IMG/VR virus record: IMGVR_UViG_3300042452_000717 | Location: 1 to 50,940 of that record | Reading direction: 5' to 3' (one strand) | Length of the DNA stretch: 50,940 bases | Origin: a virus | Lineage: Duplodnaviria; Caudoviricetes | Shown here: positions 1-50,940 of the stretch, piece after piece | How positions within the stretch are numbered: the stretch's first letter is position 1 | Layout: each line of letters opens with the position of its first letter | Notes under the pieces: model-generated | Told to the model about the DNA's origin: nothing | Database searches by the model: none | Seen by the model: the letters and a program-made list of their open reading frames with translations, nothing else | Made by a program: the position numbers and the translations under genes

Positions 1-99
1 GGGGGGTTTCGGCGGGGAATGGCGATGGATGATCCCTCATCCCTCCTCACCCGCCTTCCTCCGCTCTGGGTCCCCGTGGAGCACCTGGGAGTCCCGTTT
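1..99 (+). repeat. Terminal direct repeat copy 1 (99 bp), likely assembly overlap
   Basis: Identical to 50842-50940 (GGGGGGTTTCGGCGGGG...GGGAGTCCCGTTT). Confidence 0.95.
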
Positions 100-354
100 C
101 GTTTTGCCCGCGCCGAAAAATCCGGGAAGGGACCCCCAGCGGGTACGGCGGAGTGGAAACGAAGGCGCCCGGCTCCACTCACGTCCCGGTGAATCGCGGA
201 GTCGGGCGCTTTGGGCTTGGGCGTGTGAGCTCAAGCTGTGAGAAGCCTGTGGGCCAACTGCACCGCAGGCTGGCCGCCCCGAAGTTGGGGAGGCTGACGA
301 GACGAGCGCCGCAGAGCCAGGAGTGCCAACCCTGGGGCGCTCGAGCCGCGGGTA

Positions 355-750
355 TCAGGAGCCCCGCGGTGTGCTGGCTTGCTGAGCCTTCTTGGCGGCT
401 TCGGCGGAGGCGTAGCCGGCGAGGGCGGAGGCGTTGTTGATGGCGTGGAAGAGGAGGGAGCCGAGTGCGGCGTGGTTCATGACGAGCTCGCGGGCGAGGT
501 CCTCGATGTCGCCGACGTTGCACTTGCGGAGCTCGGCGATGACGCGCTCGAAGGGCTCGCGGCGGGTGCGAGGGGCAGAGGATTCTTCGGTGGCCTTCGC
601 GGCGGGGATCTTCATGGTGAGCTTCTTGGGCTCGAAGTCGTAGGGCTGCTCTTCGTCCGGCTCCTCGGCCTTCGGGGTGTACTCGAGGTTCTCGGGCGGC
701 TTGGGCATGGAGGGCGGGACGGACGGCGGGATGGCGGTGAGTTTCGGCAT
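355..750 (-). CDS. Hypothetical protein (131 aa), Pro/Glu-rich N-half, helical C-half
   Basis: ATG at 750 (MPKLTAIPPS...) inside track ORF 355..1263; phage-like codon usage; promoter-like element just upstream. Confidence 0.7.
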   Translation of the reverse strand: MPKLTAIPPSVPPSMPKPPENLEYTPKAEEPDEEQPYDFEPKKLTMKIPAAKATEESSAPRTRREPFERVIAELRKCNVGDIEDLARELVMNHAALGSLLFHAINNASALAGYASAEAAKKAQQASTPRGS

Positions 751-759
751 GGTTCGCAG

Positions 760-788
760 AGTGTGGCGGATTACTGTGCGCGGGTCAA
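760..788 (-). promoter_or_regulatory. Putative sigma70-type promoter TTGACC-17-CACACT
   Basis: Minus strand: TTGACC (788-783), 17-nt spacer, CACACT (765-760), 9 nt before the ATG at 750 (near-leaderless). Confidence 0.45.
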
Positions 789-793
789 GCGAG

Positions 794-822
794 TTGCGCG
801 CGAGATTCCGGCGTGCGAGGAT
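794..822 (+). promoter_or_regulatory. Putative divergent promoter TTGCGC-17-GAGGAT
   Basis: Back-to-back with the 760-788 element; TGn precedes the -10; upstream of AGGAG RBS and ATG 847. Confidence 0.3.
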
Positions 823-846
823 TGCGCTCGAGGAGCATCTACAACC

Positions 847-1053
847 ATGAAGAACAAGACTCTCAGCCGCCGCACGATCAGCCCCAGCGTCACCCGGAGC
901 CCTGCCAAGACGGTTGGCGGGCCGAACTACGAAGGCTCGGGCAAGGTGACGGTGCAAGGCAAGACGAAGGTGACGAACGGTCCGGCTGCGGGCGGTCCGT
1001 GCAAGGTGCCGGGCATCTCGAAGCGTCGGATGGGCTCGAAGGGCAGCTACTGA
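847..1053 (+). CDS. Small basic protein (68 aa, K/R/G/S/T-rich)
   Basis: MKNKTLSRRTISPS...KRRMGSKGSY; AGGAG RBS upstream. Confidence 0.65.
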   Translation: MKNKTLSRRTISPSVTRSPAKTVGGPNYEGSGKVTVQGKTKVTNGPAAGGPCKVPGISKRRMGSKGSY

Positions 1054-1074
1054 GCCAAGGGGAGGTAGCTTGCC

Positions 1075-1518
1075 GTGAGCAGCTACTCGAACAGAGGCCA
1101 GCACAACGGCCCGCACAACGGGCGCGAGTACGACGTGCCGGATGATGTCCTGGCGGCTCGTGCGGACGGCCGTGCGATGAGCCCTCAGGCGCCGCCGGCG
1201 CGGCGGTACTCGGGGTCGATGACGACCAAGACGCAGAACGCGCAGCTCCGGGGCCAGATGCATCCTGTGCGGATGCAGGCGGTCTCGGAGATTGCGCGTC
1301 TTGCGGAGTTGGAGCTGGTCGGGATCTCGAAGATGCCGGACGACGGCAACAAGCTGGCGTTGCTGGTGATCCTCGAGATGATGATGAACGAGCGGCCGAC
1401 GGTGGCGGCTCGCGGGCGCGAGGCTTACTTGAAGCTCAAGGGCCTGCTGCTGAGCAAGGGCGACGAGAAGAAGATGCGCAAGGCGAACGGGATGGACGCC
1501 GGCGCGGGGCTGATGTGA
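1075..1518 (+). CDS. Hypothetical protein (147 aa), possible terminase small subunit
   Basis: Strong GGGGAGG RBS, GTG start; helical C-half; same strand as and upstream of terL. Function inferred from position only. Confidence 0.5.
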   Translation: MSSYSNRGQHNGPHNGREYDVPDDVLAARADGRAMSPQAPPARRYSGSMTTKTQNAQLRGQMHPVRMQAVSEIARLAELELVGISKMPDDGNKLALLVILEMMMNERPTVAARGREAYLKLKGLLLSKGDEKKMRKANGMDAGAGLM

Positions 1519-1522
1519 CGGG

Positions 1523-1747
1523 CTAGAGCTCGTCGAGCTCCGGCTCGAACGCTCGCTCGGAGAAGGCGCGGGCCTCGCGGACGGCCTTGCGGCCTGCGGC
1601 GTAGATCTCCTCGCGCATCTCCTCGATGGTCTGCTTGTTCACGTCGCGGGAAGGGCTCTTCTCGTTCCGTGCGATGCCGTGGATGTCGAGAGCGCGCCCT
1701 CGGGTCTGCTGCGGGTGGTATCCGGCGGGGTCGGGTCGGGTTTCCAT
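1523..1747 (-). CDS. Hypothetical protein (74 aa)
   Basis: ATG at 1747 overlaps the TGA of the upstream ORF (TGATG coupling); METRPDPAGYHP... Confidence 0.65.
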   Translation of the reverse strand: METRPDPAGYHPQQTRGRALDIHGIARNEKSPSRDVNKQTIEEMREEIYAAGRKAVREARAFSERAFEPELDEL

Positions 1748-2412
1748 CAGAACCACTTCTCCTCTTCGGTTTCAGGCTCGGGGTTGTTGGGTCGGGGGTC
1801 GTTGCCTTGGTCATCGCCGGCGAACAGCACTTGGGCCTGGACTTGGCTCATGCGCTCGCGCGGCTGGTCGTGGTCTCGGTCGTTGCGCTCGGGCGGCGGC
1901 GCACCGCGAGGCGACCACGCGCGCATGACCCGGCGCCACGCCTCGGCGCGCTGCTCGTCGCTCATGTGGAACGTCTCCGGCCAGTCCCGGTCGACAGTCG
2001 GAAGAATTCGCCCTGGCCCCAGATCGCTCTGGGATAGCGCCTGCTGCACGTTGTCGGAGCCGTCGAGGTCAATGTCGCGTCGAGCCCTCGAACGCGAGGG
2101 GCGAGCCTGCTGCGTTGGCTGCGGGGCCTTGCTGCGGGCGCGTAGCCGTTCAACGAACTGGTGGACGCTGCGCAAGGTGTCCGCGGTCCACGCCTGCGTG
2201 CGGCAGTCACGGGCGGCCTGCTGGCGCTCGCGGTTCACGTCCCAATGGCGCGAGCCCTCGAAGAACTGCGGGCCAAGCAAGGAGCTCGAGCCGGGGCCGA
2301 CGAGCCAGAACCACGCGACATGGGCGCGGGACAGCGACTCGTGGGCGCGGAGGTTGTGATCCCGGAGCTTGGCCTCGGGGACTTCGGATTCGGTCCAGTG
2401 TCGAAGGGGCAT
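1747..2412 (-). CDS. Hypothetical protein (221 aa) downstream of the replication initiator
   Basis: Tightly packed between 2417..3274 and 1523..1747; sits where a helicase loader would, but has no Walker A motif. Confidence 0.6.
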   Translation of the reverse strand: MPLRHWTESEVPEAKLRDHNLRAHESLSRAHVAWFWLVGPGSSSLLGPQFFEGSRHWDVNRERQQAARDCRTQAWTADTLRSVHQFVERLRARSKAPQPTQQARPSRSRARRDIDLDGSDNVQQALSQSDLGPGRILPTVDRDWPETFHMSDEQRAEAWRRVMRAWSPRGAPPPERNDRDHDQPRERMSQVQAQVLFAGDDQGNDPRPNNPEPETEEEKWF

Positions 2413-2416
2413 CGGG

Positions 2417-3274
2417 TCAGTCCTGGGGCTGGGCGCTGCCGTTGAGCGCCATGATCGGGTCGGTCAGGAGATCGAACTTGGTGGCGAACAGCGCAAAGCC
2501 GCCCGCCCGGAGGTAGGGCGCATCGCTCTGGAAGAAGTTGCTCATCCGCTCGCGCAGGAGCGCCGTGTCGCCGCCGATGCGCTTCCAGAGCCTCGCGGCG
2601 TGGATGAAATCCGCTGCGGTCGGCGTGTACCGCTCGGCCGGCGGGATGTCCTTCGGGTCGGTCTTGACCGTCACCGTGAGGTCCCCGTGCCGGATGCGCG
2701 CCCAAGCCCGCTGGAACATCTCCACGGCCTGGACGTGCTCGCCCTTCTTCGCCTCGGGTTTGGGCTTCTTCGGGTTCTCGAAGAGGATGCCCGGAGACGC
2801 GCCGCGAGGCGCCGGCTCCAGTCCGGAAGAATGCGAAGCATTCTGGAGGACTGAATCTCTACTCTCCTCTACTCTCCTCTCCTGGGTAGACTTCGCTAGG
2901 GTGTCGCTAAGCGAGCCTGTAGGGTCGCTAGAGGGTTGCTTGGCATTAGCAGCCTTCGCCATGCCGCCCCTACGGCCGGATTCCCGCTGCTGGAGCCGGT
3001 AGGCGTCGGCCTCGGTCCGAGCGGCCTCCATCCAGGGCAGCGACAGCAGCCCGTCGGGTCCGCGCTCGAGCATGGCGGCGAGTAGCGTCTCGAACCCGGC
3101 GCCGCACGTCTGGCGCGCGTCGTCCTCGGTGAGGCGGCCCTCGCGCCAAGAGCGCCACGCAAAGCGCATCATCGCGGCCAGCGCGGCGTCATCGCCGAGC
3201 ACGCGCATCCCGCCGCGGGCTGTGGCGATCTCCGCCACGTCGAACCGAAACCACGGGAGGGGTTTTGTGGTCAT
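2417..3274 (-). CDS. Phage replication initiator / replisome organizer, YdaU (DUF1376)/lambda O-like
   Basis: N-terminus MTTKPLPWFRFD...WREGRL...QRESGRRGG resembles YdaU-type initiators; central low-complexity linker is encoded by repetitive DNA. Confidence 0.7.
   Translation of the reverse strand: MTTKPLPWFRFDVAEIATARGGMRVLGDDAALAAMMRFAWRSWREGRLTEDDARQTCGAGFETLLAAMLERGPDGLLSLPWMEAARTEADAYRLQQRESGRRGGMAKAANAKQPSSDPTGSLSDTLAKSTQERRVEESRDSVLQNASHSSGLEPAPRGASPGILFENPKKPKPEAKKGEHVQAVEMFQRAWARIRHGDLTVTVKTDPKDIPPAERYTPTAADFIHAARLWKRIGGDTALLRERMSNFFQSDAPYLRAGGFALFATKFDLLTDPIMALNGSAQPQD
2856..2941. promoter_or_regulatory. Putative replication origin (iteron-like repeats plus pyrimidine/purine tract) inside the initiator gene
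   Basis: TCGCTA at 2893, 2904, 2925 and variant TTGCTT at 2936 (11/21/11 spacing); adjacent TCTCTACTCTCCTCTACTCTCCTCTCCT tract; locally lower GC. Confidence 0.55.
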
Positions 3275-3289
3275 ACCCGCATCTCCCGC

Positions 3290-3317
3290 TTGCCCTTAGA
3301 CGAGGGCACGCTACGAT
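3290..3317 (+). promoter_or_regulatory. Putative promoter TTGCCC-16-TACGAT
   Basis: Near-consensus -10 at 3312-3317, -35 at 3290-3295. Confidence 0.5.
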
Positions 3318-3396
3318 CTTCGTCGTTCATCGACTGCTACCTCAGTTGGGTGAAAAGTTCCGCCGGGGAGACTCCAACTCCTCGCGCGTGAGCGCC

Positions 3397-3425
3397 GTTG
3401 TACGCCGCCAGCGGCAGACGGTCAA
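3397..3425 (-). promoter_or_regulatory. Putative leftward promoter of the replication operon, TTGACC-17-TACAAC
   Basis: Minus strand TTGACC (3425-3420), 17-nt spacer, TACAAC (3402-3397). Confidence 0.45.
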
Positions 3426-3470
3426 GAAGGCCCTGGCGCACCGCGAGCGCGCCGGGGCCTTCGCCTTTTT
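3426..3470 (+). terminator. Intrinsic terminator
   Basis: 14-bp stem GAAGGCCCTGGCGC / GCGCCGGGGCCTTC with one G-U pair, 9-nt loop, followed by GCCTTTTT. Confidence 0.65.
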
Positions 3471-3504
3471 CGTGACGCCGCGCAAATGGTCGGCGGGTCA
3501 CGGG

Positions 3505-3532
3505 TTGCGTTACTCGAAAAGTTCGCTAGATT
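3505..3532 (+). promoter_or_regulatory. Putative promoter TTGCGT-16-TAGATT for the late block
   Basis: -10 ends 7 nt before ATG 3540, consistent with a leaderless transcript. Confidence 0.4.
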
Positions 3533-3539
3533 CTCGTCC

Positions 3540-3965
3540 ATGCAGACGAGATCGAAGCCCTCGCGTGGCCCTCTTGGCAAGCGCCAGCGCTATACCGGCG
3601 TGGAGACGTGCGAGGCGTGCGGCGGGCCTTGGGCGTACGTCCGGCCGTCGACGGGAAGGACCGAGCGCGCGACGCTGCTGATCGTGGGCGAGGTCGAGTC
3701 GGCGATCCCTGGCAAGACGATCATCGCGCCGGCGCCGGGCCGCCGGGTGCGGGTGTGCATGAAGTGCAATTCGCAGATGCGCAGCGCGGGCACGTTCGAG
3801 CGCGTGAACGTCCCGGTGCGCAGCGTGGTCTCGGTGTACGGCCCGAAGCTCAAGGCGATGCTGGACGCGGGCCTGACGGCGACGCAGATCGCTCGAGCGC
3901 TCGGGGTCGACCGTGACCGGGTGCGCCGCGCGATCGACAGCATGAAGGCGAGCGCCGCGAAGTGA
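3540..3965 (+). CDS. Zn-finger (CxxC...CxxC) plus C-terminal HTH protein (141 aa)
   Basis: CEAC and CMKC motifs; C-terminal GLTATQIARALGVDRDRVRRAI helix-turn-helix; GTGA overlap with terL. Confidence 0.75.
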   Translation: MQTRSKPSRGPLGKRQRYTGVETCEACGGPWAYVRPSTGRTERATLLIVGEVESAIPGKTIIAPAPGRRVRVCMKCNSQMRSAGTFERVNVPVRSVVSVYGPKLKAMLDAGLTATQIARALGVDRDRVRRAIDSMKASAAK

Positions 3966-5923
3966 CGGCGGTGCTCGATCCTGAGCTTGTCGAGGCGCTG
4001 CACGCGGCGAAGGACCGCGCGTACAAGGCGGCCATCGACGCGCCGGACCAGCAGCGGCTCAATCACTTCTTCCTGCTCTACAACCAGGAGCGGGGCGTGT
4101 TCGGCAACCGCAAGGGGAACCGCTGGCGGATGACCCGGCGCGAGTGGATCGAGCGACACGTCGTCATCGTCGACAAGAAGGCCCGCGCCATCCCGTTCAC
4201 GTACAACCAGTCGCAGCGCAACCTCGAGGCGGTCCTGCTGCGGCAAGAGCGGCGCGGCGCCCCGCGGCGCGTGGTGATCCTCAAGGTGCGCCAGAACGGG
4301 ATCAGCACGTTCACGCTCGCCGTGTTCTTGCACGCGCTGCTCACCGTGGCGAACCTGAACCTCCGCGTGGTCACGGACCGCGAGGAGCTGTGCGAGACGC
4401 TGCTGAACCGCGTGAAGCTGATGTTCCAGCGCCTTCGGATGAACGACGGTTCGCCGTGGAGCCTGAACCCGGAGAAGTCGAACCGGGACATGATCGTGAT
4501 GGGCGCCCCGTTCAACTCGCGCATCCAGGTCGTGAGCGCGAACACGCCGAATCCGGGCTTCGGCGAGACGAACCTCTACGTCGACATGGAGGAAACCTCG
4601 AAGTGGCCGGACGCCGAGGAGAAGGGCAAGGGCATCGAGCTCGCGCTGCCCGAGCTCCCCGAGACGCTCGCCATCGACGTTTCGCAGGCCAAGGGGAACA
4701 CGGGCTACTTCGCCGACAAGTTCCGCCGGGCTTGGTACAAGCAGCAGGGGCTCGCGCTGCCCGACGACCTCAAGCAGGAGGACAACGGCGGCGTGTCGGA
4801 CGGGTCCGGCTGGCACGCGATGTTCATCCCGTGGTTCCTCCACGAGGAGTATCGCTGGACGAAGATCGGCTCGAACCCGCCGGTGCTGCCCGAGCCGGTG
4901 CGCGCGCGCATCGAAAAGACGCTCACGCCCGAGGAGCGCATCCTTCTCGCGCAGCGCTTCCACATCCGGGGCAAGCCGCCTCAGTGCGTCAGCTACGACC
5001 AGCTCGCTTGGCGGCGGTACTACATCTCGGAGAAGTGCAACGGCAACCTCCAGACGTTCCATGAACAGTGCCCGGCGTTCCCCGAAGAGGCGCTGCTCGC
5101 GTCGGGCCGGAGCGCGTTCAACCTGGAGCACGTCCAGTTCAAGATGGGCACCCACATCCGGGCGCCGCTGGCGGTGGCGAAGCTCGTTGAGTCGGAGGGC
5201 AAGCCGCACTTGCTGCACGACCGGCACGGCGAGCTCAGCGTGTGGCGCTGGCCGGCGATGGGGCGGCAGTACGTGATCGGCGTGGACACGGCGGCCGGCG
5301 TGCGCGGAGGCGACCCGTGTGTCGCGCAGGTGATCGACGCGCAGACCGAGGCGCTCGTCGCGGAGTGGTACGGCTGGGAGCCGCCGCACGCCTTCGGGCG
5401 CACCGTGAAGCTGCTCAGCGACCTCTACAACGCGACGGTCGCGGTGGAGACGCACCCCTCCCAGCACGGCCTCGCGGTGTACGAGGCGGCCGAGGCGGCG
5501 GGCTGCCAACGCCTGTTCGTCCAGCAGCGCTGGGAGGACCGCGAGGGCAAGTTCGTGCTGCGCAAGGGCTGGATCATGAGCGCGCAGGGCAAGGCGCTCG
5601 TGATCGACCGCGTTGCGATCGCACTGGCCGACCAGAACGTCGATACCCCCTCGAAGCGGCTGCTCCAGGAGTGCATGGACGCGCAGCTCGACGAGAAGGA
5701 GAAGATCGACCGCAAGTGCCGGAACGACGCGATCATGGCCTACGGCATCGCGCTCAAGCTCCTCGAGACGGTGAAGATCCAGAACGTGAAGCCCGCGGAG
5801 CCCGAAAAGCTCCCGCCGAGCGGCTCCGATGAAGATTTCTGGCGAGCGCGCAACCAGCGCCGCGGCTCGACGGATGGAACACCGAGGCGCTTCGACAAAG
5901 GCCCCAACGGGCAAGGACTGTGA
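3962..5923 (+). CDS. terL: Terminase large subunit
   Basis: Adenine-binding YNQSQ, Walker A VILKVRQNGIST, nuclease motifs YVIGVDTAAG and NDAIMAYGIA. Confidence 0.93.
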   Translation: MTAVLDPELVEALHAAKDRAYKAAIDAPDQQRLNHFFLLYNQERGVFGNRKGNRWRMTRREWIERHVVIVDKKARAIPFTYNQSQRNLEAVLLRQERRGAPRRVVILKVRQNGISTFTLAVFLHALLTVANLNLRVVTDREELCETLLNRVKLMFQRLRMNDGSPWSLNPEKSNRDMIVMGAPFNSRIQVVSANTPNPGFGETNLYVDMEETSKWPDAEEKGKGIELALPELPETLAIDVSQAKGNTGYFADKFRRAWYKQQGLALPDDLKQEDNGGVSDGSGWHAMFIPWFLHEEYRWTKIGSNPPVLPEPVRARIEKTLTPEERILLAQRFHIRGKPPQCVSYDQLAWRRYYISEKCNGNLQTFHEQCPAFPEEALLASGRSAFNLEHVQFKMGTHIRAPLAVAKLVESEGKPHLLHDRHGELSVWRWPAMGRQYVIGVDTAAGVRGGDPCVAQVIDAQTEALVAEWYGWEPPHAFGRTVKLLSDLYNATVAVETHPSQHGLAVYEAAEAAGCQRLFVQQRWEDREGKFVLRKGWIMSAQGKALVIDRVAIALADQNVDTPSKRLLQECMDAQLDEKEKIDRKCRNDAIMAYGIALKLLETVKIQNVKPAEPEKLPPSGSDEDFWRARNQRRGSTDGTPRRFDKGPNGQGL

Positions 5924-6228
5924 TGGACTGGCTCACCCTCTCGATCATCTTCGCGGCGCTCCTGCTCGCGTTCTACGCGGTCGCCAACTCGGGCCGCATG
6001 GCGCGCGAGGCGATGCGCCGACAGGCCGACATGGAGCGGCTGCTCGTTGTTGCGCGGCTGGCGCAGTCGGGCGATCCGACCCAGCAATCCCTCGCGCATC
6101 TCGTTGGTACGATGGGCCAGCCGCAGCAGGCTCCGCTCCAGGCGCCCGCGTTGCAGCGAATCCCGATTGAGGACCAGGACCCGATTGACGCTCTCGGCTA
6201 CGACCTGCCGAGCTCGCTCAAGGGTTGA
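5920..6228 (+). CDS. Small membrane protein (one N-terminal TM helix)
   Basis: WLTLSIIFAALLLAFYAVA hydrophobic stretch; coupled to the terL stop. Confidence 0.7.
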   Translation: MMDWLTLSIIFAALLLAFYAVANSGRMAREAMRRQADMERLLVVARLAQSGDPTQQSLAHLVGTMGQPQQAPLQAPALQRIPIEDQDPIDALGYDLPSSLKG

Positions 6229-6240
6229 TTCGAGGGCACG

Positions 6241-8355
6241 ATGCAAGTCAAGAAAAGCTACGCGCAGGCCACGCACAAGACGCACGGGCGCTTCTCGAAA
6301 GAGGAGGCGCTCCAGTACGTGACCGCGCGGATCAGCCCGAAGCTGAACGACTCGCATCGGCAACCGATGGAACGCGAGTGGGTCAAGAACCTCGCGTTCC
6401 TCAATGGAAACCAGTACTTCGTCGACGACGGGATGGGGTTCCGCACGCCCGTCCTGCCCCCGCACAAAGTCGTATACCGGGCGAACATCGTGCGCACGCT
6501 CGTCACGCGCGCGATCAGCACTGTGCTCGCCAGCTCGTCAGTGTTCCGGGCGCCCACGCGCGACCACTCCAAGGCGGAGCGCGACAAGGCGTTCGTCACC
6601 GAAAAGCTGTTCGAGCACCTGCGCGACAACGTGGTGAACTGGAGCGAGCTGCTCGAGGAGGCGCTGACCTGGGCGGCGGTGTGCGGCTCCGGCTTCATCG
6701 AGATCGGCTGGAACGCCGAGGCGGGATCGCCGGACCGCTTCTACGTCGACGAGAACGGCGAGACGATCCTCGGGCTCACGCCGGACCAGCAGCGCATGGC
6801 CGAAGAGGAGGGCCGCTACGAGGACCTGCCGCCGGGCGAAATCACGGCCAAGGTCCACTCGCCGCTGCGCGTGCGCTGGGACTGGAGCTCGCGCACGGAC
6901 TTCCAGGCCGATGAATGCACCTGGGCGGGCACCCAGGAGATCGTCGACATGGCGTCGCTTGAGGACACCTACGGCGCCGCGGCGATCAAGGGCGTGAAGC
7001 CGCTCGAGCCGCGCACCACGTCGTTGTGGTGGGACGAGATGCTCTCGTTCATGCACGGCGGCCAAGCGCAGTCGCCGGGTTTCCTCCAGCCGCGCGACAA
7101 GTCCAGAAGCCGGACGGTGCTCTCGAGGTTCTTCGAGAAGCCGATGCGCAAGAACAACTGGAAGGGCCGCTACATCGTGATCGCGGGCGAGACCGTCCTG
7201 GTCAATCGGGACAACCCGATGCGCGCGACGAAGTACCCCATCCCCTTCGTCAAGATCGACTGGCAGAAGCGGCCGGGCTCGTTCGTCGGGCACCCGCTCA
7301 TGGACGACCTGCGCAACCCCCAGTTCCAGTACAACAACGCGCGGGCGCACCAGACGGAAGTGGTGAACGTCCACTCGCACCCGCCGATCTTCGTCGACAA
7401 GCGCTCGGGCCTGCCGACGGGGATGCTCGCCATCGAGCCGGGCGTCGCGTACCCGTGCGACGTGCTGGCGTCGGGCGGGAAGCCGGTGACGCTGGGGCCG
7501 GTGCCGCAGATCCCCAAGGAGCTCGCGGACAGCGCGAACCGGGCGCTCAGCGAGATGCAGATGATCTCGAGCCAAGCCGACCCGGACATGAGCAAGCTGC
7601 CGGGGCAGATCCGCTCGCGGCCGGGCCTCGACGCGATGATCGAGGAGAAGAACAAGGCGCTGACGCCGGCGGCGCGGAGCGCCCTGCGCGCGACGCTGAC
7701 GGGCGGGCGGATGATGCTCTCGGTCGCGCGGGCCTTCTACACGACCCGGCGCACGATGCAGTACGTCGGCGCCGACAACGCCTACCGCGTGGCCGAGTTC
7801 GAGTCGGCCGACATCCGCGACGACATCCGCATCGTCGGCGAGCCGGACTACTTCCAGAGCCGAAGCGTGGAGCGCGCGCGCATCCTGGAGTACGTGCAGG
7901 CGGGCGTGCTCGACCCGATCAACAACCCCGAGGACAAGCTCAGCGTGCTCAAGACGCTGGCCTACGGCGGCGCCGAGGACATCCTCGCGCAGCGGCTCAT
8001 CGAGGAAGAGAACCAGGAACGGGAGTGGGACGAGATGACCGGCGATCCGCTCAAGTGGATGCGCCAGAACGACATGGGCCAGCCGATGCTGGACTACCCG
8101 ACCCACGACTACGACGACGACGGCACGCACGTTCGCGTGATGCAGCAACGGATGCGCTCGGGAGAGTTCCGCGACCTCGACCCGATTGCGCGCCAGCTCG
8201 TGATCCAGCACTACCAGGATCACGTCGAAAAGATCCAGCGCGCCATGATGCAGCAGATGCAAATGCAGCAGATGGCGCAGCCGGGAGGGTCGGCCAACCG
8301 CGGCCAGCCCTCGAGACCGAAACCCAAGGCATCCCAAGGAGCCGCCCGTGGCTAA
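6241..8355 (+). CDS. Portal protein (P22-like, 704 aa)
   Basis: Position after terL; NLAFLNGNQY, CGSGF, YPIPFV, DLRNPQFQYN motifs; Q/M-rich C-terminal tail. Confidence 0.88.
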   Translation: MQVKKSYAQATHKTHGRFSKEEALQYVTARISPKLNDSHRQPMEREWVKNLAFLNGNQYFVDDGMGFRTPVLPPHKVVYRANIVRTLVTRAISTVLASSSVFRAPTRDHSKAERDKAFVTEKLFEHLRDNVVNWSELLEEALTWAAVCGSGFIEIGWNAEAGSPDRFYVDENGETILGLTPDQQRMAEEEGRYEDLPPGEITAKVHSPLRVRWDWSSRTDFQADECTWAGTQEIVDMASLEDTYGAAAIKGVKPLEPRTTSLWWDEMLSFMHGGQAQSPGFLQPRDKSRSRTVLSRFFEKPMRKNNWKGRYIVIAGETVLVNRDNPMRATKYPIPFVKIDWQKRPGSFVGHPLMDDLRNPQFQYNNARAHQTEVVNVHSHPPIFVDKRSGLPTGMLAIEPGVAYPCDVLASGGKPVTLGPVPQIPKELADSANRALSEMQMISSQADPDMSKLPGQIRSRPGLDAMIEEKNKALTPAARSALRATLTGGRMMLSVARAFYTTRRTMQYVGADNAYRVAEFESADIRDDIRIVGEPDYFQSRSVERARILEYVQAGVLDPINNPEDKLSVLKTLAYGGAEDILAQRLIEEENQEREWDEMTGDPLKWMRQNDMGQPMLDYPTHDYDDDGTHVRVMQQRMRSGEFRDLDPIARQLVIQHYQDHVEKIQRAMMQQMQMQQMAQPGGSANRGQPSRPKPKASQGAARG

Positions 8356-8923
8356 GACCACCCAACCCAAGACCGAACCGCCCCACCAGGGCGCTCAAGT
8401 CGCGTCCGAGCCCACCACGGCGACGACGGACCCCTCCCCGGCCTCCGAGGCCAAGACCGAAGGCATCGAGCCGGCGAAGGCGAAGGCGAAGAAGAGCCAG
8501 AACCCAGCCGCCGAGCTCTTGCTCAAGAAGATCAAGCGCGACGCGCAGAAGAAGCGCGAGGAGTTCGAGCAGGACGCCGAGGAGAACATTCACTTCCTCA
8601 AGTGCCCGCGCATCGCGGGTCACCACGCGGCCTACCTCACCGGCCCGTACGAGGGCGAGATCCGGCCCGACCAGTGGTACTCGCTCATCAAGCCGCAGGA
8701 GAGCTCGGTCTGGACGCGCGACCACATCCCTTGCCAGGAGTGCTACCTGGAAGGCGACCAACGCCCGTGGGCGGTTCACTTGCTGCCGAAGCGCAGCGAG
8801 GACGGGTCTTTCAGCTTCCGCGTCAACGTCAAGCGCGAATACGTGCTCGGCTCGTGCAGCCGGGAAGAGTTCGAGGAGCGCCGCGGCTCCATCAACGAGT
8901 CCATCGGGGAGAAGGTGATCTGA
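8348..8923 (+). CDS. Hypothetical protein (191 aa), possible Zn-binding C-terminal domain
   Basis: Overlaps the portal end; KCP...GHH...CQEC motif. Confidence 0.75.
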   Translation: MAKTTQPKTEPPHQGAQVASEPTTATTDPSPASEAKTEGIEPAKAKAKKSQNPAAELLLKKIKRDAQKKREEFEQDAEENIHFLKCPRIAGHHAAYLTGPYEGEIRPDQWYSLIKPQESSVWTRDHIPCQECYLEGDQRPWAVHLLPKRSEDGSFSFRVNVKREYVLGSCSREEFEERRGSINESIGEKVI

Positions 8924-8926
8924 GCC

Positions 8927-9940
8927 ATGAGCGAACGAATCGAAATCCAACCCAACGGCGGCGCTCCGGCGGAACGCCCCAGCCCGTTCGAGGCCCTGCG
9001 CGCGATGCGCAACGGTGGCGATCCCGCCGCCGCTGGCGGAGCTCCGCAGCCGAGCAAGCTGGCGCAACTCATCGAGCAGCGCCAAGCCCAGCCGACCGCG
9101 GCCGACCCTGCGCGCCAGCGGCTCGACGAACCGCCCGCGGCTCCGGCGCCGGCCGCGCCCGCGGCTCCGCAGCGTCACAAGGTCAAGTTCCGGCACCAGG
9201 ACGTGGAGCTCGACGAGGCCGATCTGGTCAAGTACGCCCAGAAAGGCATGTCGGCCGCCAAGCTCGAGGAGCAGCGGCAGAAGTTCGAGCAGGAGAAGCG
9301 CGACCTCGAGGCCCGCGTCGGGATCGTGCAGAACCTCGAGCGCTTGGCGCAGGTCGACCCGGCCCGGTATCAGGCCGTGATCGACGCCATGCACGGCCGC
9401 GCGCCGCAACGCGGACTGGCCGACGATGGTGTCCAGGATTTGGACGAACCGATCTTGACTGGCAACCGTGGGGCGCCTAACGTGAACACAGCCATGGAGC
9501 AGCGAATCGCTGCCCTCGAGGCGCAGCTCCAACAGACTGCGCAGACCTTCCACCAGAAGGACTACGAAACGAGGGCCAGCCAAGCGCTCAGCTCCCAGGC
9601 GTACATCCGGCAGAACCCCGAAGCTGGGGAAGTGGCTCGAAGCCTTCTGGACGCTGCGCTCGCCGCCCGCGAGTTCGACACGCCGGAAGAGGCTGCACCG
9701 ATCATCGCGGCGAAAGTCCGCAGGATCGCCGAGGCCCACATGGAATCGGAGCGCAAGGCCCGTCAGTCGGCCCAGGACGCATCCATGCCGCGTACGCCGA
9801 GCGGGTCTCCGAACATCCCTCGGATCGACCCCAAGAACCTGACGCGCGAGGCGCGCAGGAATGGCACGTCGACCAAAGCCCTCCAAGGGCTGGTCAACGC
9901 CTTCCGCCAGCAGTTCAGCGGGACCAACCAACTCCTCTAG
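8927..9940 (+). CDS. Capsid scaffolding protein
   Basis: Directly upstream of the capsid gene; Pro/Ala-rich N-terminus, HKVKFRHQDVELDEADLVKYAQKG motif, coiled coils. Confidence 0.8.
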   Translation: MSERIEIQPNGGAPAERPSPFEALRAMRNGGDPAAAGGAPQPSKLAQLIEQRQAQPTAADPARQRLDEPPAAPAPAAPAAPQRHKVKFRHQDVELDEADLVKYAQKGMSAAKLEEQRQKFEQEKRDLEARVGIVQNLERLAQVDPARYQAVIDAMHGRAPQRGLADDGVQDLDEPILTGNRGAPNVNTAMEQRIAALEAQLQQTAQTFHQKDYETRASQALSSQAYIRQNPEAGEVARSLLDAALAAREFDTPEEAAPIIAAKVRRIAEAHMESERKARQSAQDASMPRTPSGSPNIPRIDPKNLTREARRNGTSTKALQGLVNAFRQQFSGTNQLL

Positions 9941-9995
9941 GCGGCTACCGATCTAGCGACGGTGGCTGCCACGACCACCAACCTCACCTACGACA

Positions 9996-11513
9996 ATGGC
10001 AGCCACCGACGCCGGACTTGGCCTGGGCTTTTCAAGCTCTTCGGCACAAGCCTCCTTCCTGCACTTCCTCACGCGGGATTACGTCTCGAACGTGATCCAC
10101 GACACGCGCAACAACAACGCGCGCATCCTCTCCCTGATCCCCGAGAACACGAAGTACGTCGGGGGTCGCCACATCCGCGAGCGCGCGATGTACGGCCGCA
10201 ACCCGCGGCAGTTCAACGCGGTCGGCGACAACGGCAACTTCCCCGATCCGGGCCAGCGGCGCATGGCGTGGTACGCCTACCGTGGCCGCCAGCAGTTCGG
10301 GCGGTTCATCCTCGACGGCAAGCTGGTCCGCGCCATGTCAAACGGCGCTGGCGACGTGTCGGCGATGGAGATGGAGATCCAGCAGTTCCTCGACGACTAC
10401 GAGCTCGACCGCGCGCGGATGCTGTACAGCGACGGCTCGGGCCGCCTGTGCGAGGCCGCGGGGGCGGGCACTGCGGCCTCGGTGGACGTGCCGATCAACT
10501 TGCAGATCAACCAGGACATCGCTACGGGCCTGAGCGCTCCGGGCGCGAGCGCGACGGGCATGGCGAACGAGCCGCCGACCCGCTGGCTGACGCCGGGGAT
10601 GCGCGTGTTGTTCGTGACGAACGTGGGCGTGCCGAAGTGCATCGCCAACGTGGTCTCCATCACGGACGCCGACACGGCGGTTTTCACCGTGCTCTCCTTC
10701 AACGCGGCGGCGTTCACGGACTTCTCGAGCCTCGCTGCGGGCGACTGGATCGTCAAGACCGGCTCGACCGACAACTCGAGCGTGGAGCGTATGCGCCAGA
10801 ACAGCGCGTACCGCTCCGAGCCGATGGGCCTCATGGGCATCCTCGGGTACGGCGGTCCGATGGACGGCACCGGCCGCGCCGCGGAAGTCGGGGCGACGTT
10901 CGCCTCCGAAGTCGAAGGCACGGACAACGGTGCGTTCCAGTGGGGCGGCACCGACGACCGGCTCGGGGCCGACAGCCGCTACTTCCAGGGCCTCGCCTGC
11001 ATCCCGACCGGCCTGGGCTGGAACAGCGATCTCGTGTTTAACCAGGGCGTGGTCAACCACAACGGCGGCTCCGTCCGCACCCCCTCCGAGAACCTGCTCA
11101 TGCAGATCATCGACGAGGTGGAAGAGCGCAACAGCGCCGAGATCATGGTGTGGCTCTCGAGCTACGCGGCGAAGCGCGTCTACTCGAGCCAGCTCACCGG
11201 CGAGAAGCGCTACGTCAACACGACGACGCTGCCGGGCGGCTGGAACCGCCTCATGGTCGGCCCCGGCGGCATCCCGTGGCTGGTCGACCGCCTGTTCCCC
11301 AAGAACAACATCCTGGGGCTCTCGCTCGAGCAGGGCGGCTTCACGAACTGGCTGACCGAGCCGCTCTCGTGGGCCACCGAGCAGGGCGCGAACATCTGGC
11401 AGTACCTCCAGGACATGGACCGCTACCAAGCGCGCACCGTCGAGGAGAGCACGCTGGGCGTCGGCGTCCGCGATCGTTGCGGCGTCCGCATCATGGACAT
11501 CGAAGAGAGCTGA
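9996..11513 (+). CDS. Major capsid protein (505 aa)
   Basis: Position after the scaffold; pattern DDYELDRARMLYSDGSG...EPMGLMGI...GGIPWLVDRLFP resembles HK97-fold capsids. Confidence 0.85.
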   Translation: MAATDAGLGLGFSSSSAQASFLHFLTRDYVSNVIHDTRNNNARILSLIPENTKYVGGRHIRERAMYGRNPRQFNAVGDNGNFPDPGQRRMAWYAYRGRQQFGRFILDGKLVRAMSNGAGDVSAMEMEIQQFLDDYELDRARMLYSDGSGRLCEAAGAGTAASVDVPINLQINQDIATGLSAPGASATGMANEPPTRWLTPGMRVLFVTNVGVPKCIANVVSITDADTAVFTVLSFNAAAFTDFSSLAAGDWIVKTGSTDNSSVERMRQNSAYRSEPMGLMGILGYGGPMDGTGRAAEVGATFASEVEGTDNGAFQWGGTDDRLGADSRYFQGLACIPTGLGWNSDLVFNQGVVNHNGGSVRTPSENLLMQIIDEVEERNSAEIMVWLSSYAAKRVYSSQLTGEKRYVNTTTLPGGWNRLMVGPGGIPWLVDRLFPKNNILGLSLEQGGFTNWLTEPLSWATEQGANIWQYLQDMDRYQARTVEESTLGVGVRDRCGVRIMDIEES

Positions 11514-11625
11514 TCGCTCTCGTCGCCTGAGTGAGACAAAGGCGTGCCGGAGCCGCGGGGCAGCCGGCACGCCCATCCAAGCCCCGCGTGAGTAGCCGAG
11601 TGGCATCCGGCCCAAGAGAGCAGTC

Positions 11626-12921
11626 ATGTCCGGCATCCGCCTCAAGAACCTCGCCCCCACCAGCCTTCTCGGTCGCGCGTTCCACTACGGCACGGAAGTC
11701 CTGTGCCCGCCGGGTGACCCGCAGCACATCTGCCTGTTCCAGGCGCTGGCAAGCAACACCGCGAACGGAAATCTGACGCTGAATCCGGCGTTCGTCGCGC
11801 GCGGCCAAGTGCTGCCGTGGCCGCAGCAAATCAGCATCGTGCTGGAGAACAACCGCACGGCCCCCACCGGACGGCCGGGCGCGGTGCAAGCGACGCCGAA
11901 CGTTTCGGGTGTCGGCAACTCATTTCCGATCACGGTCAGCGGTTTCCTCAACGGCAAGCCGCAGTCGGAGACGTTGACCGTCAACATCGGCACGCTTCTC
12001 CAGCCGGCCAGCATTCAGCTCTCCCACGTCCGCACGTCGCGCTTCTACGACCGAATCACGTCGATCAGCCACGGGACCAAGGCGGGAACCTGGGGGACGC
12101 TCAACTCTCTCCAGATCGGAGTCGGCACCGGGATCGCGCTGCTTGGTGAAGCTCCCGCGCAGGTGACGCGCGTGCTGTCCCCGATTCGCCCGAGCCTGCC
12201 GAGTCAGATCCGCGCGCTGCTGTTCCCGGACTCGGGCGAGGGCAACGTCCAGGGCACCGGCGTCAACGACTTCCAGTTCGACAACGCCGTCGGCTCCATG
12301 TCTATTCCGGGCCGCGCGCGCGCCTTCGACGTGTCGCTCGGCGCCTGCGCGGTCACGAGCACGACCGCGGATCGGTCTGTAGCCCTCACCGCGCACGGGC
12401 TGCGCAAGGGCGACGTGGTGCGAGTGCGGCCGCTGGACAACGGCCTGCCGACCGGGCTTTCGCTGAACACGAACTACTACGTGCAGCCCGGCGTCGACGC
12501 CAACAGCTTCCGCCTTGCGGCGGACGCGACGGCGCGCACGGCCACGGCCACGGCCAGCACCGATCGGGTGGGCTTGACCAATCACGGCATCACGGCTGGA
12601 ACGCCGCTCTTGCTGCAACCCGCAAACGTCGGCAGTGTCTTGCAGGCGCTCCCGGCCGTTTCGGGCATCGCGCTGTCCACGTCTGCGATCTACTTCGCCC
12701 TGGCTGTGGACGCGAACAACATTCAGATCGAGCGCACCGTCGGCGGCGGCGCCGTGGATTTCACGGCCGACTCGACCGGCATGGGCGTTGTTGTGTTGGC
12801 GGCGCTCGGCACCGGCGGCAACTTCGCCACCGGCGAGACGATCGAAGTGCTGCGCCCGCGCGCGACGTGGGAGTATGCCCGCTTGGTCTACGAGGACGGC
12901 CAGAACGTCGAGCGCATCTAA
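11626..12921 (+). CDS. Virion structural/decoration protein with two HG(L/I)xxG (FCCH-like) modules
   Basis: TAHGLRKGDVV...NYYVQPGVDANSFRLA and TNHGITAGTPL...YFALAVDANNIQI; G/T/A-rich beta composition. Confidence 0.7.
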   Translation: MSGIRLKNLAPTSLLGRAFHYGTEVLCPPGDPQHICLFQALASNTANGNLTLNPAFVARGQVLPWPQQISIVLENNRTAPTGRPGAVQATPNVSGVGNSFPITVSGFLNGKPQSETLTVNIGTLLQPASIQLSHVRTSRFYDRITSISHGTKAGTWGTLNSLQIGVGTGIALLGEAPAQVTRVLSPIRPSLPSQIRALLFPDSGEGNVQGTGVNDFQFDNAVGSMSIPGRARAFDVSLGACAVTSTTADRSVALTAHGLRKGDVVRVRPLDNGLPTGLSLNTNYYVQPGVDANSFRLAADATARTATATASTDRVGLTNHGITAGTPLLLQPANVGSVLQALPAVSGIALSTSAIYFALAVDANNIQIERTVGGGAVDFTADSTGMGVVVLAALGTGGNFATGETIEVLRPRATWEYARLVYEDGQNVERI

Positions 12922-13442
12922 TGGCCGACGAGCTCCAGGTCGAAGTGGGGCGCGTTCGGGAAGTCCCGACGTGCCCCGACAACATCCAGGTCGGTCTGCG
13001 CGACTTCGACTCGCGCTTGCGGTGCGTGTTCAACACACGCCGGTCGGTCTGGGAGGTCCAGGAGCAGCTCAAGAGCTCCGGGAAGTGGTCGCATGTGTTC
13101 TTCTGGCATGACGGCCCGTGGAACGCGCCCGTGTACCGCCCGCTGCCGTTCACGGCGGAGCCGCTGATCGCACGTCTGCGCGAGATCGACCTCCAGCGTT
13201 CGGGGACCGGCCTCCGCCAGTTCAACGACCTGCTGGAAGCGGAGGGCGCCGAGAAGCGCGCGCGTCTGACCGTGGCCGCTCGAGCGGAGCGCGCGAAGAA
13301 GCTGGAGGGCTACCTCCAGTGGATGCGCCGCCGTCTGCCGACGGTGCTGCGCCGGTTCGAGCTTGGCGGCCGTCCCCGCCTGGACGCGATGCAAGAGCGC
13401 CAGCAAGCGCTGAACGATCTTTCCTTGCGCCCGCGTCCATAA
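12921..13442 (+). CDS. Hypothetical protein (173 aa)
   Basis: ATG at 12921 overlaps the upstream TAA; MADELQVEVGRV... Confidence 0.75.
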   Translation: MADELQVEVGRVREVPTCPDNIQVGLRDFDSRLRCVFNTRRSVWEVQEQLKSSGKWSHVFFWHDGPWNAPVYRPLPFTAEPLIARLREIDLQRSGTGLRQFNDLLEAEGAEKRARLTVAARAERAKKLEGYLQWMRRRLPTVLRRFELGGRPRLDAMQERQQALNDLSLRPRP

Positions 13443-13460
13443 AGGCGAGATTTTCCACAC

Positions 13461-13757
13461 ATGATGCAACTTTTTGCCCTCGTTGCGCTGCAAACCCCCG
13501 GAGATGCGGAATCCTGGGGAGTCATCGGCAAATTGCTTCCCGAAGGCGTATCTGTTGCCGCCGTGATCGCCGTGGTGATTCTGTTTCTGCGTCGGCAGAA
13601 GGAATCCCAGGACGAGTTCCAGGCGCAGCTCCGTGCGATGCAAACGGAGCAGCTCGAGCGCGACAAGCTGTTCGTGTCGGCGATGAATCGGCTGGCCGAC
13701 AAGATCGACGAACTGGGCTCCTCGCGGGTCAACGGGACCGCGCGCCGCGGAGCATGA
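13461..13757 (+). CDS. Membrane protein with TM helix and coiled coil; holin-like candidate
   Basis: GVSVAAVIAVVILFL followed by RRQK and a heptad-rich tail. Confidence 0.55.
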   Translation: MMQLFALVALQTPGDAESWGVIGKLLPEGVSVAAVIAVVILFLRRQKESQDEFQAQLRAMQTEQLERDKLFVSAMNRLADKIDELGSSRVNGTARRGA

Positions 13758-13760
13758 TCC

Positions 13761-14723
13761 ATGCGCCTCTCGAAAGCCATCGAGGCGGTACGGGAGGTTC
13801 TCCAGGCTCCCGACTCGACTCAGTGGGACGACAAGCAGATCGTCCAGCACATCAACCGGCACATCATGTCGCTCGCGCGGCGCATGGCGGAGGTTGACGA
13901 GGGCTACCTGAACGCGAGCTTCGTGCTGCCCAAGACGGCGGCGCGCAAGGTGAAGGCCGACGTGTGGGACTACACGCTCCCGCCGTGGGTTGAGCGGATC
14001 GCGGAGGTTCGGCGCGCGGGTTCGCCGACGGATCCCACGGGCGCCGCGCGCGACGCGGTGGTCCCGGTGGTGGGCAAGCTCGGGTCCAACGGCTGGACGA
14101 CCCAGGGGCGCAGCCTGCGCCTCGTGACGAGCATTGACCCGATCGACCTGGAGGTCGGTGTCTCCAAGACCCCGGCCGCCCTGACAAAAGGCACGCTGCC
14201 GACCCAGGCAAACCTCCCGGCGTCTCCGGCGGGCGCGTACCTACGCCTGGACGCGGACACGAGCGCGGACGCACTGGTCTACCCGCACGAGACGCTGGCC
14301 GGCGCGTACATCAACGCGATCGTGGAGATCACGGGCAACTCGGCGCGGGCGGGCCAGCTTCTCACGGTGGTCGGCTCGACGCACTTCCAGAACGAAGCGG
14401 GAACGCTCTACACGGTGCTCCAGCTTGAGAGCGCGTGGGCGGCCGCTCCGCAGGCGGGCGACACCTACGAACTGCGCAGCGAGATCCCCGAGCAGCACAT
14501 GCAACTCGTGGTGCTTCTCGCGGCTCATTCGCTGTGGGCGACGCGCGGGCAGTACGAACAGCAGAAGGCTAACGCTCAGTTGCTCCAGGAGGAGATGTCG
14601 GCTTTCATGCGGCACATCACGCCGCGGCAGGTCCAGCAGCCGTACTATCTGCGCAGAACGATCCTGCCCCCGGCGTCGACGCTGATGCGCGGCGAGGACT
14701 CGTACAACACCCTTTGGAAGTGA
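13761..14723 (+). CDS. Head-tail adaptor / tail tubular protein A-like, with beta insertion
   Basis: N-terminal VREVLQ...QWDDKQIVQHINR, DYTLP, C-terminal SEIPEQHMQLVVLLAA pattern typical of podophage adaptors. Confidence 0.72.
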   Translation: MRLSKAIEAVREVLQAPDSTQWDDKQIVQHINRHIMSLARRMAEVDEGYLNASFVLPKTAARKVKADVWDYTLPPWVERIAEVRRAGSPTDPTGAARDAVVPVVGKLGSNGWTTQGRSLRLVTSIDPIDLEVGVSKTPAALTKGTLPTQANLPASPAGAYLRLDADTSADALVYPHETLAGAYINAIVEITGNSARAGQLLTVVGSTHFQNEAGTLYTVLQLESAWAAAPQAGDTYELRSEIPEQHMQLVVLLAAHSLWATRGQYEQQKANAQLLQEEMSAFMRHITPRQVQQPYYLRRTILPPASTLMRGEDSYNTLWK

Positions 14724-14728
14724 CCCCA

Positions 14729-15328
14729 ATGTCGATCTACGAACGCGGCGCCAAGTGGATGCACCTGACCGGCGCGACGAACAACCTGCGCTGCATCCCC
14801 GGCGACGGCGCGGGCTCGCGCCTCGATGAAGCGGTGAACACCACGGTCGCGGCGTACACGACCAACGTGACCGACCAGAAGCGCCAGTGCGTGCTCACGG
14901 CGACGACCACGGTTGCGCCCGGCCAGCTCGCCATCACGTCGGACGGATTTTTCGGGACCGTCGTGTCGGTGAGCGGCGGGACTGGCGTTCTCACTGTGGA
15001 CCGCTGGCTGAGCACGCGGGCTGAGGGTCCGGCGATGCGCGGCCCGGCGGCGACGCAGACGATCCGGTTCTTCCCGGCGGGCTCGTGCTTGGCGGGTGCG
15101 CAGAAGGTGCGGCTCCTGCGCATGATCCCAACGAAGTCGATCACCGGGGCCGCGCTGTCGCACATCCTCGACTACCGCATGGCGACGGCGACGCCTGTGC
15201 TGCCCTACAACAGCGTCGTCGGCGAACTCGGCCCGGTCGACCTCGACATCCAGCTCGGCGGGCCGTTCGGGCTCATCACGGACACGATCGCTCGCTTCGA
15301 CTGCACCGTCACGTTCACGCTGAACTGA
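14729..15328 (+). CDS. Putative virion structural protein (199 aa)
   Basis: T/G-rich beta composition; between adaptor and nozzle genes. Confidence 0.65.
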   Translation: MSIYERGAKWMHLTGATNNLRCIPGDGAGSRLDEAVNTTVAAYTTNVTDQKRQCVLTATTTVAPGQLAITSDGFFGTVVSVSGGTGVLTVDRWLSTRAEGPAMRGPAATQTIRFFPAGSCLAGAQKVRLLRMIPTKSITGAALSHILDYRMATATPVLPYNSVVGELGPVDLDIQLGGPFGLITDTIARFDCTVTFTLN

Positions 15329-15335
15329 GAGCACC

Positions 15336-18300
15336 ATGCCGAACCAGCCGGGGCGGCGCCACTACCGGCGCTATCCGATCAAGCCCTTGGCGTTGGGCCT
15401 GAACGACGCGCTGAATCCGGCTCTGCTCCAGGACGGGCAGACGCCGGACTGCGAGAACGTCGACTTCGACCGCGAAAGCGTTTCGGGCTCGGGTGGCGCG
15501 GTGAAGTTCAACAACCAGCCGGCGCCGCACTCGGGCGTGCTGACCACGGTGTCGGAGGCTCCGCTGGGCGGCGTTCCATCGCGCGGCTATGTGTTCGTGC
15601 CGTACCGGCGCGAGCAAGACCTCGGCGGCGACTTCGCGCTCTCGGGGACGGCGCTCAACACGTCCACGCACGAGTTCCACGGCCGGCGCGGCAAGTCGTT
15701 CACGTTCTCGATCGGGTTCCGGCTGCCGATCGACGAGAAGCTCTACGCGCCGCAGGCTGGCTCGGGCGCACCGGCCTCGGCGTCGAGCGAGATCAACACC
15801 TACGACGAGGGGCTCGAGGAGTGCTCGCTGCTCGCGCAGAAGGGCGGCGATGCCTTCTCGCCGATGTCGTGGGCGCTGGGCATCGTCAACACGGGCGACC
15901 AGTTCGAGACGATCACGGGCGCCGCGGCGTTCGACCGGCCAAGCAACTATGCGCTGGTGTTCATGTGGTACGACGCTCCGGGCTGGGGTGCGTACGGCGG
16001 AAACCAGATGCGCTACCTCGTGGGCGCGGGCGGCGCGAACGTCGGATCGTCGGGCCGTCAGGCGACGATTGGGCTGCGCGCGATCATCGCCAAGGCGTTC
16101 ATCGAGCCTGGGCGCGACTACCAAGTCGCCGTGCGGCTGCGGCTGGACACGGGGACGCCGGGCGACGCGACGAGCTCGAACCCCACCGCGGCGTGGAACA
16201 GCGATGGCGCGTTCGAGATCGTGCTGCGCGACCAAGCGGGCACGGTGACGCGCTGCGCGACGAGCGGGACCGACCTGTTCTCGTGGAAAGGCCCGATCGA
16301 CAACTTCGACTACCTCACGCGCTACGGCGTGCGGTTCTCGGGGCGCGATCCGATGTTCCTCGGTCTCGGGATGCGCTTCGAGCCCTGGGCGGATCAGGGC
16401 TTCGCGCCGCTCGGGCTGGACTCGGCGCGCTTGGCTTCGGGCGGGCATCGCATGATCGACGTGTCGGCGAGCGGTCCCCCGGCCGCGTACCCCGCAGGCC
16501 AGACGTGCAACTACACGATCGGGGTGGCGCACCTCTCGATCAACCTCCAGGGGATGCATGGCAACGCGGCCAACGCGGCGGCGAACCTGCCGAACCCCTA
16601 CGACCCTCTGGACTTGGCGACCGCGGCCGGGCCTTGGCCTGGGCTTTTCAACGCTGGAACGGGAGCGATCCCGGACCAGGGGACGGCTGGCCAGTCCGAG
16701 GCTCTGCGCAACTGCTGGGTGGCGCTGTGGAACGGCGGCGGCGCGACGCCAACGGCCATTCGCGGCGGCCGGGTGCGAATTGGGCACTACGCGGAGGGCG
16801 GAGGAACGAACCGGCTCGTGCGCGCCGATGGGCTGGTGGCTGGGACCGGCTGGGCGACGAACGCGCCGTTCTTCGTCATCGTGTTCCGCTGGCGGCAGCG
16901 TCCGCTGGCGCTCTCGAGCTTTCGCATCTGGACCACGGCGCGAGACCTGACGACGGCGCGGGCGCGCTTCTCGCTGGCGTCGTACTCGCTCCCCGATGAC
17001 CTGACGGAGCCGGACATCTCCAGCCTCGTCGGCGAGTGGCCGATGGACGACGCGGGCGGCGGCGTGCTGCGCGATCGCGTGGCGGGCAACGATGCGTACC
17101 TCGCGCCCTACACGCTCGGCCGCGGCTCGGGCAAGCTGTTCCTGAGCGGCGAGGGCGAGGCGCTGACGCTCGACATGGAGGAGGACAGCGTTCTGCGGCG
17201 CGAGCTCGCGGAGATGCTGCGCTCCGGCTCGTCGGGGTTTGCCATCGAGTTCTCGTGTGTGATTCCGCAGGCGTACTACGGGCGCGAGGTCCTCGTTGGC
17301 GCGACGCAACGCCGCACGCAGGGCGCCCCCGTGCTGGCCTCCTGGGAGATTCGAGACGACACGCCTGCTTTGAGGGTGGCGGCTCGACCGATGCTGCGCC
17401 TCTCGAACGCGAGCGCCGTGCCGTTTGCGGCGGCATCCCATCCGTTCTTCTTCCCGCAGGGCTTCACGCTCGAGGTGGACACGCAGCCCGACAATGAAAC
17501 GGGCTCGCTGGCGGTCGCGGTGGAGCCTTGGTCGACCGGGCCGGTGGCGAACTTCTCGACCACGGCGGAGTGGGTCGGCGAGCGCATCCGCATCCAGATT
17601 GGCGTGCAGTCGACTGGCAACCCGGACGAGTACCGCGTCTACATGGCGGCGTCGCCCAAGAGCGTTCTTGCGCCGGCGGCGGGCGATCCGCCGAACGCGG
17701 AGTTCGCGTACTTCTCGACGCTGACGATCTCGCGCCGCGCCCTGCTCCGCTCGGTCGTGGTGATCGGCGGGGCGTGGCGGCCGGAGTCGCTGCGCGTCGG
17801 CGAGTTCAACGCGCGCATGATCGTCGAGGACGTGCGGGTGTTCGGCGTGGCCGCCCCTGGGGCGCTTCCGGCCGCAAGCGGCGGCGTCACTCCGGCGGGG
17901 ACGGGCAAGCTCTCGGGCGCCCGCGCGCTGCCTCCGGGCAAGCTCTCGCGGGCCGACCTGCTCAATCCGCTGAACGCGGCGGCGTCTGGCGTCAACGTCA
18001 CGCGCGAGTCTGCGTCGGTGGCGTCGGCTGGCGGCGTGCCGTTCTTTGCGAGCGAGCCGGAGGACACTCTCGACGCCGCGAAGGAGACGTTCGTGCGCGT
18101 GTCGCGCGACGAGCTCGAGGTGCGCCAGGAGGACACGGCCCCGGTCGTGCTCAACGAGTTCTACTACGCGCCGAGCGTCTCGGGCTCGACACTCACGCTC
18201 TCGCGGCCCTTCGACGGCCCGACGATGCGCAACGTCAGCGCGGCGAGCTTCCGCGTCATTGGCTACACGGCGTTCGACGACGACATCTCGCACATCACGG

Positions 18301-19571
18301 TGCAGACCTCGATGGGCGCTCCGTTCGCCGCTGGAACGAACGTTCCGAGCGACGCGGGAATCACGCGCTACGTGTTCGCCAACCTCTCGCCGTGCGCCGC
18401 GGAGTGGACGATCCGCACGCTCTCGCCGGCGGTGTTCGCGCTGGATGCTGCTCCGCGGTGGTGGCGTGCTCCGTCCGTGCCTCGCCGCAATCCGGTGCTC
18501 GGGATGCGATCGCACCGGGGCCAACTGTTCGCAGCGACGCGCGGGGCGCTGTACCTCGCCGACGACCGCTGGCGCACCGACGGGCCGACCGAGACGATCA
18601 AGCGCAGCCTGCACCTGCGGGGGCGGATGCTCGAGGGCTCTGGCGCGTGCGCTCCGCTCGAAAGCGACGGCGTTCGGTTCGATTCGGCGACCGGCTTGGA
18701 GGTCACGGGCGCGCGCCTGGGGACCGGCTTCTCGATCGACGCCTGGGTCAAGCTCGACGCGCTGGCCGACGTGCAGACGATCCTCTGGGTCGGATCGCTG
18801 TCGACCAACCCGATGCGCAACGCGAGCGGCTCTGCCGGGCAGCACAAGGTTCACCTGTGGATCAGGCTGGCGAACGGTGCGCCGGAGCTTGCCATCGGCT
18901 CGACCGCGACGTTCGACGGGACGAACCGGCCTGCGGGCGGACTGTTCGTGGCGCGCGGCGCGGCGACGCTCAAGGTAGGCGAGTGGACGCACGTTCGCTT
19001 TGCCCTGGCCGGTGCGCAGTCCAATACCTGGATCTCGAGCTCGGTCGGGTGCTTCGTCAACGGCCGATCCGTCGGCGTGCGGCTCCTGGCGACCGAGAAC
19101 GCGGCGCCAGCTGGCTCCTGGGTCCAGCTCTCGGGCATGGTCCCGATCGCGGGCTGCTCGGCGCTGCTCGGCGTCGCGCGCGATGCGTACTCGGACCCGG
19201 AGACCGCGCGGTCGTTCGTCGACACCGTGGCGGGCGGCGTGGTGTTCCGGCCCAACCGATTCCACGGCAGACTCCACGCGCTCGGCGGGCTGCTTGCCCG
19301 CGTCGCTGCGCGCACTGGAGCGGCAACCGCGGGGTTCCAGCCGGAGGCGCTCGCGGACGCAAGCCCGACGTTCCTGGCGCTTGCGGCGCCCGAGGGCATC
19401 GGTCACAAGGCGCTCGACTCTGGCGGCGCGCAGTACGGGGTGATCGAATCGCATCCGGCGATCAGCCTCTTCCACGAAATGGGCCTGCACGAGAATCCTG
19501 CGAGCTGGGCGCTGTACGGCGCCGCGCTGTTCGTCACCACGGGCGGGAGGCCGGTCCATGTTCGCGGTTAG
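15336..19571 (+). CDS. Tail nozzle/stabilisation protein, N-terminal part, with LamG (ConA-like) insertions (1411 aa)
   Basis: Start GLNDALNPALLQDGQTPDCENVDF resembles nozzle N-termini; LamG-like motifs LVGEWPMDDAGGGVLRD, FSIDAWVK...GEWTHV...CFVNG. Confidence 0.7.
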   Translation: MPNQPGRRHYRRYPIKPLALGLNDALNPALLQDGQTPDCENVDFDRESVSGSGGAVKFNNQPAPHSGVLTTVSEAPLGGVPSRGYVFVPYRREQDLGGDFALSGTALNTSTHEFHGRRGKSFTFSIGFRLPIDEKLYAPQAGSGAPASASSEINTYDEGLEECSLLAQKGGDAFSPMSWALGIVNTGDQFETITGAAAFDRPSNYALVFMWYDAPGWGAYGGNQMRYLVGAGGANVGSSGRQATIGLRAIIAKAFIEPGRDYQVAVRLRLDTGTPGDATSSNPTAAWNSDGAFEIVLRDQAGTVTRCATSGTDLFSWKGPIDNFDYLTRYGVRFSGRDPMFLGLGMRFEPWADQGFAPLGLDSARLASGGHRMIDVSASGPPAAYPAGQTCNYTIGVAHLSINLQGMHGNAANAAANLPNPYDPLDLATAAGPWPGLFNAGTGAIPDQGTAGQSEALRNCWVALWNGGGATPTAIRGGRVRIGHYAEGGGTNRLVRADGLVAGTGWATNAPFFVIVFRWRQRPLALSSFRIWTTARDLTTARARFSLASYSLPDDLTEPDISSLVGEWPMDDAGGGVLRDRVAGNDAYLAPYTLGRGSGKLFLSGEGEALTLDMEEDSVLRRELAEMLRSGSSGFAIEFSCVIPQAYYGREVLVGATQRRTQGAPVLASWEIRDDTPALRVAARPMLRLSNASAVPFAAASHPFFFPQGFTLEVDTQPDNETGSLAVAVEPWSTGPVANFSTTAEWVGERIRIQIGVQSTGNPDEYRVYMAASPKSVLAPAAGDPPNAEFAYFSTLTISRRALLRSVVVIGGAWRPESLRVGEFNARMIVEDVRVFGVAAPGALPAASGGVTPAGTGKLSGARALPPGKLSRADLLNPLNAAASGVNVTRESASVASAGGVPFFASEPEDTLDAAKETFVRVSRDELEVRQEDTAPVVLNEFYYAPSVSGSTLTLSRPFDGPTMRNVSAASFRVIGYTAFDDDISHITVQTSMGAPFAAGTNVPSDAGITRYVFANLSPCAAEWTIRTLSPAVFALDAAPRWWRAPSVPRRNPVLGMRSHRGQLFAATRGALYLADDRWRTDGPTETIKRSLHLRGRMLEGSGACAPLESDGVRFDSATGLEVTGARLGTGFSIDAWVKLDALADVQTILWVGSLSTNPMRNASGSAGQHKVHLWIRLANGAPELAIGSTATFDGTNRPAGGLFVARGAATLKVGEWTHVRFALAGAQSNTWISSSVGCFVNGRSVGVRLLATENAAPAGSWVQLSGMVPIAGCSALLGVARDAYSDPETARSFVDTVAGGVVFRPNRFHGRLHALGGLLARVAARTGAATAGFQPEALADASPTFLALAAPEGIGHKALDSGGAQYGVIESHPAISLFHEMGLHENPASWALYGAALFVTTGGRPVHVRG

Positions 19572-22500
19572 AGCCAAGCACGCCGGGGTTCGCCCCCCGG
19601 TCTCACGCCCCGAGTTCGAGCTCCGCCGCGGTGCGCCGCTGTGGACGCCCAACTTCCGCAGCGGGATCAACCCGGAGAACGATCCGATCGGTCCGACTTC
19701 GACGGCCGACTCGCGGATCTACCACTACCAGACCGACGGGAACGCCTACCTCGAACAACCGTTTGACGCCGAGATGGCGTTCGAGCCCGCCGCGACCGGG
19801 TTGCACGCCAGCGCCGACGTGTTCGCGTTCAAGTGCTTGGTCAAGCCGCACGAGATCAACGGGCGGCGCTTGCTCTACTCGAATAAGGGCGAAGGCGTGG
19901 CCTCGGGCGGCATCTTCGTCGACATCCTCGATGGCAAGCTGCGCCTCGGCTGGTACGACACGGTGCTCAAGAAGGAGGTCTGGATCGAGACTTCCGTTCC
20001 CGTGTTCGATCCGCACCACTGGCACTACGTCTACGTGCGCAAGCGCTATCCGAGCAAGTCGCTGGGGTCGGGGTGCTGGAGAGACACGATTTTCGGCCTG
20101 ACGACTTCGCAGCTCAACGACGTGATGCTCGTGCGTCGGTTCCGCAAGACGGATGCGAGCTTCTACCAGCGCCGGACGTGGGACTACAAGCGGCACGCAT
20201 CGGTGCGGCAGTTCATCGGCTTCACGACCGATCTGGATTTCAGTGTCGGGGGGTCCGCTGGAACCGGGCTCGTCTCGCACAACGGCCTCACGTACACCGG
20301 CGACATCGTGGGCAACATCACGGCGAGCGGGGCGTGCTTCTCGCGCGACATGCTCGGGATGCTGTTCTGTCCAGGAAATGGACCTTTCGCGGGCCAGTCG
20401 TTCGTCATCGACGCCTTCACGTCGTCAACCATCGTGACCGTCGTGGACCCGATCACCGGCGTGGCGGTGGACCTCACCACACTCGTCAACGACTTGGGCG
20501 GCGTCTACACGGGCGTCAAGCTCATCAAGTCCGATGGCTTCGCCGACAGCGAGAACGTCGACCAGTCGACCTACGCGACCAACCTCTTCGGCTCGCACTT
20601 GGCGCTGGATGCAAGCAGCGGCGTGATGCCGTTTGTTGGCGAGTTCGCGTCCTTCGCCTACATCGTGGAGTCGGGTGCGACGCCCAACCTGTTCGAGCCG
20701 AGCAACACGAACCTCGCGGGTGGCCTCAGCGCCGACTTGGCCGACGACGGCTGCGACCTGTTCAACGACTTCGAGATTTTCCAGTCGAGCACGGTCGGCC
20801 CCGGCGAACTGCACGCGCACGAAGTAGCCCGTGACTCCTTCACCGCCGTCGACACGCAGCCGCTCGCTGGCGACGATCAGGCGAGCACGAAGCCGAACGA
20901 GACGATGCGGATCGCGCCCGAGGCTGCGCCCTCGAGTGCGCGCGTCACGCCGCTCACTTGGCGCTTCCTGCGCGAGCGCGGCGAGATGGTGCAGAAGATC
21001 CGCGTGCGCTGCGCGTTCTACGACCCCGAGCAAGCTCAGGTGTCCGCGCCCGGCCCCGAGCTCGAGATCGACCCCGGCGGCGACGACGCGAGCAACACGA
21101 GCTCGAAGGTCGAAATCAAGCTCACCGAGCTCCCGGCCCCGGTCGACCGCGGCGAGATCGAAACCTGGGTGTACGCGACGCTGCCCGGCACGTTCTCGTT
21201 CTTCAAGGTCGCCGAGGTCCCCAAGGGCGCAACGTCGACCTCTTTCTCGCCGACGCTCGACGAGCTCGCGCGCGGGCTGCCCCTGGAGTTCGACAACTGG
21301 CCGCCGCCGGAGTGCAGCGTGCTCGAGGTGTCTCAGAGCTCGCTGGTCTGCGGCAACCTGCGGCGCTGGGTGAACAGCGACGAGGGGAACCCGACTGACT
21401 TCCCCGACGTGGCCGTGTTCTCGAAGCCGAATCGGCCGCTCGCGTTCCCCGCGGAGAACATCATCGCGGTCCCGGACTCGTCGCGTGAAGGTGTGACAGG
21501 TCTCCGCGACTTCAACGGCCGCCTGCTCATCACCAAGCGCGACACGATCCACCGCGCTGCGCTGCGCCAGGGCGCGGCTCAGAGCGAGGTCGTGAGCAAG
21601 ACGTTCGGCTGCTCGAGCGGGCAGTCGCTCATCGAGCACGAGGGCGTGCTGATGTTCTGGGGCAAGCGCGGCGTGTACGCCTACGACGGCTCGGGGATTC
21701 CGCGCTGGATCGGCGCGAACGTCCGCGAACTGTTCGAGACGGGGATCGAGCCCGGCGCCGCGCTCGAGTCCGTGGCCGGCGTGAATCCGCGCCGCAACCA
21801 AGTCGTGTTCACGCTGCGCGAGGTCGACGCGCTCTACAAGAGCCACCGCCTCAGCGTGGAGCCGTTCGGCGGCGGGCTGCGCTTCTCGCGCTACGAAGCT
21901 CCCAACCTCACGGCGCTGGTCGATCACGCGACCGATGACGGCGAGGTCGGCGAGTTCGCCGGCGGCACCGAGGAAGGGTTCTTCGTCTGGCTGGACCGCC
22001 AGGACTCGTCGCTCGTGATGCTCGGCGCGGCGGCCACGCACGGCGCTTCTTCGCTCACGGTTGGCGTGGGCAGCACCACCACGCAGATCGTCGTGTCCGG
22101 TGGTACGCTCGACCTCGCGCTTGCGGGGCCTCGGGGCGCGGTTGCTTCATGGGGGAACGAGCGACTCATGGCGCTCGCGGTTGAGGCTGGGAACCTGCTC
22201 CTCGATCGCCCCGCGAGCGCGCCTCCGGCCCAGGGCACCACGATCCGTCTCGGCGTGGCGCCGCGGTACTGGGAGACGCGCTGGCTCGACTTCGAGGACA
22301 GCGAGAGCGTGAAGCGCGCCCGCTACCTGGACGTGACGACGAAACTCGGGACGGGTGCGCTGCGCGTCAGCGCGTTCCTGGACTTCGGGACGACGGCGCG
22401 GTCCCTGATCCCTCACAACTCCAACCCGCCGCCGAGCGAGATCAACCTCGCCACGCGCGCCGTGACCCGCTTCGACATCGGCCACTTGAACGCCCGACAT

Positions 22501-22581
22501 TTCAAGTTCCGGTTCGAGGCTGACGTTCCTTTCGAGATCATCGAGCTCGTGTTCCGCGTCTCCGATGTCGACCCGACCTGA
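19558..22581 (+). CDS. Tail nozzle/stabilisation protein, C-terminal part, beta-propeller (1007 aa)
   Basis: VTGLRDFNGRLLITKRDTI, FGCSSGQSLIEHEGVLMFWGKRGVYAYDG, WETRWLDFEDSESVKRARYL; GGGAGG RBS 7 nt before the ATG. Confidence 0.78.
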   Translation: MFAVRAKHAGVRPPVSRPEFELRRGAPLWTPNFRSGINPENDPIGPTSTADSRIYHYQTDGNAYLEQPFDAEMAFEPAATGLHASADVFAFKCLVKPHEINGRRLLYSNKGEGVASGGIFVDILDGKLRLGWYDTVLKKEVWIETSVPVFDPHHWHYVYVRKRYPSKSLGSGCWRDTIFGLTTSQLNDVMLVRRFRKTDASFYQRRTWDYKRHASVRQFIGFTTDLDFSVGGSAGTGLVSHNGLTYTGDIVGNITASGACFSRDMLGMLFCPGNGPFAGQSFVIDAFTSSTIVTVVDPITGVAVDLTTLVNDLGGVYTGVKLIKSDGFADSENVDQSTYATNLFGSHLALDASSGVMPFVGEFASFAYIVESGATPNLFEPSNTNLAGGLSADLADDGCDLFNDFEIFQSSTVGPGELHAHEVARDSFTAVDTQPLAGDDQASTKPNETMRIAPEAAPSSARVTPLTWRFLRERGEMVQKIRVRCAFYDPEQAQVSAPGPELEIDPGGDDASNTSSKVEIKLTELPAPVDRGEIETWVYATLPGTFSFFKVAEVPKGATSTSFSPTLDELARGLPLEFDNWPPPECSVLEVSQSSLVCGNLRRWVNSDEGNPTDFPDVAVFSKPNRPLAFPAENIIAVPDSSREGVTGLRDFNGRLLITKRDTIHRAALRQGAAQSEVVSKTFGCSSGQSLIEHEGVLMFWGKRGVYAYDGSGIPRWIGANVRELFETGIEPGAALESVAGVNPRRNQVVFTLREVDALYKSHRLSVEPFGGGLRFSRYEAPNLTALVDHATDDGEVGEFAGGTEEGFFVWLDRQDSSLVMLGAAATHGASSLTVGVGSTTTQIVVSGGTLDLALAGPRGAVASWGNERLMALAVEAGNLLLDRPASAPPAQGTTIRLGVAPRYWETRWLDFEDSESVKRARYLDVTTKLGTGALRVSAFLDFGTTARSLIPHNSNPPPSEINLATRAVTRFDIGHLNARHFKFRFEADVPFEIIELVFRVSDVDPT

Positions 22582-22750
22582 CCAAATCCCGATCCAAGTC
22601 GATCGCGTGCCCGAGGAGTACGACGCCGCCGCCGTGCAGCGCGTGCTCGAGTCGGCCGTTCGGCGCGTCACGGATCGGACCCCGACGCCTCAAGTCCAAA
22701 AGCTGGACAAGACGGCGGAGGACAACAACCCTCTGCCGTGGGTGCTCTGA
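22565..22750 (+). CDS. Small hypothetical protein (61 aa)
   Basis: Fills the gap between the nozzle and next gene with overlapping start and stop. Confidence 0.6.
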   Translation: MSTRPDQIPIQVDRVPEEYDAAAVQRVLESAVRRVTDRTPTPQVQKLDKTAEDNNPLPWVL

Positions 22751-23076
22751 TGCCGACGCCGCGCACACTCAACGGCGTTCTGACGACCGGGCAAGTCGCG
22801 CTGTATCGCGTGCCGTCGGACCGCTACGCCGTCGTCACCGCGCTCACCATGATGAACGTGAGCGGCGCGACCGCGACCGGCTCGCTGTTCCTGCGCACGC
22901 GCGGAGGTGTCACGCAGATCGTGGGGCGATCCATGACGGCGCTCTCGACGAACACCAACGACTTCGCCCTCGGATCCGAGCGCTGGGTGCTCGAGCCCGA
23001 CAGCGTGGTCGAGGGACTCGCCAGCGCGGCCAACGCGATCACTTGGGCGATCATGCTCTTGGAGTTCAAGCCGTGA
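22750..23076 (+). CDS. Small virion protein (108 aa)
   Basis: LYRVP...VVTALTMMNVSG...WVLEPDSVVEGLAS pattern common in small podophage tail proteins; TGATG coupling. Confidence 0.7.
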   Translation: MPTPRTLNGVLTTGQVALYRVPSDRYAVVTALTMMNVSGATATGSLFLRTRGGVTQIVGRSMTALSTNTNDFALGSERWVLEPDSVVEGLASAANAITWAIMLLEFKP

Positions 23077-23498
23077 GCCGTGGAGGGCGCTATGTGGCTC
23101 CGCCGGACGCGGGCGCGGGCGACGGCTCCATCGAGCGCAACCTTGGCGCGACGCCGCGATTCCGCGGGCGGTTCACGATCACCGATGCGTCGATCTCAGC
23201 GTCCAGCATCGTGAAGTGCTGGCAGGCTCCAGGTCCGTACACGGGCAAGGGCACGCGCGCGGACGAAGCGGAGATGCAGCCGGTCCAGGTGATTGCCGTG
23301 AGCCCAGGCTCGGGGAGCGCCACGGTCTACTGGCAGACGCCGCCCGCGTACACGATGAGCGAGGGCGGGCCGAGCGGCCGCCGCGACGCTCCGAACACGG
23401 CGGCAGGCTTCGATCCGCGCTACCCGTACGTGCAATCCGTTGCGCGACGCAAGGGGCGCGTGCGCGGCAACGTGAAGTTCAACTACTCGGTCGTATAG
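23073..23498 (+). CDS. Putative virion protein (141 aa)
   Basis: GTGA overlap with the upstream gene; FTITDASISASSIV beta-rich sequence. Confidence 0.65.
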   Translation: MSRGGRYVAPPDAGAGDGSIERNLGATPRFRGRFTITDASISASSIVKCWQAPGPYTGKGTRADEAEMQPVQVIAVSPGSGSATVYWQTPPAYTMSEGGPSGRRDAPNTAAGFDPRYPYVQSVARRKGRVRGNVKFNYSVV

Positions 23499-23507
23499 GA
23501 GTCGAGC

Positions 23508-24197
23508 ATGGCAGTCATTGAGGGTGCAGTCAGTCTTGCTCTTGCCGGCGTCGGCGCTGAGTCGTCGTCTCCCCTCCACGTCGTCTCGAAGCCCACGCCG
23601 CACGGAGCGCTGGGCCACTACCGCGTGGCCGCGACGACGGGAGCGATCACGGCTGGGTTGGCCGCCAGTGCGCAGTTGTTTTACTTGCGCTGGACGGACG
23701 CAACGCGCTTCTGCGTCATCACGTACTTCCGCGCTCAGTTCCAGACGCTCACGCCGTTCACCGCTGCGACGCTGACCGACTTTGGATTCGACTTGCACAA
23801 AGCGACAGCGGTGAGTGCGGGCGGCGCTGGGACCGATCTCGGCGCTTCCGTCAAGACTAGGATGCGAACGGGCGGCATGGGCGCGTCGCTTTTGGATGCC
23901 TCGGGCCTCATGCGCATCAGCGCGAACGTGACGCTCACCAACATCACCACGTTGGATGTGCTGCCGATCGCTCAGAGCCTCGGCGACGCGCAAAGGGTCA
24001 ACCCGGCTGCGGGCACGGAAGAGCAGCGCGTGAACGACCCGACGCTGATCTTTGCTCCAGACATGGCTCGCGGTGAGCATCCTCTCGTGCTCGCGCAGAA
24101 CGAGGGCTTGGTGTTGCGCAATCGCGCGCTTTGGCCCGTCGCTGGAACGGGCATCGTGCAGGTCGAAATCGCGTGGTCCGAGGTCGACGCTTACTAG
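23508..24197 (+). CDS. Putative virion structural protein (229 aa)
   Basis: AGGAG RBS; A/T/G-rich; ends PLVLAQNEGLVLRN...VEIAWSE. Confidence 0.7.
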   Translation: MAVIEGAVSLALAGVGAESSSPLHVVSKPTPHGALGHYRVAATTGAITAGLAASAQLFYLRWTDATRFCVITYFRAQFQTLTPFTAATLTDFGFDLHKATAVSAGGAGTDLGASVKTRMRTGGMGASLLDASGLMRISANVTLTNITTLDVLPIAQSLGDAQRVNPAAGTEEQRVNDPTLIFAPDMARGEHPLVLAQNEGLVLRNRALWPVAGTGIVQVEIAWSEVDAY

Positions 24198-24233
24198 TCC
24201 CGCTTTGCGGTAGGATCTTGACGGAGGCCCAGC

Positions 24234-24809
24234 ATGGTCACATTCGGACCGACGAACCAATATCAGCCGCAGCCGAACCCGGCTGGCCCGCCCGTTGGGC
24301 AAAACATCACGCCGGGCTTCGGCCATCCTGGGAAGTCGGTACCGGGCGTCACGCCGTACTGGCTGACGACGGGCGCTCCGCAGCGGGTTTTCGACTACCG
24401 CGACCAAGTGCTCCCGCTGCTGCGCGAGCAGACGATGGGCGCGCTCGGGCAGAACATGGCGACGCAGGGCGCGATCTTCCGCGACTCGCAGCGGCAGATG
24501 GGCGACCAGTTCGCGCAGCTCGGAATCAACCCGGCCGCCGTCGCCGGGCGCTTCATGCCTCAGATGCAGATGGGCTTCGCGGAGCAGCTTGGCGGGGCCG
24601 CCGCGGGCGCGCGCGGACAGCTCGCGCAGGGCCAGATGGACCTCGCGGGCGAAGTGCTCAGCGCGCTCAACCAGATCGAGGCGTACTACGACTCCATCGG
24701 GCAGCAGAAGTACGCGGCCGACAAGTCGGCGAAGGCGTCGAGCAAGGCGGCCGGGATCGGCGGATTCGCGTCGGTGCTTGGCGGGGTCGGATCTATGTTC
24801 GGCCTCTGA
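24234..24809 (+). CDS. Probable ejection/pilot protein 1 (191 aa)
   Basis: Q/G/A-rich helices with glycine-rich hydrophobic C-terminus (AAGIGGFASVLGGVGSMFGL); first of three genes of increasing size. Confidence 0.65.
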   Translation: MVTFGPTNQYQPQPNPAGPPVGQNITPGFGHPGKSVPGVTPYWLTTGAPQRVFDYRDQVLPLLREQTMGALGQNMATQGAIFRDSQRQMGDQFAQLGINPAAVAGRFMPQMQMGFAEQLGGAAAGARGQLAQGQMDLAGEVLSALNQIEAYYDSIGQQKYAADKSAKASSKAAGIGGFASVLGGVGSMFGL

Positions 24810-24827
24810 TTTTCCCAAGGAAAGCAC

Positions 24828-26840
24828 ATGGCCGTCCCCAAGATTTTCGGCGCACCGAACCCGCAGGACACCGGCGGCGCGATGTCGTCGCTCATCAGCG
24901 CGCAGTCGCAAGCTGCCGGGATGCAGCTCTCGGCGATCCAAAACGCCGTGTCGCAGGCCGTGCAGGGCTTGCAGTTCGGCGCGCAGATCCGCCAGCGCAA
25001 GGACGAGCAGCTCCGCGAGATCGAGGCGCAGAACAATCTCGAGCGGATGCGCCAGACGTTCCAGGGCGACCAGAATCGGCTGATGCGCGAGCAGGACGAG
25101 CGGCAGTTCAAGGCCAATCAGCGTCTCCAGTGGCGCCAGCTCAACTCTGAGAACGCCTACAGGGTGCGCGATCTCGGCATGCGGCGCTTGGGCTTGGATG
25201 CTGGCATCGCCAACCAGGAGCGCGGCTACGGGCTGGATGTTCAGGAGCTGAACCTGCGGAAGGCGGAGGCCGCGAGCAACGAGCGCGTGCGAGCTGGGCA
25301 GCTCGAGGTCCAGGCGCAGCAGCTCGCGGAGGCGCGCAAGAACCAGAAGCTCAAGGACCAGTCGGAGCGCTACAAGGAGTGGGCGTTCCAGCTTCTCCAG
25401 CAGGGCGGCCTGAAACAGATGCCGGACGGCACGGTCGAGTTCGATCCGAACGCGGCCGACTCGCTGATCCAGCGCTTCCGGTCCGGTCCGCGTCCTGGCG
25501 ATGTCCTCGAGGCCGCGAACGCTCCGGGCGCCGGCTTCGGCGTCGCGCAGGCGTTTGAGGAGATCAACCAGCCGATGAACCAGCGCGCGAGCAGGCGCGT
25601 CGACCAGGACATCGACGCCACGGCGGCCGCGGCGCGAGGTGGTGGCGGCGACACGCCGCTGCCGATGGCGCAGGGGCCGAAGTACGTAGACGGCGATGCG
25701 ATGGCAAAGGCGATCGAGTCGATCCCTGGGCTCTCGCAGGCTGGCGGGCTCGGGTCCGTCGTGCGAATGGCGGACGCCGGAAAGATCCTGGTCGATACGT
25801 CAACCGGGAAGCTCATGGCGGTTGGCGTCAACGATCCGCTTGTGTTGCAGGAGCTCGAGACGCTCTCGGTGCGGTTCGCGCAAAACCCGACCGCGGTGTT
25901 CGCGTTGATCGGCGAGGCTGCGCATCCCGGAATCGGACCCAACAAGGGCTTCGATGCTGGGCGGGTGCTGTACGGAGCCCAGGGCGGGCAACCGCAGTTC
26001 ACGGACCCCGGCGGCGGAATGGCGACGCCTCCCCCGCCTCCCGGTCCGCAAGGCCAAGTGCAAGGTCAGGCGCAAGGCCAAGTGCAGGGCGAGCAGCCGG
26101 CGCCGGCTGTGCAGTTGCCCGAGGATCGGTTCTGGAGCGACGCAGGGGTGACGGGGCCGCCCGCGGAGACTCCGCCGGGAACTCCTCCGCCGGCTGCGCC
26201 GCCGCGCCGGCCGCAAAGCCAGTTCGCCGGCTTGCCCGCAGGCCGCCAGCAGATGCGTGCGGCCGAAGGCGCTTCTGCGCCGCGCGGCGGGATGCAGCGT
26301 GCCCCGGAACAAATGCGCCGCGGTGCAGCCGCGCCCTCGCGCGCTACGGCGGCGCAGGCTCGGCCGTCGTCTGGTCTTGGCGACGTGCTTGCCACTGGAG
26401 TCGGCGGATCTGGAGCGTTCCAGACCGTGCCGCTACCGGATCGCCAGCCGCCGCAAAGCCAGTTCGCCGGCTTGCCCGCAGGCCGCCAGCAGATGCGTGC
26501 GGCCGAAGGCGCTTCTGCGCCCACGGATCAGCGTCAGCCGACGACCGCAAGCGAGCGCGCTCAGTCCGCTCCGCGCGACTACGAGAAGCTCGCGCAGTTG
26601 TACCGCGGGCACGGGAAAGGCCTCGAAGGACTTGCGCCGGAAGAACTCCAGGGGCGGGGCCGAGGCCGCGATCTGTCGCGCAGCAAGCTCGAAGTGATGG
26701 CGCGCGAAGGCTCGCCCGACACCGAGGAAGCTGTTACGCTCGCGCGGTCGCTGGGCCACATCTCCGAAGCGGAGGCCGAACAGCTCCGGCGACGCTCCGC
26801 CGATGTTGCAAGACAGCGCGACCGCAAACGCAAACGGTAG
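24828..26840 (+). CDS. Probable ejection protein 2 (670 aa)
   Basis: Q/R-rich coiled-coil N-half, disordered P/Q/A-rich C-half; position. Confidence 0.65.
   Translation: MAVPKIFGAPNPQDTGGAMSSLISAQSQAAGMQLSAIQNAVSQAVQGLQFGAQIRQRKDEQLREIEAQNNLERMRQTFQGDQNRLMREQDERQFKANQRLQWRQLNSENAYRVRDLGMRRLGLDAGIANQERGYGLDVQELNLRKAEAASNERVRAGQLEVQAQQLAEARKNQKLKDQSERYKEWAFQLLQQGGLKQMPDGTVEFDPNAADSLIQRFRSGPRPGDVLEAANAPGAGFGVAQAFEEINQPMNQRASRRVDQDIDATAAAARGGGGDTPLPMAQGPKYVDGDAMAKAIESIPGLSQAGGLGSVVRMADAGKILVDTSTGKLMAVGVNDPLVLQELETLSVRFAQNPTAVFALIGEAAHPGIGPNKGFDAGRVLYGAQGGQPQFTDPGGGMATPPPPPGPQGQVQGQAQGQVQGEQPAPAVQLPEDRFWSDAGVTGPPAETPPGTPPPAAPPRRPQSQFAGLPAGRQQMRAAEGASAPRGGMQRAPEQMRRGAAAPSRATAAQARPSSGLGDVLATGVGGSGAFQTVPLPDRQPPQSQFAGLPAGRQQMRAAEGASAPTDQRQPTTASERAQSAPRDYEKLAQLYRGHGKGLEGLAPEELQGRGRGRDLSRSKLEVMAREGSPDTEEAVTLARSLGHISEAEAEQLRRRSADVARQRDRKRKR
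26210..26521 (+). repeat. Exact 72-bp in-frame direct repeat (26210-26281 and 26450-26521)
   Basis: Both copies encode PQSQFAGLPAGRQQMRAAEGASAP; 240 bp apart. Confidence 0.95.
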
Positions 26841-29800
26841 CCGCCGAACCGGCCGCAAGCTGGTCGATGCGCTGAACCTCGCAATCCAGGCCAAAGACCG
26901 TGGCGAGCCCGCCTCGGAAGCGGGGCGCTCGCTTGCGCGCCAGCTCGAATCCGTGGCGCTGCGCCCGGACGCTGTTGGGCTCCAAGCTCGCCAAGTTCGC
27001 AGCGCCTACGACGCCTTCTACACGGCGCGCAACAAGGGCGAGCAGGCGCCCCCGCCGCAGTTGCAGCTCGGCGCAGACTTCGCGGACTTCGACCTCGACT
27101 CGAGCGCCTACGAGAACGCTCGCCGGGTCGACCTCCTGGGCCGCACGCGCCAGCCGAGCTACCACGGGCCGGACGGCGGGCTGTACGTCGACGCTGGCGG
27201 CGTCCCCACGCGCATCCCGGTCGAGCGCTACGCGCAGTTCAAGGATCAGCTCGTGCGCGCGTACCGCGGCGAAACGCCGTCGACGGGCTTGCCGATCACG
27301 TCGATCTCCACGATGTCGAAGGCGGCCGACGTGGCGCTTCGGGCTGGAGAGTGGGCTCTGGGTGAAGGCTCGTGGGAGGACACGACGCCGTTCTTCAACG
27401 TCCCGACCGCCGACCCCGACATGCCTTTCGCGTCGCTGCCGTCGTTCGCGCAGACGACTGACGCGAGGTGGTCAGCCGCGGATCGCGCCGAAGCGTACGC
27501 ACTTCTCCAGAATCCGATCGAGCTCCGTGCGATGCAGGAGGTTCTGGCGCAGGCGAGCAGCGAGGGCGCGCTCGACATCGGCATCGGCGGGCACATCCTT
27601 GCCACGGCTGGGTTCCTCGCCGACTTCGGGGCAACGGGCGGCTATCTCAAGGCCGCTGGAGCGATTGCAGGGGCCACGGCGCTGCGCGTGACGGGCGCGC
27701 TGGGCTCGAACATCGGGCAGACCGTCAAGGCCGCCGAGAACGTCACCAGGATCGACCGGGCGCGCGGGGCAGCCACGGCGACGCCGTTCTCGCAGGGCTT
27801 CCAGACCATCCGCGACTTCGTGGGCTACCAAGTCGTCAACGACGCCGTGCACGGCCGAATCGGCTCCGCGTCCGACTTCGCGGGGAGCGCGCTGACCGGC
27901 GCGAAAGACGGCGCGATCATGGCGGGCGCGGGAAGCCTGATCCGCATGGTGCGCTCGAACCTGATGGGCCGGCTCGCGGGCAGCTACGACCCGGTGACGA
28001 ATCGCGCGATGTCGAAGCTCGGGCCGCTCGGGCGCGCGGCCGCCGGGATCTACCACACGGCTCGCGGCGCCGACCCGAAGCTGGGGCAGAAGTTGGGCGT
28101 CGACGAGATGACGAAGCGAGTCGCCGCGCTCTCGTCGCAGGGGCGCGGAATCCGCGAGATGCTGGCACGCCAGGGCTGGAGCCAGCACGCCGCGCAGATG
28201 GTCGAGAACACGATGGACTCGGCCGCGCTCGGGATCATGTTCGGCGCGTACCACAACGCCACGGCGAGCCCCGGCTACGACGACCTGCACCCCTGGGAAA
28301 AGACCAAGCGCATGGTCGACGGGCTGACGAGCCCCGAAGCCATCGGCGGCGCAGTCGCGTTCGCTGGGCACGTCCTGGCGACGGGCTACGCCAACAAGTT
28401 CAAGTGGGGCAAGGAATGGGAGAAGGCCCCGCCGGCGATGCGAGAGCAGTTCGACAAGGAGCTCGAGTTCTACACGCGCGAGATCGCGCAGCCGTCGAAC
28501 TGGGAGAACGTCGAGGCGTTCCGCAAGGCGTTCGACGAGTACCGCAAGGCGTCGCCGAAGGAGTGGGCGGCCTACAAGGAGTTCGAGACGCCCTACGAAC
28601 GCGAGGCGCTCCAAGCCGCCTGGGAGGGCCAAGCCGATTCGCTGATCCGTGCGCCGGATCGCCGCGAGCCCCCGAACGACACGCCCCCGGCTGGCGAAAC
28701 GGCGTTCCCGGACCCCGGCCCGCTGGAGCCCGCAGGAGGCGCTGGGGCGCGTCCGGCCGAGATTCGACCCGAGGGGCAAGCTGCGCCCGCCGCGCAGCCG
28801 CCGCAGGGCTTCTCGCAATCGGAGTGGGCCGAGGCTCTGGCCGGGGAAATCCTGACCAACCCGGAGGCAGCACTCTCGCGGATGGGAGTTGAGGCTCCGG
28901 CGCAGCCGCGCACGCGCGAGCGGAAGCCGGTCTCCGGCGAAGGCCCCGACCTCATGCGCTCCATCGAGCGCGTCGCCGAGCTCGAGCGCATCCCCGCCAC
29001 CGAGCTCGTGCTCGCCCCCGAGGAGATGCAGTACAAGTCGGGCACGGACCCCAAGACGGGCCGCGATCCCGAGGGCGCGCTCACCAAGCTCAAGTCGCGC
29101 GACGAGTGGTCGGAAATCTCCGCAGGAACAATCCTCGTCTACGAACGCGCAAACGGCGAGCGCGTGGTTGTGGACGGCCACCAGCGCACCAACGCAGCGA
29201 AGCGGCTCAGCCAGGGCGGCGAGCCGATCGAGCTCAACTCGTTCGTGGTCCGGGAATCGGACGGCATCACGGCGGGGCAGGCGCGGGCTCTCGGCGCGAT
29301 CCTCAACACGCGGGCGGGCACCGGCAAGGCGCTCGACGTGGCGAAGGTCATCCGCGATCTGGGCTGGACGGCGGAGCAGGTCGAGCAGCTCGGCGTTCGC
29401 GGCGCGTTCGCCAAGCAGGCGGTCGGCCTCTCGCAGCTCGCTGATCCTGTGTTCGCGCAGGTCGTGAACGAGCAGCTCCCGGCGAACCTCGCGGCCGAGA
29501 TCGGTCGCTTCATCCCGCGCGCCGACGAAGCCCGCCAGCTCGCGGCCGCGCAGATGATCCAGCGCACGGCGAAGAACGTCGAGATGGCCGAGAGCATCGC
29601 GCGCGGCGCCGCCACCGAGGAAGTGTTCGCCGGGCGCCAGACCGACTTGTTCGGCGGCTCCGACGTGAAAACCATGCTCGAGCTCCGCACGGAGATCACG
29701 AGCGACATCCGGCCGCAGTTGAAGCGGCTGGCGACGGCCATGAAGTCCTTGGCGCGCAACGCGGAGACCGCCCGCGAGCGCAAGGTCGGCGAGATCGACG

Positions 29801-32800
29801 CGCAGCAGGCGCGCACGCTGGCCGAGGACCAGAACGCCCTCATCGCGGCGATCGAGATGCAGGCGGGCAAGCGCGGGACCACGATCAATGAACTCCTCAA
29901 CCGTCACGCAGAAGAGCTCGGCAAGCTCCCCGACGAGCGCAAGCGCATCGCCGAATCCGCCCTCCGCGAACTCGAACTCCTCGCGCAGCAGGGCCGTCTT
30001 TTTGACGATAGCGGCGCAGGGCCTTCGCAGCCTGCTCAGCAGCAGTCCGGCCCCAGCCTCTTCTCCGACCCGACCTACGACTACAACCGAGGCCAGCAAA
30101 GAGCCCGGTTCCCCGAGACGCGGGAGCCCGTCGAGCCGCTGACGCCAGAGGTCGAGAAGTCGTGGCTCGGCAAGCTCCAGGGCGCGCTGTTCCCTCAGAG
30201 CGAGTACCGGAACGACCGGGTGAAAACCCTCGTCGAGCAACTCGTGACGCGCGCGGGACTCAGCTCGAAGGAAGCCGAGATGGTGGTGCAGGCGATGGAG
30301 GCTCGCGCCGAAGTCTGGGCCAAGTCCAACGGCAAGACCATCGACCAGTGGTACGAGACCAGGATTGCGGGGATCGTCAACTCGCCGACGCCGATGCCGG
30401 CGCCGGAGGGAGCGCGCGCCGCGGTGACGTTCTTGAGTGACGGCCGCGCCGTGCTTCACGCGCTGAGCAAGCCGCGCGTGTCCGACATCGTGCATGAACT
30501 CGCGCACATCTGGCGGCGCGACCTCGAGGGCGCTCACAAGGCGGCTGTCGAGAAGTGGGCTGGCGTCCGCGATGGCGTCTGGACCCGCAGCGCTGAAGAG
30601 AAGTGGGCTGGCGCCGCCGAGCGCTGGTTCCGCCAGGGCCGCGCTCCGGCGCCCGGCCTTGCCCCGGTGTTCAAGCAGATGGGCGAGTGGATGCGCTCGA
30701 TCTACCGCCGCATCCGCGGGACGGGCCTCGACGTGGAGATCCCCGCCGACGTGCGCAAGGCGCTCGAATCGCTGTTCTCCGCCGGACCGATCAAGGAGGA
30801 CGCGGCGGTGCAGGCCCGCCTCGCTCGACTCGGCCCGGCGGAGCGCGGCGCGATCTACGTGGCGAACCGCAACAAACCGCAGTACGTCGGGTTGCCGCAG
30901 GACACGATCGTCGCGCACGAGCTCCGCGGCGGCCTCCCCGCTCCCGCGCGCATCACGCCCGCCATCAAGATCGCGCAGGCCGGCGACTCGATTCGGCAGG
31001 CGTACGACGTGATGCGCTGGCACAGTGCGCTCGAGAACGTCCCGTACAACCACCCCGACACGTTCCACGCGCTCATCGAGCTCGCCAAGGGCGGCGAGGC
31101 GTACCGGGCGCACTTCGAGGCGCGTGGCTCGCTGGACGCGCTCACGCTGGCCGTGGAGTCCGCACGCCGCGCCAAGGCGCAGACGCGCGACGCGATCATG
31201 GCGTCGCTGCCCGAGGGCAAGATCCGCGAGCGGATGCCGCTGTCGTTCGAGTACCTCGACGCGCGCGAAGGCACCAAGCCCGTGCCGCCCGAGCTCATCA
31301 AGAAGATGCAGGCGACCGGCCTCGCTGACGCGAAGGGGCGGCTCAACCGCTTCGTCATGTCGGCGCTGACGCACCACGCGCAGAACGAGATGGCGCTGCG
31401 CGCTCTCGAGCACATCGGCGCTCCGCAGTTGAACGAGCCGCAGGCGGCCGCGCTGCCGCACTTGGCTTTCAACCGTTCGCCGTGGGAGTTCCTCGAGACC
31501 GCGCTCGCGCGCGCTGTTTCGCTGGACCGCGTGATGGACAAGCTCCGCGAGAAGAAGTGGATCTCGCCGGAGATGAACCGGGCGATCACACGGATCGGCT
31601 CGTTCTACGGCCAGATGTGGAGCGGGAACGCCGCGGGCAGAATCCACAACGCGACCATCCAGTCGGCCGCGATGCGCGTGTTCGGTTCGCGCGAGCAGTT
31701 CAGCGACATGCTGCGCGGCCGCGGCGAGGACGCTCTCGCCAAGCTGTCGGAGCGCTTCGGGTTCCGCGCGCCGCCGGCGGCCGACATGAAGCTCCTCCAG
31801 TGGGCGATCGAGAGTGGCCGCTTCGCCAAGATGAAGGGGCCGCAGGATTTCGAGCGCTACCGCAAGGGCTCGGGATACCTCTTCGACCTCGCGCGCGACA
31901 TCAACGACATCATGGGCCGTCTCGGCCAAGCCGCCGCGCGCTTCGGCTACCTCGACCCCAAGCAGATCGAGAAGCACGGCGGCCGGTACGTCCCGCACCT
32001 CTACTTGTCGCTGGAGAACCAGGACATCGTGAAGGAGCTGCGCGAGGGACGGATGCCTTCGTTGTTTGCCGGCCGCAACATGGCGCGTGGCTCCGAGTCC
32101 AAGGACGGGATCACCCAGCTCCAGATCGAGGACCCGTTTGTCTGGCTCTCCACGGTCACGCACCAGGAAGCCAAGGCGATCCAGTACCTCGGCGTGCTGC
32201 AAGACCTCAAGAACGGCAACTACGCGATCAGCGAAGCGGAGTACAGGAAGCTCGACCCCTACAGCCAGGGCGTCTACGAGCCGCTCACGCTCGACGTGGT
32301 GGGCGCAAACCCGAGCGAGGCGTCGCTCGCCAACGGCCCGGCCCGCGCCAACTCGATCGTCATGGGGAACCTGCTCAAGGAGCAGCTCGACCCCGCGAGC
32401 GGCCGCCCCAAGAGCACGCAGCTCACCGACACGCTGCGCGCGTACCTCGGACTCGACGCCGACATGAAGCCCTCGAAGGAGGGTCGCCTCTACGCGCCGC
32501 GACAACTCGTCTGGGAGTTGGACAACCTCACCCGGCAGATGTTTAACGCGCCGGAGCTCGAAACGATCGTCGACAAAGCGATGTACGCCTACGAGCAGGC
32601 GACGCGCGGGTTCCGCCGCGGGCTCACCATCGGGCGCCCGAAGCACTGGACGCTGAACGTCACCAACTCGGTGATGACGAACCACGTCCTCGACCGGCTC
32701 CCTATGTGGGACGTTGCCAAAAGCGTTCTCACCGGGAAGGGTTACTTCGCCGACGCGCAGCGCGACATCGCCGGACTCCTCGAGCTCGTGCAGCGGCGCT

Positions 32801-34944
32801 CGCTGGAGACGAAGCCCGCCGACTGGACCAACGAGAAGTGGGAGCGCACGCAGCTTCTCCAAGAGGCGTTCCTCACGCTGAACGGCACGACGTTCACCGG
32901 CGTCGGCATCGAGGCGAGCGTCGTCACGGATGCGATGAGCGCGGCCGTCACGCCCGACATCACGACGGCGGGCGCGCTGCGCGATCTCCAGCGCTCGGGC
33001 ATCCCGGCTGAGTCTCAAGCCGCGTGGCGCGTTGCCGCGCTCGACATGGTGCGCCGCATGACCGGCGGGCTCACGGAGTTCGACCGATTCCTCGCCAAGC
33101 TCGGCGGATCGCACGACGCGAACGAGCGCGCCCGCGCGATGGCGAACTTCACGGGCTTCTACCAGCTCTGGGAAATGGCCTTCAAGTGGGCCGCGACGCT
33201 GCGCACGATCGACACGCAGCCCGAAGCAACTTCGCTCGACCAAGCCGTTCGCTACGCCGCGGTGGGCACGGCCGACTACGCGAACACCAGCCCGCTGATG
33301 CGGTCCTTCAACTCGAGCTACTCGAGCTTCTCGACCCCGCTGTTCAAGGAGGCTGAGGGCGATGGCGGCCGCTGGGCGCGCGCGTTGATGCGCGAGTCGC
33401 TCAAGGGCCAGTTCTGGATGTACACGAGCACGATGACCGGGCCGCTCATGTCGAGCGTCGTGGTGCATCCGCTGCGCGCTGCGAGCGCGATGGCCGTCAT
33501 GTCGGCCGTTGCGGGGATGCTGCACCGGATCACGACGCAGGACCCCGAAGAGGATGCTTCCTTCCAGGAAGCGCTGCGCGGCTCGGTGGCGCGCTCCGGC
33601 ACTCCGATCGTCGACGCGGCCACGCTCGAGGCGTACTCGCGCCTGGGCGCACCGTGGCCCAACGTGACGGGCGGCGCGATGATCCCGCACGAAGCACGCA
33701 AGGGGCTCGCGTTCGTCTACCAGTCGATGCTCGCGGGCAAGTCCCTGATCTTCCAGGCTCCGGCGCGCGGCGACGAAACCCGCGTCTCGAGTCTGGACGA
33801 GCTCGCGCCCGGCTGGGGCAACTGGATCGGCGCCGCGCAGGGTCTCCAGAGCGCCGCCTCGAAGTCGCCCGACCAGATCGCAACGTCGATGTTCGATGCG
33901 ATGTCGCTGCGCTCCGGCGAGCTCTCGATTGCGATGGCGCACGCAGCCTTCGGCGGGCTCAAGCTGCTGACGAGCGACGACCCCGAGGCGTGGATCAACT
34001 CGCTCAAGCCCGTGCGCGACGCGGCGAGCGACGTGCTCCCCGGAATCTCGCCGTTCTACCTCGCCTCGCGCGACGGCCAGCGATTGATCGAGGTTGCGGC
34101 GCTCGACGGGCAGAAGATCGAAGAGTGGGCGCGCGGCATCGTCCAGGCGAACCAGCCGCGTCCCGCTCAAGACCTGGGCGAGTTCCTGTTCTCGACGCTC
34201 TGGCGTTCGCAGCGCCTCGTGCAGCCCCACATGGGCGGCGTGTCCGAGCGCGAAGCCCTCGACGCCATCGTCGGCCGGCTGTTCCCGGAATCGGCACGCT
34301 CCGACGGGCCTTTCTGGGACAAGCTCCGCTCGGCTCAGTCCGACGTTCACTACCAGATGAGCGAGGTTCTCTCCGGGGCCTACGACTCGTGGCTCCGCGG
34401 CGGGCGCTCGATGGCGTCCTTCGACTCGTGGCTGCTCCCGCAGATGTTCTCGAAGGACGGGCCGATGCAGTCGCTCTTGCGGCGCGAGCCCGACCCCGAG
34501 AAGCGGGCGCGGATGAACGAGTACTTCCAGCGCTTCGTCGGCAGCGACGAGTGGTCGAACCTCTCTGGGATGGCGATGGACCTCGCCCGCAAGCGCGCGA
34601 TGACGCCGGACTTCTTCCGGCAGGCGCTCACCAACGCCATGCGCGACCCGACCGGCCAAGCCATGCTCAACTGGCTCGACAAGGAGGTCGTCCGCTCCAC
34701 GCCGAGCCGCGAGGACATCCACGACTACGCCGCGATCTTCTTCGGTGCGGTGCGTCGTCCAGGATTTGGAACGGCCCGCTACCAGCAGTGGGAGCAAGTG
34801 CTGCGGCGGCTGTACGATTACGGCTACAAGCCCGCTGTGCTGTACGACGACGCGGCCGAAGCGCTGCGCCGCCGAGGCATCAAGCCGGAGATTTCCGGCG
34901 CCCCCGCGCTCCAATCCGCCCTCATCACCAGACCACCGAGGTAG
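26803..34944 (+). CDS. Giant polyvalent/ejection protein (2713 aa) with ParB-like module and HExxH metallopeptidase-like domain
   Basis: ILVYERANGERVVVDGHQRTNAAKRL (ParB/Srx motif) near 29130-29210; SDIVHELAHIW near 30481-30513; RYVPH motif; mostly helical; last of the ejection trio. Confidence 0.8.
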   Translation: MLQDSATANANGSRRTGRKLVDALNLAIQAKDRGEPASEAGRSLARQLESVALRPDAVGLQARQVRSAYDAFYTARNKGEQAPPPQLQLGADFADFDLDSSAYENARRVDLLGRTRQPSYHGPDGGLYVDAGGVPTRIPVERYAQFKDQLVRAYRGETPSTGLPITSISTMSKAADVALRAGEWALGEGSWEDTTPFFNVPTADPDMPFASLPSFAQTTDARWSAADRAEAYALLQNPIELRAMQEVLAQASSEGALDIGIGGHILATAGFLADFGATGGYLKAAGAIAGATALRVTGALGSNIGQTVKAAENVTRIDRARGAATATPFSQGFQTIRDFVGYQVVNDAVHGRIGSASDFAGSALTGAKDGAIMAGAGSLIRMVRSNLMGRLAGSYDPVTNRAMSKLGPLGRAAAGIYHTARGADPKLGQKLGVDEMTKRVAALSSQGRGIREMLARQGWSQHAAQMVENTMDSAALGIMFGAYHNATASPGYDDLHPWEKTKRMVDGLTSPEAIGGAVAFAGHVLATGYANKFKWGKEWEKAPPAMREQFDKELEFYTREIAQPSNWENVEAFRKAFDEYRKASPKEWAAYKEFETPYEREALQAAWEGQADSLIRAPDRREPPNDTPPAGETAFPDPGPLEPAGGAGARPAEIRPEGQAAPAAQPPQGFSQSEWAEALAGEILTNPEAALSRMGVEAPAQPRTRERKPVSGEGPDLMRSIERVAELERIPATELVLAPEEMQYKSGTDPKTGRDPEGALTKLKSRDEWSEISAGTILVYERANGERVVVDGHQRTNAAKRLSQGGEPIELNSFVVRESDGITAGQARALGAILNTRAGTGKALDVAKVIRDLGWTAEQVEQLGVRGAFAKQAVGLSQLADPVFAQVVNEQLPANLAAEIGRFIPRADEARQLAAAQMIQRTAKNVEMAESIARGAATEEVFAGRQTDLFGGSDVKTMLELRTEITSDIRPQLKRLATAMKSLARNAETARERKVGEIDAQQARTLAEDQNALIAAIEMQAGKRGTTINELLNRHAEELGKLPDERKRIAESALRELELLAQQGRLFDDSGAGPSQPAQQQSGPSLFSDPTYDYNRGQQRARFPETREPVEPLTPEVEKSWLGKLQGALFPQSEYRNDRVKTLVEQLVTRAGLSSKEAEMVVQAMEARAEVWAKSNGKTIDQWYETRIAGIVNSPTPMPAPEGARAAVTFLSDGRAVLHALSKPRVSDIVHELAHIWRRDLEGAHKAAVEKWAGVRDGVWTRSAEEKWAGAAERWFRQGRAPAPGLAPVFKQMGEWMRSIYRRIRGTGLDVEIPADVRKALESLFSAGPIKEDAAVQARLARLGPAERGAIYVANRNKPQYVGLPQDTIVAHELRGGLPAPARITPAIKIAQAGDSIRQAYDVMRWHSALENVPYNHPDTFHALIELAKGGEAYRAHFEARGSLDALTLAVESARRAKAQTRDAIMASLPEGKIRERMPLSFEYLDAREGTKPVPPELIKKMQATGLADAKGRLNRFVMSALTHHAQNEMALRALEHIGAPQLNEPQAAALPHLAFNRSPWEFLETALARAVSLDRVMDKLREKKWISPEMNRAITRIGSFYGQMWSGNAAGRIHNATIQSAAMRVFGSREQFSDMLRGRGEDALAKLSERFGFRAPPAADMKLLQWAIESGRFAKMKGPQDFERYRKGSGYLFDLARDINDIMGRLGQAAARFGYLDPKQIEKHGGRYVPHLYLSLENQDIVKELREGRMPSLFAGRNMARGSESKDGITQLQIEDPFVWLSTVTHQEAKAIQYLGVLQDLKNGNYAISEAEYRKLDPYSQGVYEPLTLDVVGANPSEASLANGPARANSIVMGNLLKEQLDPASGRPKSTQLTDTLRAYLGLDADMKPSKEGRLYAPRQLVWELDNLTRQMFNAPELETIVDKAMYAYEQATRGFRRGLTIGRPKHWTLNVTNSVMTNHVLDRLPMWDVAKSVLTGKGYFADAQRDIAGLLELVQRRSLETKPADWTNEKWERTQLLQEAFLTLNGTTFTGVGIEASVVTDAMSAAVTPDITTAGALRDLQRSGIPAESQAAWRVAALDMVRRMTGGLTEFDRFLAKLGGSHDANERARAMANFTGFYQLWEMAFKWAATLRTIDTQPEATSLDQAVRYAAVGTADYANTSPLMRSFNSSYSSFSTPLFKEAEGDGGRWARALMRESLKGQFWMYTSTMTGPLMSSVVVHPLRAASAMAVMSAVAGMLHRITTQDPEEDASFQEALRGSVARSGTPIVDAATLEAYSRLGAPWPNVTGGAMIPHEARKGLAFVYQSMLAGKSLIFQAPARGDETRVSSLDELAPGWGNWIGAAQGLQSAASKSPDQIATSMFDAMSLRSGELSIAMAHAAFGGLKLLTSDDPEAWINSLKPVRDAASDVLPGISPFYLASRDGQRLIEVAALDGQKIEEWARGIVQANQPRPAQDLGEFLFSTLWRSQRLVQPHMGGVSEREALDAIVGRLFPESARSDGPFWDKLRSAQSDVHYQMSEVLSGAYDSWLRGGRSMASFDSWLLPQMFSKDGPMQSLLRREPDPEKRARMNEYFQRFVGSDEWSNLSGMAMDLARKRAMTPDFFRQALTNAMRDPTGQAMLNWLDKEVVRSTPSREDIHDYAAIFFGAVRRPGFGTARYQQWEQVLRRLYDYGYKPAVLYDDAAEALRRRGIKPEISGAPALQSALITRPPR

Positions 34945-34948
34945 CCCC

Positions 34949-35410
34949 ATGACCATTCAGCGTTTCCACTCGTGCGCGCGCTTCATCGTCTACACGGTCG
35001 CCGCGATCCTGTTCGCCCTCTCGGCCTCCTCGTGCAAGTCGAGCCAGAGCTTCGCCGTGGCGAAGTTCCAGGCGACCACCGTGCTCGGCAGCACCGAACA
35101 ACCTCCGATCCTGGCGCGCTTCGACGGCGACCTGTTCGTTGGCTGGGCGAGCACGAACGCCGTCGCCAGCATCGAGCCGAAGGGCGGCGGAATCCCCTTC
35201 TACCAAGCCGTGATGCCGGCTGGCCGCGCCGTCGTGTTCCAGCGCTCGCAGGACTTCAAGTGGAGCGGGACGTTCCCCGGTGAAGAGCTCCCCGCTCGAG
35301 CGGCGCAACTCTTCACCGAGAACGAGAAGGCGGCCTGGGGCCTCCAGTTCCAGGCTCCTCCGGTCAACCCCGGCCCCGGCGACACGGTGCCTGCGGAGGG
35401 CGCTCAGTGA
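34949..35410 (+). CDS. Putative lipoprotein (153 aa)
   Basis: Signal-like FIVYTVAAILFALSASSC followed by a soluble domain; lipobox imperfect. Confidence 0.6.
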   Translation: MTIQRFHSCARFIVYTVAAILFALSASSCKSSQSFAVAKFQATTVLGSTEQPPILARFDGDLFVGWASTNAVASIEPKGGGIPFYQAVMPAGRAVVFQRSQDFKWSGTFPGEELPARAAQLFTENEKAAWGLQFQAPPVNPGPGDTVPAEGAQ

Positions 35411-36315
35411 GCGCCATTGGACTTGAGCCGATCGACGGGTTCGATCCGGTCGACCGACGGCTCTACGTCCTTGGCGTCAAGACCTGCGCCGAGATCCCGC
35501 TGACCGTCGGCACCGACCCGCACGACCCTTGGCAGATCGCGGGCGAGACCAGCGACCCGCCGGACGGCACGAACATCGAGGGCGACGCCGGCGCGTACCA
35601 CGCGACCGGAGACCCGCTCGACACCGAATTCGGTCACGTCTGGCCGTTCATGAACCTGGGCGCGACGATGCGCTCCAAGAACCAGAGCGCGCCGTCCGTC
35701 GTTCCCGTGGGAGCCGGAACCAGCGCGGGCGGGTACTACCCCGCCTGCCGCTCCAAGGAAGGGATCAACCACTACCGCCGCTGCGTGCGCCTCGCGCCGC
35801 GCATGTTCGGCTCCGACGGCCGCTTGCTGGCGTTCCGCTTGTTTGGCCGCCTCAAAGCGACCAACGCCGCCAACGTCCTCGACCTGATCCTGCCCTTCGA
35901 CCTCGTGACGGCCTTGCCGACCACCACGCTGGTCGCCGGCAAGTACGTGGCCATCCGGTTCCCGCTGGGCAACCTGGGCGCGAATGAGGTTGGATTCTCC
36001 CTGACCGTGGAGGGCCAGCCGATGGGACCGCGCCGGAGCCTCTGGGAAGCCCGCCTGCGCGTCGCGGCGCAGACCAACCCCGGAACATCAAACCCGGCGC
36101 TCGACCTCGTGCGCGGCCCGCTCGAGCTCGACCTGACCTCGACTGGCCCGGACATGGACACAACGGGCGGGCAGCTCGGCTTCCTGTTTGCCGCGCGCCG
36201 CTCCACCGCCATCGCCGTTGACGACATCGGGACCGCCGGCGGCGCCGCGCAAGACGGCTCCGAGGTCTACGTCAAGGTCGGCGCCGCCTCCTGCTTCCTG
36301 TTCCCCGGAGTCTGA
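35407..36315 (+). CDS. Hypothetical protein (302 aa), possibly virion-associated
   Basis: GTGA overlap; beta-rich; good codon usage. Confidence 0.7.
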   Translation: MSAIGLEPIDGFDPVDRRLYVLGVKTCAEIPLTVGTDPHDPWQIAGETSDPPDGTNIEGDAGAYHATGDPLDTEFGHVWPFMNLGATMRSKNQSAPSVVPVGAGTSAGGYYPACRSKEGINHYRRCVRLAPRMFGSDGRLLAFRLFGRLKATNAANVLDLILPFDLVTALPTTTLVAGKYVAIRFPLGNLGANEVGFSLTVEGQPMGPRRSLWEARLRVAAQTNPGTSNPALDLVRGPLELDLTSTGPDMDTTGGQLGFLFAARRSTAIAVDDIGTAGGAAQDGSEVYVKVGAASCFLFPGV

Positions 36316-36319
36316 GCCC

Positions 36320-37402
36320 ATGCCCGTCGTCACGACTCGAGCCACGTCCTCGTTTCCCGGCACGTCCGGCCGCGTCTACTACGGCGACAACGAGGACGAA
36401 CACCTGTTCGGGTGGAACTCGGCCAGCCCGCAGAAGGACATGCCGCTGATCGTCTACATCAAGCCGGGCGACACCTTCAACATGGGCGAGCGGATCATGG
36501 ACCCGCACACGTCCTCGAGTCCGGCGTTGGGCGACGCCATCGACACGATCTCCGACACGCTCGGCTGGCCCATCGTCAGCCTCGAGATCCGGCCGCCCTA
36601 CAGCTCCTCGTCGCCGCGCCGTGAGCCGTTCGGCAAGCGCCCCTGGCCGGGGCAGATCCTCTCCGTGATGAAGGCCATGCGCTTCCTGCGGCGCAACCGC
36701 AAGAACACCGCGCTCTGGGGCGCGAACGGCTCCATCTCGCCGCAGAACATCGTGCTCATGGGCTCGAGCTCCGGCAACACGCTGAGCCTGCTCGCCGCGT
36801 GCATCCCGCCCCAGGCGACGCCTTTCGGGCGTGGAACGCAGCTTGGCGCGCTCAACGACGACGAGGACCACCGCCCCGACGCCGTGGCCGGGTTCATCGG
36901 GCAAATCGACTGGACGCAGTTTGCGCTCGATCCAGCCCAAACCTCGGGGCCGTTCCGCTTCGACAAACGCCAGTATTTCTTCGGCCTCAACAGCACGCTG
37001 ACGAACACCGCGCTCGCCGAACAGGTGAAGCGCTCCGCGTCGCCGTGGTGGTGGCTCAACTACGTCGAGCCCGATCGCACGCGGTTCTGGGGCTCTTGGG
37101 GTCCGCGCCCCGAATCCGGCAAGGGCCGCGATCTCACGCCCGCCCTGTGGTCGCCCGGCACGATCCAGAATGTGGAACCAGCCGCGTTCTACGACCCGCA
37201 CCACTACTTCCAGGCCGATCCCTGGGACAAAGCGCTTCGTGCGCGCGGCGTCAAGGTCCGCACGATCTGGGGCGACAAGAACGACAACTCGCAGGGCGTC
37301 AACAACGACCTCGCCGCCGCTCAGGGTCTAAGCGAAAACGCCTTCAAGACCCAGGATCTCGTCCGCTGGGTCAACGCCCTCGGCTGGAAGCGGCTGCTCT
37401 AG
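36320..37402 (+). CDS. Alpha/beta-hydrolase (esterase/lipase-like, 360 aa)
   Basis: PLIVYI strand, KAMRFLRRN...ISPQNIVLMGSSSGNTLSLLAA nucleophile elbow (GxSxG at 36761-36775), candidate catalytic His in YDPHH. Confidence 0.75.
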   Translation: MPVVTTRATSSFPGTSGRVYYGDNEDEHLFGWNSASPQKDMPLIVYIKPGDTFNMGERIMDPHTSSSPALGDAIDTISDTLGWPIVSLEIRPPYSSSSPRREPFGKRPWPGQILSVMKAMRFLRRNRKNTALWGANGSISPQNIVLMGSSSGNTLSLLAACIPPQATPFGRGTQLGALNDDEDHRPDAVAGFIGQIDWTQFALDPAQTSGPFRFDKRQYFFGLNSTLTNTALAEQVKRSASPWWWLNYVEPDRTRFWGSWGPRPESGKGRDLTPALWSPGTIQNVEPAAFYDPHHYFQADPWDKALRARGVKVRTIWGDKNDNSQGVNNDLAAAQGLSENAFKTQDLVRWVNALGWKRLL

Positions 37403-37674
37403 CCGCGCGCCTGCGCCGCACGCTTGCGGTTGAAAGCGCGCGACGTGACGCGCCGGTTGCCCTTGTCGTGCGAGCCACCCTGCGCCAGCGGCTTGATGTG
37501 GTCGACCTCCCGAGGGTCGCCGACCTTGAGCCCAGCCTCACGCCGCGCGCGGTTGCGCTCGACGCGGTTCTTCACCTGCTCCGGGCGAGCGGCGTAGGCG
37601 GTCTCCTTCTTGTAATTGCGGCAGTCTCCAGAGCTGTCCCTGGTGCTGCCTTTTGCGCATCCACGCTTTGCCAT
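37399..37674 (-). CDS. Small HNH endonuclease
   Basis: EVDHIKPLAQGGSHDKGNRRVTSRAFNRKR; its stop overlaps the convergent gene's stop on CTAG. Confidence 0.88.
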   Translation of the reverse strand: MAKRGCAKGSTRDSSGDCRNYKKETAYAARPEQVKNRVERNRARREAGLKVGDPREVDHIKPLAQGGSHDKGNRRVTSRAFNRKRAAQARG

Positions 37675-37721
37675 TGGTCTCGTCTCCGGTTTGTTCGTCA
37701 GCCGCCGTGAAGCGCCTAGGG

Positions 37722-38087
37722 CTAGTTGGCTGAGTGGTCATTGAGGAGGTCCTCCATCGCTTTCTTCGCTTCGCCGGCCAACCGCGGGTCGCATAGTCCG
37801 GCGTTGGCAAGGTCGTGTTGCCAAGAAAGCTCATTGTTGGCGTAGCAGGCCCCTTGGAGTGCGGTGCGAAAAATGGCGGCGATGTCGCTTCCGTATAAAT
37901 AGCGGATGCTGCCATTTTTGCCTGGGACTTTGATCCGAAAGCTGATACCCGACTGATCGAACGCGGACACCAAGCCGGTCATCTCGTCGATGGTGAAAAC
38001 TGGTTCCAGAAGTTCCTCGCGGAGCCGATTGACCACGGTGAGGCGTCTACGCAGTTCGGCGATTTTCGCTTCTTTGATGGGGTCCAT
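37722..38087 (-). CDS. Hypothetical protein (121 aa), lower GC
   Basis: MDPIKEAKIAELRRR...; fills the gap between neighbouring minus-strand genes. Confidence 0.65.
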   Translation of the reverse strand: MDPIKEAKIAELRRRLTVVNRLREELLEPVFTIDEMTGLVSAFDQSGISFRIKVPGKNGSIRYLYGSDIAAIFRTALQGACYANNELSWQHDLANAGLCDPRLAGEAKKAMEDLLNDHSAN

Positions 38088-38104
38088 GTGATTCGTGCTC
38101 CTGC

Positions 38105-39268
38105 TCACTTCACCCAGAAGAAGCCCTGACCGATCGGCGCGGTCATGGACGGGTCGAGCTTCCAGTCGCTCCCGTTCCAGCGGTAGCACTGGATCCAGCC
38201 GTTGCCGGTGCAGTTCGTGATCTCGATGCGCTCGCCGTCGCCGACACGCAGGGCAAGGATGCCGCTCTCCAGGTGTAGCCCCTCGATGTCGACGCTGGCG
38301 GGGCCGGTGCGCGTCGGCTCCTTGCGAGCGTAGTCGAACAGTTGAACCGCCGGCCGGTCGGGGTTGCGCATCTGCACCCAACCGTCGCGCCAAGTGAAGC
38401 TGCGGCAGAACTCAATGCAGACGCCGCCGAAGGAGTCGAAGGTCTTGCCGTTCTGCACCTTCACGGACTGCTGCTGGATCGTGCGCACGGCCACCTTGTC
38501 GAACACGACATCGGTGAGCGGCCCCTGGTCCTTGATCGAGATGGACGAGCCCGCGCGCCCGATGCCGCGCTTCTGGCCGCACTCGCTGACGTAGACGTTG
38601 CGCAGCACGATCTGGCGCGCAGCGTTCCACAGCGGGTCGGAGCGGTTGCCGTTGTGTCTGAGTTGGATGCCCTGCGCGCCCGCATCCTCGAACCAGCAGT
38701 TCTGAATCGTCAAGTTGCCGAGCGTCGACGAATAGAGGCAGTGCTCCCAGTACGGCCCGCGGATGATGCAGCGGTTGATGAGCCCGTCGAGCTTGTACGG
38801 TCGGAACGCCCACTTGCTCTGCGTGAAGTTGTCGCTGCCGTTGATGCAGTTGACCTCGACATCCTGAATCGTGGTCCGAGCGTGCGGCTGGTTGAAGCTG
38901 ACCCACGCACCCCAGTAGCCCGTGTAGTTGATCCGCACGCGCTCGAGGCGCAGCCCGTTAGCGCCAGCCTTCGGGCTCGAGTACGAGCCCAGCACCTTCG
39001 TCGGCTCGCGCAGCGTCGGCGGTTCCCACACGGGCAGCCACGCAGGCGCCTGCGCCATCGCTCGAGCAATCGCCTGCGGCGTGTCGGAGGGCTCGACCTC
39101 AAGCTCCTCGACGGGGAAGTCGTACGGCGGCGGCTCCTCGTGGCTCGACTCGATGACCGATCCCGGCGGCTCTCCCGCGGTGTTGATGTCCTTCGGCGTT
39201 CCGCAGCCGGCGAGGAAAAGTGATAGGGACGCGAGCAGGTACAGCAGCAGGTGGGGTTTGTGCTTCAT
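38105..39268 (-). CDS. Lipoprotein with right-handed parallel beta-helix (pectin-lyase-like) domain
   Basis: LLASLSLFLAGC lipobox; Pro/Glu linker; repeats such as GLINRCIIRG, NLTIQNCWFEDAGAQGIQL, IVLRNVYVSECG, IEITNCTGNG. Confidence 0.75.
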   Translation of the reverse strand: MKHKPHLLLYLLASLSLFLAGCGTPKDINTAGEPPGSVIESSHEEPPPYDFPVEELEVEPSDTPQAIARAMAQAPAWLPVWEPPTLREPTKVLGSYSSPKAGANGLRLERVRINYTGYWGAWVSFNQPHARTTIQDVEVNCINGSDNFTQSKWAFRPYKLDGLINRCIIRGPYWEHCLYSSTLGNLTIQNCWFEDAGAQGIQLRHNGNRSDPLWNAARQIVLRNVYVSECGQKRGIGRAGSSISIKDQGPLTDVVFDKVAVRTIQQQSVKVQNGKTFDSFGGVCIEFCRSFTWRDGWVQMRNPDRPAVQLFDYARKEPTRTGPASVDIEGLHLESGILALRVGDGERIEITNCTGNGWIQCYRWNGSDWKLDPSMTAPIGQGFFWVK

Positions 39269-39277
39269 GGGGGGGGG

Positions 39278-39715
39278 TCAGTCTAGTTCCTGGATTTCGA
39301 CCTCGACGCGCTCGGGCTCGCCGAACTCTTTGGTCAGGTGCTCGCTCACGATCTGCGCGTCGTCTCGCCACACGATACCAGTGAGCGCATCCTCCACGGC
39401 GCGGGCCAACTTGAGCACGTCCGGCCGGGTCGTCGGGTACGGCGGCGCCGAGGAGCGCAGGCCCTTCTTGCCGTAGTGCCCAACGGGACGCGCCCTGATG
39501 AAGCGCAGCGTGAACATGAGCGGACCCTCAAGCAGGGCCGGCGACGTGCGAGCGGAGAGCGCGCAGGCGGCGACGATGGCCTTCCACGGCTTCGCCTTCG
39601 CGTTCGCGTCCACAAGCTGCACGCCGAGCTTGCCGTTGGCCCGGTGGAACGCAAAGCCCTTCTTCGAGCCTCCGGGGGCGGCGCGGCCGGGGACAGTGAA
39701 GCGGAGGATGCTCAC
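39278..39715 (-). CDS. rusA: RusA-family Holliday junction resolvase
   Basis: FTVPGRAAPGGSKK...RPDVLKLARAVEDALTGIVWRDDAQIV. Confidence 0.92.
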   Translation of the reverse strand: MSILRFTVPGRAAPGGSKKGFAFHRANGKLGVQLVDANAKAKPWKAIVAACALSARTSPALLEGPLMFTLRFIRARPVGHYGKKGLRSSAPPYPTTRPDVLKLARAVEDALTGIVWRDDAQIVSEHLTKEFGEPERVEVEIQELD

Positions 39716-40020
39716 GCCCCACCTCGCGCGCGGATGGCCTTCTCGATCTGTTCGGCCATGAACGCAAAGTTGGCAAACGTCTCCGGCCCGACATCGCCGA
39801 CCGGATCACCTTCGTCTTCTTCCTGCACGGCACTCGCGTTGTGGTTGACAGCAGCGTCGCGCGCCACATTCGCGCACAGCTCGCGCTCCTCAGCGATGGC
39901 TGCGGAGATGGCTTCGACTAGCACGCCATGCGACGGCCACGAGTCCGTGGTGTACTCGCGCACGATCTCCCGCGCCCGCTCCAAGTCGCGCGCCGCCTGC
40001 TCGATTCGGTCGTGTGTCAT
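39712..40020 (-). CDS. Hypothetical protein (102 aa)
   Basis: Coupled to rusA; AEERELCANVA...IEKAIRARG pattern common in small phage ORFs. Confidence 0.75.
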   Translation of the reverse strand: MTHDRIEQAARDLERAREIVREYTTDSWPSHGVLVEAISAAIAEERELCANVARDAAVNHNASAVQEEDEGDPVGDVGPETFANFAFMAEQIEKAIRARGGA

Positions 40021-40220
40021 TGGTTCCTCCCGTGTTTCTTCGCGTGCCGTCGCCGCTTGCTGAGATTACTCACGTTCATCAGACACTCCTCCAGCATCGC
40101 CGACACGTCAGCCACGCCGAGTACCCGGTGCGGTGCCACACTTGGCGCGGCCCCTGGAGGTTGGAGGTTGGCCGCCAGTCGTGCATCCCGATCCAGCACG
40201 CCAGCTTCCCGGCCCAGATC

Positions 40221-40520
40221 CTAAGCACGGCCACCACCAACGTCCCCCTGCCCGTACATCTCGTCGGTCGTGGCCTCGGGCTCGGTGCGCAGCGTGCGCA
40301 TCGTCAGGCGCGTGTCGATCACGATGGGGCGCTGGCTCGCGTCCTTGGTGTCCAGTAGCTCGTCCTGCGCGCGCTTGTACCCGCGTGCTTCGGCGGCGCG
40401 AAGGGCGGATGCGACACGCGACTCAAGATCGCGCGGCGTTGCCTGCACGGGGTCGTCTTGCTCCTCCCACGCGCGCAGCACTCGCCGCGCCTCCACGTCC
40501 GCCCAGTCCCTAGCGGGCAT
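40221..40520 (-). CDS. Hypothetical protein (99 aa)
   Basis: Part of the packed minus-strand cluster. Confidence 0.65.
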   Translation of the reverse strand: MPARDWADVEARRVLRAWEEQDDPVQATPRDLESRVASALRAAEARGYKRAQDELLDTKDASQRPIVIDTRLTMRTLRTEPEATTDEMYGQGDVGGGRA

Positions 40521-40707
40521 TGTGGGGCTCCTTCGCTGCGAGGGCGCGCTCTGCGTAGATTCGCCGGTTGCGCTCGTTGTTGAGTTCGATGCCGACCTCC
40601 ATCAGCGTGCAGATGCAGTCGTCGTAGCGCCGTTGTTGCCACCACGGGTTGAGTCGGCGCACGAACGCGCGCAGTCGGTTCCACTCGTACTTGATGGCGT
40701 CCTTCAT
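40510..40707 (-). CDS. Hypothetical protein (65 aa)
   Basis: ATGA overlap with the upstream gene; AAGGAG RBS. Confidence 0.65.
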   Translation of the reverse strand: MKDAIKYEWNRLRAFVRRLNPWWQQRRYDDCICTLMEVGIELNNERNRRIYAERALAAKEPHNAR

Positions 40708-41105
40708 TTGATCTCCTTCGCTGCGGCGGGGGCGAGCGCGGCGCGGGCGTAATCGAGTGCTGCATCGGCAAACCGTGGATCGCCGCGAAAGTCTTGCGGT
40801 CGCAGCCGCTCAAGCAGCCCGCTGAGCTCCGCCCGCAGCCGCTTGACCTCGGCCTCGGACTTCTCGCGCATGTGCTGCGCGTGAATCAACTGCGTCGCCG
40901 TCGAAGTGCCGCGATGCCGTTGGTCGCCTCCTGGGTTGCGCGCCGCGTCCTCGTACAGCCGCACCTTCTCGCGTAGTTCCTCCCGCTCACCGGCGAGGTC
41001 GAGGAGGGCGACCAGTTCGCCCGGCGTGATGCTGCACTTGAACTTCATTCTCGCGCACTCCTTGGCGTAATTCCGCAGCGCGCCCAGGTCCAGTTCGGTG
41101 CTCAC
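40704..41105 (-). CDS. Hypothetical protein (133 aa)
   Basis: GTGA overlap; coiled-coil-like. Confidence 0.7.
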   Translation of the reverse strand: MSTELDLGALRNYAKECARMKFKCSITPGELVALLDLAGEREELREKVRLYEDAARNPGGDQRHRGTSTATQLIHAQHMREKSEAEVKRLRAELSGLLERLRPQDFRGDPRFADAALDYARAALAPAAAKEIK

Positions 41106-41461
41106 TTGATCTTCTCCATTTGCTCGGGTGTGGGGTCAGGGAGGGCGCGGATCTCGTCGCGGACGATCATGGAGTCATTCGGGCGATGCGAGCCGTCCAC
41201 GCTGTCTTGCTCGCAGTCGGAGTAGTTGTCCGCGATGCGCGCCGCCGCCTCCACGCCAGCGCGGTACGCGGCGAGCTTGAGGGCGGTGAGGTATTCGGCG
41301 CGCTCTTTGACGCGACCCGCGTGGGCGTTCTTGATTCGACGCTCAAGAGCCTCGGGGTCGTGGTTGCCGCAGTACCCGTTGGACTTGGCGCGCTTCTGGC
41401 ACGGATAGCCGGAGTAGCGCCCAAGTGACGTAGCGACCATCGCTTTGCACCGCTCGCTCAC
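41102..41461 (-). CDS. Hypothetical protein with CCCH-type Zn finger (119 aa)
   Basis: GTG at 41461; RCKAMV...YPCQKRAKSNGYCGNH. Confidence 0.7.
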   Translation of the reverse strand: MSERCKAMVATSLGRYSGYPCQKRAKSNGYCGNHDPEALERRIKNAHAGRVKERAEYLTALKLAAYRAGVEAAARIADNYSDCEQDSVDGSHRPNDSMIVRDEIRALPDPTPEQMEKIK

Positions 41462-41688
41462 TTGACCTCCTCGCCGCGCTCTAGGGCGCGAAGTTTGTCG
41501 AAAAGCACACGGTCGTACCCCATCGGCAAGAACTTGTCCGCGTAGAGGCACGCCGCCTCATGCGCCTCGACCGCCGCGTCCACGATCGAGCGGGCGCGGG
41601 CGTAGCGTTCTTTTGTCACGTTGCGGCCATCATCTTCCCCCGTGCAAACGATCTCCACGGCCTCTCGCAGTTGCATCGGGCTAGCCAC
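41458..41688 (-). CDS. Hypothetical protein (76 aa)
   Basis: Overlap-coupled to both neighbours. Confidence 0.65.
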   Translation of the reverse strand: MASPMQLREAVEIVCTGEDDGRNVTKERYARARSIVDAAVEAHEAACLYADKFLPMGYDRVLFDKLRALERGEEVK

Positions 41689-41902
41689 GGCTCGCCTCCC
41701 TCACTTGCTCCTCGATCTTGCGCTCGCACGCCGCGTAGACCCACTCGGGCAGCGAGCGGTCGTCAGTCGTCACGAGCGTGGACGCCACCACGACATCGCC
41801 GCCGTCGTTGATGTGCGCGTGGACCGTGACCCCGTCGAGCTTGAACTCGCGCAGGGTCCACTTGATCCCGGTGCGCGCGTCGATGTGGACGTAGCTACTC
41901 AC
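41681..41902 (-). CDS. Hypothetical protein (73 aa)
   Basis: Overlap-coupled; good codon usage. Confidence 0.65.
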   Translation of the reverse strand: MSSYVHIDARTGIKWTLREFKLDGVTVHAHINDGGDVVVASTLVTTDDRSLPEWVYAACERKIEEQVREASRG

Positions 41903-42200
41903 GGCAAGCCTCCAGCGCGTCCAGCGCCGCCCAAAGTCGCTTGCTCGCGGTCACGACGGCTTGTCCGGTCGGGGCCTCCCGCCACTCCTTCGCCGCTGCG
42001 CACACTTCGAGCATGGCGGGCGCGGCGTTGCGGAGGGGAGCGACAAGCGCGAGGTCGACTGTGTTTCCGTCCAGCACGCGAACGGGGTACGGGCCAGTTT
42101 CGGGGGCGCACGCTTCAACCGCGATTGACCCGTCGTAGACGAACCACTCGCCCTTCGTCGCCTGCGCTTCGAGCGCCTTCAAGTGTGCGATGTCAGCCAC
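41895..42200 (-). CDS. Ead/Ea22-like small protein (101 aa)
   Basis: GTG at 42200; LKALEAQATKGEW...DLALVAPLRNAAPAML resembles the Ead/Ea22 N-terminal pattern. Confidence 0.55.
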   Translation of the reverse strand: MADIAHLKALEAQATKGEWFVYDGSIAVEACAPETGPYPVRVLDGNTVDLALVAPLRNAAPAMLEVCAAAKEWREAPTGQAVVTASKRLWAALDALEACRE

Positions 42201-42411
42201 GGTCGCGGTCCTCCTCTTCGATGAGTTCTGCGTGCGCCTCGTGCACTTCTGCGTCGGAGCACTCGTCGCTGCACTGATGGCACAGCGAGACGTGCGCCCT
42301 TCGCAGCGCCTTCTCGACAGCTTCCTCCTCGGTCGCGGCCTCGAACTCGCCGAGGTACTTCGATCCAATCACGGTCCCCACGACGGACCACTTGCGCTTC
42401 TTGTCAGCCAC
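42193..42411 (-). CDS. Small acidic hypothetical protein (72 aa)
   Basis: GTG at 42411; EAATEEEAVEKA motif and LCHQC. Confidence 0.65.
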   Translation of the reverse strand: MADKKRKWSVVGTVIGSKYLGEFEAATEEEAVEKALRRAHVSLCHQCSDECSDAEVHEAHAELIEEEDRDRG

Positions 42412-42733
42412 GTCTCGCCTCCGCAAGCGCGCGAAGGGCGGCGTCGAGGTCGAGCATGGGCGTAAGGGCCACGCCGCTCATGACCCCCTTCGCCGCCTCG
42501 CACACCTCGTGCATCGCCGCGAGAACTTCCGCGCTCGGGATCGGGTGCACGCTGCGCTCGTAGTGCTCCAGTTGCGCGTCAGACTTCAACTCCGTTGGGT
42601 ACAGGTCCACGAATCCAGGCGTGGGCACCTTGGGGCGCACCCAGTACCACGCCTCCTCGTGCGCCGGGTCGTAGTCCGCCCCCTCGCGCGGCGGCTCGCT
42701 CGTCCACGCGGTCGCGGCGTTGTGCTTGCTCAC
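42404..42733 (-). CDS. Hypothetical protein (109 aa)
   Basis: GTG at 42733; WTSEPPREG...WYWVR motif common in phage small ORFs. Confidence 0.65.
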   Translation of the reverse strand: MSKHNAATAWTSEPPREGADYDPAHEEAWYWVRPKVPTPGFVDLYPTELKSDAQLEHYERSVHPIPSAEVLAAMHEVCEAAKGVMSGVALTPMLDLDAALRALAEARRG

Positions 42734-43536
42734 GCCCCACGCTCCACGGTCTTGAGCACCGGCAGGGCGACGCGGTGGGCGCGGATAACACCGGTACACC
42801 GGAGCGCTCGCTCCGCGCTGTCGAAGCCGACAGTCATGCCGTCCATGCGCTCGGCTGCCCACGTCTCCAGCACGCGCGCGGGCGGCTGCGAGGACACGGG
42901 CGCGCTCGGCTCGCCGCGTTGGCGGGCGGTGTAGATCTCCTGCCACCTCTCGCGGATCGGCTCGAAGTCTGAGTAGCTGACGCGAGCGTCCGCAAGCGCC
43001 TCTGCGCACGCCACCGCAGCGCGCGTGTACTCGTCGGGCCGCAGCGCCTCGTTGTGCGCCTTCTTCTCCTCGGCCAGCGCGCGCGTCAACTCTCCGATCT
43101 GCGCACGGTAGCTGCGCTGCGCCGCGTTCAGCTCGTTTGCGTTCTGCGTCGCCAGCTCGCGCATCGTTTCCGCCTCGCGCTTGGCCGCGTCGCGCTCGCG
43201 CTGAGCGCGGTCGCGGCTCTCGTTCGCCAGATCCAGCGCCGAATGAGTCAAGTCGAGCGCTCGCTGAGTTTGGTCGCGCGCATCACGCGCAACAGCGAGT
43301 GCAGACCGCGCCTCGTCCCGCTCCTTCTCGGCGGCGGCGAGCTTGGCGCGCGTTTCTTCGTGGCACGCTGGGCAGTCCCAGAGAATGAGCGGCAGCGTTT
43401 TGTGCCCTCGGTTGCAGCGGTCGTTGTTGAGCCGCTGCTGGGCCTCGGCTAGCTGCGCACGCAATCGCGCCTCGAGGGAGACGCCGTCACGCACTTGGTT
43501 GCGTAGTGCTTGGATTTCCAGTTGCTGCTCGTTCAT
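42730..43536 (-). CDS. Coiled-coil protein with CxxxH/CxxC motif (268 aa)
   Basis: ATG at 43536; CNRGH...WDCPAC; long ERDEAR-type heptads. Confidence 0.75.
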   Translation of the reverse strand: MNEQQLEIQALRNQVRDGVSLEARLRAQLAEAQQRLNNDRCNRGHKTLPLILWDCPACHEETRAKLAAAEKERDEARSALAVARDARDQTQRALDLTHSALDLANESRDRAQRERDAAKREAETMRELATQNANELNAAQRSYRAQIGELTRALAEEKKAHNEALRPDEYTRAAVACAEALADARVSYSDFEPIRERWQEIYTARQRGEPSAPVSSQPPARVLETWAAERMDGMTVGFDSAERALRCTGVIRAHRVALPVLKTVERGA

Positions 43537-43654
43537 GGCTCGGGTGTGTGTTGCGGTGAGTGATAGAAAGAAGCGGCCCGCGCGGAAGATGAACAACGGC
43601 TAGAGCGCCGCGCGAGCCAACCCGTGCCCTAGCCTGCTCGGGTGTACGTGAGTC

Positions 43655-44824
43655 CTAGCCCTTCTCGGCCGTGTCCAAGCCAGCGGCGCGCATCAAAGCG
43701 AACCGCTTTTCCATCAGGGCGAGGCACCAGTCCGCGGCAAGCGCTCCGCGCGGAATCGCGTGCGCCTCGAACTTCTTGCTGACGGCGAACTGCACGGCTT
43801 TCTGGAGCAACGTGTGCCGGCCGCCGCCTTCGCCGCCCATGATCGCCTGCGTCGGCGTGTACGCCTTGAGCGGGCCGTTCGTCCACACGTTCTCGCCGGC
43901 CACGTCCGAGAAGCTGTCGAGCCGCGCCTTGAGTTGGAGCTCGAGCCCGTCGGCGTCGTTCACGTCCACGCCGCCCATGCTCGGGTCGTACCAGTTGGAC
44001 GGATGGCTCAGCGGGTGGGCCGTCTGCGTGACCTGCTCCACTTCCGGCGCCGGCTCGGGCTGCTGCTGCTGCGGAGCCTCGGCGAAGGGATCTTCCTCCT
44101 CCTGCGGCTGCGCGTCCTGCACGATCTCCGCCACACGCGGCTCCGTGGGCGTCGGCGCAGCGGGCGCAGCCTGGGACTTCCCAGGAGCTTGAGCGCCGAG
44201 CGCCTTGCGGGCGTGCTCCTTGACCGCCTCGATGGTCCGCGGGCGCTCGTTCTGTGCGGGCTGGCCCTGCTGCGGCGCGCGCTCGGCCTGGATCTGGTCG
44301 AACTCGTCGTTCACATAGAGGCCCATGCACACGTCCGGCCACAACTCGCGGGCAAGCCGCGCCGAAGCACGCGCCATGAGCATCGCGCGCTTGTTCATCT
44401 TCCAGTTCCCCTTGCCCAGAAGCCCAGCCTCGCGCGCCTCGTCGATCGTGTACGCGATGTCGAGCACTTCGCCCGTGTCCGAGCGCTTGCCTTCGTAGGC
44501 CGCCTCGGTGTCGTTCACGCGGATGAGCTTGAAGTGCGTGCATTTGCCCGAACTGCGCACGATCGCGGTGAGCAAGTCCGACGACATGCCGACTTTGCCG
44601 TCGATGACGTGCATCTCAGCCAGAGCCATCATCAGCCCGATGCCCAACTCGTGGGCGCGCATCCCAACGAGGAAGATGTTGCTCGGCTTGTTGCGGTACG
44701 CAGTGGGGACAAGATCCGACGCTGCGAGCGTGCTCGCCATGCGCATCAGTTCTTCGGGATCGCGCGCCGTGAGTCCGGCGGTGCGATTGGTGGCGGGAAC
44801 AGTGAGAGCCTGCTGCTTTTCCAT
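43655..44824 (-). CDS. recT: RecT/Bet-like single-strand annealing protein (389 aa)
   Basis: LAASDLVPTAYRNKPSNI...ELGIGLMMALAEMHVIDGK...EAREAGL...NWK...ML.ARA...ARELWPD..MGLY; adjacent to the YqaJ exonuclease. Confidence 0.8.
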   Translation of the reverse strand: MEKQQALTVPATNRTAGLTARDPEELMRMASTLAASDLVPTAYRNKPSNIFLVGMRAHELGIGLMMALAEMHVIDGKVGMSSDLLTAIVRSSGKCTHFKLIRVNDTEAAYEGKRSDTGEVLDIAYTIDEAREAGLLGKGNWKMNKRAMLMARASARLARELWPDVCMGLYVNDEFDQIQAERAPQQGQPAQNERPRTIEAVKEHARKALGAQAPGKSQAAPAAPTPTEPRVAEIVQDAQPQEEEDPFAEAPQQQQPEPAPEVEQVTQTAHPLSHPSNWYDPSMGGVDVNDADGLELQLKARLDSFSDVAGENVWTNGPLKAYTPTQAIMGGEGGGRHTLLQKAVQFAVSKKFEAHAIPRGALAADWCLALMEKRFALMRAAGLDTAEKG

Positions 44825-44853
44825 CTTGCGGTGTTGTGAGTTGTGAGAGGTAG

Positions 44854-45837
44854 TTAGACGGCCTGCGCCGCCTTGGTCAGAATCAGCGGGCGCGTGGTCT
44901 GCGTGTAGGCAGCCTTCGCCGAAATGTTGGCGACGCGGTTCTTCCACGTAGCCACAAGCACGCCGCCAACGGTCGCGCCTTCTGCTTCTTTCATCGCCGA
45001 CTTGAGCGCAGCCTGTGCTTGGTCGGCTGCGTCCTCGGCGATCTTGAGCGCCTGCTTCGCGTCTCGGTACTTGGCGAACACGATGGGGTCGACCTCGACG
45101 CTTGAGCCCACGACGGCGCGCTTCCACAAGCGGCCAACCTCCTCCGAACTCGTCAAGTGGTCGGGCTCGGGCGGGATGCTCGGCGCAACATGCTCGCGCC
45201 AGAAGCGTTCGCACGTCTCGCGGATCAACAGCCACAAGTCCGCATCGAACTTGATGTAGTACGGGCGCACGTCGTCGCCGCCGAAGTCTGCAACGAGCAA
45301 CCCCTCGTCGAACGGCATCCCGCACTCGCGCAGCACGCCTAGCTGCTGCTGCACCTGGAGCACGTAGTAGATCGGCGGGCCGTCCTTCCACTTCATGCGC
45401 TGGTCGGGGTCGATCCGCTTCACTTCGAGCGGAGCCTCGAACTCTGCGCCATCAGTGACGAAGAAGTCGGGGGTGCAGGAAAGCACGCTGCCGGGGATGC
45501 GCCAGACGACGCGATCGTCGTGCGCAAGGCAACATGCACTACCCACGCGCGCGAGCCGGAGGTTTTCCCACTCCGCCGGCGTGTAGAGGTTCAGCGAGTT
45601 CTCGCCAGCGTAGAAGGTCGCAATCGCGTGCTCGAACACTTGGCCCGCGCGCATCTTGCTCGTCTCCTCGACCTCCTCGCCCTTCTTGTGCGAGTAGACG
45701 CCGAAGGCGGAGCGCCACGGGTTCGCGCCCATCAGTGCGGGCGACTCCGAGGCGCCGATCATGTTGCGGCGCGCTGCGGCCCACTCTGCGGTGGTCTGGA
45801 ACGTCAGCGGTGCGACGGGTGAAAAGGCGGTTTTCAT
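44854..45837 (-). CDS. YqaJ/lambda-exonuclease family recombination nuclease (327 aa)
   Basis: EWAAARRNMIGASE...NPWRS, SCTPDF, PLEVK, YYVLQVQQQL. Confidence 0.9.
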   Translation of the reverse strand: MKTAFSPVAPLTFQTTAEWAAARRNMIGASESPALMGANPWRSAFGVYSHKKGEEVEETSKMRAGQVFEHAIATFYAGENSLNLYTPAEWENLRLARVGSACCLAHDDRVVWRIPGSVLSCTPDFFVTDGAEFEAPLEVKRIDPDQRMKWKDGPPIYYVLQVQQQLGVLRECGMPFDEGLLVADFGGDDVRPYYIKFDADLWLLIRETCERFWREHVAPSIPPEPDHLTSSEEVGRLWKRAVVGSSVEVDPIVFAKYRDAKQALKIAEDAADQAQAALKSAMKEAEGATVGGVLVATWKNRVANISAKAAYTQTTRPLILTKAAQAV

Positions 45838-45839
45838 GG

Positions 45840-46217
45840 CTAGTTCGATTGCTCGATGCGGCGCAGCGTGAACTCGCGCCAAGAGGGAGGGAGTTTGTCG
45901 AGGTTGTGGGCCAGCAAGTCCAGCGGGGCGCGACCGAAAGGCTCGCCGATCATGCGGAACTCAAGGCGCACGCCGGGGAGCGGCTCCAGCATCTCCACTT
46001 CGCAGACGCCGTAGTAGATCGTCCGCTCTCCGCGCTTGGCGTCGGTGTCGAGCATCTGGCGCGCGGCTTTTGAGGCCCCCTGTGCGATGCCGCGCAGTTC
46101 GGCGCGGTCCAGCCCCATCATCACGCCGACAACCTCGTCGAGCGTGTTGTCCGAGCGAATGACGAGGCAGCAAATCGCGTGGATGCGAACGGAGTCGCGG
46201 GTCGTCGTGGTGGTCAT
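45840..46217 (-). CDS. Hypothetical protein (125 aa)
   Basis: First gene downstream of the 46260-46288 promoter-like element. Confidence 0.7.
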   Translation of the reverse strand: MTTTTTRDSVRIHAICCLVIRSDNTLDEVVGVMMGLDRAELRGIAQGASKAARQMLDTDAKRGERTIYYGVCEVEMLEPLPGVRLEFRMIGEPFGRAPLDLLAHNLDKLPPSWREFTLRRIEQSN

Positions 46218-46259
46218 CTTTCGGGTCCTCGAGCGCGTGGGTTAGGTCGCGCTTCGACG

Positions 46260-46294
46260 ATGGTAGCCGCCGGTCAACGCCGAGGGAACGGCAA
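46260..46294 (-). promoter_or_regulatory. Putative leftward promoter TTGCCG-TTCCCT-17-TACCAT
   Basis: Same layout recurs at 50243-50278 upstream of the other leftward operon. Confidence 0.45.
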
Positions 46295-46430
46295 TTCGCC
46301 GAAAACATGGAAGAATGGCGGGGCCGAACTTTGGCGGGCGCGGGGGGAACGAGTGATAGATAGCTGGGCTCGAGGTTCTGAGTCTGGGATTGGTTCTGGG
46401 GTTTGGAGGTTTGGGACGGCCGGCCTGGCT

Positions 46431-46500
46431 GTCCAGGATTTGGACGGGCTGGGTCCACGGTCTGGAAATAGAGGCGCCCCGCGTCGTCCTGAGATTGGAC
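46431..46500. repeat. Cluster of three 15-bp GTCCA-N5-TGGAC-type palindromes
   Basis: GTCCAGGATTTGGAC 46431, GTCCACGGTCTGGAA 46453, GTCCTGAGATTGGAC 46486. Confidence 0.8.
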
Positions 46501-46652
46501 GGGCGGGGCGCGAGTGTCGGGCCGGCGGGGCCGTTAGAAGTTGGCGCAAGGGCCGAGGATTGCGGCGGCGAGCACGATTCCGGCGACGGTCAACGCGAGT
46601 TCAGCAGCGGCGCGTTCGATCCACGGCGGCGGATCTTCGGGGCGGGGGGCGC

Positions 46653-47210
46653 TCATTCGAGCGGCGGCTCGGCGTGGAAATCGCTCGGCGGCGTGGTGGT
46701 GTAGCCGATGGACGCGAGTTGGTCTCCGATGTCCTCAAGCAAGCGAGCTTCGTCGCAATCGTCCTGCGCGAGCCGGTCTGCGATGTCGTTGGCGATTTGG
46801 TAGAGGGCGTCGGCGTGCTCCTCCTCGCTCTCCAGCGTCTCGCGTTCGTTTGCGTCGTAGGCGAGGCGAAGCGCGGCGCGTTGGTGGCGCGCGCAGTCCA
46901 GCGCGAGCGCGACGCTGATAGCCTGCGAGGCGGGCAAGCCGGCGAGTTTGGCGGCGGCGTCCACGGGTCGATTCTCTTCCAGTAGGTAGACGATCTCGCG
47001 GGCGATCCGGTTCGCGTCCACGATCGGAAGGGCGCTGCGCATCGCAGCCTCTTCGCGTTCCCAAGCTGCATCTGTGGGCACTCCGCGATCATCTGTCTCC
47101 TCGTCGTGCTGCGCGTCGATGATGGCGCGGGCGTGCTCGATCTGCGCCTGAGTGCTCGCGCGCTTGTCGGCGTCGATGCTGGCGGGGCTGGTGGTGTGCT
47201 GCGTGTCCAT
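46653..47210 (-). CDS. Acidic helical hypothetical protein (185 aa)
   Basis: ATG at 47210 (MDTQHTTS...); about 40 D/E versus about 16 K/R by hand count. Confidence 0.7.
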   Translation of the reverse strand: MDTQHTTSPASIDADKRASTQAQIEHARAIIDAQHDEETDDRGVPTDAAWEREEAAMRSALPIVDANRIAREIVYLLEENRPVDAAAKLAGLPASQAISVALALDCARHQRAALRLAYDANERETLESEEEHADALYQIANDIADRLAQDDCDEARLLEDIGDQLASIGYTTTPPSDFHAEPPLE

Positions 47211-47254
47211 TGTGTCGGGTGTGGTAGGTAGTTGGTGTTGGTCGGTCGGTCGGT

Positions 47255-48499
47255 TCACACTGCGACGCGCCCCAGGTGGGCGCGAAGCGTTTTCGTCCAG
47301 ATGGGAACGAGTTCGGCGGGGTCGGGAACCACGATCGGCGGGACGCTTGACCAGCCGGCGCGTTCGATGGAGTCGGCTCCGTCTACTGCGTCGCTGCCAA
47401 GCAAGATCGGCCAAAGCTCGACGCCAGCGGCGCGAGCGTTGCGCCATTGGGGCTCCTCGGCGCGCACTGCGCCGTCGCAGATCAGCATCAAGACTCGGCG
47501 CGGCTCGTGGCGCTTCGCAAGCTCGGCGCAAGCGCGGGCGCAGGCCTTCGGCGCGTGCGTGTCGTAGCTGTACCATTCGGGCATCACGTCAAGCTCTGTT
47601 TGCGCGTGCGACTGCGCGTCATTCCAGCCGATCACGTCTCGCCATTGTTCGGGCACTCCAGGCGCGGGCCGCACTTCGCGCGGGTCTCCGTACTGCGACA
47701 GTGCGACTTTGATTCCTGCGCGAGCGAGTGCGCGATATGCAATCGCAGCCGCGCGCTTCGCAGCCTCGCCGCGTCCGAATTGGCGCATTGAGCCGCTAGC
47801 GTCCAGCGCGATAAACACTGCGCAGCCGCGCACGTCCGGCTTGATGCGGCGCGAGAACGCACGATCCAGGTCGAGTCCAAGGGCCGTCGGCGCAATTCGT
47901 GACAGGTCGAGTTCGCCCGCGTCTTGATTGTGCATCTCGCGTCCGCGTCGGCGCTCGCGCAAAGCCTCCGACAGTGCGGCGCGAATCAAGGGTTCACCGC
48001 TGTAGTCGATCGGCCCCTTGAGGGTGCCAGCGGCGAGCGGGTCCACGATTGCGCCGTCAACGTTCACGGGCGGGCTCTGGCCCTCGACGTTCGCGTTGAC
48101 CAGCTGCATAACCTCCGATCCGTCGGCGGGCGCGGTCGGGCTTGCTTGGAACGTCTGGCCGTGGCCGTCGATCTGGCCGACAACGCGAACCGTGGGCGTG
48201 CGTCCCTTCGGGGCGCTGTCCAGGCCGGGAAACTCGGGCAGCTGGAAGGGCCGGCCGTTCTTCGGCTTCTTCCATGTCTTGGGCGATGCTTGCTCGTTCG
48301 TCCACTTCGCCAGACGCTCGGGCTGGTTGATGCGCATTCGCGCGGCGTGGTTCGCAAACTCGGGCTCGCAACCGATCCACGCGAAGGCGCGGGCGTGGTG
48401 CTGCGCCGGCGTCTCGGTCGGATGCTCGCGCTGCGCCTTCTCGTAGAGGTCGGCGAGACGGTAGAGCGTGCGGCGGCGCTGTAGCGGGGTGAGCTTCAC
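47255..48499 (-). CDS. VWA-domain protein, CobT-like partner of the MoxR ATPase (414 aa)
   Basis: GELDLSRI...AFSRR, MIDAS motif VFIALDASGSM, LMLICDG; GTGA overlap with the ATPase. Confidence 0.85.
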   Translation of the reverse strand: MKLTPLQRRRTLYRLADLYEKAQREHPTETPAQHHARAFAWIGCEPEFANHAARMRINQPERLAKWTNEQASPKTWKKPKNGRPFQLPEFPGLDSAPKGRTPTVRVVGQIDGHGQTFQASPTAPADGSEVMQLVNANVEGQSPPVNVDGAIVDPLAAGTLKGPIDYSGEPLIRAALSEALRERRRGREMHNQDAGELDLSRIAPTALGLDLDRAFSRRIKPDVRGCAVFIALDASGSMRQFGRGEAAKRAAAIAYRALARAGIKVALSQYGDPREVRPAPGVPEQWRDVIGWNDAQSHAQTELDVMPEWYSYDTHAPKACARACAELAKRHEPRRVLMLICDGAVRAEEPQWRNARAAGVELWPILLGSDAVDGADSIERAGWSSVPPIVVPDPAELVPIWTKTLRAHLGRVAV

Positions 48500-49938
48500 G
48501 GGGCGCCAACCTTCCAGCCTGCATCGTCGGGCTTGATGATGGTGGCCGCGTTCGTTGCTTGTCCAGGCGTCAGCAAGTTGAGAATGCCGAGGCGCCACGC
48601 GGTCTTGGGCGGGATGGCGTCCACGCCCGCGCGGCCGGCATCGTCTCGGCCGAGCACCATGCGCAGCCATTGGACGCCTAGGCGCGTGCTGGGCGGGATC
48701 GTGAGGTTTCCGCGCAAGTGCTCGCGCCGCAAGTGCGCCAGCGTCTCGGCGAGTTTGCGCGAGCGCGCAGCGTCCAGGCCGGCGCGTTCAAAGAGCGCAG
48801 CCTCTTCGGATTGTGACAGGTAGTCGGCCGCGATCCCTCGGCAACGAGTCAGAAAAGCAGCGTCGATCCGGTGCGACGAATAGCTTCCCGACTCGTCTCG
48901 GAGTCCGTTGCAAGTGCCGATGATTTGAAAGCCGGGCGCGGCCGTGATTGTCTCTCCGGTCTCGGGCAAGTAGAGAGTGCGGCGCGTGGTGTCGGGTTCA
49001 AGCGGCGCGTGAAACAGTGCGGCGAGCAACGGGTCGAGCTTGTCGCACTCGTCCAGTACCAACACTGCGCCGCTCTTCATCGCCAGCGGCAGCGGTCCGT
49101 AGCGGTACTCCAGGCTCGGCGTCGTCTGCGACGGGCGACACGCAAGCGCGCTGTAGGTGATTCCGTCCGCGCAACTGACCAGGACTGCGCGGCGTCCTGC
49201 GCGGGCGCATTCCTGCAAGATCGGATAGGTTTTGCCGCTGCCGCTCGGGCCGCTGACCAGGGCGTGCGAGTGTCGGGCGAGCATCGCTCGAATCTCGGCG
49301 CTCGTGTCGCTCGCGTCATGGTAGAGCGCGTCGGGCGTCGGGATCTCTCCGACGAGTGCGACGGGTCCGCCCTTGGCGCGGGCGTTCACTTCGACCAGGG
49401 CGGCGCGTGCTTCGTCGTACGCTGCGCGGCGGGCGTGAAGCTCCAGGGCTGCGGCGTCGTACTGCGGGCGTGCTTCGACTGCGGCGAGGCGCGAAACTAG
49501 CGGCGTGTCGAGCTCCTCGGCGATGCGGCGAACCTCGTCCGGGTCGATGCTTGCGCGCTGCGGGCCGAGGCGGGCTTGAAGCTCGGCCGCGAGCATATCC
49601 AGGGCGCTCGATGCTGCCGGCGCTGCGACCGGCGCGCTGCGCGGCTGCGGCGTGGTGAGAGGTAGCGTCGGCGTCGCCAGCGGCGCGGCGAACGGTGCGG
49701 GCGCAGGAACGCTCGAACGCTCCTCGCTGGCGCTCGGGTGGACGGGAACGGCGGGCAGTCCGCACGCCTTGTGTGCGTAGACGTTCACGCGCTTGCCGGC
49801 TTTGCTGTGTCCAGGCGGGTAGGTGTAGCCATCGTGGATCGACAAGATGTGCGATCCTTCCGGGTAGGCTCGGCCGCACGTCCAGCATGTGCCGCCGTAC
49901 TTGCTGGCGGTGTACTCGCGGGTTTCGGTGGCGGTCAT
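48496..49938 (-). CDS. MoxR/CobS-like AAA+ ATPase with N-terminal Zn-ribbon (480 aa)
   Basis: Walker A GPSGSGKT, Walker B VLVLDECD, sensor IIGTCN, DAAFLTR, STR; N-terminal SKYGGTCWTCG...HKAC. Confidence 0.9.
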   Translation of the reverse strand: MTATETREYTASKYGGTCWTCGRAYPEGSHILSIHDGYTYPPGHSKAGKRVNVYAHKACGLPAVPVHPSASEERSSVPAPAPFAAPLATPTLPLTTPQPRSAPVAAPAASSALDMLAAELQARLGPQRASIDPDEVRRIAEELDTPLVSRLAAVEARPQYDAAALELHARRAAYDEARAALVEVNARAKGGPVALVGEIPTPDALYHDASDTSAEIRAMLARHSHALVSGPSGSGKTYPILQECARAGRRAVLVSCADGITYSALACRPSQTTPSLEYRYGPLPLAMKSGAVLVLDECDKLDPLLAALFHAPLEPDTTRRTLYLPETGETITAAPGFQIIGTCNGLRDESGSYSSHRIDAAFLTRCRGIAADYLSQSEEAALFERAGLDAARSRKLAETLAHLRREHLRGNLTIPPSTRLGVQWLRMVLGRDDAGRAGVDAIPPKTAWRLGILNLLTPGQATNAATIIKPDDAGWKVGAP

Positions 49939-50171
49939 GCCTGCACACTCCGCCCGGCGAGCGCTGCGGCGTAAACCTCGGCGGCGTTCGACACTCCAGG
50001 AAGCTCCTGGGCAAGCGTCGTTGCGCACACTCGGGAAAGAGTCTTGGCGGGCAAGTGGCGGATCATTCCGCCCATCGCAGCGAAGCGCGAGGCGCGGCGG
50101 CGCATGACACGGCGCGCAATGTTGCTGCGGGCCTGCGCGATCGTGCGCGGCGTGAGAGGTAGCGTGGTCAT
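49935..50171 (-). CDS. Small basic hypothetical protein (78 aa)
   Basis: ATG at 50171 with AAGGA upstream; ATGA overlap with the ATPase. Confidence 0.55.
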   Translation of the reverse strand: MTTLPLTPRTIAQARSNIARRVMRRRASRFAAMGGMIRHLPAKTLSRVCATTLAQELPGVSNAAEVYAAALAGRSVQA

Positions 50172-50242
50172 CGGTTCATCCTTCGGGTGGGTGCGCGCTT
50201 CGCTCCGCCTTGCTCGGTCGGACCGCGTAGCGCGCTGCATCC

Positions 50243-50289
50243 CTTGTAGCGGACTCTTCGGCATAAGGGAACGGGCAATCCGCTACGAT
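50243..50289. promoter_or_regulatory. Putative leftward early promoter (TTCCCT-17-TACAAG) within an inverted repeat, plus a rightward TACGAT
   Basis: Inverted repeat GTAGCGGA (50246-50253) / TCCGCTAC (50279-50286); shares AGGGAAC(G)GGCAAT with 46283. Confidence 0.4.
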
Positions 50290-50704
50290 CTTCGCATCTT
50301 ACTGCGCCCTTACAATTGAAGGGGCTGCGCAAGCCTCGGCGCTCCAACCTCTTGCGAGCACCGTGCGGGCCGTCACTTGACAAGGGCCTGCCAGGGCCGT
50401 CCCTTGCCTTGGGGCTGCGCAGTCGGGATCTTCGCCACGCTGGGCGGGCGGAGCAGCGCTGCCCATACCAGCCAACTGCATGACGTGCCTGGGGCGCGGC
50501 CGCACAACGCTGGGCTTGGATGCGCCGGCCGCTCGGATCGGGGATCGGATCGGACGGTGAGTGAGAGGTAGGTGCGCACTGATGCGCCGGCCGGATCGTG
50601 CGGGTGATCGGTCGGACGGTCGGAACGTCGGACGTGGGGAGGGAGGGGATCAACCGCGCGCCCGCCCGCTCTCCCCACCGCCACGCCGGCCGCCGCCCCA
50701 GGCC

Positions 50705-50801
50705 GTCCAGAATCCGGACGCCGGCCGGCCGCACCGATCGTCCAAGTTCTGGACACTGACGCGCGCGGTAGAGTCCAAGATCTGGAATCCAGAATCTGGA
50801 C
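50705..50801. repeat. Cluster of four 15-bp GTCCA-N5-TGGAC-type palindromes
   Basis: GTCCAGAATCCGGAC 50705, GTCCAAGTTCTGGAC 50740, GTCCAAGATCTGGAA 50773, ATCCAGAATCTGGAC 50787. Confidence 0.85.
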
Positions 50802-50841
50802 TGGCGGGTCGCGCGCGGGACGGGGGTGGGGAGGGGTGGCC

Positions 50842-50940
50842 GGGGGGTTTCGGCGGGGAATGGCGATGGATGATCCCTCATCCCTCCTCACCCGCCTTCC
50901 TCCGCTCTGGGTCCCCGTGGAGCACCTGGGAGTCCCGTTT
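50842..50940 (+). repeat. Terminal direct repeat copy 2 (99 bp)
   Basis: Identical to 1-99. Confidence 0.95.

Follow-up and report, generated by a model that had tools for sequence, protein, structure and literature searches.

Stoperators are asymmetric sites, bound by monomers and oriented with transcription. In Cluster A mycobacteriophages, two reports describe one short motif at the early promoter and at many other places in the genome, including structural genes, and an L5-type repressor that also blocks elongation at stoperators (PMC9283540; PMC6550527). The motif described here is similar in combining early control regions with positions elsewhere, structural genes included; it differs in being a symmetric palindrome that lies mostly within genes, not at gene junctions, and in belonging to a phage in which no repressor or integrase was found. 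KorB of RK2 is a CTP-dependent clamp of the ParB family that acts with KorA and a ParA partner. Its operators (OB) are presented as an odd-length palindrome dispersed on the replicon, not only at promoters but also at places distant from any, serving global, long-range silencing (PMC11790492). On that description our motif is likewise a dispersed odd-length palindrome, but its centre is free and the phage has no detected ParA or partition-type ParB.

The lambda operators OL and OR, composed of three to four palindromic sites about two helical turns apart, are placed ahead of early operons, bind cooperative dimers, overlap core promoters and do not occur outside the immunity region; the present phage also has arrays of palindromic sites ahead of early gene blocks, but copies of its motif occur genome-wide. 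Streptomyces phage phiC31 is a temperate siphovirus whose repressor gene is known; its conserved inverted repeats (CIRs), 17 bp long and bound by that repressor, resemble our motif in being present at many loci, but their sequence is unrelated. N15 encodes SopA and SopB, and its IR1–4 sites are dispersed over the phage genome. IR1–4 are named as the centromere sites of this prophage-plasmid (PMC7205306). The sites reported here resemble them as palindromes for one (here putative) dimeric protein scattered over a phage genome, but neither SopA nor SopB was seen in this phage. At the lambda O and SPP1 G38P origins, the replication organizer binds clustered sites of dyad symmetry that lie in or beside its gene; SPP1 has two distant clusters, an arrangement shared by the present phage, and we know of no dispersed, selected copies of such origin sites.

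The window, the whole stretch of DNA analysed, is a complete phage genome of 50.8 kb from lake water. It contains 14 copies of the core TCCA-N5-TGGA, all at the positions given in a first-pass annotation of the sequence, and their excess is real and far from chance. Across backgrounds 0.3–1.0 copies are expected: 100 dinucleotide shuffles gave a mean of 0.32 and a maximum of 3 (0/100 reached 14), a Markov-4 background 0.91 (maximum 3 in 100 runs) and a k-mer product background 0.99. Six copies are the perfect GTCCA-N5-TGGAC, as had been counted (0.01 expected; 0/100 shuffles reached six). With at most one mismatch to the core the genome has 37 matches, 23 of them with one mismatch, including the four variants singled out earlier at 7101, 39281, 46486 and 50705. 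An unbiased spaced-palindrome scan of the window ranked TCCA-N5-TGGA first (14 versus 0.99), and the excess is specific to the N5 spacer: N3, N4, N6, N7 and N8 gave 0, 0, 0, 0 and 1 copies, respectively. Swapped half-sites, TGGA-N5-TCCA, occur twice. The consensus is the 15-bp palindrome GTCCAR-W-YTGGAC; when 26 sites were symmetrized to 52 half-sites, with orthologous pairs counted twice, preferences extended beyond the searched core to an outer G (36/52), a purine at position 6 (43/52) and A or T as the central base (38/52).

The core also contains CCA-N5-TGG, from which a link to PflMI-type restriction-modification or methylation had been suggested. Such a target is extremely improbable, as restriction targets are normally depleted and this one is enriched. 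CCA-N5-TGG occurs 22 times in total against 13.6 expected under Markov-4, with 14 of these forming the TCCA..TGGA subset and just 8 outside it, so there is no enrichment beyond that subset; no methylase, restriction gene or nuclease of this type was found among the phage ORFs.

Conservation in a related phage, which the annotation had proposed as a check, was found in one independent relative lineage, from which all the comparative evidence derives. This relative is collinear, about 80% identical and has 10 motif copies, and an unbiased scan of its genome again placed the same motif top among spaced palindromes (10 versus 0.87).

Seven sites lie in two non-coding clusters, as first reported (46431, 46453 and 46486; 50705, 50740, 50773 and 50787). 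Cluster 1 (46431–46467) holds the perfect site 46431 and the site at 46453, their centres 22 bp apart, whereas cluster 2 (50705–50801) holds 50705, with one core mismatch, 50740, 50773 and 50787, at centre-to-centre distances of 35, 33 and 14 bp, the last two sites overlapping by one base. Distances of 22 and 33 bp would suit binding on one helix face. Both clusters are upstream, in the leftward sense, of minus-strand gene blocks, with the first start codons 215 and about 530 bases away, more distant than at classical operators. A promoter could not be placed at the clusters, the lone sigma-70-like match within 46000–50940 falling elsewhere, and the leftward block at 37.4–46.2 kb contains no perfect site. 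In the relative, the half-sites of cluster 2 are kept while the N5 spacers change and the DNA between sites has acquired indels; the overlapping pair 50773/50787 is retained, with changes confined to the N5 spacers. Site 46431 is identical in the relative (0/15 changes within a flank 15% diverged), and a counterpart of 46453 is absent.

The early genes of the two phages are only 35–69% identical, yet the motif is unchanged, which would be expected if a host global regulator or nucleoid protein, recruited by the phage, bound the sites; no phage-encoded binder was found, which points the same way. However, across 185,579 species genomes the double-site pattern was matched just 5 times, each time as an isolated and apparently coding hit that had no other copy inside 2 kb, and a literature search with six spellings found the motif in no paper. 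A host factor, one of the binders originally listed, is quite improbable.

A second, strand-specific motif, CTACCTNTCAC, occurs in eight copies with at most one mismatch at 44843–50571 (starts 44843, 46353, 47221, 47899, 48813, 49655, 50152 and 50561). All eight are on the minus strand, against a mean of 0.9 and a maximum of 3 in 30 Markov-3 runs, and the relative's copies are also on the same strand (6/6). Counted leftward, one copy is 67 bases from cluster 1 and another 134 bases from cluster 2. Half-site-like repeats TCTGR / TTTGGR, which the relative keeps in part, were read by eye at 46375–46417, between the 11-mer at 46353 and cluster 1; four TCGGA(A)CG repeats, three of them in tandem at 50612–50635, were likewise read by eye at 50550–50635, between the 11-mer at 50561 and cluster 2. 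The latter look like the CGGAC half of the 50705 variant.

The 46486 variant forms the tip of a GC-rich hairpin on the minus strand (46472–46509), followed by CUCUAUUUCC, just downstream of the stop codon of a 40-aa ORF. At −36.9 kcal/mol (z −2.7), the hairpin was equalled in stability by 1/200 shuffles; the relative carries GTCCGGGATTCGGAC at the corresponding position. Rather than being a plain binding site, the hairpin probably terminates or attenuates leftward transcription. The motif itself could be a hairpin, either RNA (boxB-like or a small terminator) or extruded DNA resembling an N4 virion-polymerase promoter: lambda boxB has the same geometry, a 5-bp stem with a 5-nt loop, perfect copies fold as RNA at −6 to −8 kcal/mol, and the strong hairpin tipped by 46486 has a U-containing tail. 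Yet it is the stem sequence itself that is kept, with no compensatory changes seen; 8/14 copies have an outer-pair mismatch that leaves 4-bp stems of −2.5 to −4.6 kcal/mol, and the base preferences at position 6 and at the central base are symmetric. Polyvalent proteins can include N4-type polymerases (PMC5512222), but the giant 2713-aa protein of this phage gave no polymerase similarity in a profile search of solved structures or in PHROGs, and a hairpin element is barely plausible.

One or both clusters could also be replication origins, with the sites as iterons bound by a 285-aa DUF1376-like protein (2417–3274, minus strand; a homologue carries PF07120) that is a possible replication organizer; lambda O/ori and the two SPP1 origins are precedents. 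The protein is 95% identical in the relative, best conserved after the HNH protein, in parallel with the unchanged motif. Its model has weak winged-helix-like matches at residues 10–105 and helicase-loader-like matches (T4 gp59, SPP1 G39P) at residues 174–279, all with Z below 5; no structural match rises above noise level, since each has either Z below 5 or an E value greater than 0.7. The detrended cumulative GC skew reaches its minimum at 45.7 kb, and cluster 1 is 0.7 kb away (in the relative, 47.3 kb against 48.2 kb), although phage GC skew mostly tracks transcription and codon use. Cluster 2 is adjoined by some 220 nt of conserved sequence that include a long G-rich/C-rich inverted repeat. 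The DUF1376-like gene, however, lies about 3 and 7 kb from the clusters, its sole motif copy is accounted for by a conserved peptide, and the selected copies inside structural genes would be left without reason. We consider an origin role unlikely.

The 42 called genes hold nine core sites, against 3.67 under synonymous-codon shuffling (6/2000 reached nine) and 1.29 under codon-order shuffling (0/2000), and four full 15-mers, against 0.61 and 0.11, respectively (0/2000 in both). An in-gene excess recurs in the relative (6 versus 2.26, 7/1000; versus 1.28, 4/1000). Tested by reading frame, with 1,500 shuffles each and the protein sequence held fixed, the frame GTC CAG ... GAC has five copies where 3.35 are expected (331/1500 reached five) and so no excess; the frame TCC A.. 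... TGG A.. has a mild excess (2 versus 0.34; 46/1500) and the costliest frame, ..T CCA ... ..T GGA, a strong one (2 versus 0.003; 0/1500). The excess inside genes is thus partly real: the DNA-level selection suggested in the first-pass annotation has support in the costliest frame, and the codons it called unusual, at 20369 and 34757, are indeed rare ones in series, read in the true frame of their genes, but five of the nine intragenic copies are not in excess and could be explained by chance. Two of these five are 2720–2734 in the DUF1376-like gene, encoding VQAVE in the conserved motif EHVxAxEMFQRAW, and 11406–11420 in the major head gene, encoding LQDMD; they may be chance because they use common codons, coincide with conserved protein motifs and have an outer C, not G, as had been allowed for 11406. 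From the shuffle and frame tests, therefore, the sites that are clearly non-random comprise the clusters and, within genes, about four copies.

Some dispersed copies are common to both phages. The copy at 19019–19033, in a 1411-aa gene, has 1/15 changes, in the spacer, within flanks 25% diverged, and that at 37163–37177, in gene 36188–37402, with outer bases A..A, has 0/15 changes within a 10% diverged flank. Others are present in the window lineage only: the perfect site 14084–14098 in gene 13761–14723 (5/15 changes, flank 30%); the perfect site 20369–20383, spelled by six consecutive rare codons, TGT CCA GGA AAT GGA CCT, where the relative has TGC CCA GGG ACC GGA CCC; the perfect site 22694–22708, which precedes the start of gene 22738 by 44 bases, with 9/15 positions different or gapped (flank 19%); and 34757–34771, near the end of the 2713-aa gene, with rare codons CGT CCA GGA TTT GGA (8/15 changes, flanks 12%). 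In both phages, the copies restricted to one lineage fall where changes are locally concentrated, at 7–9 per 15 bases, compared with 12–19% in the flanks. The site at 9431–9445, whose gene precedes that of the major head protein, is identical to 46431, as had been noticed; the identity extends to 17 bases, a 29-base stretch is 83% alike, and the region gives no alignment with the relative.

Among the phage proteins no candidate for the putative binder is established, and the two put forward earlier, an HTH protein noted at 3540 and a ParB-like module, are both weak. The former, a 159-aa zinc-ribbon and HTH protein (3486–3965, plus strand), is encoded immediately upstream of the large terminase and is probably the small terminase. 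It shares only 43% identity with the relative's version, and the second helix of its HTH, the recognition helix, differs between these phages with the same motif, which speaks against it. The latter belongs to a 2713-aa polyvalent virion protein (26803–34944, plus strand), an injected protein of DdrB type. The module (residues about 775–1003, nucleotides about 29125–29811) is 30–38% identical to giant proteins of many unrelated elements and is followed by a helical region and, downstream, by a HELAH zincin-type metallopeptidase motif. Homologues carry LPD38, ART-PolyVal and helicase or methylase Pfam domains, and the giant proteins of more distant relatives are 50–67% identical.

With this module as a possible binder, the sites would be parS-like loading sites for a ParB-family clamp, in plasmid-prophage partition, genome condensation or KorB-like silencing. 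Partition ParBs carry an arginine-rich CTP box, whereas the module reads DGHQR; parS and OB palindromes are contiguous, whereas the centre of this motif is free over 3–5 bases; and no ParA-like match was found among 51 ORFs. Dispersed short palindromes do agree with the way in which ParB, KorB and N15 SopB mark DNA (PMC11790492; PMC7205306), but DdrB-like ParB domains, the type to which the module belongs, are predicted to be DNases that are regulated by NTP, act largely without sequence specificity and are ‘unrelated to chromosome partitioning’ (PMC5512222). A parS-like function is very improbable. The 78-aa ORF (49935–50171, minus strand), the first gene leftward of cluster 2, is a candidate binder by position only; it is 69% identical in the relative and poorly modelled (pLDDT 55), and no family or homologue beyond the relative was found for it. 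Because the search of the phage ORFs detected neither an integrase nor a ParA nor any repressor family, a lysogenic repressor role is without support.

We see about an even chance that the sites are operators of a symmetric dimeric phage regulator for two leftward early blocks, the dispersed copies being stoperator-like or KorB-like; a dimeric protein, as first proposed, is the best reading, with ‘operator’ a better description than ‘parS-like’. On this view, the 15-bp palindrome would be recognized by a DNA-binding protein that forms a symmetric dimer and is most likely phage-encoded. Arrays of two to four sites, partly in helical phase, head two leftward early gene blocks, one comprising the 78-aa ORF, an AAA ATPase and a VWA protein, the other a 125-aa ORF, RecE-like and RecT-like proteins and onward, and the bound putative regulator would set the transcription of both. 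Single copies across the rightward structural operon may widen its reach by serving as roadblocks, as anchors for DNA looping or as loading points, and would have been kept or newly made through DNA-level selection. By analogy, this motif network may be a new example of a known design, that of stoperators and KorB operators.

The core motif TCCA-N5-TGGA occurs 14 times in the window, with six copies forming the perfect 15-mer GTCCA-N5-TGGAC and four additional one-mismatch variants, all located where the first-pass annotation had placed them by eye (sites are named here by their start position). A Markov-4 background predicts 0.91 cores, a k-mer product 0.99 and dinucleotide shuffles 0.32. In a scan of all palindromes with half-sites of 4–6 bases and spacers of 0–9 bases, this core ranked first by over-representation in the window and also, independently, in the related phage contig G001. 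The excess is restricted to spacer 5, which accounts for all 14 copies, compared with 0–1 copies at spacers of 3, 4, 6, 7 and 8. Positions outside the searched pattern are also informative, with G at the outer position, a purine at the sixth and A or T in the centre, defining the fuller consensus GTCCAR-W-YTGGAC. The motif is real, conserved and under selection, and chance is excluded as the origin of both of its non-coding clusters and of at least four intragenic copies. A literature search returned no paper with the motif in any of six spellings. The palindromes GGTCGACC (10 copies, 1.6 expected) and GCTCGAGC (17 copies, 5.2 expected) are also over-represented genome-wide, their excess probably being a codon effect of the high-G+C genome.

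A link to the PflMI-type recognition sequence, suggested earlier as an alternative, is not borne out: only the TCCA-N5-TGGA subset, 14 of the 22 CCA-N5-TGG sites, is in excess (13.6 expected for all), and neither a cognate methylase nor a nuclease was detected among the 51 ORFs with Pfam and PHROGs, making a restriction or methylation target extremely improbable. The palindrome might instead act as a hairpin element. A boxB/nut-like RNA hairpin would be oriented with its transcript and keep its pairing through compensatory changes; no such changes appear among the copies, whose stem does not vary in sequence and whose outer pair fails to match in 8 of the 14, and this explanation is highly improbable.

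The window comprises one complete virus record with a G+C content of 68%. The 99 bases at its two termini are identical, the signature of a circularly closed assembly, giving a unique length of 50,841 bases; a contig from another run extends the sequence past the window’s end. The gene map, obtained by third-position G+C gene calling together with Pfam and PHROGs searches, is made up of a rightward late operon (3486 to 37402), two leftward blocks on the minus strand and a small mixed region (355–3274) that includes a 285-aa DUF1376-like protein (2417–3274, minus strand). The late operon encodes a zinc-ribbon/HTH protein, the large terminase, the portal, the major head protein, an internal-virion-protein-like gene and a 2713-aa giant protein. 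The first leftward block, from 46217 down to 37399, contains a 125-aa ORF, a RecE-like exonuclease, a RecT-like annealase, RusA and an HNH protein, and the second, from 50171 down to approximately 46534, contains a 78-aa ORF (49935–50171), an AAA_5 ATPase, a VWA protein, a 198-aa acidic protein and a 40-aa hydrophobic ORF. The lowest-G+C stretch of the genome (37868–37947, 47%) forms an A-tract/stem/T-tract hairpin at the meeting point of the rightward late genes and the leftward early genes, and looks like a two-way terminator.

Among the 51 ORFs, Pfam and PHROGs revealed no integrase, repressor family, ParA, polymerase or methylase, and the sole ATPase is the AAA_5/MoxR-like protein partnered with the VWA protein. 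RNA searches found no Rfam family or tRNA. Megablast of 25 kb matched no named phage, the closest named phages being Roseobacter, Vibrio and Stx phages with large terminases 22–25% identical; the DUF1376-like protein had no match in named phages, and the portal protein had no relative, prophage or otherwise, in species genomes. Near-identical DNA is present in lake and freshwater metagenome contigs from several studies, and none of the 18 matches listed is from RNA. In contigs of four runs, none of the differences listed falls inside the sites of 30941–50940, with 145 further differences beyond those listed.

Two non-coding clusters, of two to three and four dyad-symmetric sites, lie upstream of the two leftward blocks and are retained in the relative, where alignment shows the sites of both as conserved islands amid diverged or indel-rich DNA. 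Reading leftward through cluster 1, the stop codon of the 40-aa ORF is followed by a strong GC-rich hairpin, with the 46486 variant at its tip, and a U-containing tail, a structure that is probably a terminator. Beyond it are sites 46453 and 46431, their centres 22 bp apart, and half-site-like repeats identified by eye, followed by the 11-mer CTATCTATCAC at 46353, a 136-base leader and the 125-aa ORF. Cluster 2 consists of four sites (the 50705 variant, 50740, 50773 and 50787) with centre spacings of 35, 33 and 14 bp; further leftward come TCGGA(A)CG repeats, CTACCTCTCAC at 50561, a leader of approximately 390 bases and the 78-aa ORF. A consensus promoter scan, using a consensus that may not be the host’s, gave no match at the clusters and one match elsewhere. 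A shared leader element, AGGGAACGGCAAT, was rejected because its repetition does not exceed chance, and alignment of the two leaders to each other was uninformative. The leader of the 78-aa ORF contains a hypervariable patch of 45 bases (50236–50280); contigs from three lake runs have a common diverged allele there, marked by many substitutions and small indels. Contigs from three runs (X2, X4 and X5) part from the window at 50676–50703, a mosaic breakpoint at the left edge of cluster 2.

Rightward of cluster 2, a non-coding block of approximately 220 nt (50773–50841, continuing into 1–130) is far better conserved with the relative than the DNA on either side. Within it lies a long, imperfect inverted repeat, G-rich and C-rich, with a consensus fold of −53 kcal/mol on the plus strand. 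The block has no Rfam match; possible roles are those of an origin, a packaging site or a structured RNA. That the clusters themselves are an origin, or the sites of a replication organiser, is unlikely, despite this adjoining structured block, the conservation of the organiser-like DUF1376-like protein and a cumulative GC-skew minimum at approximately 45.7 kb, 0.7 kb from cluster 1 (47.3 kb and 0.9 kb in the relative). An origin gives no account of the selected copies within structural genes. Iteron origins of the lambda O type have their site cluster in or beside the initiator gene, together with an A+T-rich region for unwinding; here the DUF1376-like gene has one weak copy, and the clusters are at distances of 3 and 7 kb. 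Its protein shows 95% identity between the two phages, and the winged-helix and helicase-loader matches of this protein are at noise level. Among the 15 lowest-GC 80-nt stretches, only 50239–50318 is close to a cluster. On the plus strand, GC skew is strongly positive from 45.7 kb across the junction to 2.5 kb (approximately 7.6 kb), whatever the gene direction. The high-GC DnaA box is TTGTCCACA; DnaA boxes were considered, as GTCCA recalls this sequence, but rejected, the CACA end not being kept.

Outside the clusters, seven to nine dispersed copies lie within 2.7–37.2 kb, at least four of which exceed codon-aware chance. The evidence on DNA-level selection, a possibility raised in the first-pass annotation for some intragenic copies, is mixed. 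The 42 called genes contain nine copies, compared with 3.67 expected under synonymous-codon shuffling (6 of 2,000 shuffles reach nine) and 1.29 under codon-order shuffling (0 of 2,000). In the frame GTC CAG ... GAC, five copies against 3.35 expected with the protein sequence fixed represent no excess. The signal is strongest in the frame ..T CCA ... ..T GGA, used by sites 20369 and 34757, where two copies are seen against 0.003 expected (0 of 1,500 shuffles); the unusual codons reported at these two sites are indeed runs of rare codons in a frame that remains coding. Site 11406, suspected earlier of being fortuitous, encodes an LQDMD peptide in the head protein, and site 2720 lies within the conserved peptide EHVQAVEMFQ; because of these conserved peptides, and because both carry an outer C in place of the G, the two are possibly chance occurrences.

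The window and the 52.9-kb contig G001 are collinear, with approximately 80% nucleotide identity; G001 contains ten core sites, compared with none in a reversed control, with a significant in-gene excess of its own. Sites 46431, 19019, 37163, 2720 and 11406 and the overlapping pair 50773/50787 are common to both phages, with changes confined to the N5 spacer except at 2720, where the outer base also differs. At site 19019, whose flanks have diverged by 25%, one base of the 15 has changed; each site of the overlapping pair has two changes, in the spacers only. Sites 20369, 34757, 22694, 14084 and 9431 are present only in the window and two further sites only in G001, and these lineage-specific sites coincide with local bursts of change: 34757 differs at 8 of 15 bases where its flanks differ by 12%, and the two G001-only sites differ at 7 and 8 of 15 where theirs differ by 15–16%. 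Since a site can be lost through one or two changes but takes many to build, the bursts are read as probable gains under selection, the comparison of two lineages being too small to prove direction.

Searches with the major head protein and terminase identified one independent lineage (G001 and its fragment G002), an identical fragment (G003) and two distant contigs (G004 and G005), the latter two with no copies of the motif. Alignment of the DUF1376-like protein retrieved G001 and G002 alone, as did the double-site pattern among viral contigs; among species genomes the pattern gave five isolated matches, coding in appearance. Two further short contigs (L011 and L012), with 92% and 89% identity, came from a metagenome scan; they span only 3309–8750 and 3309–4626 and contain no perfect site. 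Position 3309 is a mosaic breakpoint, both contigs matching from there on and having another module upstream. The distant 41-kb viral contig G005 (loci L040–L042, terminase 25% identical) has a 12-base palindrome of its own, CCTGACGTCAGG, with four copies against 0.01 expected (13583, 32229, 33430 and 33848, three of them within 1.6 kb), which suggests that phage-specific sets of palindromic sites are common across the wider group.

Partition ParB proteins have a canonical arginine-rich CTP-binding box. No stand-alone ParB with such a box and a site-specific HTH was found; the sole ParB-like module lies inside the giant protein (26803–34944, plus strand), where it reads DGHQR and groups with polyvalent proteins; it is a weak candidate for the proposed role of binder. 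The giant protein is a phage polyvalent protein with a DdrB-like ParB module and a zincin peptidase, of the class of giant late-gene products that combine these with LPD domains. Its HELAH zincin motif is conserved in six of six aligned relatives, approximately 1,400 of its residues have no recognisable domain, and sequence and profile comparisons with solved structures gave no similarity to a polymerase or other enzyme. Homologous proteins of 1655–4612 aa are encoded on many metagenomic contigs; five show 95%, 67%, 67%, 50% and 41% identity, on contigs of 53.1, 45.7, 20.0, 24.5 and 12.1 kb respectively. Homologues of residues 740–1060 contain LPD38, ART-PolyVal, helicase and methylase domains (PF18857, PF18760, PF18819, PF13871/13872 and PF04851). 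Passages of PMC5512222 describe the DdrB-like ParB and peptidase design in injected polyvalent proteins, and predict the DdrB-like ParB to be a largely non-specific, NTP-regulated DNase unrelated to partition. With no ParA-like match among the 51 ORFs in Pfam or PHROGs, a ParB/parS system marking the genome is very unlikely.

The other phage protein proposed as binder, the HTH protein at 3486, is 43% identical to its counterpart in the relative and differs in the second HTH helix, a divergence hard to reconcile with the identical motif in both phages. The 78-aa ORF, the first gene after cluster 2, shares 69% identity with its counterpart in the relative, and a pair of helices at its C terminus is conserved; its homologue search returned the query alone and its model is poor (pLDDT 55), and the 125-aa ORF has one real homologue. 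Neither of these ORFs adjoining the clusters matched a family or fold, and the small ORFs gave nothing in Pfam, PHROGs, NCBIfam (for the ORFs other than the 78-aa one), solved-structure sequences or the ESM Atlas. That a host factor reads the sites, the remaining suggestion of the first-pass annotation, is rather improbable.

A second motif, the 11-mer CTACCTNTCAC, has eight copies with at most one mismatch between 44843 and 50571, all on the minus strand (approximately 0.9 expected by chance), and six in the relative, all on the same strand; three are orthologous between the two. Several copies lie 8–25 bases ahead of start codons, including those of the RecT-like gene and the 198-aa ORF, and others are intragenic, with no consistent −35 element upstream. 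Candidate roles for this motif are a promoter core specific to the phage, an asymmetric site or operator of the stoperator type, and an RNA signal. One copy lies just leftward of each palindrome cluster, which suggests that the two motifs act jointly.

We give about an even chance to operator-type control of the two leftward blocks, with the dispersed copies as auxiliary sites, a reading that fits the placement, helical phasing, conservation pattern and selection signals. As in the operator region of lambda, dyad-symmetric arrays in non-coding DNA head early operons; in lambda the sites also overlap the core promoter and adjoin a recognisable repressor gene. Direct precedents are the stoperators (PMC9283540) and KorB (PMC11790492). 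The stoperators of Cluster A mycobacteriophages likewise have many copies beyond the immunity region, as do the dispersed copies here, but are asymmetric and oriented with transcription, whereas the present motif is a palindrome; CTACCTNTCAC has the stoperator-like strand bias (8 of 8 on one strand), but is confined to 44.8–50.6 kb. Stoperator phages are temperate, with an integrase and an immunity repressor, neither of which was found in the 51 ORFs. The underlying mechanism is probably of a known type, in which a dimeric regulator acts on operators spread over the whole genome; the phage lineage that carries it is unfamiliar and has hardly any annotation. More tentatively, a freshwater phage with no detectable integrase may have a genome-wide palindromic operator network, possibly acting jointly with CTACCTNTCAC, in which new copies are actively written into structural genes at the expense of codons and even amino acids. 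The protein reading them would be an orphan without a known family, and global silencing of the stoperator or KorB kind would then have arisen independently in a phage that is neither an actinophage nor a plasmid.

At present the motif is a well-supported, fairly ordinary regulatory element. If the operator reading holds, the site would offer a bait for isolating a new DNA-binding protein in a lineage with almost no annotated proteins. The motif would also provide a clean case of DNA-level selection overriding codon choice in phage structural genes, and genome-wide operator networks would extend beyond actinobacteriophages and IncP plasmids.
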